NCBI GenBank assembly: GCA_964016885.1
Contig: OZ024744.1
Location: forward strand, 12,772,001 to 12,836,000
From: Eledone cirrhosa
Taxonomy: Eukaryota
Direction: 5' to 3'
DNA: 64,000 bases
In this document: one piece after another, positions 1-64,000 of the stretch
How positions within the stretch are numbered: position 1 is the stretch's first letter
How the letters are laid out: the number at the start of each line of letters is the position of its first letter
Notes under the pieces: generated by a model
What the model was told of the DNA's origin: nothing
What the model saw: only the letters and a program-made list of their open reading frames with translations
The model's database searches: none
Made by a program: the position numbers and the translations under genes

Positions 1-3000
1 GTGGTCATGTAGGTGTCACAACAAAAAGTACCCAGTCCACACTGTAAAGTAGTCATGTAGGTGTTACAACAAAAAGTACCCAGTCCACACTGTAAAGTGG
101 TCATGTAGGTGTCACAACAGAAAGTACCCCTCCACACTGTAACGTGGTTGTGTAGGTCTCACAACAAAAAGTACCCCTCCACACTGTAACGTGGTTGTGT
201 AGGTCTCACAACAAAAAGTACCCACTACACACTGTAAAGTGGTCATGTAGGTGTCATGACAAAAAGTACCCAGTACACACTGTAAAGTAGTCCTGTAGGA
301 GTCACAACAGAAAGTACCCAGTCCACACTGTAAAGTGGTCATGTAGGTGTTACAACAAAAAGTACCCAGTCCACACTGTAAAGTGGTTATGTAGGTGTCA
401 CAACAAAAAGTACCCAGTCCACACTGTAAAGTGCTCATGTAGGTATCACAACAAAAAGTACCCAGTCACACTGTAAAGTGGTCATGTAGGTGTCACAACA
501 GAAAGTACCCATCCACACTGTAACGTGGTTGTGTAGGTGTTACAACAAAAAGTACCCAGTCCACACTGTAAAGTGGTCATGTAGGTCTCACAACAGAAAG
601 TACCCAGTCCACACAGTAAAGTGGTCATGTAGGTCTCACAACAGAAAGTACCCAGTCCACACTGTAAAGTGGTTGTGTAGGTGTCACAACAGAAAGTACC
701 CAGTACACACTGTAAAGTGGTCATGTAGGTCTCAAAACAGAAAGTACCCAGTCCACACTGTAGCCTGGTCATATAGGTGTCACAACAGAAAGTACCCAGA
801 ACACACTGTAACGTGGTTATGTAGGTATCACAACAAAAAGTACCCAGTACACACTGTAAAGTGGTCATGTAGATGTTACAACAAAAAGTACCCAGTACAC
901 ACTGTAAAGTGGTCATGTAGGTATCACAACAAAAAGTACCCAGTCCACACTGTAACGTGGTTATGTAGGTATCACAACAAAAAGTACCCAGTCCACACTG
1001 TAACGTGGTCATGTAGGTGCCACAACAAAAAGTACACAGTCCACACTGTAAAGTAGTCATGTAGGTGTTACAACAAAAAGTACCCAGTACACACTGTAAA
1101 GTGGTTATGTAGGTATCACAACAAAAAGTACCCAGTACACACTGTAAAGTGGTCATGTAGGTGTCATGACAAAAAGTACCCAGTACACACTGTAAAGTGG
1201 TCATGTAGGTGTCATGACAAAAAGTACGCAGTACACACTATAAAGTAGTCCTGTAGGAGTCACAACAGAAAGTACCCAGTCCACACTGTAAAGTGGTCAT
1301 GTAGGTGTTACAACAAAAAGTACCCAGTACACACTGTAAAGTGGTTATGTAGGTATCACAACAAAAAGTACCCAGTCCACACTGTAACGTGGTTATGTAG
1401 GTGTCACAACAAAAAGTACCCAGTCCACACTGTAAAGTGGTCATGTAGGTATCACAACAAAAAGTACCCAGTCCACACTGTAAAGTGGTAATGTAGGTGT
1501 CACAACAGAAAGTACCCTTCCACACTGTAACGTGGTTGTGTAGGTCTCACAACAAAAAGTAACCAGTACACACTGTAAAGTGTTCATGTAGGTTGCACAA
1601 CAAAAAGTACCCAGTACACACTGTAAAGTGGTCATGTAGGTGTCATGACAAAAAGTACCCACTACACACTGTAAAGTGGTCATGTAGGTGTCATGAAAAA
1701 AAGTACCCAGTACACACTGTAAAGTAGTCCTGTAGGAGTCACAACAGAAAGTACCCAGTCCACACTGTAAAGTGGTCATGTAGGTGTTATAACAAAAAGT
1801 ACCCAGTACACACTGTAAAGTGGTCATGTAGGTATCACAACAAAAAGTACCCAGTACACACTGTAAAGTGGTCATGTAGGTATCAAAACAAAAAGTACGC
1901 AGTCCAGACTGTAAAGTAGTCCTGTAGGAGTCACAACAGAAAGTACCCATCCACACTGTAACATGGTTGTGTAGGTCTCACAACAAAAAGTACCCAGTAC
2001 ACACTGTAAAGTGTTCATGTAGGTGTCACAACAAAAAGTACCCAGTACACACTGTAACGTGGTTATGTAGGTATCACAACAAAAAGTACCCAGTACACAC
2101 TGTAAAGTGGTCATGTAGGTGTCATGACAAAAAGTACCCACTACACACTGTAAAGTAGTCCTGTAGGAGTCACAACAGAAAGTACCCAGTCCACACTGTA
2201 AAGTAGTCATGTAGGTGTTACAACAAAAAGTACCCAGTACACACTGTAAAGTGGTTATGTAGGTATCACAACAAAAAGTACCCAGTACACACTGTAAAGT
2301 GGTCATGTAGGTGTCATGACAAAAAGTACCCAGTACATACTATAAAGTAGTCCTGTAGGAGTCACAACAGAAAGTACCCAGTCCACACTGTAAAGTGGTC
2401 ATGTAGGTATCACAACAAAAAGTACCCAGTCCACACTGTAAAGTGGTAATGTAGGTGTCACAACAGAAAGTACCCATCCACACTCTAACATGGTTGTGTA
2501 GGTCTCACAACAAAAAGTACCCAGTACACACTGTAAAGTGTTCATGTAGGTGTCACAACAAAAAGTACCCAGTACACACTGTAACGTGGTTATGTAGGTA
2601 TCACAACAAAAATTACCCAGTACACACTGTAAAGTGGTCATGTAGGTGTCATGACAAAAAGTACCCACTACACACTGTAAAGTAGTCCTGTAGGAGTCAC
2701 AACAGAAAGTACCCAGTACACACTGTAAAGTAGTCCTGTAGGTGTCACAACAGAAAGTACCCAGTACACACTGTAAAGTGGACATGTAGGTGTCACAACA
2801 GAAAGTACACAGTACACACTGTAACGTGGTCATGTAGGTGTCACAACAAAGAGCACCCAGTCCACACTGTAAAGTGGTCATGTAGGTGTCACAACAAAAA
2901 GTACCCAGTCCACAATGTAAAGTAGTCATGTAGGTGTTACAACAAAAAGTACCCAGTCCACACTGTAAAGTGGTCATGTAGGTGTCACAACAGAAAGTAC

Positions 3001-6000
3001 CCCTCCACACTGTAACGTGGTTGTGTAGGTCTCACAACAAAAAGTACCCAGTACACACTGTAAAGTAGTCCTGTAGGAGTCACAACAGAAAGTACACACT
3101 CCACCCTATAAAATGGTCATGTAGGTGTTACAACAAAAAGTACCCAGTCCACACTGTAAAGTGGTTATGTAGGTGTCACAACAAAAAGTACCCAGTCCAC
3201 ACTGTAAAGTGCTCATGTAGGTATCACAACAAAAAGTACCCAGTCACACTGTAAAGTGGTCATGTAGGTGTCACAACAGAAAGTACCCATCCACACTGTA
3301 ACGTGGTTGTGTAGGTGTTACAACAAAAAGTACCCAGTCCACACTGTAAAGTGGTCATGTAGGTCTCACAACAGAAAGTACCCAGTCCACACAGTAAAGT
3401 GGTCATGTAGGTCTCACCACAGAAAGTACCCAGTCCACACTGTAAAGTGGTTGTGTAGGTGTCACAACAGAAAGTACCCAGTACACACTGTAAAGTGGTC
3501 ATATAGGTCTCAAAACAGAAAGTACCCAGTCCACACTGTAGCCTGGTCATATAGGTGTCACAAAAGAAAGTACCCAGAATACACTATAACGTGGTTATGT
3601 AGGTATCACAACAAAAAGTACCCAGTACACACTGTAAAGTGGTCATGTAGGTGTCATGACAAAAAGTACCCAGTACACACTGTAAAGTAGTCATGTAGGT
3701 GTCATGACAAAAAGTACCCAGTACACACTGTAACGTGGTTATGTAGGTGTCACAACAAAAAATACCCAGTACACACTGTAAAGTGGTTGTGTAGGTATCA
3801 CAACAGAAAGTACCCAGTACACACTGTAAAGTAGTCCTGTAGGTGTCACAACAGAAAGTACCCAGTCCACACTGTAAAGTGGTTGTGTAGGTATCACAAC
3901 AGAAAGTACGCAGTACACACTGTAAAGTAGTCCTGTAGGTGTCACAACAGAAAGTCCCCAGTACACACTGTAACGTGGTCATGTAGGTGTCACAGCAGAA
4001 AGTACCCAGTACACACTGTAACGTGGTTGTGTAGGTATCACAACAAAAAGTACCCAGTACACACTGTAAAGTGGTCATGTAGGTGTCATGACAAAAAGTA
4101 CCCACTACACACTGTAAAGTGGTCATGAAGGTGTCATGAAAAAAAGTACCCAGTACACACTGTAAAGTAGTCCTGTAGGAGTCACAACAAAAAGTACCCA
4201 GGCCACACTGTAAAGTGGTCATGTAGGTGTTACAACAAAAAGTACCCAGTACACACTGTAAAGTGGTCATGTAGGTATCACAACAAAAAGTACCCAGTCC
4301 ACACTGTAACGTGGTTATGTAGGTATCACAACAAAAAGTACCCAGTCCACACTGTAGCCTGGTCATATAGGTGTCACAACAGAAAGTACCCAGAACACAC
4401 TGTAAAGTGGTCATGTAGGTCTCACAACAGAAAGTACCCAGTCCACACTGTAGCCTGGTCATATAGGTGTCACAACAGAAAGTACCCAGAACACACTGTA
4501 ACGTGGTTATGTAGGTATCACAACAAAAAGTACCCAGTACACACTGTAAAGTGTTCATGTAGGTGTCACAACAAAAAGTACCCAGTACACACTGTAACGT
4601 GGTTATGTAGGTATCACAACAAAAAGTACCCAGTACACACTGTAACGTGGTTGTGTAGGTATCACAACAAAAGTACCCAGACAACACTGTAACGTGGTTG
4701 TGTAGGTATCACAACAGAAAGTATCCAGTCCACACTGTAAAGTGGTTGTGTAGGTATCACAACAGAAAGTACCCAGTACACACTGTAAAGTAGTCCTGTA
4801 GGTGTGACAACAGAAAGTACCCAGTACACACTGTAAAGTGGTCATGTAGGTGTCACAACAAAAAATACCCAGTCCACACTGTAAGGTGGCTGTGTAGGTG
4901 TCACAACAAAAAGTACCCAGTACACACTGTAAAGTGGTCATGTAGGTCTCACAACAGAAAGTACCCAGTCCACACTCTAAAGTGGTCATGTAGGTCTCAC
5001 AACAGAAAGTACCCAGTCCACACTGTAGCCTGGTCATATAGGTGTCACAACAGAAAGTACCCAGAACACACTGTAACGTGGTTATGTAGGTATCACAACA
5101 AAAAGTACCCAGTACACACTGTAAAGTGTTCATGTAGGTGTCACAACAAAAAGTACCCAGTACACACTGTAACGTGGTTATGTAGGTATCACAACAAAAA
5201 GTACCCAGTACAGACTGTAACGTGGTTGTGTAGGTATCACAACAAAAGTACCCAGTCCACACTGTAACGTGGTTGTGTAGGTATCACAACAGAAAGTACC
5301 CAGTCCACACTGTAAAGTGGTTGTGTAGGTATCACAACAGAAAGTACCCAGTACACACTGTAAAGTAGTCCTGTAGGTGTGACAACAGAAAGTACCCAGT
5401 ACACACTGTAAAGTGGTCATGTAGGTGTCACAACAAAAAATACCCAGTCCACACTGTAAGGTGGCTGTGTAGGTGTCACAACAAAAAGTACCCAGTACAC
5501 ACTGTAAAGTGGTCATGTAGGTCTCACAACAGAAAGTACCCAGTCCACACTGTAAAGTGGTCATGTAGGTCTCACAACAGAAAGTACCCAGTCCACACTG
5601 TAGCCTGGTCATATAGGTGTCACAACAGAAAGTACCCAGAACACACTGTAACGTGGTTATGTAGGTATCACAACAAAAAGTACCCAGTACACACTGTAAC
5701 GTGGTTATGTAGGTATCACAACAAAAAGTACCCAGTACACACTGTAACGTGGTTGTGTAGGTATCACAACAAAAGTACCCAGTCCACAATGTAACGTGGT
5801 TGTGTAGGTATCACAACAAAGTACCCAGTCAACACTGTAAAGTGGTTGTGTAGGTATCACAACAGAAAGTACCCAGTACACACTGTAAAGTAGTCCTGTA
5901 GGTGTGACAACAGAAAGTACCCAGTACACACTGTAAAGTGGTCATGTAGGTGTCACAACAAAAAATACCCAGTCCACACTGTAAGGTGGTTGTGTAGGTG

Positions 6001-9000
6001 TCACGACAAAAAGTACCCAGTACACACTGTAAAGTGGTCATGTAGGTCTCACAACAGAAAGTACCCAGTCCACACTGTAAAGTGGTCATGTAGGTCTCAC
6101 AACAGAAAGTACCCAGTCCACACTGTAGCCTGGTCATATAGGTGTCACAACAGAAAGTACCCAGAACACACTGTAACGTGGTTATGTAGGTATCACAACA
6201 AAAAGTACCCAGTACACACTGTAAAGTGGTCATGTAGGTGTCATGACAAAAAGTACCCAGTACACGCTGTAAAGTGGTCATGCAGGTGTCATGACAAAAA
6301 GTACCCAGTCCACACTGTAAAGTGGTCATGTAGGTATCACAACAAGAAGTACCCAGTCCACACTGTAACGTGGTTGTGTAGGTATCACAACAGAAAGTAG
6401 CCAATCCACACTGTAACGTGGTTGTGTAGGTATCACAACAGAAAGTACCCAGTCCACACTGTAACGTGGTTGTGTAGGTGTCACAACAAAAAGTACCCAG
6501 TCCACACTGTAAAGTGGTTATGTAGGTGTCACAACAAAAAGTACCCAGTCCACACTGTAACGTGGTTGTGTAGGTGTCACAACAAAAAGTACCCAGTACA
6601 CACTGTAAAGTGGTCATGTAGGTGTCACAACAAAAAGTACCCAGTCCACACTGTAACGTGGTTATGTAGGTGTCACAATAAAAAGAACCCAGTCCACGCT
6701 GTAAAGTGGTCATGTAGGTGTCACAACAAAAAGTACACAGTCCACACTGTAAAGTGGTCATGTAGGTGTCACAACAAAAAGTACCCAGTCCACACTGTAA
6801 CGTGGTTATGTAGGTGTCACAACTAAAAGTACCCAGTCCACACTGTAAAGTTGTCATGTAGGTATCACAACAAAAAGTACCCAGTCCACACTGTAAAGAG
6901 GTTGAGTAGGTCTCACAACAAAAAGTACCCAATCCACACTGAAACGTGGTTGTGTAGGTATCACAACAAAAAGTACCCAGTCCACACTGTAAAGTGGTCA
7001 TATAGGTGTCACAACAAAAAGTACCCAGTCCACACTGCAAAGTGGTCATGTAGGTATCACAACAAAAAGTACCCAGACACACTGTAAAGTGGTCATGTAG
7101 GTGTCACAACAAAAAGTACCCAGTCCACACTGTAACGGGGTTGTGTAGGTATCACAACAAAAAGTACCCAGTCCACACTGTAAAGTGGTCATGTAGGTGT
7201 CACAACAAAAAGTACCCAGTCCACACTGTAATGTGGTCATGTAGGTGTCACAACATAAGTACCCAGTCCACACTGTTACGTGGTTGTGTAGGTGTCACAA
7301 CAAAAAGTACCCAGTCCACACTGTAACGTGGTTGTGTAGGTATCACAACAGAAAGTACCCAATCCACACTGTAACGTGGTTGTGTAGGTATCACAACAGA
7401 AAGTACCCAGTCCACACTGTAACGTGGTTGTGTAGGTGTCACAACAAAAAGTACCCAGTCCACACTGTAAAGTGGTCATGTAGGTGTCACAACAAAAAGT
7501 ACCCAGTCCACACTGTAAAGTGGTCATGTAGGTGTCACAACAAAAAGTACCCAGTACACACTGTAAAGTGGTCATGTAGGTGTCACAACAAAAAGTACCC
7601 AGTCCACACTGTAACGTGGTTATGTAGGTGTCACAACAAAAAGAACCCAGTCCACACTGTAAAGTGGTCATGTAGGTGTCACAACAAAAAGTCAACAGTC
7701 CACACTGTAAAGTGGTCATGTAGGTGTCACAACAAAAAGTACCCGGTCCACACTGTAACGTGGTTATGTAGGTGTCACAACTAAAGGTACCCAGTCCACA
7801 CTGTAACGTGGTCATGTAGGTCTCACAACAGAAAGTACCCAGTCCACACTGTAGCCTGGTCATATAGGTGTCACAACAGAAAGTACCCAGTCCACACTGC
7901 AAAGTGGTCATGTAGGTATCACAACAAAAAGTACCCAGTCCACACTGTAAAGTGGTCATGTAGGTATCACAACAAAAAGTACCCAGTCCACACTGTAAAG
8001 TGGTCATGTAGGTATCACAACAAAAAGTACCCAGTCGACACTGTAAAGTGGTCATGTAGGTGTCACAACAAAAAGTACCCAGTCCACACTGTAACGTGGT
8101 TGTGTAGGTATCACAACAAAAAGTACCCAGTCCACATTTTAAAGTGGTCATGTAGGTGTCACAACAAAAATTACCCAGTCCACACTGTAACGTGGTTGTG
8201 TAGGTATCACAACAAAAAGTACCCAGTCCACACTGTAAAGTGGTCATGTAGGTGTCACAACAAAAAGTACCCAGTCCACACTGTAACGTGGTCATGTAGG
8301 TGTCACAACATAAGTACCCAGTCCACACTGTTACGTGGTTGTGTAGGTGTCACAACAAAAAGTATCCAGTCCACACTGTAACGTGGTTGTGTAGGTATCA
8401 CAACAGAAAGTAACCAATCCACACTGTAACGTGGTTGTGTAGGTATCACAACAGAAAGTACCCAGTCCACACTGTAAAGTGGTCATGTAGGTGTCACAAC
8501 AAAAAGTACCCAGTCCACACTGTAAAGTGGTCATGTAGGTGTCACAACAAAAACTACCAAGTCCACACTGTAACGTGGTCATGTAGGTGTCACAACATAA
8601 GTACCCAGTCCACACTGTTACGTGGTTGTGTAGGTGTCACAACAGAAGGTACCCAGAACACACTGTAACATGGTTGTGTAGGTATCACAACAGAAAGTAC
8701 CCAGTTCACACTGTAAAGAGGTTGTGTAGGTATCACAACAGAAAGTACCAAGTCCACAATGTAAAGTGGTCATGTAGGTGTCACAACAAAAAGTACCCAG
8801 TCCACACTGTAACGTGGTTGTGTAGGTAAAACAACAAAAAGTACCCAGTCCACACTTTAAAGTGGTCATGTAGGTGTAACAACAAAAAGTACCCAGTCCA
8901 CACTGTAAAGTGGTCATGTAGGTGTCACAACAAAAAGTACCCAGTCCACACTGTAACGTGGTTGTGTAGGTATCACAACAAAAAGTACCCAGTCCACACT

Positions 9001-12000
9001 GTAATGTGGTCATGTTGGTGTCACAACATAAGTACCCAGTCCACACTGTAACGTGGTTGTGTAGGTGTCACAAGAAAAAGTACCCAGTCCACACTGTAAA
9101 GTGGTCATGTAGGTATCACAACAAGAAGTACCCAGTCCACACTGTAACGTGGTTGTGTAGGTATCACAACAGAAAGTAGCCAATCCACACTGTAACGTGG
9201 TTGTGTAGGTATCACAACAGAAAGTACCCAGTCCACACTGTAACGTGGTTGTGTAGGTGTCACAACAAAAAGTACCCAGTCCACACTGTAAAGTGGTTAT
9301 GTAGGTGTCACAACAAAAAGTACCCAGTCCACACTGTAACGTGGTTGTGTAGGTGTCACAACAAAAAGTACCCAGTACACACTGTAAAGTGGTCATGTAG
9401 GTGTCACAACAAAAAGTACCCAGTCCACACTGTAACGTGGTTATGTAGGTGTCACAATAAAAAGAACCCAGTCCACGCTGTAAAGTGGTCATGTAGGTGT
9501 CACAACAAAAAGTACACAGTCCACACTGTAAAGTGGTCATGTAGGTGTCACAACAAAAAGTACCCAGTCCACACTGTAACGTGGTTATGTAGGTGTCACA
9601 ACTAAAAGTACCCAGTCCACACTGTAAAGTTGTCATGTAGGTATCACAACAAAAAGTACCCAGTCCACACTGTAAAGTGGTTGTGTAGGTATCACAACAA
9701 AAGTACCCAGTCCACACTGTAAAGAGGTTGAGTAGGTCTCACAACAAAAAGTACCCAATCCACACTGAAACGTGGTTGTGTAGGTATCACAACAAAAAGT
9801 ACCCAGTCCACACTGTAAAGTGGTCATGTAGGTGTCACAACAAAAAGTACCCAGTCCACACTGCAAAGTGGTCATGTAGGTATCACAACAAAAAGTACCC
9901 AGACACACTGTAAAGTGGTCATGTAGGTGTCACAACAAAAAGTACCCAGTCCACACTGTAACGGGGTTGTGTAGGTATCACAACAAAAAGTACCCAGTCC
10001 ACACTGTAAAGTGGTCATGTAGGTGTAACAACAAAAAGTACCCAGTCCACACTGTAATGTGGTCATGTAGGTGTCACAACATAAGTACCCAGTCCACACT
10101 GTTACGTGGTTGTGTAGGTGTCACAACAAAAAGTACCCAGTCCACACTGTAACGTGGTTGTGTAGGTATCACAACAGAAAGTACCCAATCCACACTGTAA
10201 CGTGGTTGTGTAGGTATCACAACAGAAAGTACCCAGTCCACACTGTAACGTGGTTGTGTAGGTGTCACAACAAAAAGTACCCAGTCCACACTGTAAAGTG
10301 GTCATGTAGGTGTCACAACAAAAAGTACCCAGTACACACTGTAAAGTTGTCATGTAGGTATCACAACAAAAAGTACCCAGTCCACACTGTAACGTGGTCA
10401 TGTAGGTGCCACAACAACAAGTACCCAGTCCACACTGTAAAGTAGTCATGTAGGTGTTACAACAAAAAGTACCCAGTACACACTGTGAAGTGGTCATGTA
10501 GGTCTCACAACAGAAAGTACCCAGTCCACACTGTAGCCTGGTCATATAGGTGTCACAACAGAAAGTACCCAGTCCACACTGCAAAGTGGTCATGTAGGTA
10601 TCACAACAAAAAGTACCCAGTCCACACTGTAAAGTGGTCATGTAGGTATCACAACAAAAAGTACCCAGTCCACACTGTAAAGTGGTCATGTAGGTATCAC
10701 AACAAAAAGTACCCAGTCCACACTGTAAAGTGGTCATGTAGGTGTCACAACAAAAAGTACCCAGTCCACACTGTAACGTGGTTGTGTAGGTATCACAACA
10801 AAAAGTACCCAGTCCACACTTTAAAGTGGTCATGTAGGTGTCACAACAAAAATTACCCAGTCCACACTGTAACGTGGTTGTGTAGGTATCACAACAAAAA
10901 GTACCCAGTCCACACTGTAAAGTGGTCATGTAGGTGTCACAACAAAAAGTACCCAGTCCACACTGTAACGTGGTCATGTAGGTGTCACAACATAAGTACC
11001 CAGTCCACACTGTTACGTGGTTGTGTAGGTGTCACAACAAAAAGTACCCAGTCCACACTGTAACGTGGTTGTGTAGGTATCACAACAGAAAGTACCCAAT
11101 CCACACTGTAACGTGGTTGTGTAGGTATCACAACAGAAAGTACCCAGTCCACACTGTAAAGTGGTCATGTAGGTATCACAACAGAAAGTACCAATCCACA
11201 CTGTAACGTGGTTGTGTAGGTATCACAACAAAGAGTACCCAGTCCACTTTGTAAAGTGGTCATGTAGGTGTCACAACAAAAAGTACCCAGTACACACTGT
11301 AAAGTGGTCATGTAGGTTTCACAACAAAAAGCACCCAGTCCACACTGTAAAGTGGTCATGTAGGTGTTACAACAGAAAGTACCCAGAACACACTGTAAAG
11401 TGGTTGTGTAGGTATCACAACAGAAAGTACCCAGTCCACACTGTAAAGTGGTCATGTAGGTGTCACAACAAAAAGTACCCAGTCCACACTGTAACGTGGT
11501 TGTGTAGGTAACACAACAAAAAGTACCCAGTCCACACTTTAAAGTGGTAATGTAGGTGTAACAACAAAAAGTACCCAGTCCACACTGTAAAGTGGTCATG
11601 TAGGTGTCACAACAAAAAGTACCCAGTCCACACTGTAACGTGGTTGTGTAGGTATCACAACAAAAAGTACCCAGTCCACAATGTAATGTGGTCATGTTGG
11701 TGTCACAACATAAGTACCCAGTCCACACTGTAACGTGGTTGTGTAGGTGTCACAAGAAAAAGTACCCAGTCCACACTGTAAAGTGGTCATGTAGGTATCA
11801 CAACAAGAAGTACCCAGTCCACACTGTAACGTGGTTGTGTAGGTATCACAACAGAAAGTACCCAATCCACACTGTAACGTGGTTGTGTAGGTATCACAAC
11901 AGAAAGTACCCAGTCCACACTGTAACGTGGTTGTGTAGGTGTCACAACAAAAAGTACCCAGTCCACACTGTAAAGTGGTTATGTAGGTGTCACAACAAAA

Positions 12001-15000
12001 AGTACCCAGTCCACACTTTAACGTGGTTGTGTAGGTGTCACAACAAAAAGTACCCAGTACACACTGTAAAGTGGTCATGTAGGTGTCACAACAAAAAGTA
12101 CCCAGTCCACACTGTAACGTGGTTATGTAGGTGTCACAATAAAAAGAACCCAGTCCACACTGTAAAGTGGTCATGTAGGTGTCACAACAAAAAGTACACA
12201 GTCCACACTGTAAAGTGGTCATGTAGGTGTCACAACAAAAAGTACCCAGTCCACACTGTAACATGGTTATGTAGGTGTCACAACTAAAAGTACCCAGTCC
12301 ACACTGTAAAGTTGTCATGTAGGTATCACAACAAAAAGTACCCAGTCCACACTGTAAAGTGGTTGTGTAGGTATCACAACAAAAGTACCCAGTCCACACT
12401 GTAAAGAGGTTGAGTAGGTCTCACAACAAAAAGTACCCAATCCACACTGAAACGTGGTTGTGTAGGTATCACAACAAAAAGTACCCAGTCCACACTGCAA
12501 AGTGGTCATGTAGGTATCACAACAAAAAGTACCCAGTCCACACTGTAAAGTGGTCATGTAGGTGTCACAACAAAAAGTACCCAGTCCACACTGCAAAGTG
12601 GTCATGTAGGTATCACAACAAAAAGTACCCAGACACACTGTAAAGTGGTCATGTAGGTGTCACAACAAAAAGTACCCAGTCCACACTGTAACGTGGTTGT
12701 GTAGGTATCACAACAAAAAGTACCCAGTCCACACTGTAAAGTGGTCATGTAGGTGTCACAACAAAAAGTACCCAGTCCACACTGTAATGTGGTCATGTAG
12801 GTGTCACAACATAAGTACCCAGTCCACACTGTTACGTGGTTGTGTAGGTGTCACAACAAAAAGTACCCAGTCCACACTGTAACGTGGTTGTGTAGGTATC
12901 ACAACAGAAAGTACCCAATCCACACTGTAACGTGGTTGTGTAGGTATCACAACAGAAAGTACCCAGTCCACACTTTAACGTGGTTGTGTAGGTGTCACAA
13001 CAAAAAGTACCCAGTCCACACTGTAAAGTGGTCATGTAGGTGTCACAACAAAAAGTACCCAGTCCACACTGTAAAGTGGTCATGTAGGTGTCACAACAAA
13101 AAGTACCCAGTACACACTGTAAAGTGGTCATGTAGGTGTCACAACAAAAAGTACCCAGTCCACACTGTAACGTGGTTATGTAGGTGTCACAACTAAAGGT
13201 ACCCAGTCCACACTGTAAAGTTGTCATGTAGGTATCACAACAAAAAGTACCCAGTCCACACTGTAACGTGGTCATGTAGGTGCCACAACAAAAAGTACCC
13301 AGTACACACTGTAAAGTGGTCATGTAGGTCTCACAACAGAAAGTACCCAGTCCACACTGTAGCCTGGTCATATAGGTGTCACAACAGAAAGTACCCAGTC
13401 CACACTGCAAAGTGGTCATGTAGGTATCACAACAAAAAGTACCCAGTCCACACTGTAAAGTGGTCATGTAGGTATCACAACAAAAAGTACCCAGTCCACA
13501 CTGTAAAGTGGTCATGTAGGTATCACAACAAAAAGTACCCAGTCGACACTGTAAAGTGGTCATGTAGGTGTCACAACAAAAAGTACCCAGTCCACACTGT
13601 AACGTGGTTGTGTAGGTATCACAACAAAAAGTACCCAGTCCACATTTTAAAGTGGTCATGTAGGTGTCACAACAAAAATTACCCAGTCCACACTGTAACG
13701 TGGTTGTGTAGGTATCACAACAAAAAGTACCCAGTCCACACTGTAAAGTGGTCATGTAGGTGTCACAACAAAAAGTACCCAGTCCACACTGTAACGTGGT
13801 CATGTAGGTGTCACAACATAAGTACCCAGTCCACACTGTTACGTGGTTGTGTAGGTGTCACAACAAAAAGTACCCAGTCCACACTGTAACGTGGTTGTGT
13901 AGGTATCACAACAGAAAGTACCCAATCCACACTGTAACGTGGTTGTGTAGGTATCACAACAGAAAGTACCCAGTCCACACTGTAAAGTGGTCATGTAGGT
14001 GTCACAACAAAAAGTACCCAGTCCACACTGTAAAGTGGTCATGTAGGTGTCACAACAAAAACTACCAAGTCCACACTGTAACGTGGTCATGTAGGTGTCA
14101 CAACATAAGTACCCAGTCCACACTGTTACGTGGTTGTGTAGGTGTCACAACAGAAGGTACCCAGAACACACTGTAACATGGTTGTGTAGGTATCACAACA
14201 GAAAGTACCCAGTTCACACTGTAAAGAGGTTGTGTAGGTATCACAACAGAAAGTACCAAGTCCACAATGTAAAGTGGTCATGTAGGTATCACAACAGAAA
14301 GTACCCAGTCCACACTGTAAAGTGGTTATGTAGGTATCACAACAAAAGTACCCAGTCCACACTGTAAAGAGGTTGTGTCGGTGTCACAATAAAAAGTACC
14401 CAGTCCACACTGTAAAGTGGTCATGTAGGTATCACAACAGAAAGTACCAACCACACTGTAAAGTGGTTATGTAGGTGTCACAACAAAAAGTACCCAGTCC
14501 ACACTGTAAAGTGGTCATGTAGGTGTCAAAACAAAAAGTACCCAGTCCACACTATAAAGTGGTCATCTAGGTGTCACAACAAAAAGTACCCAGCCCACAC
14601 TGTAAAGTGGTCATGTAGGTATCACAACAAAACCACCCAGTCCACACTGTAAAGTGGTCATGTAGCTGTCACAACAAAAAGTACCCAGCCCACACTGTAA
14701 AGTTGTCATGTAGGTGTCACAACAAAAAGGACCCAGTCCACACTGTAAAGTGGTCATGTAGGTGTCACAACAGAAAGTACCCAGTCCACACCGTAAAGTG
14801 GTCATGTAGGTGTCACAACAAAAAGTAGCCAGTACACACTGTATAGTGGTCATGTAGGTGTCACAACAAAATGTACCCAGTCAACACTGTAAAGTGTCAT
14901 GTAGGTGTCACAACAGAAAGTACCCAGTCCACACTGTAATGTGGTTATGTAGGTGTCACAACAAAAAGTACCCAGTCCACACTGTAACGTGGTTGTGTAG

Positions 15001-18000
15001 GTGTCACAACAAAAAGTACCCAGTACACACTGTAAAGTGGTCATGTAGGTGTCACAACAAAAAGTACCCAGTCCACACTGTAACGTGGTTATGTAGGTGT
15101 CACAATAAAAAGAACCCAGTCCACGCTGTAAAGTGGTCATGTAGGTGTCACAACAAAAAGTACACAGTCCACACTGTAACGTGGTCATGTAGGTGTCACA
15201 ACAAAAAGTACCCAGTCCACACTGTAACGTGGTTATGTAGGTGTCACAACTAAAAGTACCCAGACCACACTGTAAAGTTGTCATGTAGGTATCACAACAA
15301 AAAGTACCCAGTCCACACTGTAAAGTGGTTGTGTAGGTATCACAACAAAAGTACCCAGTCCACACTGTAAAGAGGTTGAGTAGGTCTCACAACAAAAAGT
15401 ACCCAATCCACACTGAAACGTGGTTGTGTAGGTATCACAACAAAAAGTACCCAGTCCACACTGTAAAGTAGTCATGTAGGTGTCACAACAAAAAGTACCC
15501 AGTCCACACTGCAAAGTGGTCATGTAGGTATCACAACAAAAAGTACCCAGACACACTGTAAAGTGGTCATGTAGGTGTCACAACAAAAAGTACCCAGTCC
15601 ACACTGTAACGGGGTTGTGTAGGTATCACAACAAAAAGTACCCAGTCCACACTGTAAAGTGGTCATGTAGGTGTCACAACATAAGTACCCAGTCCACACT
15701 GTTACGTGGTTGTGTAGGTGTCACAACAAAAAGTACCCAGTCCACACTGTAACGTGGTTGTGTAGGTATCACAACAGAAAGTACCCAATCCACACTGTAA
15801 CGTGGTTGTGTAGGTATCACAACAGAAAGTACCCAGTCCACACTGTAACGTGGTTGTGTAGGTGTCACAACAAAAAGTACCCAGTCCACACTGTAAAGTG
15901 GTCATGTAGGTGTCACAACAAAAAGTACCCAGTCCACACTGTAAAGTGGTCATGTAGGTGTCACAACAAAAAGTACCCAGTACACACTGTAAAGTGGTCA
16001 TGTAGGTGTCACAACAAAAAGTACCCAGTCCACACTGTAACGTGGTTATGTAGGTGTCACAACTAAAGGTACCCAGTCCACACTGTAAAGTTGTCATGTA
16101 GGTATCACAACAAAAAGTACCCAGTCCACACTGTAACGTGGTCATGTAGGTGCCACAACAAAAAGTACCCAGTACACACTGTAAAGTGGTCATGTAGGTC
16201 TCACAACAGAAAGTACCCAGTCCACACTGTAGCCTGGTCATATAGGTGTCACAACAGAAAGTACCCAGTCCACACTGCAAAGTGGTCATGTAGGTATCAC
16301 AACAAAAAGTACCCAGTCCACACTGTAAAGTGGTCATGTAGGTATCACAACAAAAAGTACCCAGTCCACACTGTAAAGTGGTCATGTAGGTATCACAACA
16401 AAAAGTACCCAGTCGACACTGTAAAGTGGTCATGTAGGTGTCACAACAAAAAGTACCCAGTCCACACTGTAACGTGGTTGTGTAGGTATCACAACAAAAA
16501 GTACCCAGTCCACATTTTAAAGTGGTCATGTAGGTGTCACAACAAAAATTACCCAGTCCACACTGTAACGTGGTTGTGTAGGTATCACAACAAAAAGTAC
16601 CCAGTCCACACTGTAAAGTGGTCATGTAGGTGTCACAACAAAAAGTACCCAGTCCACACTGTAACGTGGTCATGTAGGTGTCACAACATAAGTACCCAGT
16701 CCACACTGTTACGTGGTTGTGTAGGTGTCACAACAAAAAGTACCCAGTCCACACTGTAACGTGGTTGTGTAGGTATCACAACAGAAAGTACCCAATCCAC
16801 ACTGTAACGTGGTTGTGTAGGTATCACAACAGAAAGTACCCAGTCCACACTGTAAAGTGGTCATGTAGGTGTCACAACAAAAAGTACCCAGTCCACACTG
16901 TAAAGTGGTCATGTAGGTGTCACAACAAAAACTACCAAGTCCACACTGTAACGTGGTCATGTAGGTGTCACAACATAAGTACCCAGTCCACACTGTTACG
17001 TGGTTGTGTAGGTGTCACAACAGAAGGTACCCAGAACACACTGTAACATGGTTGTGTAGGTATCACAACAGAAAGTACCCAGTTCACACTGTAAAGAGGT
17101 TGTGTAGGTATCACAACAGAAAGTACCAAGTCCACAATGTAAAGTGGTCATGTAGGTATCACAACAGAAAGTACCCAGTCCACACTGTAAAGTGGTTATG
17201 TAGGTATCACAACAAAAGTACCCAGTCCACACTGTAAAGAGGTTGTGTCGGTATCACAACAAAAAGTACCCAGACACACTGTAAAGTGGTCATGTAGGTG
17301 TCACAACAAAAAGTACCCAGTCCACACTGTAACGTGGTTGTGTAGGTATCACAACAAAAAGTACCCAGTCCACACTGTAAAGTGGTCATGTAGGTGTCAC
17401 AACAAAAAGTACCCAGTCCACACTGTAATGTGGTCATGTAGGTGTCACAACATAAGTACCCAGTCCACACTGTTACGTGGTTGTGTAGGTGTCACAACAA
17501 AAAGTACCCAGTCCACACTGTAACGTGGTTGTGTAGGTATCACAACAGAAAGTACCCAATCCACACTGTAACGTGGTTGTGTAGGTATCACAACAGAAAG
17601 TACCCAGTCCACACTTTAACGTGGTTGTGTAGGTGTCACAACAAAAAGTACCCAGTCCACACTGTAAAGTGGTCATGTAGGTGTCACAACAAAAAGTACC
17701 CAGTCCACACTGTAAAGTGGTCATGTAGGTGTCACAACAAAAAGTACCCAGTACACACTGTAAAGTGGTCATGTAGGTGTCACAACAAAAAGTACCCAGT
17801 CCACACTGTAACGTGGTTATGTAGGTGTCACAACTAAAGGTACCCAGTCCACACTGTAAAGTTGTCATGTAGGTATCACAACAAAAAGTACCCAGTCCAC
17901 ACTGTAACGTGGTCATGTAGGTGCCACAACAAAAAGTACCCAGTACACACTGTAAAGTGGTCATGTAGGTCTCACAACAGAAAGTACCCAGTCCACACTG

Positions 18001-21000
18001 TAGCCTGGTCATATAGGTGTCACAACAGAAAGTACCCAGTCCACACTGCAAAGTGGTCATGTAGGTATCACAACAAAAAGTACCCAGTCCACACTGTAAA
18101 GTGGTCATGTAGGTATCACAACAAAAAGTACCCAGTCCACACTGTAAAGTGGTCATGTAGGTATCACAACAAAAAGTACCCAGTCGACACTGTAAAGTGG
18201 TCATGTAGGTGTCACAACAAAAAGTACCCAGTCCACACTGTAACGTGGTTGTGTAGGTATCACAACAAAAAGTACCCAGTCCACATTTTAAAGTGGTCAT
18301 GTAGGTGTCACAACAAAAATTACCCAGTCCACACTGTAACGTGGTTGTGTAGGTATCACAACAAAAAGTACCCAGTCCACACTGTAAAGTGGTCATGTAG
18401 GTGTCACAACAAAAAGTACCCAGTCCACACTGTAACGTGGTCATGTAGATGTCACAACATAAGTACCCAGTCCACACTGTTACGTGGTTGTGTAGGTGTC
18501 ACAACAAAAAGTACCCAGTCCACACTGTAACGTGGTTGTGTAGGTATCACAACAGAAAGTACCCAATCCACACTGTAACGTGGTTGTGTAGGTATCACAA
18601 CAGAAAGTACCCAGTCCACACTGTAAAGTGGTCATGTAGGTGTCACAACAAAAAGTACCCAGTCCACACTGTAAAGTGGTCATGTAGGTGTCACAACAAA
18701 AACTACCAAGTCCACACTGTAACGTGGTCATGTAGGTGTCACAACATAAGTACCCAGTCCACACTGTTACGTGGTTGTGTAGGTGTCACAACAGAAGGTA
18801 CCCAGAACACACTGTAACATGGTTGTGTAGGTATCACAACAGAAAGTACCCAGTTCACACTGTAAAGAGGTTGTGTAGGTATCACAACAGAAAGTACCAA
18901 GTCCACAATGTAAAGTGGTCATGTAGGTATCACAACAGAAAGTACCCAGTCCACACTGTAAAGTGGTTATGTAGGTATCACAACAAAAGTACCCAGTCCA
19001 CACTGTAAAGAGGTTGTGTCGGTGTCACAATAAAAAGTACCCAGTCCACACTGTAAAGTGGTCATGTAGGTATCACAACAGAAAGTACCAACCACACTGT
19101 AAAGTGGTTATGTAGGTGTCACAACAAAAAGTACCCAGTCCACACTGTAAAGTGGTCATGTAGGTGTCAAAACAAAAAGTACCCAGTCCACACTATAAAG
19201 TGGTCATCTAGGTGTCACAACAAAAAGTACCCAGCCCACACTGTAAAGTGGTCATGTAGGTATCAGAACAAAACCACCCAGTCCACACTGTAAAGTGGTC
19301 ATGTAGCTGTCACAACAAAAAGTACCCAGCCCACACTGTAAAGTTGTCATGTAGGTGTCACAACAAAAAGGACCCAGTCCACACTGTAAAGTGGTCATGT
19401 AGGTGTCACAACAGAAAGTACCCAGTCCACACCGTAAAGTGGTCATGTAGGTGTCACAACAAAAAGTAGCCAGTACACACTGTATAGTGGTCATGTAGGT
19501 GTCACAACAAAATGTACCCAGTCAACACTGTAAAGTGTCATGTAGGTGTCACAACAGAAAGTACCCAGTCCACACTGTAATGTGGTTATGTAGGTGTCAC
19601 AACAAAAAGTACCCAGTCCACACTGTAACGTGGTTGTGTAGGTGTCACAACAAAAAGTACCCAGTACACACTGTAAAGTGGTCATGTAGGTGTCACAACA
19701 AAAAGTACCCAGTCCACACTGTAACGTGGTTATGTAGGTGTCACAATAAAAAGAACCCAGTCCACGCTGTAAAGTGGTCATGTAGGTGTCACAACAAAAA
19801 GTACACAGTCCACACTGTAACGTGGTCATGTAGGTGTCACAACAAAAAGTACCCAGTCCACACTGTAACGTGGTTATGTAGGTGTCACAACTAAAAGTAC
19901 CCAGACCACACTGTAAAGTTGTCATGTAGGTATCACAACAAAAAGTACCCAGTCCACACTGTAAAGTGGTTGTGTAGGTATCACAACAAAAGTACCCAGT
20001 CCACACTGTAAAGAGGTTGAGTAGGTCTCACAACAAAAAGTACCCAATCCACACTGAAACGTGGTTGTGTAGGTATCACAACAAAAAGTACCCAGTCCAC
20101 ACTGTAAAGTGGTCATGTAGGTGTCACAACAAAAAGTACCCAGTCCACACTGCAAAGTGGTCATGTAGGTATCACAACAAAAAGTACCCAGACACACTGT
20201 AAAGTGGTCATGTAGGTGTCACAACAAAAAGTACCCAGTCCACACTGTAACGGGGTTGTGTAGGTATCACAACAAAAAGTACCCAGTCCACACTGTAAAG
20301 TGGTCATGTAGGTGTCACAACATAAGTACCCAGTCCACACTGTTACGTGGTTGTGTAGGTGTCACAACAAAAAGTACCCAGTCCACACTGTAACGTGGTT
20401 GTGTAGGTATCACAACAGAAAGTACCCAATCCACACTGTAACGTGGTTGTGTAGGTATCACAACAGAAAGTACCCAGTCCACACTGTAACGTGGTTGTGT
20501 AGGTGTCACAACAAAAAGTACCCAGTCCACACTGTAAAGTGGTCATGTAGGTGTCACAACAAAAAGTACCCAGTCCACACTGTAAAGTGGTCATGTAGGT
20601 GTCACAACAAAAAGTACCCAGTACACACTGTAAAGTGGTCATGTAGGTGTCACAACAAAAAGTACCCAGTCCACACTGTAACGTGGTTATGTAGGTGTCA
20701 CAACTAAAGGTACCCAGTCCACACTGTAAAGTTGTCATGTAGGTATCACAACAAAAAGTACCCAGTCCACACTGTAACGTGGTCATGTAGGTGCCACAAC
20801 AAAAAGTACCCAGTACACACTGTAAAGTGGTCATGTAGGTCTCACAACAGAAAGTACTCAGTCCACACTGTAGCCTGGTCATATAGGTGTCACAACAGAA
20901 AGTACCCAGTCCACACTGCAAAGTGGTCATGTAGGTATCACAACAAAAAGTACCCAGTCCACACTGTAAAGTGGTCATGTAGGTATCACAACAAAAAGTA

Positions 21001-24000
21001 CCCAGTCCACACTGTAAAGTGGTCATGTAGGTATCACAACAAAAAGTACCCAGTCGACACTGTAAAGTGGTCATGTAGGTGTCACAACAAAAAGTACCCA
21101 GTCCACACTGTAACGTGGTTGTGTAGGTATCACAACAAAAAGTACCCAGTCCACATTTTAAAGTGGTCATGTAGGTGTCACAACAAAAATTACCCAGTCC
21201 ACACTGTAACGTGGTTGTGTAGGTATCACAACAAAAAGTACCCAGTCCACACTGTAAAGTGGTCATGTAGGTGTCACAACAAAAAGTACCCAGTCCACAC
21301 TGTAACGTGGTCATGTAGGCGTCACAACATAAGTACCCAGTCCACACTGTTACGTGGTTGTGTAGGTGTCACAACAAAAAGTACCCAGTCCACACTGTAA
21401 CGGGGTTGTGTAGGTATCACAACAGAAAGTACCCAATCCACACTGTAACGTGGTTGTGTAGGTATCACAACAGAAAGTACCCAGTCCACACTGTAAAGTG
21501 GTCATGTAGGTGTCACAACAAAAAGTACCCAGTCCACACTGTAAAGTGGTCATGTAGGTGTCACAACAAAAACTACCAAGTCCACACTGTAACGTGGTCA
21601 TGTAGGTGTCACAACATAAGTACCCAGTCCACACTGTTACGTGGTTGTGTAGGTGTCACAACAGAAGGTACCCAGAACACTGTAACATGGTTGTGTAGGT
21701 ATCACAACAGAAAGTACCCAGTTCACACTGTAAAGAGGTTGTGTAGGTATCACAACAGAAAGTACCAAGTCCACAATGTAAAGTGGTCATGTAGGTATCA
21801 CAACAGAAAGTACCCAGTCCACACTGTAAAGTGGTTATGTAGGTATCACAACAAAAGTACCCAGTCCACACTGTAAAGAGGTTGTGTCGGTGTCACAATA
21901 AAAAGTACCCAGTCCACACTGTAAAGTGGTCATGTAGGTATCACAACAGAAAGTACCAACCACACTGTAAAGTGGTTATGTAGGTGTCACAACAAAAAGT
22001 ACCCAGTCCACACTGTAAAGTGGTCATGTAGGTGTCAAAACAAAAAGTACCCAGTCCACACTATAAAGTGGTCATCTAGGTGTCACAACAAAAAGTACCC
22101 AGCCCACACTGTAAAGTGGTCATGTAGGTATCACAACAAAACCACCCAGTCCACACTGTAAAGTGGTCATGTAGCTGTCACAACAAAAAGTACCCAGCCC
22201 ACACTGTAAAGTTGTCATGTAGGTGTCACAACAAAAAGGACCCAGTCCACACTGTAAAGTGGTCATGTAGGTGTCACAACAGAAAGTACCCAGTCCACAC
22301 CGTAAAGTGGTCATGTAGGTGTCACAACAAAAAGTAGCCAGTACACACTGTATAGTGGTCATGTAGGTGTCACAACAAAATGTACCCAGTCAACACTGTA
22401 AAGTGTCATGTAGGTGTCACAACAGAAAGTACCCAGTCCACACTGTAATGTGGTTATGTAGGTGTCACAACAAAAAGTACCCAGTCCACACTGTAACGTG
22501 GTTGTGTAGGTGTCACAACAAAAAGTACCCAGTACACACTGTAAAGTGGTCATGTAGGTGTCACAACAAAAAGTACCCAGTCCACACTGTAACGTGGTTA
22601 TGTAGGTGTCACAATAAAAAGAACCCAGTCCACGCTGTAAAGTGGTCATGTAGGTGTCACAACAAAAAGTACACAGTCCACACTGTAAAGTGGTCATGTA
22701 GGTGTCACAACAAAAAGTACCCAGTCCACACTGTAACGTGGTTATGTAGGTGTCACAACTAAAAGTACCCAGACCACACTGTAAAGTTGTCATGTAGGTA
22801 TCACAACAAAAAGTACCCAGTCCACACTGTAAAGTGGTTGTGTAGGTATCACAACAAAAGTACCCAGTCCACACTGTAAAGAGGTTGAGTAGGTCTCACA
22901 ACAAAAAGTACCCAATCCACACTGAAACGTGGTTGTGTAGGTATCACAACAAAAAGTACCCAGTCCACACTGTAAAGTGGTCATGTAGGTGTCACAACAA
23001 AAAGTACCCAGTCCACACTGCAAAGTGGTCATGTAGGTATCACAACAAAAAGTACCCAGACACACTGTAAAGTGGTCATGTAGGTGTCACAACAAAAAGT
23101 ACCCAGTCCACACTGTAACGGGGTTGTGTAGGTATCACAACAAAAAGTACCCAGTCCACACTGTAAAGTGGTCATGTAGGTGTCACAACATAAGTACCTA
23201 GTCCACACTGTTACGTGGTTGTGTAGGTGTCACAACAAAAAGTACCCAGTCCACACTGTAACGTGGTTGTGTAGGTATCACAACAGAAAGTACCCAATCC
23301 ACACTGTAACGTGGTTGTGTAGGTATCACAACAGAAAGTACCCAGTCCACACTGTAACGTGGTTGTGTAGGTGTCACAACAAAAAGTACCCAGTCCACAC
23401 TGTAAAGTGGTCATGTAGGTGTCACAACAAAAAGTACCCAGTACACACTGTAAAGTGGTCATGTAGGTGTCACAACAAAAAGTACCCAGTCCACACTGTA
23501 ACGTGGTTATGTAGGTGTCACAACTAAAGGTACCCAGTCCACACTGTAAAGTTGTCATGTAGGTATCACAACAAAAAGTACCCAGTCCACACTGTAACGT
23601 GGTCATGTAGGTGCCACAACAAAAAGTACCCAGTACACACTGTAAAGTGGTCATGTAGGTCTCACAACAGAAAGTACCCAGTCCACACTGTAGCCTGGTC
23701 ATATAGGTGTCACAACAGAAAGTACCCAGTCCACACTGCAAAGTGGTCATGTAGGTATCACAACAAAAAGTACCCAGTCCACACTGTAAAGTGGTCATGT
23801 AGGTATCACAACAAAAAGTACCCAGTCCACACTGTAAAGTGGTCATGTAGGTATCACAACAAAAAGTACCCAGTCGACACTGTAAAGTGGTCATGTAGGT
23901 GTCACAACAAAAAGTACCCAGTCCACACTGTAACGTGGTTGTGTAGGTATCACAACAAAAAGTACCCAGTCCACATTTTAAAGTGGTCATGTAGGTGTCA

Positions 24001-27000
24001 CAACAAAAATTACCCAGTCCACACTGTAACGTGGTTGTGTAGGTATCACAACAAAAAGTACCCAGTCCACACTGTAAAGTGGTCATGTAGGTGTCACAAC
24101 AAAAAGTACCCAGTCCACACTGTAACGTGGTCATGTAGGTGTCACAACATAAGTACCCAGTCCACACTGTTACGTGGTTGTGTAGGTGTCACAACAAAAA
24201 GTACCCAGTCCACACTGTAACGTGGTTGTGTAGGTATCACAACAGAAAGTACCCAATCCACACTGTAACGTGGTTGTGTAGGTATCACAACAGAAAGTAC
24301 CCAGTCCACACTGTAAAGTGGTCATGTAGGTGTCACAACAAAAAGTACCCAGTCCACACTGTAAAGTGGTCATGTAGGTGTCACAACAAAAAGTACCCAG
24401 TCCACACTGTAACGTGGTCATGTAGGTGTCACAACATAAGTACCCAGTCCACACTGTTACGTGGTTGTGTAGGTGTCACAACAGAAGGTACCCAGAACAC
24501 ACTGTAACATGGTTGTGTAGGTATCACAACAGAAAGTACCCAGTTCACACTGTAAAGAGGTTGTGTAGGTATCACAACAGAAAGTACCAAGTCCACAATG
24601 TAAAGTGGTCATGTAGGTATCACAACAGAAAGTACCCAGTCCACACTGTAAAGTGGTTATGTAGGTATCACAACAAAAGTACCCAGTCCACACTGTAAAG
24701 AGGTTGTGTCGGTGTCACAATAAAAAGTACCCAGTCCACACTGTAAAGTGGTCATGTAGGTATCACAACAGAAAGTACCAACCACACTGTAAAGTGGTTA
24801 TGTAGGTGTCACAACAAAAAGTACCCAGTCCACACTGTAAAGTGGTCATGTAGGTGTCAAAATAAAAAGTACCCAGTCCACACTATAAAGTGGTCATCTA
24901 GGTGTCACAACAAAAAGTACCCAGCCCACACTGTAAAGTGGTCATGTAGGTATCACAACAAAACCACCCAGTCCACACTGTAAAGTGGTCATGTAGCTAT
25001 CACAACAAAAAGTACCCAGCCCACACTGTAAAGTTGTCATGTAGGTGTCACAACAAAAAGGACCCAGTCCACACTGTAAAGTGGTCATGTAGGTGTCACA
25101 ACAGAGAGTACCCAGTCCACACCGTAAAGTGGTCATGTAGGTGTCACAACAAAAAGTAGCCAGTACACACTGTATAGTGGTCATGTAGGTGTCACAACAA
25201 AATGTACCCAGTCAACACTGTAAAGTGTCATGTAGGTGTCACAACAGAAAGTACCCAGTCCACACTGTAATGTGGTTATGTAGGTGTCACAACAAAAAGT
25301 ACCCAGTCCACACTGTAACGTGGTTGTGTAGGTGTCACAACAAAAAGTACCCAGTACACACTGTAAAGTGGTCATGTAGGTGTCACAACAAAAAGTACCC
25401 AGTCCACACTGTAACGTGGTTATGTAGGTGTCACAATAAAAAGAACCCAGTCCACGCTGTAAAGTGGTCATGTAGGTGTCACAACAAAAAGTACACAGTC
25501 CACACTGTAAAGTGGTCATGTAGGTGTCACAACAAAAAGTACCCAGTCCACACTGTAACGTGGTTATGTAGGTGACACAACTAAAAGTACCCAGACCACA
25601 CTGTAAAGTTGTCATGTAGGTATCACAACAAAAAGTACCCAGTCCACACTGTAAAGTGGTTGTGTAGGTATCACAACAAAAGTACCCAGTCCACACTGTA
25701 AAGAGGTTGAGTAGGTCTCACAACAAAAAGTACCCAATCCACACTGAAACGTGGTTGTGTAGGTATCACAACAAAAAGTACCCAGTCCACACTGTAAAGT
25801 GGTCATGTAGGTGTCACAACAAAAAGTACCCAGTCCACACTGCAAAGTGGTCATGTAGGTATCACAACAAAAAGTACCCAGACACACTGTAAAGTGGTCA
25901 TGTAGGTGTCACAACAACAAGTACCCAGTCCACACTGTAACGGGGTTGTGTAGGTATCACAACAAAAAGTACCCAGTCCACACTGTAAAGTGGTCATGTA
26001 GGTGTCACAACATAAGTACCCAGTCCACACTGTTACGTGGTTGTGTAGGTGTCACAACAAAAAGTACCCAGTCCACACTGTAACGTGGTTGTGTAGGTAT
26101 CACAACAGAAAGTACCCAATCCACACTGTAACGTGGTTGTGTAGGTATCACAACAGAAAGTACCCAGTCCACACTGTAACGTGGTTGTGTAGGTGTCACA
26201 ACAAAAAGTACCCAGTCCACACTGTAAAGTGGTCATGTAGGTGTCACAACAAAAAGTACCCAGTACACACTGTAAAGTGGTCATGTAGGTGTCACAACAA
26301 AAAGTACCCAGTCCACACTGTAACGTGGTTATGTAGGTGTCACAACAAAAAGAACCCAGTCCACACTGTAAAGTGGTTATGTAGGTGTCACAACAAAAAG
26401 TCCACAGTCCACACTGTAAAGTGGTCATGTAGGTGTCACAACAAAAAGTACCCGGTCCACACTGTAACGTGGTTATGTAGGTGTCACAACTAAAGGTACC
26501 CAGTCCACACTGTAAAGTTGTCATGTAGGTATCACAACAAAAAGTACCCAGTCCACACTGTAACGTGGTCATGTAGGTGCCACAACAAAAAGTACCCAGT
26601 CCACACTGTAAAGTAGTCATGTAGGTGTTACAACAAAAAGTACCCAGTACACACTGTGATGTGGTCATGTAGGTCTCACAACAGAAAGTACCCAGTCCAC
26701 ACTGTAGCCTGGTCATATAGGTGTCACAACAGAAAGTACCCAGTCCACACTGCAAAGTGGTCATGTAGGTATCACAACAAAAAGTACCCAGTCCACACTG
26801 TAAAGTGGTCATGTAGGTATCACAACAAAAAGTACCCAGTCCACACTGTAAAGTGGTCATGTAGGTATCACAACAAAAAGTACCCAGTCCACACTGTAAA
26901 GTGGTCATGTAGGTGTCACAACAAAAAGTACCCAGTCCACACTGTAACGTGGTTGTGTAGGTATCACAACAAAAAGTACCCAGTCCACACTTTAAAGTGG

Positions 27001-30000
27001 TCATGTAGGTGTCACAACAAAAATTACCCAGTCCACACTGTAACGTGGTTGTGTAGGTATCACAACAAAAAGTACCCAGTCCACACTGTAAAGTGGTCAT
27101 GTAGGTGTCACAACAAAAAGTACCCAGTCCACACTGTAACGTGGTCATGTAGGTGTCACAACATAAGTACCCAGTCCACACTTACGTGGTTGTGTAGGTG
27201 TCACAACAAAAAGTACCCAGTCCACACTGTAACGTGGTTATGTAGGTATCACAACAGAAAGTACCCAATCCACACTGTAACGTGGTTGTGTAGGTATCAC
27301 AACAGAAAGTACCCAGTCCACACTGTAAAGTGGTCATGTAGGTATCACAACAGAAAGTACCAATCCACACTGTAACGTGGTTGTGTAGGTATCACAACAA
27401 AGAGTACCCAGTCCACTTTGTAAAGTGGTCATGTAGGTGCCACAACAAAAAGTACCCAGTACACACTGTAAAGTGGTCATGTAGGTTTCACAACAAAAAG
27501 CACCCAGTCCACACTGTAAAGTGGTCATGTAGATGTTACAACAGAAAGTACCCAGAACACACTGTAAAGTGGTTGTGTAGGTATCACAACAGAAAGTACC
27601 CAGTCCACACTGTAAAGTGGTCATGTAGGTGTCACAACAAAAAGTACCCAGTCCACACTGTAACGTGGTTGTGTAGGTAACACAACAAAAAGTACCCAGT
27701 CCACACTTTAAAGTGGTCATGTAGGTGTAACAACAAAAAGTACCCAGTCCACACTGTAAAGTGGTCATGTAGGTGTCACAACAAAAAGTACCCAGTCCAC
27801 ACTGTAACGTGGTTGTGTAGGTATCACAACAAAAAGTACCCAGTCCACACTGTAATGTGGTCATGTTGGTGTCAAAACATAAGTACCCAGTCCACACTGT
27901 AACGTGGTTGTGTAGGTGTCACAAGAAAAAGTACCCAGTCCACACTGTAAAGTGGTCATGTAGGTATCACAACAAGAAGTACCCAGTCCACACTGTAACG
28001 TGGTTGTGTAGGTATCACAACAGAAAGTACCCAATCCACACTGTAACGTGGTTGTGTAGGTATCACAACAGAAAGTACCCAGTCCACACTGTAACGTGGT
28101 TGTGTAGGTGTCACAACAAAAAGTACCCAGTCCACACTGTAAAGTGGTTATGTAGGTGTCACAACAAAAAGTACCCAGTCCACACTGTAACGTGGTTGTG
28201 TAGGTGTCACAACAAAAAGTACCCAGTACACACTGTAAAGTGGTCATGTAGGTGTCACAACAAAAAGTACCCAGTCGACACTGTAACGTGGTTATGTAGG
28301 TGTCACAATAAAAAGAACCCAGTCCACACTGTAAAGTGGTCATGTAGGTGTCACAACAAAAATACACAGTCCACACTGTAAAGTGGTCATGTAGGTGTCA
28401 CAACAAAAAGTACCCAGTCCACACTGTAACATGGTTATGTAGGTGTCACAACTAAAAGTACCCAGTCCACACTGTAAAGTTGTCATGTAGGTATCACAAC
28501 AAAAAGTACCCAGTCCACACTGTAAAGTGGTTGTGTAGGTATCACAACAAAAGTACCCAGTCCACACTGTAAAGAGGTTGAGTAGGTCTCACAACAAAAA
28601 GTACCCAATCCACACTGAAACGTGGTTGTGTAGGTATCACAACAAAAAGTACCCAGTCCACACTGCAAAGTGGTCATGTAGGTATCACAACAAAAAGTAC
28701 CCAGTCCACACTGTAAAGTGGTCATGTAGGTGTCACAACAAAAAGTACCCAGTCCACACTGCAAAGTGGTCATGTAGGTATCACAACAAAAAGTACCCAG
28801 ACACACTGTAAAGTGGTCATGTAGGTGTCACAACAAAAAGTACCCAGTCCACACTGTAACGTGGTTGTGTAGGTATCACAACAAAAAGTACCCAGTCCAC
28901 ACTGTAAAGTGGTCATGTAGGTGTCACAACAAAAAGTACCCAGTCCACACTGTAATGTGGTCATGTAGGTGTCACAACATAAGTACCCAGTCCACACTGT
29001 TACGTGGTTGTGTAGGTGTCACAACGAAAAGTACCCAGTCCACACTGTAACGTGGTTGTGTAGGTATCACAACAGAAAGTACCCAATCCACACTGTAACG
29101 TGGTTGTGTAGGTATCACAACAGAAAGTACCCAGTCCACACTGTAAAGTGGTCATGTAGGTATCACAACAAAAAGTACCCAGTCCACACTGTAAAGTGGT
29201 CATGTAGGTATCACAACAAAAAGTACCCAGTCCACACTGTAAAGTGGTCATGTAGGTGTCACAACAAAAAGTACCCAGTCCACACTGTAACGTGGTTGTG
29301 TAGGTATCACAACAAAAAGTACCCAGTCCACACTTTAAAGTGGTCATGTAGGTGTCACAACAAAAATTACCCAGTCCACACTGTAACGTGGTTGTGTAGG
29401 TATCACAAGAAAAAGTACCCAGTCCACACTGTAAAGTGGTCATGTAGGTGTCACAATAAAAAGTACCCAGTCCACACTGTAACGTGGTCATGTAGATGTC
29501 ACAACATAAGTACCCAGTCCACACTGTTACGTGGTTGTGTAGGTGTCAAAACAAAAAGTACCCAGTCCACACTGTAACGTGGTTGTGTAGGTATCACAAC
29601 AGAAAGTACCCAATCCACATTGTAACGTGGTTGTGCAGGTATCACAACAGAAAGTACCCAGTCCACACTGTAAAGTGGTCATGTAGGTATCACAACAGAA
29701 AGTACCAATCCACACTGTAACGTGGTTGTGTAGGTATCACAACAAAGAGTACCCAGTCCACTTTGTAAAGTGGTCATGTAGGTGTCACAACAAAAAGTAC
29801 CCAGTACACACTGTAAAGCGGTCATGTAGGTTTCACAACAAAAAGCACCCAGTCCACACTGTAAAGTGGTCATGTAGGTGTTACAACAGAAAGTACCCAG
29901 AACACACTGTAAAGTGGTTGTGTAGGTATCACAACAGAAAGTACCCAGTCCACACTGTAAAGTGGTCATGTAGGTGTCACAACAAAAAGTACCCAGTCCA

Positions 30001-33000
30001 CACTGCAAAGTGGTCATGTAGGTATCACAACAAAAAGTACCCAGACACACTGTAAAGTGGTCATGTAGGTGTCACAACAAAAAGTACCCAGTCCACACTG
30101 TAACGTGGTTGTGTAGGTATCACAACAAAAAGTACCCAGTCCACACTGTAAAGTGGTCATGTAGGTGTCACAACAAAAAGTACCCAGTCCACACTGTAAT
30201 GTGGTCATGTAGGTGTCACAACATAAGTACCCAGTCCACACTGTTACGTGGTTGTGTAGGTGTCACAACGAAAAGCACCCAGTCCACACTGTAACGTGGT
30301 TGTGTAGGTATCACAACAGAAAGTACCCAATCCACACTGTAACGTGGTTGTGTAGGTATCACAACAGAAAGTACCCAGTCCACACTGTAAAGTGGTCATG
30401 TAGGTATCACAACAAAAAGTACCCAGTCCACACTGTAAAGTGGTCATGTAGGTATCACAACAAAAAGTACCCAGTCCACACTGTAAAGTGGTCATGTAGG
30501 TGTCACAACAAAAAGTACCCAGTCCACACTGTAACGTGGTTGTGTAGGTATCACAACAAAAAGTACCCAGTCCACACTTTAAAGTGGTCATGTAGGTGTC
30601 ACAACAAAAATTACCCAGTCCACACTGTAACGTGGTTGTGTAGGTATCACAAGAAAAAGTACCCAGTCCACACTGTAAAGTGGTCATGTAGGTGTCACAA
30701 TAAAAAGTACCCAGTCCACACTGTAACGTGGTCATGTAGATGTCACAACATAAGTACCCAGTCCACACTGTTACGTGGTTGTGTAGGTGTCAAAACAAAA
30801 AGTACCCAGTCCACACTGTAACGTGGTTGTGTAGGTATCACAACAGAAAGTACCCAATCCACATTGTAACGTGGTTGTGCAGGTATCACAACAGAAAGTA
30901 CCCAGTCCACACTGTAAAGTGGTCATGTAGGTATCACAACAGAAAGTACCAATCCACACTGTAACGTGGTTGTGTAGGTATCACAACAAAGAGTACCCAG
31001 TCCACTTTGTAAAGTGGTCATGTAGGTGTCACAACAAAAAGTACCCAGTACACACTGTAAAGCGGTCATGTAGGTTTCACAACAAAAAGCACCCAGTCCA
31101 CACTGTAAAGTGGTCATGTAGGTGTTACAACAGAAAGTACCCAGAACACACTGTAAAGTGGTTGTGTAGGTATCACAACAGAAAGTACCCAGTCCACACT
31201 GTAAAGTGGTCATGTAGGTGTCACAACAAAAAGTACCCAGTCCACACTGTAAAGTGGTCATGTAGGTGTCACAACAAAAAGTACCCAGTCCACACTGTAA
31301 CGTGGTTGTGTAGGTAACACAACAAAAAGTACCCAGTCCACACTTTAAAGTGGTCATGTAGGTGTAACAACAAAAAGTACCCAGTCCACACTGTAAAGTG
31401 GTCATGTAGGTGTCACAACAAAAAGTACCCAGTCCACACTGTAACGTGGTTGTGTAGGTATCACAACAAAAAGTACCCAGTCCACACTGTAATGTGGTCA
31501 TGTTGGTGTCACAACATAAGTACCCAGTCCACACTGTAACGTGGTTGTGTAGGTGTCACAAGAAAAAGTACCCAGTCCACACTGTAAAGTGGTCATGTAG
31601 GTATCACACAAGAAGTACCCAGTCCACACTGTAACGTGGTTGTGTAGGTATCACAACAGAAAGTACCCAATCCACACTGTAACGTGGTTGTGTAGGTATC
31701 ACAACAGAAAGTACCCAGTCCACACTGTAACGTGGTTGTGTAGGTGTCACAACAAAAAGTACCCAGTCCACACTGTAAAGTGGTTATGTAGGTGTCACAA
31801 CAAAAAGTACCCAGTCCACACTGTAACGTGGTTGTGTAGGTGTCACAACAAAAAGTACCCAGTACACACTGTAAAGTGGTCATGTAGGTGTCACAACAAA
31901 AAGTACCCAGTCGACACTGTAACGTGGTTATGTAGGTGTCACAATAAAAAGAACCCAGTCCACACTGTAAAGTGGTCATGTAGGTGTCACAACAAAAAGT
32001 ACACAGTCCACACTGTAAAGTGGTCATGTAGGTGTCACAACAAAAATTACCCAGTCCACACTGTAACATGGTTATGTAGGTGTCACAACTAAAAGTACCC
32101 AGTCCACACTGTAAAGTTGTCATGTAGGTGTCACAACAAAAAGTACCCAGTCCACACTGTAACGTGGTTGTGTAGGTATCACAACAAAAAGTACCCAGTC
32201 CACACTTTAAAGTGGTCATGTAGGTGTCACAACAAAAATTACCCAGTCCACACTGTAACGTGGTTGTGTAGGTATCACAACAAAAAGTACCCAGTCCACA
32301 CTGTAAAGTGGTCATGTAGGTGTCACAACAAAGAGTACCCAGTCCACACTGTAACGTGGTCATGTAGGTGTCACAACATAAGTACCCAGTCCACACTGTT
32401 ACGTGGTTGTGTAGGTGTCACAACAAAAAGTACCCAGTCCACACTGTAACGTGGTCATGTAGGTGTCACAACAAAAAGTACCCAGTCCACACTGCAAAGT
32501 GGTCATGTAGGTATCACAACAAAAAGTACCCAGACACACTGTAAAGTGGTCATGTAGGTGTCACAACAAAAAGTACCCAGTCCACACTGTAACGTGGTTG
32601 TGTAGGTATCACAACAAAAAGTACCCAGTCCACACTGTAAAGTGGTCATGTAGGTGTCACAACAAAAAGTACCCAGTCCACACTGTAATGTGGTCATGTA
32701 GGTGTCACAACATAAGTACCCAGTCCACACTGTTACGTGGTTGTGTAGGTGTCACAACGAAAAGTACCCAGTCCACACTGTAACGTGGTTGTGTAGGTAT
32801 CACAACAGAAAGTACCCAATCCACACTGTAACGTGGTTGTGTAGGTATCACAACAGAAAGTACCCAGTCCACACTGTAAAGTGGTCATGTAGGTATCACA
32901 ACAAAAAGTACCCAGTCCACACTGTAAAGTGGTCATGTAGGTATCACAACAAAAAGTACCCAGTCCACACTGTAAAGTGGTCATGTAGGTGTCACAACAA

Positions 33001-36000
33001 AAAGTACCCAGTCCACACTGTAACGTGGTTGTGTAGGTATCACAACAAAAAGTACCCAGTCCACACTTTAAAGTGGTCATGTAGGTGTCACAACAAAAAT
33101 TACCCAGTCCACACTGTAACGTGGTTGTGTAGGTATCACAAGAAAAAGTACCCAGTCCACACTGTAAAGTGGTCATGTAGGTGTCACAATAAAAAGTACC
33201 CAGTCCACACTGTAACGTGGTCATGTAGATGTCACAACATAAGTACCCAGTCCACACTGTTACGTGGTTGTGTAGGTGTCAAAACAAAAAGTACCCAGTC
33301 CACACTGTAACGTGGTTGTGTAGGTATCACAACAGAAAGTACCCAATCCACATTGTAACGTGGTTGTGCAGGTATCACAACAGAAAGTACCCAGTCCACA
33401 CTGTAAAGTGGTCATGTAGGTATCACAACAGAAAGTACCAATCCACACTGTAACGTGGTTGTGTAGGTATCACAACAAAGAGTACCCAGTCCACTTTGTA
33501 AAGTGGTCATGTAGGTGTCACAACAAAAAGTACCCAGTACACACTGTAAAGCGGTCATGTAGGTTTCACAACAAAAAGCACCCAGTCCACACTGTAAAGT
33601 GGTCATGTAGGTGTTACAACAGAAAGTACCCAGAACACACTGTAAAGTGGTTGTGTAGGTATCACAACAGAAAGTACCCAGTCCACACTGTAAAGTGGTC
33701 ATGTAGGTGTCACAACAAAAAGTACCCAGTCCACACTGCAAAGTGGTCATGTAGGTATCACAACAAAAAGTACCCAGACACACTGTAAAGTGGTCATGTA
33801 GGTGTCACAACAAAAAGTACCCAGTCCACACTGTAACGTGGTTGTGTAGGTATCACAACAAAAAGTACCCAGTCCACACTGTAAAGTGGTCATGTAGGTG
33901 TCACAACAAAAAGTACCCAGTCCACACTGTAATGTGGTCATGTAGGTGTCACAACATAAGTACCCAGTCCACACTGTTACGTGGTTGTGTAGGTGTCACA
34001 ACGAAAAGCACCCAGTCCACACTGTAACGTGGTTGTGTAGGTATCACAACAGAAAGTACCCAATCCACACTGTAACGTGGTTGTGTAGGTATCACAACAG
34101 AAAGTACCCAGTCCACACTGTAAAGTGGTCATGTAGGTATCACAACAAAAAGTACCCAGTCCACACTGTAAAGTGGTCATGTAGGTATCACAACAAAAAG
34201 TACCCAGTCCACACTGTAAAGTGGTCATGTAGGTGTCACAACAAAAAGTACCCAGTCCACACTGTAACGTGGTTGTGTAGGTATCACAACAAAAAGTACC
34301 CAGTCCACACTTTAAAGTGGTCATGTAGGTGTCACAACAAAAATTACCCAGTCCACACTGTAACGTGGTTGTGTAGGTATCACAAGAAAAAGTACCCAGT
34401 CCACACTGTAAAGTGGTCATGTAGGTGTCACAATAAAAAGTACCCAGTCCACACTGTAACGTGGTCATGTAGATGTCACAACATAAGTACCCAGTCCACA
34501 CTGTTACGTGGTTGTGTAGGTGTCAAAACAAAAAGTACCCAGTCCACACTGTAACGTGGTTGTGTAGGTATCACAACAGAAAGTACCCAATCCACATTGT
34601 AACGTGGTTGTGCAGGTATCACAACAGAAAGTACCCAGTCCACACTGTAAAGTGGTCATGTAGGTATCACAACAGAAAGTACCAATCCACACTGTAACGT
34701 GGTTGTGTAGGTATCACAACAAAGAGTACCCAGTCCACTTTGTAAAGTGGTCATGTAGGTGTCACAACAAAAAGTACCCAGTACACACTGTAAAGCGGTC
34801 ATGTAGGTTTCACAACAAAAAGCACCCAGTCCACACTGTAAAGTGGTCATGTAGGTGTTACAACAGAAAGTACCCAGAACACACTGTAAAGTGGTTGTGT
34901 AGGTATCACAACAGAAAGTACCCAGTCCACACTGTAAAGTGGTCATGTAGGTGTCACAACAAAAAGTACCCAGTCCACACTGTAAAGTGGTCATGTAGGT
35001 GTCACAACAAAAAGTACCCAGTCCACACTGTAACGTGGTTGTGTAGGTAACACAACAAAAAGTACCCAGTCCACACTTTAAAGTGGTCATGTAGGTGTAA
35101 CAACAAAAAGTACCCAGTCCACACTGTAAAGTGGTCATGTAGGTGTCACAACAAAAAGTACCCAGTCCACACTGTAACGTGGTTGTGTAGGTATCACAAC
35201 AAAAAGTACCCAGTCCACACTGTAATGTGGTCATGTTGGTGTCACAACATAAGTACCCAGTCCACACTGTAACGTGGTTGTGTAGGTGTCACAAGAAAAA
35301 GTACCCAGTCCACACTGTAAAGTGGTCATGTAGGTATCACACAAGAAGTACCCAGTCCACACTGTAACGTGGTTGTGTAGGTATCACAACAGAAAGTACC
35401 CAATCCACACTGTAACGTGGTTGTGTAGGTATCACAACAGAAAGTACCCAGTCCACACTGTAACGTGGTTGTGTAGGTGTCACAACAAAAAGTACCCAGT
35501 CCACACTGTAAAGTGGTTATGTAGGTGTCACAACAAAAAGTACCCAGTCCACACTGTAACGTGGTTGTGTAGGTGTCACAACAAAAAGTACCCAGTACAC
35601 ACTGTAAAGTGGTCATGTAGGTGTCACAACAAAAAGTACCCAGTCGACACTGTAACGTGGTTATGTAGGTGTCACAATAAAAAGAACCCAGTCCACACTG
35701 TAAAGTGGTCATGTAGGTGTCACAACAAAAAGTACACAGTCCACACTGTAAAGTGGTCATGTAGGTGTCACAACAAAAATTACCCAGTCCACACTGTAAC
35801 ATGGTTATGTAGGTGTCACAACTAAAAGTACCCAGTCCACACTGTAAAGTTGTCATGTAGGTGTCACAACAAAAAGTACCCAGTCCACACTGTAACGTGG
35901 TTGTGTAGGTATCACAACAAAAAGTACCCAGTCCACACTTTAAAGTGGTCATGTAGGTGTCACAACAAAAATTACCCAGTCCACACTGTAACGTGGTTGT

Positions 36001-39000
36001 GTAGGTATCACAACAAAAAGTACCCAGTCCACACTGTAAAGTGGTCATGTAGGTGTCACAACAAAGAGTACCCAGTCCACACTGTAACGTGGTCATGTAG
36101 GTGTCACAACATAAGTACCCAGTCCACACTGTTACGTGGTTGTGTAGGTGTCACAACAAAAAGTACCCAGTCCACACTGTAACGTGGTTGTGTAGGTATC
36201 ACAACAGAAAGTACCCAATCCACATTGTAACGTGGTTGTGTAGGTATCACAACAGAAAGTACCCAGTCCACACTGTAAAGTGGTCATGTAGGTATCACAA
36301 CAGAAAGTACCAATCCACACTGTAACGTGGTTGTGTAGGTATCACAACAAAGAGTACCCAGTCCACTTTGTAAAGTGGTCATGTAGGTGTCACAACAAAA
36401 AGTACCCAGTACACACTGTAAAGTGGTCATGTAGGTTTCACAACAAAAAGCACCCAGTCCACACTGTAAAGTGGTCATGTAGGTGTTACAACAGAAAGTA
36501 CCCAGAACACACTGTAAAGTGGTTGTGTAGGTATCACAACAGAAAGTACCCAGTCCACACTGTAAAGTGGTCATGTAGGTGTCACAACAAAAAGTACCCA
36601 GTCCACACTGTAACGTGGTTGTGTAGGTAACACAACAAAAAGTACCCAGTCCACACTTTAAAGTGGTCATGTAGGTGTAACAACAAAAAGTACCCAGTCC
36701 ACACTGTAAAGTGGTCATGTAGGTGTCACAACAAAAAGTACCCAGTCCACACTGTAACGTGGTTGTGTAGGTATCACAACAAAAATACCCAGTCCACACT
36801 GTAATGTGGTCATGTTGGTGTCACAACATAAGTACCCAGTCCACACTGTAACGTGGTTGTGTAGGTGTCACAAGAAAAAGTACCCCGTCCACACTGTAAA
36901 GTGGTCATGTAGGTATCACACAAGAAGTACCCAGTCCACACTGTAACGTGGTTGTGTAGGTATCACAACAGAAAGTACCCAATCCACACTGTAACGTGGT
37001 TGTGTAGGTATCACAACAGAAAGTACCCAGCCTACACTGTAACGTGGTTGTGTAGGTGTCACAACAAAAAGTACCCAGTCCACACTGTAAAGTGGTTATG
37101 TAGGTGTCACAACAAAAAGTACCCAGTCCACACTGTAACGTGGTTGTGTAGGTGTCACAACAAAAAGTACCCAGTACACACTGTAAAGTGGTCATGTAGG
37201 TGTCACAACAAAAAGTACCCAGTCGACACTGTAACGTGGTTATGTAGGTGTCACAATAAAAAGAAACCAGTCCACACTGTAAAGTGGTCATGTAGGTGTC
37301 ACAACAAAAAGTACACAGTCCACACTGTAAAGTGGTCATGTAGGTGTCACAACAAAAAGTACCCAGTCCACACTGTAACATGGTTATGTAGGTCTCACAA
37401 CTAAAAGTACCCAGTCCACACTGTAAAGTTGTCATGTAGGTATCACAACAAAAAGTACCCAGTCCACACTGTAAAGTGGTTGTGTAGGTATCACAACAAA
37501 AGTACCCAGTCCACACTGTAAAGAGGTTGAGTAGGTCTCACAACAAAAAGTACCCAATCCACACTGAAACGTGGTTATGTAGGTATCACAACAAAAAGTA
37601 CCCAGTCCACACTGCAAAGTGGTCATGTAGGTATCACAACAAAAAGTACCCAGTCCACACTGTAAAGTGGTCATGTAGGTGTCACAACAAAAAGTACCCA
37701 GTCCACACTGCAAAGTGGTCATGTAGGTATCACAACAAAAAGTACCCAGACACACTGTAAAGTGGTCATGTAGGTGTCACAACAAAAAGTACCCAGTCCA
37801 CACTGTAACGTGGTTGTGTAGGTATCACAACAAAAAGTACCCAGTCCACACTGTAAAGTGGTCATGTAGGTGTCACAACAAAAAGTACCCAGTCCACACT
37901 GTAATGTGGTCATGTAGGTGTCACAACATAAGTACCCAGTCCACACTGTTACGTGGTTGTGTAGGTGTCACAACAAAAAGTACCCAGTCCACACTGTAAC
38001 GTGGTTGTGTAGGTATCACAACAGAAAGTACCCAATCCACACTGTAACGTGGTTGTGTAGGTATCACAACAGAAAGTACCCAGTCCACACTGTAACGTGG
38101 TTGTGTAGGTGTCACAACAAAAAGTACCCAGTCCACACTGTAAAGTGGTCATGTAGGTGTCACAACAAAAAGTACCCAGTCCACACTGTAAAGTGGTCAT
38201 GTAGGTGTCACAACAAAAAGTACCCAGTACACACTGTAAAGTGGTCATGTAGGTGTCACAACAAAAAGTACCCAGTCCACACTGTAACGTGGTTATGTAG
38301 GTGTCACAACAAAAAGAACCCAGTCCACACTGTAAAGTGGTCATGCAGGTGTCACAACAAAAAGTCCACAGTCCACACTGTAAAGTGGTCATGTAGGTGT
38401 CACAACAAAAAGTACCCAGTCCACACTGTAACGTGGTTATGTAGGTGTCACAACTAAAGGCACCCAGTCCACACTGTAAAGTTGTCATGTAGGTATCACA
38501 ACAAAAAGTACCCAGTCCACACTGTAACGTGGTCATGTAGGTGCCACAACAAAAAGTACCCAGTACACACTGTAAAGTGGTCATGTAGGTCTCACAACAG
38601 AAAGTACCCAGTCCACACTGTAGCCTGGTCATATAGGTGTCACAACAGAAAGTACCCAGTCCACACTGCAAAGTGGTCATGCAGGTATCACAACAAAAAG
38701 TACCCAGTCCACACTGTAAAGTGGTTATGTAGGTATCACAACAAAAAGTACCCAGTCCACACTGTAAAGTGGTCATGTAGGTATCACAACAAAAAGTACC
38801 CAGTCGACACTGTAAAGTGGTCATGTAGGTGTCACAACAAAAAGTACCCAGTCCACACTGTAACGTGGTTGTGTAGGTATCACAACAAAAAGTACCCAGT
38901 CCACATTTTAAAGTGGTCATGTAGGTGTCACAACAAAAATTACCCAGTCCACACTGTAACGTGGTTGTGTAGGTATCACAACAAAAAGTACCCAGTCCAC

Positions 39001-40422
39001 ACTGTAAAGTGGTCATGTAGGTGTCACAACAAAAAGTACCCAGTCCACACTGTAACGTGGTCATGTAGGTGTCACAACATAAGTACCCAGTCCACACTGT
39101 TACGTGGTTGTGTAGGTGTCACAACAAAAAGTACCCAGTCCACACTGTAACGTGGTTGTGTAGGTATCACAACAGAAAGTACCCAATCCACACTGTAACG
39201 TGGTTGTGTAGGTATCACAACAGAAAGTACCCAGTCCACACTGTAAAGTGGTCATGTAGGTGTCACAACAAAAAGTACCCAGTCCACACTGTAAAGTGGT
39301 CATGTAGGTGTCACAACAAAAACTACCAAGTCCACACTGTAACGTGGTCATGTAGGTGTCACAACATAAGTACCCAGTCCACACTGTTACGTGGTTGTGT
39401 AGGTGTCACAACAGAAGGTACCCAGAACACACTGTAACATGGTTGTGTAGGTATCACAACAGAAAGTACCCAGTTCACACTGTAAAGAGGTTGTGTAGGT
39501 ATCACAACAGAAAGTACCAAGTCCACAATGTAAAGTGGTCATGTAGGTATCACAACAGAAAGTACCCAGTCCACACTGTAAAGTGGTTATGTAGGTATCA
39601 CAACAAAAGTACCCAGTCCACACTGTAAAGAGGTTGTGTCGGTGTCACAATAAAAAGTACCCAGTCCACACTGTAAAGTGGTCATGTAGGTATCACAACA
39701 GAAAGTACCAACCACACTGTAAAGTGGTTATGTAGGTGTCACAACAAAAAGTACCCAGTCCACACTGTAAAGTGGTCATGTAGGTGTCAAAACAAAAAGT
39801 ACCCAGTCCACACTATAAAGTGGTCATCTAGGTGTCACAACAAAAAGTACCCAGCCCACACTGTAAAGTGGTCATGTAGGTATCACAACAAAAACACCCA
39901 GTCCACACTGTAAAGTGGTCATGTAGCTGTCACAACAAAAAGTACCCAGCCCACACTGTAAAGTTGTCATGTAGGTGTCACAACAAAAAGGACCCAGTCC
40001 ACACTGTAAAGTGGTCATGTAGGTGTCACAACAGAAAGTACCCAGTCCACACCGTAAAGTGGTCATGTAGGTGTCACAACAAAAAGTACCCAGTACACAC
40101 TGTATAGTGGTCATGTAGGTGTCACAACAAAATGTACCCAGTCAACACTGTAAAGTGTCATGTAGGTGTCACAACAGAAAGTACCCAGTACACACTGTAA
40201 AGTGGTCATGAAGGTGTCATGAAAAAAAGTACCCAGTTCACACTGTAACGTGTTTGTGTAGGTGCCACAACAAAAAGTACCCAGTCCACACTGTAACGTG
40301 GTTGTGTAGGTATCACAACAAAAAGTACCCAGTCCACACTGTAAAGTTGTCATGTAGGTGTCACAACAAAAAGTACCCAGTCCACACTGTAACGTGGTTG
40401 TGTAGGTGTCACAACAGAGTAC
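1..40422. repeat. 48-bp tandem satellite array (about 840 units, open at the window start)
   Basis: Continuous head-to-tail copies of GTGGT(CA/TG/TA)TGTAGGT(G/A/C)TCACAACA(A/G)AAAGTACCCAGT(C/A)CACACTGTAA(A/C), with scattered 47-bp units. The array ends abruptly at ...GTGTCACAACAGAGTAC (~40422). Confidence 0.99.
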
Positions 40423-40691
40423 ATTTTATTGTGGCACTAGATAGGTTGTCATATGCTAGGCCAGACAGAAGAGGATACTCAGAACCTACACTGTCTCTAT
40501 TCAATTGCCAAACACTGTATCTCCTGGTCTCTTGCCATATTTAGTGTCACCTAAGATGGGTCTTTTGTATTATGGCATATTACCAGTCAACTTGGCCTCA
40601 ATGGAACAAACAACACACAAGGTTTAAATATTCCAATTTGTAGGTTTTCTTGATGTTTACATCTTTCAATGATGCACTTTGGCGAAACATT

Positions 40692-40858
40692 ACACACACA
40701 CATGGTGGACTCGTGTACAGTTTCTGTCTACTAAATTCCACACATAAGGAATTAGTTAATCCAAAAGTTTGGTAGAAGATACTTTCCCAAAGCATACCAT
40801 GAGATCAAACCTGAAACCATGTGGTTGTGAAGCAAATTTGATCACCACACAGCCATGC
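40692..40858 (-). mobile_element. Degenerate tRNA-derived SINE (octopus-type) fragment
   Basis: Plus strand reads (CA)n tail ...CAGTTTCTGTCTACTAAATTCCAC...GTAGAAGATACTTTCCCAAAG...AACCATGTGGTTGTGAAGCAAA...ACCACACAGCCA. This resembles the reverse complement of a common octopus SINE (recognised from memory, not searched). Confidence 0.6.
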
Positions 40859-40974
40859 TACTATCCAAGATCTATCAGTAATCACTACTTATATGTAGTA
40901 CCTCGAACCTCACATCTATTGCCCCTTGTACGTGGTATCTCCATCAGTTCTGTGTGTTCCAGGTGTTTGATTAA

Positions 40975-41485
40975 TGGAACAGACTGCCTGTGAAATTAAT
41001 TTATAAGCAGTGGCGTGCAGAGGCGGGGACGATGGTGCGTTGGCCCAGGGCATCCTTTGGTGGAAAAGAACTTAATAAATTTGATTGATTTATATTAAAA
41101 TCGAATAAAGTGTTTATTTCATGTTTCTTCTGTGTTTATATATTCAAAATGTTTTCCTTAATATTTCTCAGTATATTAGGCCTTATACTTGAGTCTTTGG
41201 GGCATACAATCAAGATTTGCCCCGGGCATCACCAGAGCTCTGCACACCGCTGCGTATAAGTGACTAAGGATTCTACAGACATGTGTATCCTTAATGTAGT
41301 TCTCAGGGAGATTCAGCAGGACACAATATGTGACAAGGTTGGTCCTTTGAAACACAGGTACAATACATTTTTGTAAACTGGAGCAACATGATATAAAAGT
41401 GTCTTATTCAGGAAAACTGGGCGCTACCAGGAATCGTACTCACAACCTGTCAGCTGAACACCCTACCCAATAAGCAACACACCTT
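40975..41485 (-). mobile_element. tRNA-derived SINE, interrupted by a MITE
   Basis: Reverse complement of the family at 42377 (shared ACTGGAGCAA...AAAGTGTCTT.. block, B-box remnant GGAATCGTACTC). The body continues on both sides of the 41008-41252 insertion. Confidence 0.7.
41008..41252. mobile_element. Non-autonomous hAT-type DNA transposon (MITE), 245 bp
   Basis: 15-bp TIRs CAGTGGCGTGCAGAG / CTCTGCACACCGCTG (13/15 match). Flanking 8-mers TTTATAAG and CGTATAAG form an imperfect TSD. A subterminal GCCC(A/C)GGGCATC motif occurs near both ends. Confidence 0.8.
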
Positions 41486-41664
41486 CACATTGCTCCAAAT
41501 AAAAACCCAAGAACGGTAATTTTTATACAAGACTGGTGTTTCAGTTTTAGCAATGTTTCTGTTACCATTTCAACATAACTCACACCTGCTTTTAAGGAAT
41601 ATAAAGAAGACAATTAGAGAATTGGTTGTTAATTATGATAATCTTGATAAAAATGTTCTGAGTA

Positions 41665-41838
41665 TACATAGTAAAGTGGTTGGCAATGGGAAGGGTATCC
41701 AGCCATAAAAACCAAGCCTGATATGGAACATATGAGTAAGATGTGGTCATCTGACCTATCTAGCCTCAGAAGATGACAATCTGTCTAACCCATGCAAGTA
41801 AGAAGTAGTAGTAATAGTAGTAACAGCAGCAGCAGTAT
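41665..41838 (+). mobile_element. Degenerate RTE-type 3' tail fragment with (TAG)n/(CAG)n microsatellite
   Basis: GTAAAGTGGTTGGCAATGGGAAGGGTATCCAGCCATAAAAACC ... GTCTAACCCATGC matches the 3' UTR of the RTE copy at 53480-53600. Confidence 0.6.
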
Positions 41839-41864
41839 TACAAAATCTGTAAATTAATACTTAC

Positions 41865-42014
41865 AGCTTCTTTTGATTTACTTGTTTTCAACTCTTTAAT
41901 AATTTGAATCAATTTAAAGATCTCTGAACAAGACTGTTTATACAATGTCAGGTCTTGGTGGGCATCCCGGTGGTCAACTTCGTCTTCTTCAGCATAAAAC
42001 AAAGACATCTTTTC
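41865..42014 (-). CDS. THOC5: THO complex subunit 5 homolog, coding exon 2 (150 nt, phase 0/0)
   Basis: Translates EKMSLFYAEEDEVDHRDAHQDLTLYKQSCSEIFKLIQIIKELKTSKSKEA, which aligns by eye to the vertebrate THOC5 N-terminus ([42 protein letters not shown], recalled). Bounded by acceptor TTTTTTGCAG and donor GTAAGT. Confidence 0.88.
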
Positions 42015-42376
42015 CTGCAAAAAACATTGAGGAATTTAGTATTTTACAGTTACCTTTCTTGTTTCTATCTCCCCTATTTACACACAAAACCCACACACCT
42101 ACACCAACACCCACACACCCACAAACTTGCACCTACACCTACACAATGTTTTCTCCTATGCCACCCTTAATGTGATCCTTTTGTGAGCTCTTGTGGTTAA
42201 CAAAGGAAACATTAGATTTATTGTGTCATCCCTGCATTACTGAGCACAGCTCTGTGCACCTTGGCTATGTGCGGTCTTGTTGTTTCTATTATATTGTGAG
42301 TACTCTTAATAGTGTATGTGTAGTGCCTAGTAGTGCTAGTTTCTCTATATATTTGAAAGTCTTGGGGATTTGGTGA

Positions 42377-42520
42377 AGGCACATGGCTTAGTGGTTAGAG
42401 CATTGGCCTTGCAATCGAAAGGTTGTGAATTCAATTCTCAGACCGGGTGATGTGTTGTTTCCTTGAGCAAGACACTTTACTTCACATTGCTCCAGTTTAC
42501 TCAGCTGTAGAAATGAGATG
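42377..42520 (+). mobile_element. tRNA-derived SINE 5' part
   Basis: A-box TGGCTTAGTGG and B-box-like GAATTCAATTC, followed by the conserved CCTTGAGCAAGACACTTTACTTCACATTGCTCCAGT block. Confidence 0.8.
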
Positions 42521-42542
42521 ATAGGGCTGGGGTCCCTATCAT

Positions 42543-42670
42543 TCCACTGCAAAAAACCACCCAGCCCACACTGTAAAGTGGACGTGTAGGCGCCACAAAA
42601 AAAAAGCACCCAGAACTCACTATGAGGTTGGTGTTAGGAAGGGCATCCAGCTGTAGAAATCAAGCCAAAA
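42543..42670 (+). mobile_element. Isolated RTE 3' UTR fragment, inverted relative to the adjacent element
   Basis: ACCCAGCCCACACTGTAAAGTGGACGTGTAGGCGCCAC...GTTGGTGTTAGGAAGGGCATCCAGCTGTAGAAATCAAGCCAAAA is nearly identical to 51115-51235 and complementary to 42785-42938. Confidence 0.85.
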
Positions 42671-45600
42671 TCATCATCATCATCATTTTATGTCCGTTCT
42701 TCCATGCTAACCGAGGTTAGACGGGTTGTCCTGTTGTGGGCAGTGTCTGGTCGGCTGACCATGCCTTGCTCATACAGGAACTGATTTGGCTTCATTTCTA
42801 CAGCTGGATGCCCTTCCTAACACCAACCTCATTTACAGTGAGTGCTGGGTGCTTTTTTCCGTGGCGCCTACACGTCCACTTTACAGTGAGTGCTGGGTGC
42901 TTTTTTGCCGTGGCACCTCCACGACCACTTTGCAGTGGGAGGGTGTGGGGGCATATTGTCTATATGCTTCAGCTTGTACCCATGGGAGGTCGGGTACTCT
43001 GTATTACTGAGTGACGCCAGAAGTCACGGTTGTGTCTCATCGCCTTTGAGAGGTGTAATTGGGTAAGGTCGGCTTTTATCACCTCATCCCAGGTCATCTT
43101 GGGTCTCCCCACTCCGTGGTTTCCATCGACTTCTAGTGCTCTACACCTTTTTATGCAGCTTCATCCTTCATACGCATCACATATCCATACCAACACACAT
43201 TTGTTTCCTCTTATGCTCAGTCTCTCTCTTAACTCATTTATGCTTTGCCGTTTGCGTATATTACTATTACACATCCATTGGAACATGCAGGCTTCATTTC
43301 TTTCTAATCTACGCAAGTCTTCCACCTCCAGCGCCCAGGTCTCACTACCATGTAACATTGCTGTTTGGATACACGCATCATACAGTCTGCCTTTCATTTT
43401 GAGGGAGAAGCCTTTTGCAGCTAGCAGTAGCAGTAGTTCGCTGAACTTCTTCCATCCCATTCTTACCCTAGTTATTGTACTTTCCGAACACCCACCTCCA
43501 CTGCTAATTCGGTCACCTAGGCAGTAGAAGCTGTCTACTGTTTCTACAGAGCTCTCCCAGAGATTGGTGGTACTTGTTTTCTGTGGCTGTTTGCTGCTTG
43601 CTGTCCCAGCACAGCTGCTACATGTGAAGCCTACATTCTTAATTAAGCTTCCCGAGATCCCGCTACATCTCTTGTATACCCATTGTTTGCATTTGGGCCA
43701 GAGAATGGAGTTCCTACCTACATACTGAGCAAGGCCATTTCCCTGAGGGGATCTGGGTTCTGTTTTCTAGTCTACTTACAAGGACCTTAGTCTTTGTCAG
43801 GTTGACTTTGAGACCCTTTCTTTCTAGTCCTTGCTTCCAAATTTGGAATTTCTTTTCTAGTTCTACCATAGATTCAGCTATAAGTGCGAGGTCATCTGCA
43901 TACAGGAGTTCCCATGGGCATCCGGTCTTAAACTCCTCCGTTATTGCCTACAGGACTATGATGAACAGGAGAGGGCTAAGAACAGAGCCCTGGTGGACAC
44001 CGACCTGTATGCTAAATTCCTCGCTATAGTCATTGTTAACCCTAATTTTGATGACTGCTCCCCTATACATGGCTTGTACAGCTTTCACAAGCCATTCATC
44101 TACTCCTATTTTTATAAGAGCCCACCAGATTATAACACGGGGAACTCTGTCAAAAGTTTTCTCCAGATTAACAAATGCCAGGTAGAGTGGCTTACTTTTA
44201 GCTGGGTACTTTTCCTGTAACTGCCTCACAAGGAAGAGGGCATCAGTGGTGCCTATTCCTGGTACAAAGCCAAATTGCATCTCATCTAATTTCACCCGGT
44301 CCCTAATCAACTGTGCTATAAATCTTTCTGTTACTTTCATGACCTGGTCCATCAGCTTTATACCTCTATAGTTTCCTCTATCTAGTGCATCACCTTTACC
44401 TTTGTAGCAGTTGACAATGATGCTACTGCACCAATCTTTTGGTATGACACCTTCTAGTATTACCTGGTTAACAATACGTGTGGTTATAGTGTGACCTACA
44501 GACCCAGATGCCTTCAGCATCTCGGCAGCTATACCCGATGGACCGGTTGCCTTCCCCATCTTCATATCTTTGATTGCCTTACTTACTACGCTGCTGCTGA
44601 CCCCTCTATAGGGTCTACTTGGAGTAGGGTCTCTTATTCCCATGCATTCTCCTTATTTAGTAATCTATCATAATGGCTCTTTCTTCTCAGCACTTGTGAG
44701 GGCAAGCTCACCTTTATCATTCCGGATACACTTCTCTCCAATGACATCACAATTCTCTCTGACACACTGCCTCGCAATCTTGAACACCTCCTGTTTCTGG
44801 TCCTCATGTTGCAAAACATGCTTGAATTTTCTATCCTCTGCTTCCCTCCTAGCTAAGTATACTTGTCGCCTAGCTTCCCTCTTGGTCTCTATGTAATGTA
44901 CCATGCTTCCCCCGTTTTTTCCATGCCTGTCTCTTGGCCTTAACTGCCTCATCTACCTTATTGTTCCACCACCAAGTCACTCTCCTCCTGCTTGTGGTCT
45001 TACTCCAGCCACAGATCTCATCCGTCGCCTCTAGTAAGTTATTTTTTAGGAACTCCCAGTGCTCTTCTACATTGAATGTCTCTATCTGTTCTTCTTTACT
45101 GTCGTAGGCGTTGAGTAAAATATCTTTAAATCTGTTACTGGCTGAGGGGTTTTTCAGCTTCCAGATCTTTCTTCTCCAGGTTCGTCTAGTTCTGACCGTG
45201 AGGTCGCTGACAACTAAGCTATGTTGGGAGGTACATTCCTCACTAGGGAAGGCTTTTGTGTTTATGACCGTCCATCTGTCACGTCCTCTGATGAGGATAA
45301 AATCTATCTGACTGGAGTGCTCCCCAGATCTATGGGTGATCAGGTGGTTGCCGGGTTTTTTGAAGTTTGTGTTACATATCGACATGTCATTGGCATCACA
45401 GAATTCTAGAAGCCTGAAGCCTTCTTCATTTCTTGTGCCAACCCCATGGCCTCCATGGACTCTATTGAAGCCGTCACAGTGTTTACCTACGTGTCCGTTA
45501 AAATCTCCTGCGATGATTAGGAAGTCATTGTCATTTGTTAGAGCAGTAGTGTGCATTAGGGACTCGTAAAACCTATCCTTAAGTTTGTCTGGCAACCCCG

Positions 45601-46052
45601 ATTGGGGAGAGTAAGCTGATATTATTGTGGTAATTGTTTTATTCAGGACTAGTCTGAGTTTAATGATTCTTGCATTTACCCTGTTCACTGAGATCACTTT
45701 ATCTACCCACTTGTCAGCTAGTAGAATACCTACACCACCCATCACATCGTCATTTCCCACCCAGAAAAATTTGTAGCACTGACTTTTTCCTACAAGGACT
45801 CTAGCAGACTCTCCTCTCCATCTAGTCTCTTGCACAAAGGATACATCAATTTCCTTTCGCTCTAGCATCTCTGATTTCTCCTGCTCTTCCTTTCATTGTG
45901 CTTACATTGATGGTACCAACTCGGAGTTTTGGGCATTTGTCAACTTTTGTGGGGAAGGGTCGATTTTTGCAGGGGTGTGCGTGTGCTTCCTGTCTCTGAA
46001 TTGAAGCTTCACATGGGTGCTTGGTAGCTCGCGGATTCATATTCATTTTCAT
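42671..46052 (-). mobile_element. Near full-length RTE-clade LINE, disrupted by stops and frameshifts
   Basis: APE endonuclease (VGTINV, VQETRW, SAYSPQ, AGDFNGHVG, SQIDF, SQHSLV) at 44870-46052. RT (NYRGIKL, QFGFVPG, GVHQGSVLSP, CPWELLYADD) at ~43860-44643. C-terminal LHGSETW at 43161-43460. 3' UTR and (GAT)n tail at 42671-42686. Confidence 0.95.
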
Positions 46053-46299
46053 TTATTAATTCAGGGTTGCTCCATTTATTCTCAGCTCATCCATACATAA
46101 TGGTAGGAAAATTCAGGGCTAGAAGAACAGTGGTGGTGGTAATAATGGCAGGGTGTGTTGGGCTGGGACGGGGGAGGAGAGAGTTAGGTAGTAACAGAAA
46201 TGGCAGGGTTTGTAGGGGTTGGTAGTGGGTGAGAGGGGCATGCTGAGGTTTGATTGGTCGAATAGGCTATGGTGGTGTGAGGGAAATTGTGAGGTAGGT

Positions 46300-46525
46300 A
46301 CCATCATGGCAAAATAAACCAACAGGAGTAAATACAACACTAATAATAGTGTAAGAGAGAGGAAGAGAGTAGATGACTTCGTAGGTAGCCAAATCATGGC
46401 CTGTAGCATCTCATGGCAAAATAGACGGATAGGAGTAGATGACTTTGAAGAGAAAGCGAAATGATAAATAAAACAACACTAATAATAGTCTAAGAGAGAG
46501 GAGAGTAGATGACTTCCTAGATGTG
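46300..46525. repeat. Imperfect direct repeats, possibly in the RTE 5' UTR
   Basis: CATGGCAAAATA x2, ACAACACTAATAATAGT x2 and GAGTAGATGACTT x3. Confidence 0.5.
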
Positions 46526-46802
46526 TCTTTTTATTGAGGCGGTGGGGTTATTATTGTTAGAGCACCTATTATAGAAGGTATCACAGTAGAGTTCCAAAGA
46601 CAAGGACATCTGACCATGGAATGCTACTTTAAAATATCTTGTCTAACCCATGCTAGAAGGGAAAATCAGACATAAAAAAGATTTATTATTACTATTTAAG
46701 TAGTTGTACTTTTATTGTGTGCTTTCATTGCATTATCAAGCACAGCCCTGTGGAGCTGGGATATATAGTTTCTTTCTTTCTCTTTTTTTTAATGATATTC
46801 AA

Positions 46803-46990
46803 AGTACTCTATATAATATATGTAGTACCTAGAAGTGATATTTTCTGAATGTTGTATATATTTGTAGGTCCTGGTGTACTCTATATAATATATGTAGTAC
46901 CTAGAAGTAATATTTTCTGAATGTTGTATATATTTGTAGGTCGTGGTGTACTCTATGTAATGTGCATAGTACCTAGAAGTGATATTTTCT
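46803..46990. repeat. AT-rich minisatellite, ~72-bp unit, ~2.6 copies
   Basis: GTACTCTATATAATATATGTAGTACCTAGAAGT(G/A)ATATTTTCTGAATGTTGTATATATTTGTAGGTC..GGT is repeated. Confidence 0.85.
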
Positions 46991-46992
46991 GT

Positions 46993-48393
46993 TATCGTCA
47001 TCATCACCGTTTTACGTCCATTCTTCCACACTAGCATGGATAGACGGGTTGTCCTGTTGCGGGCAATGCCAGATCAAGTGACCATGTCTTGCTCATACAG
47101 AACTGATTTTGGCTTGGTTTCTACAGCTGGATGCCCTTCCTAATGCCAACCTCATTTACAGAGTGTACTGGGTGCTTCTGGTTGTGATACCGACACAACC
47201 ACTTTACAGTGTGGGTGTTTTTGTTGTGACACCTACATGACCACTTTACAGTGGGAGGGTGGGGTGGGGCATACTGTATATATGCTTCAGCTTCAGCCTG
47301 TGCCAAGTCAGGTCTTCTATATTACTGCATAATGCCAGAGATCTCGGTCCTGTGTCGTCACCTTTGAGAGGTGCAATTGGGCAAGGTCAGCTTTTATCAC
47401 TTCATCCCAAGTCTTCCTGGGTCTCTTCACTTCAAGGCGTCCATTGACTTTGAGTGCTCTGCACCTTTTTATGCAGCTGTCATCCTTTATACGCATCACA
47501 TGTCCATATCAACGTAATCTCCTCTCCTGCACACATCATTTGATTCCTCTTATGCCTAATCTCTCTCTCAATTCATTTATGCTTTGCCATTCACGTATAT
47601 TACTATTATACATCCATCAGAGCATGCAAGCTTCATTTCTTTCTAATCTACGCAAGTCTTCTACAGACAGCGCCCAGATCTCACTACCATGTAACATTGC
47701 TGTTTGTATGCACACATCATACAGTCTGCCTTTCATTTTGAGGGAGAAGCCTTTTGTAGCCACCAGTGGTAGTAGCTCCATGAACTTCTTCCATTCCATT
47801 CTTACTCTGGCTACTGTACTTTCAGAACACTGCCTCACCCCTATCTAGTGCATCACCTTTACCCTTGGAGCAGTTGGCAATGATTCTGCTGCACCAATCC
47901 TTTAGTATGATACCATCTAGTATTACTTGGTTTACAATACGTGTGGTTATGGTGTGACCTACCAACCCAGATGCTTTCAGCATCTCGGCAGCTATACCCG
48001 ATGGACCGCTTGCCTTCCCAGTCTTCATATCCTTAATTGCCTTACTTACTACACTGCTGCTGACTTGTATTGCTGGGCCCTCTATAGGGTCCACTTGGGG
48101 TAGGGTTTCTTTCTCCCATGCATTTCTCCTCATTCAGTAATCTTTCATAAAAAAGCTGTGTGGAAGACCACACAGCTTTCTTCTCAGCACTTGTGAGGAC
48201 AAGCTCACCTTTATCATCCCGGACACACTTCTCACTAATGACATCACACTTTTCTCTAACATACTGTCTTGCAATCCTGAACACCTCCTCTTACTGGTCC
48301 TCACGCTGTAAAACATGCTTGAATTTTTTATTATCCGCTTCCCTTCTAGCTAAGTATACTTGTCGTCTAGCTTCCCTCCTGGTCTCTATGTAA
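46993..48393 (-). mobile_element. 5'-truncated RTE LINE with internal deletion of the RT core
   Basis: Tail ATCGTCATCATCACCGTTTT, 3' UTR and C-terminal region (47317-47838). At ~47838 the sequence jumps directly to KGKGDALDRG, so the segment containing YADD is missing. Homology to 44380-44896 runs until ~48393. Confidence 0.93.
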
Positions 48394-48429
48394 TATATGT
48401 TGAGTATAAGTGGAAATCTTGCTATATTC

Positions 48430-48810
48430 TACATGTAGAGTACCTAGTACAGCTATTTGCTGTATATGTAGAGGTCTTACTGTACTCTATATGTGTACAG
48501 TACCTAGTACTGCTATTTGCTGTATATATAGAAATATTACTGTACTCTATATAATGTGTACAGTACCTAGTACTGCTATTTGCTGTGTATATAGAAATAT
48601 TACTGTACTCTATATGTGTACAGTACCTAGTACTGCTATTTGCTGTATATATAGAAATATTACTGTACTCTATATGTGTACAGTAACTAGTACTGCTATT
48701 TGCTGTATATATAGAAATATTACTGTACTCTATATAATGTGTACAGTAACTAGTACTGCTATTTGCCGTATATGTAGAAATCCTGTGATATTCTACTTGT
48801 GTATAATACC
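48430..48810. repeat. AT-rich minisatellite, 60/63-bp unit, ~6 copies
   Basis: TACTGTACTCTATAT(AAT)GTGTACAGTACCTAGTACTGCTATTTGCTGTATATATAGAAATAT is repeated; lines 48601 and 48661 differ at one base. Confidence 0.92.
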
Positions 48811-49279
48811 TACTACTGCCAGGTGCTGTGTATTGTGTATATGTGTGGAAGTCCTTGGTTATTCTATGTAAAATATGTGTGATATCTAGCTGTGATATTT
48901 TCTATATGATGTGTATATGTTTAGTTATGCATGTCTGTATTTTTAATCAGTTGCAACTAATATGAGGATTACCATCTCTATTTCCAGATTTTTTATATTT
49001 GGATACATTTTTTTTTCTGGGGTAGTATTTCAGTTTAGGATAGAAAAAGCAGGAAGTTAATATTGTATCAGAAGCAAATGCAAAAGAATATATTTCAAAC
49101 AAATGTATTTTTTAAATTTAAGGTTCTATTTACTTCTTACAGTTATAACTGCTGCTGCTAGCCTTTGAAAAGAAAAAAAAAGGTAGAATTGTGTTCCAAG
49201 CCTGGAAACTTACACTAGTTTCATTGGTATCTAATGACTGAGATAGGACACATGTCCATCCCAGATTTAAACTCCAGTT

Positions 49280-49425
49280 ACAGCAGGTATTCATTTTTCA
49301 GCTGAGTGGACTGAAGCTACATGAAATGAAGTACTTTGCTCAAGGACACAACATGCTACTCAATCCAAGAATTGAACTTATGATGTTATGATCATAAAGC
49401 TAACACTGTAATAACTGAGGCCATC
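49280..49425 (-). mobile_element. Degenerate tRNA-derived SINE fragment (family of 42377)
   Basis: CAGCTGAGTGGACTGAAGC...TTGCTCAAGGACACAAC...AATTGAAC is the reverse complement of the SINE head and core. Confidence 0.7.
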
Positions 49426-49588
49426 TGTCATATTGCAGCTATGGTTGCTGTTGCTAGAACTATAAACTCTATATTGTTTGCTGTTCATGTTGCTCCAACT
49501 GAGGCCATCTGTCATATTGCAACTATGGTTGCTGTTGCTAGAATTCACTATAAACTCTATACTGTTTGCTGTTCATGCTGCCTCAACT
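49413..49588. repeat. Tandem duplication, ~84-bp unit x2
   Basis: AACTGAGGCCATCTGTCATATTGCA(G/A)CTATGGTTGCTGTTGCTAGAA... starts at 49413 and again at 49497. Confidence 0.9.
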
Positions 49589-49624
49589 AACTGAGTAAAA
49601 AAAAAAACATCTCTTGTGTCTGAT

Positions 49625-50090
49625 GCTAATTCTTCTTCTATACATCTGATACTGGTGCCATATCGAAGTTCCTCTTCCACTTCACCCTGTCTAGCATTAC
49701 TCTCTGAATTTCCCCAGCCTCTAACTCAGTGTTATCTTCAAGAACATCCATCAGTGTTGTGGTTGGTCCGCCTACTTGTTTACACACATCAGGTTTCCAG
49801 AAAAGGACTCTGCCATCAGATTCATTTTGACATTTCACATGTCCATCTAATGTGTGCCTCCTACACTTTATGATGTCAGAAAGGTGAAGATGTGAAGTGT
49901 AGAGTGATTTCTTTGCTATGTGTTTTCTGCAAGATATGTTCTGGACCTTTCTCAGCATCAAGGAGAATATACCATTAAGCCTCTTTGGGAGTATTTTTGT
50001 CAGTGTCCATGACTCGCATCCATAGAGGAGAATGGACTCAACCATTGCTTGGAATAGCTTTGAATAGTTTTCTTGACCAGAGACACCCAT
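49625..50090 (-). mobile_element. 3' fragment of a second LINE family (RTE/RTEX-like C-terminus)
   Basis: KLFQAMVESILLYGCESWTLTK...MLRKVQNISCRKH...RRHTLDGHV resembles the LYGxExW...RRLRxxGH C-terminal region of RTE-group ORF2. It is clearly divergent from the other copies here. Confidence 0.8.
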
Positions 50091-50227
50091 ACCTTTGATA
50101 GGGAGTTCAGAGCCCCTATGCCTTGCCTATCCTGGTGTCCACATTTTATTTTATGAACACAGCTGTTAATACTATATTATTTCCTAGCTCTTCTGTCCTA
50201 AAGTAAACTACTTTATAATACGGAACT

Positions 50228-50752
50228 TAGCTAGAATAAGAACAGGATAGAGAGCTACTGCCTCTGTTGACAACTGAACGCTACTCTCATGAGAAGGACT
50301 GGCTGTATGATGCCTGCATGCAATGTGCAATGTTGCATTGCAGTGAAACATGGGCAGTGAATGTAGAAGATATATGGGAATGTTTAAATGAATGTGCAAC
50401 ATTAATATGCATGAATGACAAAATAGGGATGAACTAAGTGAAAAGCTGGGTTTAACAGGAATCAGATGTAGCATGTAAGCGAGAAGACAGTGCTGGTATG
50501 GTCATGTAATGCATATGGATGATGGCCATTGTGTGAAGAAGTGCCAAGAAATCCCAGTGGAAGGAAGCTGCGATAGAGGATGACCCAAAAAGACTTAGGC
50601 AGAGATAGTGAACGATGATCTTAAATCACTGAAGCTCTCAGAGGAAATGACAAAGACCTACAACAAGTGAAGAGATGCTGTGCTAGAAAAGACCTGCCCA
50701 ACCCATGCAAGCTTGGAAAAAAGAATGTAAAATAGTGATGATGATGATAATA
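50228..50752 (+). mobile_element. Old degenerate RTE 3' fragment (short 3' UTR type)
   Basis: Decayed LYDAC...AMLHxSETWA and WYGHV codons. Ends ACCCATGCAAGCTTGGAAAA...(GAT)n and lacks the 48-bp-like repeats. Confidence 0.85.
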
Positions 50753-50759
50753 AAATTCA

Positions 50760-51352
50760 TTAGCAGATCAGAGAGAGACTGCGCATAAGAGGAATCAAAT
50801 GCTGTGTGCAGGAGAGGCGGTTGCGTTGGTATGGACATGTGATGCGTATGAAGGATGACAGCTGCATAAAAAGGTGCAGAGCACTAGAAGTCAATGGAAC
50901 CGCGGAGTGGGGAGACCCAAGAAAACCTGGGATGAGGTGATAAAAGCCGACCTTACCCAATTACACCTCTCAAAGGCAATGACACACGACCATGACCTCT
51001 GGCGTCACGCAGTAATACAGAGTACCCAACCTCCCATGGGTACAAGCTGAAGCATATAGAGAATGTGCCCCACACCCTCCCACTGCAAAGTGGTCGTGGA
51101 GGTGCCACGGCAAAAAAGCACCCAGCCCACACTGTAGAGTGGACATGTAGGTGCCACAGAAAAAAGCACCCAGCACTCACTGTAAACGAGGTTGGTGTTA
51201 GGAAGGGCATCAAGCTGTAGAAATCAAGCCAAAATCAGTTCCTGTATGATCAAGGCATGGTCAGCCGACCAAAGACTGCCCACAACAGGACAACCCGTCT
51301 AACCCATGCTAGCATGGAAGAACGGACGTAAAACGGTGATGAGATGATGATT
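50760..51352 (+). mobile_element. RTE 3' fragment, same subfamily as the 42671-46052 element
   Basis: RGIKCCVQERRLRWYGHVMRMKDDSCIKRC coding, then a 3' UTR nearly identical to the reverse complement of 42690-43030, then a GAT-type tail. Confidence 0.93.
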
Positions 51353-51559
51353 GTATGGTGAAAGAACCCAGAAAAAGAAATAAAGGTACACAGTTCCACC
51401 CACAATCTACTAATATAATATCCTTGTATATTTGTCCATCACACACTAGAGATGACTGAGTAAAGAAGGGGTGATTACCTTAACTGAGGAAGGAAGGGTG
51501 GCAGCGTCTAATATTCACTATACGCGTGTATGTATAGATAGAGAATTAGCTACACACAT

Positions 51560-53646
51560 TGGGAGAAAGACAGTCTCCCCCACATCGATCCAATAGAGGG
51601 ACCAGCAGTGTTAGTTGAAGGTAGTATAATAAGTAAGGCAATCAAAGATATGAAGACGTGTAAGGCGGCTGGGCCTTCGGAAATAGTTGCTGAAATGCTG
51701 AAAGCATCTGCAACGGTGGGACACACTATGGTCACCCAGATAGTAAACCAAGTCATACAGAATGGGGTCGTTCCGAAGGACTGGCATAGCAGCATCATCA
51801 TTAACTGCTACAAGGGTAAAGGAGATGCCCTAGATAGGGGTAACTATAGAGGCATTAAATTAATCGACCAGGTCATGAAGATCACAGAAAAAGTAATAGC
51901 GCAACTAATCAGAGAGCGAATTGATCTAGATGAAATGCAGTTCGGGTTTGTGTCAGGTAAAAGTACCACAGACGCTCTTTTCATTGTACGACAACTACAG
52001 GAGAAGTACCTAGCTAAAAGTAAACCCCTATATTTAGCTTTTGTTGACTTGGAGAAAGCCTTTGACAGAGTCCCCCGCTCCATTATCTGGTGGGTTCTTA
52101 GAAAACTAGGTGTTGATGAATGGCTTGTGAGAGCTATACAAGCCATGTATAAAGAAACAGTAAGCAAGGTTAGAATTAACAACGAATATAGTGAAGAGTT
52201 TAGCGTAAAGGTTGGTGTTCATCAGGGCTCCATCCTTAGCCTCCTCCTATTTATTATTGTCCTTCAGGCTATAACAGAGGAGTTCAAGACCGGCTGCCCA
52301 TGGGAACTCCTATACGCAGATGATCTAACGCTCATAGCTGAATCAATGGCCGAACTAGAGAAGAAATTCCAAATATGGAAGCATGGCCTAGAATCAAAAT
52401 GCCTTAAAATTAACCTGTCTAAGACTAAAGTTCTAGTTTGTAGGAAGGAAAATAGGGCACCAGTCCCATCTGGGAAATGGCCATGCTCAGTGTGTAGGAA
52501 AGGAGTAGGCAGAAACTCCATTTTATGTCCCAAATGCAAAGTATGGGTGCATAAAAGATGTAGTGGAATCACAGGTAAGCTAACTAAGAATATAGATTTT
52601 ATATGTGGCCGGTGCTCTGGTGCAATAAGTAGCAGCAAGTGCCCACAGAATACTAGCTCATTCCATTGCACATATGGTTCTATAGAAATAGTGGACACCT
52701 TCCATTACCTGGGTGACAAAATCAGCAGTGGGGGAAGGTGTTCTGAAAGTACAGTAGCTAGAGTCAGAACTGGATGGGAAAAGTTCAGAGAGCTTATACC
52801 ACTATTGGCCGCTAAAGGGTTCTCACTAAAAATGAAAGGCAGGTTGTATGATGCCTGCATACGAACAGCAATGTTGCATGGCAGTGAGACCTGGGCATTG
52901 TGTGCAGAGGATATACGCAGACTGGAGAGGAACGAAGCTTGCATGCTCCGCTGGATGTGTAATAGTAATATACGTGAACGGCAAAACATAAACAAACTAA
53001 AGGAGAAATTAGGAATAAGAGGGATCAGATGTTGTTTACTCGAGAGAAGACTACGTTGGTATGGTCACGTGATGCGCATGAAAGACGACAGCTGTATAAA
53101 AAAGTGCAGGGCGATAAAAATAGATGGTAGCCACGGAGTAGGCAGACCCAGAAAAACCTGGGACGACTTGCTAAACTCCGACCTCACACACTTACACCTC
53201 TCCAAGACAATGTCACTGGACCGAGATCTTTGGCGATACACAGTAATACAGAAGACCTGCCTTGCCTAAGTACAAAGCGAAACCTACAGTCAGTAGGCAC
53301 CTCTAACAAAAATACACCCCGGCCCCACTACCCCCACCCCTTCCAATGTAAAGTTGTGTTGGTACCACAGCATCCAGTCCGAAAAAAATGAGGGCGTGTA
53401 GGTGTCACAACAAAAACACACACAGTCCACGCTGTAATGTGGCTGTGTAGGTAACATGGTAAAAACCTCCCAGTCCACACTGTACATGTGGTTGGTGTTA
53501 GGAAGGGCATCCAGCCATAGAAAACCCGCCAGACAGTCCTATGCGAGCAAGACAACCTGTCTTGCCTCAAGTGGGAAAATTCCTGTCCAAACCCATGCTA
53601 GCGTGGAAGATGGACGTTAAACGATGATGATGATGATGATGATGAT
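51560..53646 (+). mobile_element. 5'-truncated RTE LINE with uninterrupted RT reading frame
   Basis: Homology starts at WEKDSLPHIDPIEGP. Open frame to 53269, then a 3' UTR with satellite-like repeats and a (GAT)n tail at ~53623-53646. Confidence 0.96.
51608..53269 (+). CDS. RTE reverse transcriptase ORF (lacks endonuclease; contains a PHD-like Cys cluster)
   Basis: 553 aa with NYRGIKL, QFGFVSG, AFVDLEKAFDRVP, GVHQGS, LLYADDL, YLG and RRLRWYGHV motifs. Probably not expressed because the copy is 5'-truncated. Confidence 0.8.
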   Translation: MLVEGSIISKAIKDMKTCKAAGPSEIVAEMLKASATVGHTMVTQIVNQVIQNGVVPKDWHSSIIINCYKGKGDALDRGNYRGIKLIDQVMKITEKVIAQLIRERIDLDEMQFGFVSGKSTTDALFIVRQLQEKYLAKSKPLYLAFVDLEKAFDRVPRSIIWWVLRKLGVDEWLVRAIQAMYKETVSKVRINNEYSEEFSVKVGVHQGSILSLLLFIIVLQAITEEFKTGCPWELLYADDLTLIAESMAELEKKFQIWKHGLESKCLKINLSKTKVLVCRKENRAPVPSGKWPCSVCRKGVGRNSILCPKCKVWVHKRCSGITGKLTKNIDFICGRCSGAISSSKCPQNTSSFHCTYGSIEIVDTFHYLGDKISSGGRCSESTVARVRTGWEKFRELIPLLAAKGFSLKMKGRLYDACIRTAMLHGSETWALCAEDIRRLERNEACMLRWMCNSNIRERQNINKLKEKLGIRGIRCCLLERRLRWYGHVMRMKDDSCIKKCRAIKIDGSHGVGRPRKTWDDLLNSDLTHLHLSKTMSLDRDLWRYTVIQKTCLA

Positions 53647-54324
53647 TGGTTATTATGTGAATGTTTGTGTGTTTGTGTAAATCATATTTATATATATTTG
53701 TGTGAGTGTATATGTGTTTGTGTGAGTATGCATTTGTGTGAGTATGTGTTTGTGTCTCTTTATTTAGAAAGATACATAGGCAATAGAATTACAAACACAC
53801 ACATCTACACACACACATATATATATAAACACTTAGAAAAAATAATTATTACATACACACACATCTATGTGATGATTGAAGAAGGAAGGGTGAGAAACTA
53901 TAGAAGTCCAGCATTCTAGATTCGTCACAGTTATGTGTTTCTATGTTGGTATCACTTGTGTAAGTGAATGCGAAGGAACCAAGCAACAAACATCTCTTTT
54001 TTTTATAGATATTATAGATACTACAATTAGTCATCATTTTTGATAGCATGGGGCCAGCTAGTAGGACTAATAATACACATAAAAAATGTAGTGCTTTTGG
54101 AATCTCAAAATCTTGGCACCCAGGTAGAAGAAATATTTATGTTAACATATACTTAAATGTATGGTCCCGTAACTCATGCGGGAGTGGTAAGGGTGCCGTA
54201 TTGACAATGTTTCTAGGGCATTTTAAAACCTGGTGGAACCCATCACCTCTCCGGGTCTGAATACAGCAGATTTCTTCCAGAGAGAGAGTGAGATAGTGGA
54301 AGTGAGAAAGAGATATAGAAGAAG

Positions 54325-54395
54325 AATCAACCCCAGTACTAGACTGGTACTTTTTTTATCGACCTGGAATGGATAAAAGGCAAAGTTGGCTTAGT
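54325..54395 (-). mobile_element. SINE fragment (family of 54565)
   Basis: ACTGGTACTTTTTTTATCGACC...GGATAAAAGGCAAAGTT is complementary to 54595-54637. Confidence 0.6.
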
Positions 54396-54564
54396 TTCTA
54401 CATTTCCTTTAGAGATACATTCTTATTGAGGGTAGCAGATATGAAAGAGAGTGCCTTGTGGTACTTAATGGTAGAATGCACTGTAATATTTATTTCATTA
54501 CTTAAATTCAAATTGAGGGTTGTGCATTGAACAAGCTTTATGGTATATAGTTACATCCCTTTAC

Positions 54565-54712
54565 GGTCTGGGTTCAAATCCCGCTGAGGTTAGCTTTACC
54601 TTTCATCCTTACACGGTCGATAAAATAAAGTACCAGTAATTCACTGGGATTTATTTAATTGACTTTCCCTTCCTCCAAAACTGTTGGTCTTGTATCTAAA
54701 TCAGAAACCATT
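54565..54712 (+). mobile_element. tRNA-derived SINE fragment, another family
   Basis: B-box GGTTCAAATCCC followed by CTTTACCTTTCATCCTT...GGTCGATAAAATAAAGTACCAG. Related pieces occur at 54325-54395 and 61425-61510. Confidence 0.7.
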
Positions 54713-54837
54713 ATTTGAATTGAAATTCCAATGAGATGCACTTTACCTTTCATCCTTCTGGAATTGATTAAAGTAATATTAATTAAATACACTTCTTCAC
54801 GCAAGTTTTGTGGGAGTTGGGTAAAAAAAAATGAAAT

Positions 54838-55110
54838 TTACAGCTCACAACCTATGTTTAGCTAACCCCTTAGTGACCTCTGTCCTATCAACACCCTACC
54901 AATGCTTGTTTAGCTAGCCCCTTAGGAGGTTTCTCAAGTATTTTAATTATAGTGACCTCAGTCATATCAACACTCTACATATTGTTACAACTCACACCTA
55001 TGTAGGTTTAACTGGCCTCCTACAAGGTTGTATGTCATAGGTTTCTTGGATGTTTTAATGATAGATGCCAGTCATATCAACACTGTACATAATGTTGTTA
55101 CATGCTGTGT
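54838..55110. repeat. Diverged ~115-120-bp tandem repeat, left part
   Basis: Shares CAGCTCACACCTATGTAGGTTTAGCT, AGGTTTCTCAAGT and CAGTC(C/A)TATCAACAC blocks with 57955-58585. Confidence 0.8.
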
Positions 55111-55124
55111 AGGGGGGTGGGGGT

Positions 55125-57955
55125 GAGATGGAGAGGTGCCTCAACAAGATTACTGACAAGCAAACAGCATAAATACAAGCTTTACTAGATAGGAAATGAC
55201 AATGGAGTAGATGGTGTAGGCATCTTACTAGCTGAGAAATGGATAGATAAGGAGATTGAGGTAGGTAGAGTAAGTTACAGGATTATCAAGCTTAGATTAA
55301 CAGTAGGAAATAGAATGATGACCATTACATCTACCTATGTTCCACATGAAGGACTGAGTAAAGAACAAAAGACAGGTTCTATGAGGAACTTTTACAGACA
55401 ACTTCAGATACTGATAAAGGTGACCTCATCATCCTGGCAAGCAACATCAACAGATATGTGAGGCAGTACTAGGATAGATTCAGTGGAGTTCATGGCAGCT
55501 TCTGTATGGCTCAAGAAATGAAGAGGGATTGAGACTCCTGGAATTCTGTGATGCAAATAAACTAACCATTTGCAACACAAATTTCAGGAAACTAACCAGC
55601 CACTTGATCTCATATCAATCAGGCAAACACAAAAGCCAAAATTGATTTCTTACTTGTTAGACAACAAGATAAACAGACTGTAATAAACACTAAGACCTTC
55701 CCCGGGGAAGAATACACCGCCCAACACAAGTTAGTTATTAGTGACATCAAAATAAATACAAGATAGAACAAGATATGCAGGAAAATATGGAGACGGAGGG
55801 TTTGAAAGCTAAAGGTCTTTTGGGTTAAATATAGGTTTAGAAAGGCCCCATGGGATCATTTGATGAGCTAGATACCTATGACATAGTGGACAACTGGAAA
55901 TTCTTGCATGACAACCTTTTGCAAACTACTGATTAGACATGTGGCTAGAGCAAAGCACCAGCCAGGCAGAGGGTGACTTGGTGGTGGAACAGCACAGTGG
56001 ATAGAGCCATTAAAGACAAGAGACAGGCGTGGAAAGACAGGAAAAATTAGAGTAGCAGAGACTCGTATCAGGTAGCTAAGAGAGAAGCTAGATGACAGGT
56101 ACACACAGCTGAGAGAGGGGCTGAAGAAAAGTTTGCCAGTGTCCTGCGACATAAGGATCAGAGGTGTGACGTGTTCTGCATTGCAAAGCAGTTTGTCAGT
56201 GTGAATCGTGATGTTATTGAGGAAAAGTATGTTAGAAATGATGCTGGTGTATTTAGCACCACTGATTCTTAAAAGAATGAGGGCTGGAAATGTTACTATG
56301 AGAGACTGATGAATGTAGAGAATGAATGGGAGGAGAAGAAACTAGCCCCAACCTACCCATTGAAGTTGACAATTATAGGGTTAAAGAAGCAATCAGAGAG
56401 ATGAAAAATGGTGAAGCTGCAGGACCGTCAGAGATAGTTGCTGGAATGCTAAAAGCATCAGGAGAAGTAAGAGTCAAACTAGTATCCCGTATAGTCAATC
56501 AAGTAATACATGACAGTCATACCCAATGACTGGTGCAGCAGTACAATCATAAATTGCTACAATGGCAAAGCTGATGTTCTAGAAAGGAGCAACTATAGAG
56601 GAAAAAAACTAATGGACCAAGTTATGAAAGTAATGGAAAAAGTTATAGTGCAACTAATTAGAGAAAGAGTCAAATTAAATGAGATGCAGTTTGGTTTCAT
56701 GCCTGGGAAAAGTACTACAGATATCCTCTATTTAGTGAGGCAACTACAAGTTCTTAGCCCAAAATAACCCCCTATACATTGCTTTCATTGAACTAGAAAA
56801 GGCATTTGACAGAGTACTTTGATCTGGTGGTCCTGAAAGAAATTAGGTGTAGAAGAATGGTTGGTGAGAGTAGTGCAAGCTATGTACAGAGGAGCTGTCA
56901 GTAAAGTGAGAGTAGGAAATGACTTTAGTGATAAATTCAAGGTACAAGTAGGAGTTCATCAAGGTTTCATTTCTTGGCCCACTGACGTACATCATAGTTC
57001 TCCAGGCTATAACAAAGGAATTTAAGACCAGCTGCCCATGGGGACTTTTCTGTGTAGATGAGCTAGTGCTTATAGCCAAATTCATTAAAGAACTCGAAAC
57101 TAAGTTCTGGCAATTGAAACAGAATTTGGATTTAAAAGGTCTGAGAGTAGAAGAGAAGATAAGACCCTGATTCCCTCAGGGAAGTGGCCCTGCTCAATAT
57201 GTAGAAAAGAAGTAGACATAAACTCAATACGATGTACACAATGTAAATTTTGGGTACACAAGAGATGTAATGGGATAACAGGTAGACTAACAGGAAGGGA
57301 AGACTTTATATGTAGCAAATGGACAGAGGTAATTGAGGGGAAGCGCGCCAGTGATGTAAACCTATTCCAGTCACAGGAGAAGTTGATAGTTTCTGCTGTC
57401 TAGTCAACATAATTAGTAACAGAGAGAGCATAATATCTAGAATAAGGATAGGATGGAAGAAGTTTAGAGAGCTACTCCCACAGTTGACAACAAAAGGATT
57501 ACTGTATGACACCTGTGTGTGAAGTACGATGCTGCATGGTAGTGAAACATTGGCTGTGACTGGAGGACATGTGTAGAGTGGAGAGAAATGAAACAACCAT
57601 GCTTAGTTGGATGTGCAATGTAAATGTGAGAGAAAAGCAGAGCTTGGATGAGTTGAGGGAGAAACTGGGTTTTTAAGATAAATCCGAGGTGGTGTACAGG
57701 ACAGAAGACTGTTGGTATGGAGATATGATGCACATGGTCAATGATCATTGGGTGAAGAAATGCCAGGAAATGCTAGTGGAAAGAATCCATGGTAGAGGTA
57801 GAGCAAGAAAGACGTGGGTATAGGTTGTGAGAGGTGACCTCAAATAACTGAGCAGCTGACAAAGGAACATGACAAGTGGAGAGATGCAGTGTTGAGAAGG
57901 ACCCGTCACACCCATCCAAGCATGGAAAAATGGACGTAAAAACGATGGTTATGAG
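55125..57955 (+). mobile_element. Old, heavily mutated RTE LINE
   Basis: Fragments of endonuclease (RWRG, GVGILLAEKWIDK, EFCDAN) and RT (AAGPSEIV, NYRG, QFGFMPGKST; YADD decayed), a Cys cluster, and the end ACCCATCCAAGCATGGAAAAATGGACGTAAA. Many stops and frameshifts. Confidence 0.93.
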
Positions 57956-58585
57956 TTCACACCTATATAAGCTTAGCTAGCCCTTTAGGAGGTTTCTCAG
58001 GTGTTTTTATAATTGGAATCCAAGTCTTATCAACACTGTGTATATTGTTACAGCTCACATTTATGTAGGTTTATCTGACCTCTTAGGAGGTTTCTCAAGT
58101 ATTTTAATGCTAGGGACCCCCAGGACTATCAACGCTCTATACATTATTATAGCTTACACTTATGTAGGTTTAGTTGGCCTCCTACAAGGTTGTATCTTAT
58201 ATGAGGTTTCTTGGGTGTTTTAATGATAGGGATCCCAGTCATATCAACACATGTTACAGCTCACACCTATAAAGGTTTAGCTGGCCTCCTACAAAGTTGT
58301 ATTTTATAAGAGGTTTCTCAGGTATTCTGATGATAGGGACTCCAGTTCTATCAACACTACATATTGTTGTTACAGCTCCCACATATGTAGATTTAGCTGG
58401 CCTCCAACAAGGTTGTATCTCTTAGGAGGTTTCTCAAGTGTTTTAATGACAGGTACCCCAGTCCTATCAACACTACATAATGTTGCAGCTCACACTTATG
58501 TAGGTTTAGCTAGCTCACTAGTCTTATCAACACTGCACATATTGTTGTTACAGCTGTAACAATGTGTAGAGTGTTGATAGGACTG
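57955..58585. repeat. Diverged ~115-120-bp tandem repeat, right part (~5 copies) ending in an inversion
   Basis: Repeated GGTTTAGCTGGCCTCCTACAAGGTTGTAT...GAGGTTTCT...TTTTAATGATAGGGA..CCAGTC.TATCAACAC. Confidence 0.85.
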
Positions 58586-58680
58586 GGGGAGACCAACAGC
58601 AAACACGCCTTTGCAGGGAGGCGGCGAAGAGTGCAGCCAACCGCAATGGGGCGCAGGTCCCCGTTGGTCTTGGTGAGACC
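58586..58680 (-). mobile_element. CRE-clade-like non-LTR RT fragment
   Basis: The reverse strand translates GLTKTNGDLRPIAVGCTLRRLPAKACL, matching the K..GG(I/V)RPIAVGxxLRRL motif typical of CRE-type RTs. Confidence 0.7.
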
Positions 58681-59215
58681 AAATTTATATTTTCATTCTT
58701 TATAATTCTTACAGAATGAAAATATACACAAAATAAAATATACAACGTATACATGTTATTATCCACCCAACTGTGTTGTTTTGATCACAAAGAAAGTAAC
58801 TGATAAAACTAAATTTAATATCTTGTTTCATAAATGTTATTTAAAAGCTATTCAAACTCTGATGGGTATTTATTTAATTTTGCTCCCCGTAATCCTCTAC
58901 AAGTTTAAGATTGAGCATGCTTGTAGTTATAACACAAAACAGTGAAATTAAGAATATATCTGGAACTACACTGCTATCAACGTCTGTGAGCAGCATTCGA
59001 ACCACGGCAGCACAGTCTAGTTCGGATATAATATTATATAAATATATATATGTCTGTGTGTATGTGTGTTAGAAAGAGTCAGGACCCGACGGCTGAGCTC
59101 TTGCCGTTTCGATAGCTAGTTCCAGTTATATATATACAAATATCAAATGTTTGTGTTTCTCAATATAAAAGCTCAGTAGACTTTGTCCAGCAGAATTATA
59201 ATTCAAAATTAAAAG

Positions 59216-59262
<47 letters not shown>
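59216..59262. repeat. (TA)n(GA)n compound microsatellite
   Basis: Direct reading of the sequence. Confidence 0.95.
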
Positions 59263-59267
<5 letters not shown>

Positions 59268-59284
59268 CCATATATCCAAGAGAA

Positions 59285-59795
59285 TTCACAGGCCTCAACG
59301 GTCTTTCTTACCGCCTGATGCCGGTCGCTTGGCGCGTCACACGGAGCTAAACCTTATTCTCAAGAGAGCTTTGGGCCTGGCAAACATCCCCTCAATCTTG
59401 GAAACATCTGGGTTGTCCAAAATTAATGGGAAAAGACCTGACGGCCTTACACTGTGCCCCTGGTCGAGAGGCAGATGTCTTGTCTGGGACGTCACAGTTA
59501 GTGACTTTTTTGCTTCTTCCCACATTTTGGAAGCTGTGGTTAGGGCGAGAGCTACAGCCACAGAACAAAATGCTAAAATACCGTCATCTGTCGGCCAACT
59601 ACATTTTCCAGCCTGTGGTGTTCGAGACGTTTGAGGGAGCCGGGCTACTGACAGTGAGGTTCTTATCTTCACTGGCAGCTCGCCAAACAGAGGTAACTGG
59701 TGATGCTCGTGAGGGCACTTGGTTGTTCCAGTACCTCAGCCTCGCCAGCACCCCAGGTAACACAGCGAGTGTGTAGGCCTGCCTCAAAAATTATT
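59285..59795 (+). mobile_element. CRE-clade-like non-LTR 3' fragment with restriction-like endonuclease (frameshifted)
   Basis: RHTELNLILKRAL...GKRPDGLTLCPWSRGRCLVWDVTV, then in another frame KYRHLSANYIFQPVVFETFEG...WLFQYLSLA..GNTASV. These are RH, RPD, D and K..KY motifs of an RLE. Confidence 0.85.
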
Positions 59796-60290
59796 AGAGA
59801 GGTTTCCCAGTGCGCCTCGCTATATTGCTATCTTTTGCTCTGGTAGCGGCTCCGTTGTTGTATGTGGTCCCAGATGTGTTTTTTCTGGGTTTGTTTGTTT
59901 TCCCTCTCCCTTTTCTTTATACTATATTTGTTTGTGTTTTCGCATTATATTATATCTCTTTTTATACAACAGTGAATAAAGTATTACTGTATTGTATATA
60001 TACAAAGCACATATTTCAAAGAGAAATATATACTCTTCTCTAGGATATACGGTCCCCCCTCTCTCTCTAAATATATACATATATCTTTTAATTTTATGTG
60101 TGTGAAAGCCTATGAAAGACTCGTCCACAAATAATACAATGATGTATCATATAGGACTACATTATCTAACGTTTTCTAGATTATATTAAAACATATTTGA
60201 GGGAGATCCATCTTACCCTACCTACCTTGTTCAGTCGATATATATAATCGTTAATAATAGCAATAATGGTTTCTAACAATAATAACTTAC

Positions 60291-60335
60291 ATTCTCTTCA
60301 AGCTTGTGTTTTTTAACTTCCATCGATTTCTTCAT
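60291..60335 (-). CDS. THOC5: Probable THOC5 first coding exon (MKKSMEVKKHKLEEN)
   Basis: ATG at 60335 is preceded by an in-frame TGA. Fifteen Lys/Glu-rich codons follow, then a GTAAGT donor in phase 0, compatible with exon 41865-42014. The exon is short, so homology support is weak. Confidence 0.65.
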
Positions 60336-60720
60336 GTTACCGGTAGTAGTAGTAGTGTTTCAGTAAACCTATTACCAAAGTTGTGACAACTGTGGTTATA
60401 CCGTCAATTTAGATGTCTATAGATATATATAATCCTATGTTATTTCTTTTCTCAAGATAGTAGTGTATGATTTAAAATAACATTTGCTGCTGTTTCTTGT
60501 AGACCATGTAACCACATGTAAGCTCTTTTGTATAGAAATTGATTTCCGGTTTGTAACTTTTGTAAAAATAAGTTTACGATTATCTCCCTTGAGTACGGTG
60601 TTAGTATGCGGTTATCCACCGTGACATTTCTTCCGATAAATTACGTGGCTAATACTTTCGTTTTTAAACAGTCCTGCTTCAGTTGTTATTGTTTACAAAC
60701 GCCCTGATCACATGTAGATG
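60336..60720 (-). promoter_or_regulatory. Candidate THOC5 5' UTR/promoter with ETS-like site
   Basis: Unique sequence upstream of the ATG that retains CpGs. ACCGGAAAT on the minus strand at 60542-60550. Confidence 0.3.
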
Positions 60721-61424
60721 AAGGAATTCTGTCTAATATAACTGAGTTTATTTAAACAATTTTTTCAAGCTATTCCTGAACCTGAGCACTACAACTCGGA
60801 CAAGGCACTTATCCCAGAGATCAAGTCGCCCGTGCATTTGTGGCGGAGGCGGGAGGGAGGTCCACGAACGACCCCCGAACGTCACCTTCCTATTGAGGAA
60901 CCCCCTTTGTTTTAATTTTATTGTTTTGTTTTTTTAACATGGTTAAAATTTGTTTACACGCAAAACCAACACACCAACACACATTCTGTTTTCATCGTGT
61001 ACTGTTATAATGTTTTTTTCATAATGTAAACCCTTTTCTTGATGTAAACATATAGCAATAAAGAGAAATGACGTTCTCAACGAGTATTCTCCACATCCAA
61101 CTAAATACTGGTTCCCGGCCAGTGATATACACTGCCTAATGTAATAATTTTACATTGTTCTGAAAATTATCAATATTTTGGATGGATTTAGTAACTTTCT
61201 CATTATCAAGATAATATGTTTCGAACATAAATTAATAAAGGTTTCTACATAAAATTATGATGTATGTTTTTTATAGATAAATATAAACAACAATAAAAAA
61301 AAAATGTTATTTATTAGAATGCTGTTGAAGTGTGTATTACAAATACATAAATAACATTACAAATGTATAAAAAAAAATATAACATTATAAATAAAAAGAA
61401 ATAGAAAATAATAATTGTTTTTAC

Positions 61425-61510
61425 TTTAGGCACAAGGCCAGCAAATACTCAGTGCATTACTGGTACTTTATTTTGTCAACCCTGTAAGGATGAAAGGCAA
61501 AGTTAACCTT
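61425..61510 (-). mobile_element. SINE fragment (family of 54565)
   Basis: TTTAGGCACAAGGCCAGC...ACTGGTACTTTATTTTGTCAACC...GGATGAAAGGCAAAGTT. Confidence 0.6.
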
Positions 61511-61551
61511 GAAACATAATACAATGCTTACAGAACGAAAGCACAAACGAA

Positions 61552-62231
61552 TCTATATCTATATATAATACTAGCAGTGGTACCCGGCGTTGCACGGGAT
61601 AAGGTATTTTGGAACGCGGGCCGCTATCAGACCTAATCGTGGAAAAACTGCATGTCTGGACAATATGTAAAGAAAATAAACCGAATACACTGATGGCTGG
61701 ATAATCTTTAAGATTTTCCTCGATGAAGCAGGAAAAATGCAGGTTTTCACCTAATGCGGGCCTTAGGTGATCAAGAAAATGAATTTTTTATGTGCATAAT
61801 ATGCTTTGACATTTCGGGAAAATCGGCTAGAGGTAACGCCTCAAAAAGCCCTAAAAAAATGAAGTTTTTCACCTAGGCCATAAAAAAAGTTGGATTTTCT
61901 ATGCTCACGGTATGAAGAAGAAACTGACTAATACATAGTTACAATTTCAAGGAAATCATTCTGACGTAACGCCTCAAAATAACCCTAAAAACCGGAAAAA
62001 ACGCAGTTTTTCACTTAATGTGGGCCCTATGGGATCGAAAAGTCGAATTGTTAATGTGCATAACACTCCCTGAAACACAATTAATACACATGTAAAGTTA
62101 AAAAAAAGTCAGTTAGGTACTTCGAGTTTTAGGGATTCAAACTCACAGACACACAGACAGACATCCTCAGTTTTATATATATAGACTATCAGAAAACCAC
62201 CCGGTGGGCGGTTTTCTGCTAGCAAATCTAG
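61552..62231. mobile_element. Non-autonomous Helitron-like composite element
   Basis: Minus-strand unit 62185-61571: 5' TCTATATATATAAAA, (CTGT)-like repeat, 3' hairpin CCCGTGCAACGCCGGG then CTAG|T. Plus-strand ends: A|TCTATAT at 61552 and hairpin 62190-62218 followed by CTAG|T at 62228-62232. Confidence 0.75.
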
Positions 62232-62689
62232 TGTATATACTGATATTGTTGAGATTTGGATGAGAAATGTTTTCGGCACCACATGTTCACCGTCTCTCGG
62301 TGTGTCTTTTATGCATGTATAAATATATATGTTATCTATACGGTGAAATCTTTGAAATAAATATATGTTAAAACGAAAAAGGAGAAAAAGAGATTAGTGA
62401 CGGAAATATAAACGTTATGATACATAAACGTTATGATATAACGATGGAAATATATCTTCAAATGGTCCTTGGCATGGTGTCAAGTCAGAACCGCCTCGAA
62501 CTGGTTACTTCTGGCTTGTGCAAGGTGTCTCTATAGCAACCAGCGATTCCCTCGGCCTCAGTGACCAAAGTCAGTGGAGAGGGGAAGGTAATGTTTCTAT
62601 AGCGACAGTGTTTCTCATGGTAGTACCAAAGTGGAGAAAGGAAGGGGAAGGTAATATTTCTGTAGCACCTACATTTGAGTTTTAGGGAA

Positions 62690-62690
62690 G

Positions 62691-62744
<54 letters not shown>

Positions 62745-62815
62745 GAAATGCCCATATATTTCTGTGTGTGTATATATATATATATATTACACACACAGAA
62801 ATGTATATATATTTC

Positions 62816-62847
<32 letters not shown>
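62690..62847. repeat. (GACA)n, (TG)n and (TA)n microsatellites with an inverted repeat
   Basis: Direct reading of the sequence. Confidence 0.95.
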
Positions 62848-62848
<1 letters not shown>

Positions 62849-63384
62849 GTAGCGACGCTGGTTGGTCAGTCTAGTCACTACTTCTGATCAGATCCGAGAA
62901 TAGTCCTTAGAAGGACTGTTATCGCATACGGTCTGATCAGATCTGAAGATAGCCCTTTAAAGGACAGTTGTCGCATATAGCCCTTAAAAGAACTGTTGAG
63001 GATGGACAGACGAAAGCACAGGTTGAAAGGACGAAGCAAGGCGAGATGTAAATTCGATCAGTTATTTATTTTCACATGAAGCAACGATACGGGGTACAAG
63101 TCAATGCGTGTGTGAGTGACAAAGCGTGGCAGAGTAAAGGAACAACGATGCGCTAGCTGACTCTGCCAAAAGTCGACTAGCGAAAGTGTTAGGAACCACT
63201 CTATTTATACAGGAACAATCCTTTGTTGTTTAGTCAATGTGTAGGCGTTTATTCTGGTAGGTTCTAATTCTAGTAGGTTCTAATTCTGGTAGGTTCTAAG
63301 GGTTCTTTTGTTTCACGTTGAGTAGCTAGCTAACAGGTAGATGGCGCTGTATATTTCACAGCTGGTATTTACGGTGGCTGTACA
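62848..63384 (-). mobile_element. 3' LTR (537 bp) of an LTR retrotransposon
   Basis: TGTA...TACA termini. On the minus strand it is preceded by a purine-rich tract (AAAAGAACTGGCAGGGGGCTAA) and contains TATAAATA (~63209) upstream of AATAAA (~63070). Internal short tandem repeats are present. Confidence 0.75.
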
Positions 63385-64000
63385 TTAGCCCCCTGCCAGT
63401 TCTTTTGTACAACAAAAGAGCGAAATATCGTATAGGAATGGGCCAGTGGTGCATTTGTCATGACAATAGCCCCAGGATTGTCCAGCACGTTGTGAAATTT
63501 TGTGATCTTCGAGTACAGGACAGAATCGATGTAGAGATGATATGGCAAGATGTGTGTGTCAGGAAGAGAAAAAAGAAATAAACTATAAAATGACTTTGAC
63601 CAGATTTATGCAGGCGTGATGAATGAGCCTGTTGCAATTTCGGTTGAGCTGCCTGTGAATTGCGTGACAAAAAGTCTAACTGGGCAGTGAAGATGTGTGA
63701 ACTGAATGGCCGTAAGCATGCTGCCTAAAGGTAACAGCTTGCTCCACAGCATATGACTTGAGCGAATGCATGTGGTAAAAAAATAGCGAGGCATTCTCGA
63801 GCTATTGAGTGAATGTGTACGTGAAAACAGAAGGCCAGTGTTTTGAGGTTGTGATTTGTGAAATGCGTGATCAAAGAGAAAACATTTTGTAATGTAAGAG
63901 TTAGAGGGACACAAATATCTATTGCTCAGTGTATGAACCAAAAGGTGAAATAAATGTGGTTTTGTAGTGTGCATGAAAAACAGAATATGTACACGCCTTG
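63385..64000 (-). mobile_element. Probable internal 3' region of the LTR element (continues beyond the window)
   Basis: Positional inference from the PPT-LTR junction; no recognisable protein motif. Confidence 0.45.

Follow-up and report, generated by a model that had tools for sequence, protein, structure and literature searches.

A young 48-bp satellite related to LINE 3' ends lies beyond the second coding exon of THOC5 in Eledone cirrhosa

THOC5 exons and the satellite array

Two coding exons of THOC5 were identified on the minus strand of the window, a stretch of 64,000 nucleotides of the Eledone cirrhosa genome (assembly GCA_964016885.1, contig OZ024744.1, positions 12,772,001 to 12,836,000 of the forward strand). 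The first (60291-60335) encodes amino acids 1 to 15 and matched O. bimaculoides THOC5 with 93% identity (E = 8e-9). The second (41865-42014, 150 bp) encodes amino acids 16 to 65, is in phase 0 at both ends, and matched the same protein with 92% identity (tblastn, PAM30; E = 3e-39). Both donors were GTAAGT, and the exon 2 acceptor consisted of a T-run and CAG. Orthology to THOC5/FMIP was indicated by the presence of PF09766 in all three matches (90-92% identity), and by a match to human THOC5 (E = 1.2e-5). Exons are numbered here as coding exons; a non-coding exon may lie further upstream. Intron 1 (42015-60290, minus strand) measures 18,276 bp, with LINE sequence covering at least 5759 bp in antisense and at least 4103 bp in sense to the gene.

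From the exon 2 donor at 41864, intron 2 starts with 1448 bp of unique DNA and small dispersed repeats (40417-41864, minus strand), all non-satellite, followed by a 48-bp satellite array (1-40416), whose units run in LINE sense along the plus strand and which continues beyond the left end of the window. No credible match to THOC5 amino acids 66 to 654 was found on either strand of the window (tblastn, two matrices), and a search for acceptor-plus-start patterns in the window revealed no credible exon 3 or micro-exon. A short-peptide scan at 6/8 identity yielded 38 matches, scattered or located in repeats, none of them on the minus strand from position 41864 down. The sequence-only reading, which had placed the satellite after this donor with no later exon before it, was confirmed within the window. 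It had also given intron 2 as at least 41.8 kb and mostly satellite: the anatomy after the donor stood, while for the size we infer that exon 3 lies outside the window and that an intron of at least 41.8 kb holds the array. Describing this intron as "giant" was an overstatement by the megabase standard set in passages of PMC6508621.

TRF described the array (1-40416) as having a period of 48, 844.5 copies and 90% matches. It was unbroken and homogenised, with 842 monomers arranged head-to-tail in nested higher-order repeats of 26, 60, 78 and 97 monomers. Spacings between monomer anchors (n = 842) were of 48 bp in 732 cases, 47 bp in 102, 46 bp in 7 and 93 bp in one, from which it follows that the array contains no foreign insertion. 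Two main monomer types were observed, type A (465 out of the 842) and type B (275), with the other 102 belonging to neither. A strict A-B alternation, as a relic of a dimer period, was absent (neighbours AA 249, BA 147, AB 136 and BB 113).

The array comprised 206 distinct monomers, with a mean difference between monomers of 4.94 positions out of 48, and divergence between blocks ranged from 0 to 9.5%. A partner within 2% was found for 19 of the 28 sampled blocks of 20 monomers, and one exact tandem duplication of 3685 bp was present, with copies at 28755 and 32488. The array is young and changes in kb-sized steps. Singleton monomers were more frequent in bases 38-4300 (37-57%) than in the rest of the array (0-23%), and block divergence there was 5-10%; this left part, of about 4 kb, looks edge-like and may be the far edge of the array. 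On the right, the array terminates at 40416 in a truncated monomer, with none of the LINE tail that usually comes after the motif (the left end lies outside the window). Three monomers folded like shuffled sequences on both strands (z = 0.05 and 0.44), four copies of the UTR motif gave z values of -0.45 to -1.52 against shuffles, with no sign of a structured RNA, and an Rfam scan of 38000-64000 gave no match at the gathering score.

LINE copies and the origin of the satellite

Related elements were found across intron 1. Two lie on the minus strand, in sense to THOC5: a LINE copy, R1 (42670-45892), with broken endonuclease and RT pieces and a two-unit motif in its 3' UTR (42832-42937); and a fragment, R2 (46994-48133), with a 3' UTR dimer at 47155-47253. 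Three others lie on the plus strand, antisense to THOC5: a 3' fragment, R3 (50761-51345), with a motif dimer at 51081-51186 and 89% identity over 575 bp to the tail of R1, in inverted orientation; R4 (51542-53645), with an open RT frame of 575 amino acids, motif units at 53397-53484 and a GAT microsatellite tail at about 53623; and R5 (55123-57941), an older, decayed copy of a related family in which nothing closely matching the 48-bp motif was found. A SINE-like element (42370-42690, plus strand) carries the motif (42552-42621) together with the LINE tail, and its head appeared tRNA-like by eye. The donor LINE has the Pfam domains Exo_endo_phos_2 and RVT_1 and a GAT microsatellite tail, and its best structure matches were R2 and L1 proteins (here the R2 element, not the local copy R2). 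We take it to be a putative RTE element, from the sequence-only reading, motifs known from such elements and the published description of octopus RTE.

Five dispersed copies of the motif matched the satellite monomer (E = 1e-23 to 2e-13, 78-83% identity over 70-97 bp), and in all four aligned LINE ends the motif came after the ORF stop and before the tail. The closest relative of the array was the UTR dimer of copy R2, in which 91 of the 97 aligned bases were identical to an A+B pair, unit 1 resembling type A and unit 2 type B. These homologies support the earlier linking of the array units to a LINE 3' UTR. Scored against the R2 UTR, monomer pairs ranked as A+B (142), A+A (138), B+B (122) and B+A (118); the A+B score exceeds that of A+A by only 4 points.

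Identity among the dispersed copies was 73.5-83.5% in five of the six pairs, and 94% between R1 and R3. Because these copies differ more among themselves than the monomers do, the direction was presumably from LINE to satellite. The 3' UTR dimer of the local LINE family would have undergone repeated tandem duplication to give the 48-bp array, which probably grew, recently or still, by unequal exchange or a similar duplication process. Satellites derived from retroelement 3' UTRs are documented in passages of PMC9659126.

The plus strand of the array has the LINE sense, and the THOC5 pre-mRNA, read from the minus strand, would therefore be antisense to the units, as had been noted from the sequence alone. 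AATAAA did not occur in the array on the THOC5-transcribed strand but occurred 21 times on the other strand; sites one change away from it numbered 0 and 598, respectively, and sites with at least 5/7 donor matches 1 and 430. Since the transcribed strand of intron 1 contains AATAAA 14 times, harm from such a site is not inevitable. The orientation of the array is a single case with a prior of 50%. At elongation rates of 1-3 kb/min, the array is predicted to add 13-40 min of transcription.

Transcript and read evidence

Four of the seven listed public sequencing runs were compared over the region 40340-42360, which takes in the right end of the array, the start of intron 2 and exon 2. In run X4, a contig of 2217 nt fitted 41864-42014 with no differences and departed from the genome at both splice sites, with 234 nt before exon 2 and 1832 nt after it. 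The coding sequence of THOC5 expected beyond exon 2 is 1767-1914 nt, and the 1832 nt were assigned to THOC5 by this length only. When depth was divided into 30 bins, X4 was empty in 8, all of them intronic, whereas X1 covered 29 and X2 covered 30. The contig, which is exon-only within this region, fits a spliced THOC5 mRNA that continues past exon 2, and THOC5 appears to be expressed and spliced. Orphan THOC5 exons are therefore unlikely. Since X4 resembles mature RNA, it is uninformative on nascent RNA.

No contig bridging the array junction at 40416 was found among the 24 listed out of 27,535 pieces, the junction data likewise covering 24 of 1095 loose ends and 15 of 61 joints. Three flank contigs (40809-41089, 41310-41718 and 41842-42261) showed no differences and equal depth in X1 and X2, two runs which may come from the assembly's own sample. 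In X1 and X2, the motif had a summed contig depth exceeding that of the exon contig by a factor of about 4e5 to 9e5, a ratio that is not a copy number; unique depth differed threefold between two runs from one sample, and depth is unusable for copy number. At position 40393, the share of non-A letters, a class including the array variant, was 1% in X4 versus 8% in X1 and X2, and at position 40374 the dispersed-type letter accounted for 81% in X4 versus 46-49% in X1 and X2. Array-type sequence is thus under-represented in the RNA-like run X4, where the motif is mostly of the dispersed type.

Interpretation of the array

The array is probably a young LINE-tail satellite, tolerated and without function, within intron 2 of a THOC5 gene that is apparently still spliced. 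RNA polymerase II would cross the array, and the intron would be spliced out and degraded. The antisense orientation may have lasted because an array read this way brings the transcript no poly(A) signal and hardly any strong donors.

A minor possibility is that the array is misplaced or inflated, through a misjoin at 40416 or an overlong assembly, and that intron 2 of THOC5 is ordinary. The unbridged junction among the listed contigs, the exact 3685-bp duplicate and the truncated terminal monomer without LINE tail would fit such an error; however, contigs from short reads would in any case be expected to end at a satellite, the number of distinct monomers and the range of block divergence are unlike an assembly error, and the three flank contigs agreed with the assembly and were equally deep in X1 and X2 (possibly its own sample).

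We consider it unlikely that the window shows the edge of a far larger satellite, of hundreds of kb to Mb and with a possible chromosomal role, which would make the THOC5 intron gigantic and in need of special handling. The array does run past the window end, its higher-order repeats are nested, and motif depth is very high relative to the exon contig, although most of that depth carries dispersed-type letters. In addition, the singleton-rich, divergent bases 38-4300 may be the far edge, and a housekeeping export gene is unlike the testis-only Y-loop genes described in passages of PMC6508621.

It is very doubtful that the intron supplies antisense piRNAs directed at the LINE family, perhaps with feedback through THO. 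In such a scheme, equally doubtful, some THOC5 pre-mRNA would remain unspliced in germline or brain and be cut into antisense piRNAs against the LINE and its SINEs, which would link THO dosage to transposon control. Besides the antisense orientation, this idea is favoured by the similarity of array windows of 26 nt to the local UTRs (4.7% perfect, 21.6% within 2 mismatches), by the PIWI genes that octopus is described as possessing, by the depth of about 1% in the non-A class at 40393 in X4, and by an Aedes satellite-derived piRNA that acts in trans with loose pairing, as passages of bioRxiv 10.1101/2020.01.15.907428 describe. Nevertheless, almost all of the window matches were to R2, with no more than 1.2% within 2 mismatches for R1, R3, R4 and the SINE; 5.8 kb of LINE sequence is already present in antisense within intron 1; and array-type letters are under-represented in X4. 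Production of piRNAs goes with unspliced or long-first-exon transcripts in mammals and insects (PMC7782496), whereas the THOC5 transcript, in one run, has 234 nt before exon 2 and an exon-only contig, although a minor unspliced form may exist. Spliced introns serve poorly as precursors of piRNAs. According to passages of bioRxiv 10.1101/2020.01.15.907428, the Aedes locus is apparently transcribed as a unit of its own, separate from the neighbouring gene. In Drosophila, it is the THOC5 protein that acts in the piRNA pathway, where Cutoff loads it on cluster RNA, and this gives no reason for an intron of its own gene to be a piRNA source. A survey of molluscs did not find an siRNA pathway. The earlier proposal that the intron feeds piRNA or siRNA silencing was thus unsupported, given the apparently spliced transcript, the antisense LINE of intron 1 and the lack of a mollusc siRNA pathway in the survey; for piRNAs it is unlikely, though short of refuted.

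Retention of the array to delay or dampen THOC5 expression, as an intron timer or dosage control, is highly improbable, and the delay suggested earlier found no support: with the array, window position 1 is three times as far from the start codon as it would otherwise be, and intron-length timers are discussed for Drosophila genes in passages of PMC6508621, but the predicted 13-40 min compare with 80-90 h for Y-loops (PMC6508621), the array is young and still changing, and genes longer than 30 kb already make up about 14% of those in O. bimaculoides.

Read as a tolerated satellite, its most likely nature, the array is a clean record of the birth of a satellite from a LINE tail, one window holding the donor dimer, the two monomer types descended from it and block duplications in several layers. 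If this is true, a housekeeping gene has absorbed at least 40 kb of satellite and yet stays spliced. We found no description of a comparable octopus satellite in the literature searched, and the array should be useful for the annotation of cephalopod repeats.

Comparison with known systems

The donor LINE resembles octopus RTE-2_OV, as described in passages of PMC9115989, in its single ORF with endonuclease and RT, its zinc-finger and its microsatellite 3' end; the two were compared by description, and neither a 48-bp UTR dimer nor a satellite derived from one is mentioned in those passages.

Like the Aedes tapiR1/2 locus (passages of bioRxiv 10.1101/2020.01.15.907428), the octopus array is satellite DNA next to or inside a gene, with the potential to yield trans-acting small RNAs. 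However, tapiR1/2 is ancient, conserved and apparently transcribed apart from its neighbour gene, and its piRNAs have been sequenced, whereas the octopus array is young and known from DNA.

As in the Drosophila Y-loop genes kl-3 and kl-5 (passages of PMC6508621), small exons are split by satellite that the polymerase would need to cross. The introns of those spermatocyte-only genes hold megabases of simple satellite and take 80-90 h to transcribe, whereas THOC5, a general export factor, has 40 kb visible of a complex, LINE-derived 48-mer.

Passages of PMC9659126 describe several satellites that originated at the 3' ends of retroelements: pea PisTR-A (Ogre 3' UTR tandem repeats), the cetacean common satellite (L1 3' end), Drosophila 18HT (HeT-A/TART 3' UTR) and chicken HinfI (CR1). 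The octopus monomer likewise matches the 3' non-coding end of its element and, as for PisTR-A, a short tandem of the unit is already present in the donor element before it is amplified. The octopus array differs in having an RTE-like donor, no RTE case being given in these passages of PMC9659126. It also differs in its position inside a protein-coding gene, and in that both ancestral units apparently survive as monomer types.

THOC5 exons and transcript

The minus-strand exon at 42014-41865 (150 bp) had an open translation without a stop and resembled THOC5 of O. bimaculoides (92%) and O. vulgaris (90%; three matches among seven candidates), as well as human THOC5 (E 1.2e-5), which marks the host as an octopod. 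With full-length homologs as query, amino acids 1-15 were located at 60335-60291 and amino acids 16-65 in the 150-bp exon, the donor of both coding exons being GTAAGT. No credible match to amino acids 66-654 was found within the window, in a search sensitive enough to recover the 15-aa exon at E 8e-9. A short-peptide scan (6/8 identity) gave 38 matches, all resembling chance or repeats, and none of them was a minus-strand match at positions up to 41864; a looser threshold (5/6) gave 28 minus-strand matches in that region, and the 12 listed ones all represent a single peptide repeated along the array.

Four of the seven listed public runs were compared with window 40340-42360: X1 and X2 (from a single sample that may have been the source of the assembly), X4, and the RAD run X5. 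Genomic contigs of X1 and X2 exhibited 0 differences over exon 2 and its flanks. In X4, a 2217-nt contig matched 41864-42014 only (0 differences) and extended 234 nt upstream and 1832 nt downstream of it, the coding sequence predicted by homologs after aa 65 being 1767-1914 nt. The single extra base in this match agrees with a next exon whose first codon encodes alanine, like that of the homolog. Moreover, X4 depth was absent in 8 of 30 bins, every one intronic. The exon-only match, the intronic depth gaps, and a downstream length near expectation lead us to read X4 as probable mature RNA and its contig as a putative spliced THOC5 mRNA.

What we take to be an ETS-like site (60540-60552) lay about 20 bases upstream of the start of the 234-nt leader, if the leader is contiguous, which fits a housekeeping promoter. 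On the minus strand at 49130-49152, a 22-nt, micro-exon-like stretch was observed, preceded by a strong acceptor rich in pyrimidines and followed by a GTAAG donor; frame-shifting and absent from homologs, it may represent a poison exon or have arisen by chance. The O. bimaculoides THOC5 models P0002 and P0003 diverged from about aa 480 onward; one segment of P0003 matched the LINE tail of this window, so a repeat has probably been mis-annotated as part of that model.

Array structure and growth

A single tandem array spanned 1-40416 (period 48, 844.5 copies, 90% matches), and we consider it real and most likely a tolerated filler. Cut at a fixed anchor, it comprised 842 monomers, of which 732 were 48 bp, 102 were 47 bp, and 7 were 46 bp, with one 93-bp double; the array is thus without foreign insertion. 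Two main monomer types were observed, A (465/842) and B (275/842); 206 distinct monomers were counted, and the mean difference between monomers was 4.94/48. Higher periodicities were detected at 26, 59-60, 78, and 97 monomers, 19 of the 28 sampled 20-monomer blocks had a partner within 2% (6 of the 28 an identical one), and an exact 3685-bp tandem duplicate was present at 28755-36173, composed of three 26-monomer blocks. Together, these features point to recent enlargement by duplications on a kb scale.

For the 3685-bp duplicate, either a very recent event or an assembly error would be an explanation, and no piece bridging the array junction at 40416 was found among the 24 listed of 27,535 pieces; misassembly of the array is considered unlikely. 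Slightly less probable still is that the window shows the edge of a far larger satellite block. The array leaves the window at its left end, where positions 38-4300 were more diverged (singleton monomers 37-57%, block partners 5-10% apart) and may represent an older layer or the close proximity of the array's far edge.

Origin of the monomer

Beyond the array, a two-unit query revealed dispersed copies at five places, 78-83% identical to it over 70-97 bp. The LINE elements carry endonuclease and RT domains, with R2 and L1 proteins as their best relatives among solved structures, and local copy R4 terminates in a GAT microsatellite. Based on domains and tail, they are putative RTE elements and fit those described for octopus in the available part of PMC9115989. 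Monomer types A and B resembled units 1 and 2, respectively, of the 3' UTR of local copy R2 (47155-47253), with 91 of 97 aligned bases identical for the A+B pair; scores were 142 for A+B, 138 for A+A, 122 for B+B, and 118 for B+A, the margin of A+B over A+A being small. Dispersed copies showed 73.5-83.5% identity in five of six pairs and differ more from one another than array monomers do, from which we infer, on sequence comparison, that the satellite would derive from the LINE. The LINE tail was absent after the last array monomer, so in-place growth within one element lacks this mark. A SINE-like element (42370-42690) had both the 48-bp motif and the LINE-family tail, which suggests a LINE/SINE partner pair.

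Other elements were observed in and near the gene. Three mutually unrelated minisatellites in intron 1 (46804-46991, 48434-48833, and 58087-58511; periods 72, 60, and about 116) indicate that tandem growth is common in THOC5. The LINE tails R1 (42677-43229) and R3 (50770-51342) lie in opposite orientations and are 89% identical over 575 bp; as an inverted pair they could give a long duplex in the pre-mRNA, a possible A-to-I editing substrate. A 162-aa minus-strand frame at 49638-50126 comes from the 3' portion of another, distantly related LINE family (29% identity with the R4 RT across 137 aa), and a decayed plus-strand fragment at 59250-59780 looks, by eye, like part of a site-specific non-LTR element, namely its restriction-like endonuclease end; Pfam gave no match for either. 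Upstream of the gene, a putative non-autonomous Helitron-type element and an LTR were noted by eye (61570-62190 and 62860-63400).

Orientation and possible effects

The array units are LINE-sense on the plus strand, so the THOC5 pre-mRNA would be antisense to the LINE, as the sequence-only reading had proposed. AATAAA occurred 0 times on the transcribed (minus) strand of the array and 21 times on the other, sites one change away 0 versus 598 times, and donor-like sites (≥5/7 matches) once versus 430 times. Of its two possible orientations, the array thus has the less harmful one, in a single case with a 50% prior; intron 1 tolerates 14 AATAAA.

That reading had also proposed the intron as a source of piRNA or siRNA, which we consider very improbable. 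Among 26-nt array windows, exact matches to a local UTR made up 4.7%, and allowing up to 2 mismatches raised this to 21.6%, but almost all were to local copy R2 (other copies ≤1.2%). The Aedes piRNA tapiR1 silences with loose pairing (bioRxiv 10.1101/2020.01.15.907428, in part), and mollusc PIWI sequences analysed in the available part of PMC6128900 included O. bimaculoides. However, antisense LINE sequence, whole tails included, already amounts to at least 5759 bp in intron 1, and motif depth in X4 was mostly of dispersed type, at ~2900x that of the mRNA contig (a rough sum, blind to strand and nascent RNA). By rough depths, the LINE-type letter at 40374 reached 81% in X4, 46-49% in X1/X2, and 56% in X5 (T in 702/732 array monomers), and the non-A share at 40393 was 1%, 8%, and 31%, respectively (C in 302/732). 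In the portion available of PMC7782496, piRNA output follows unspliced or long-first-exon transcripts, introns being gone before processing, and the siRNA pathway was not found in molluscs, O. bimaculoides among them, in that of PMC12479628. Thoc5 works as a protein, put on cluster RNA via Cutoff (PMC4826399, in part), which gives no ground for its own intron being a piRNA source.

Least probable of all is the array as a timer of THOC5 expression: at elongation rates of 1-3 kb/min, its visible part adds a calculated 13-40 min (a cold-water animal could be slower).

Comparison with known systems

This calculated delay contrasts with the megabase introns of Y-loop genes, which require 80-90 h for transcription (PMC6508621, part available). 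Genes above 30 kb make up about 14% of those in O. bimaculoides (PMC7222433, part available), so a gene of at least 60 kb is long yet not extreme. No account of this repeat was found in the octopus and cephalopod satellite and RTE literature, judged on titles and abstract openings, with subscription journals thinly covered. Satellites derived from retroelement 3' ends are an established class (PMC9659126, in the part available), and the probably tolerated array in THOC5 belongs with them as a new example.
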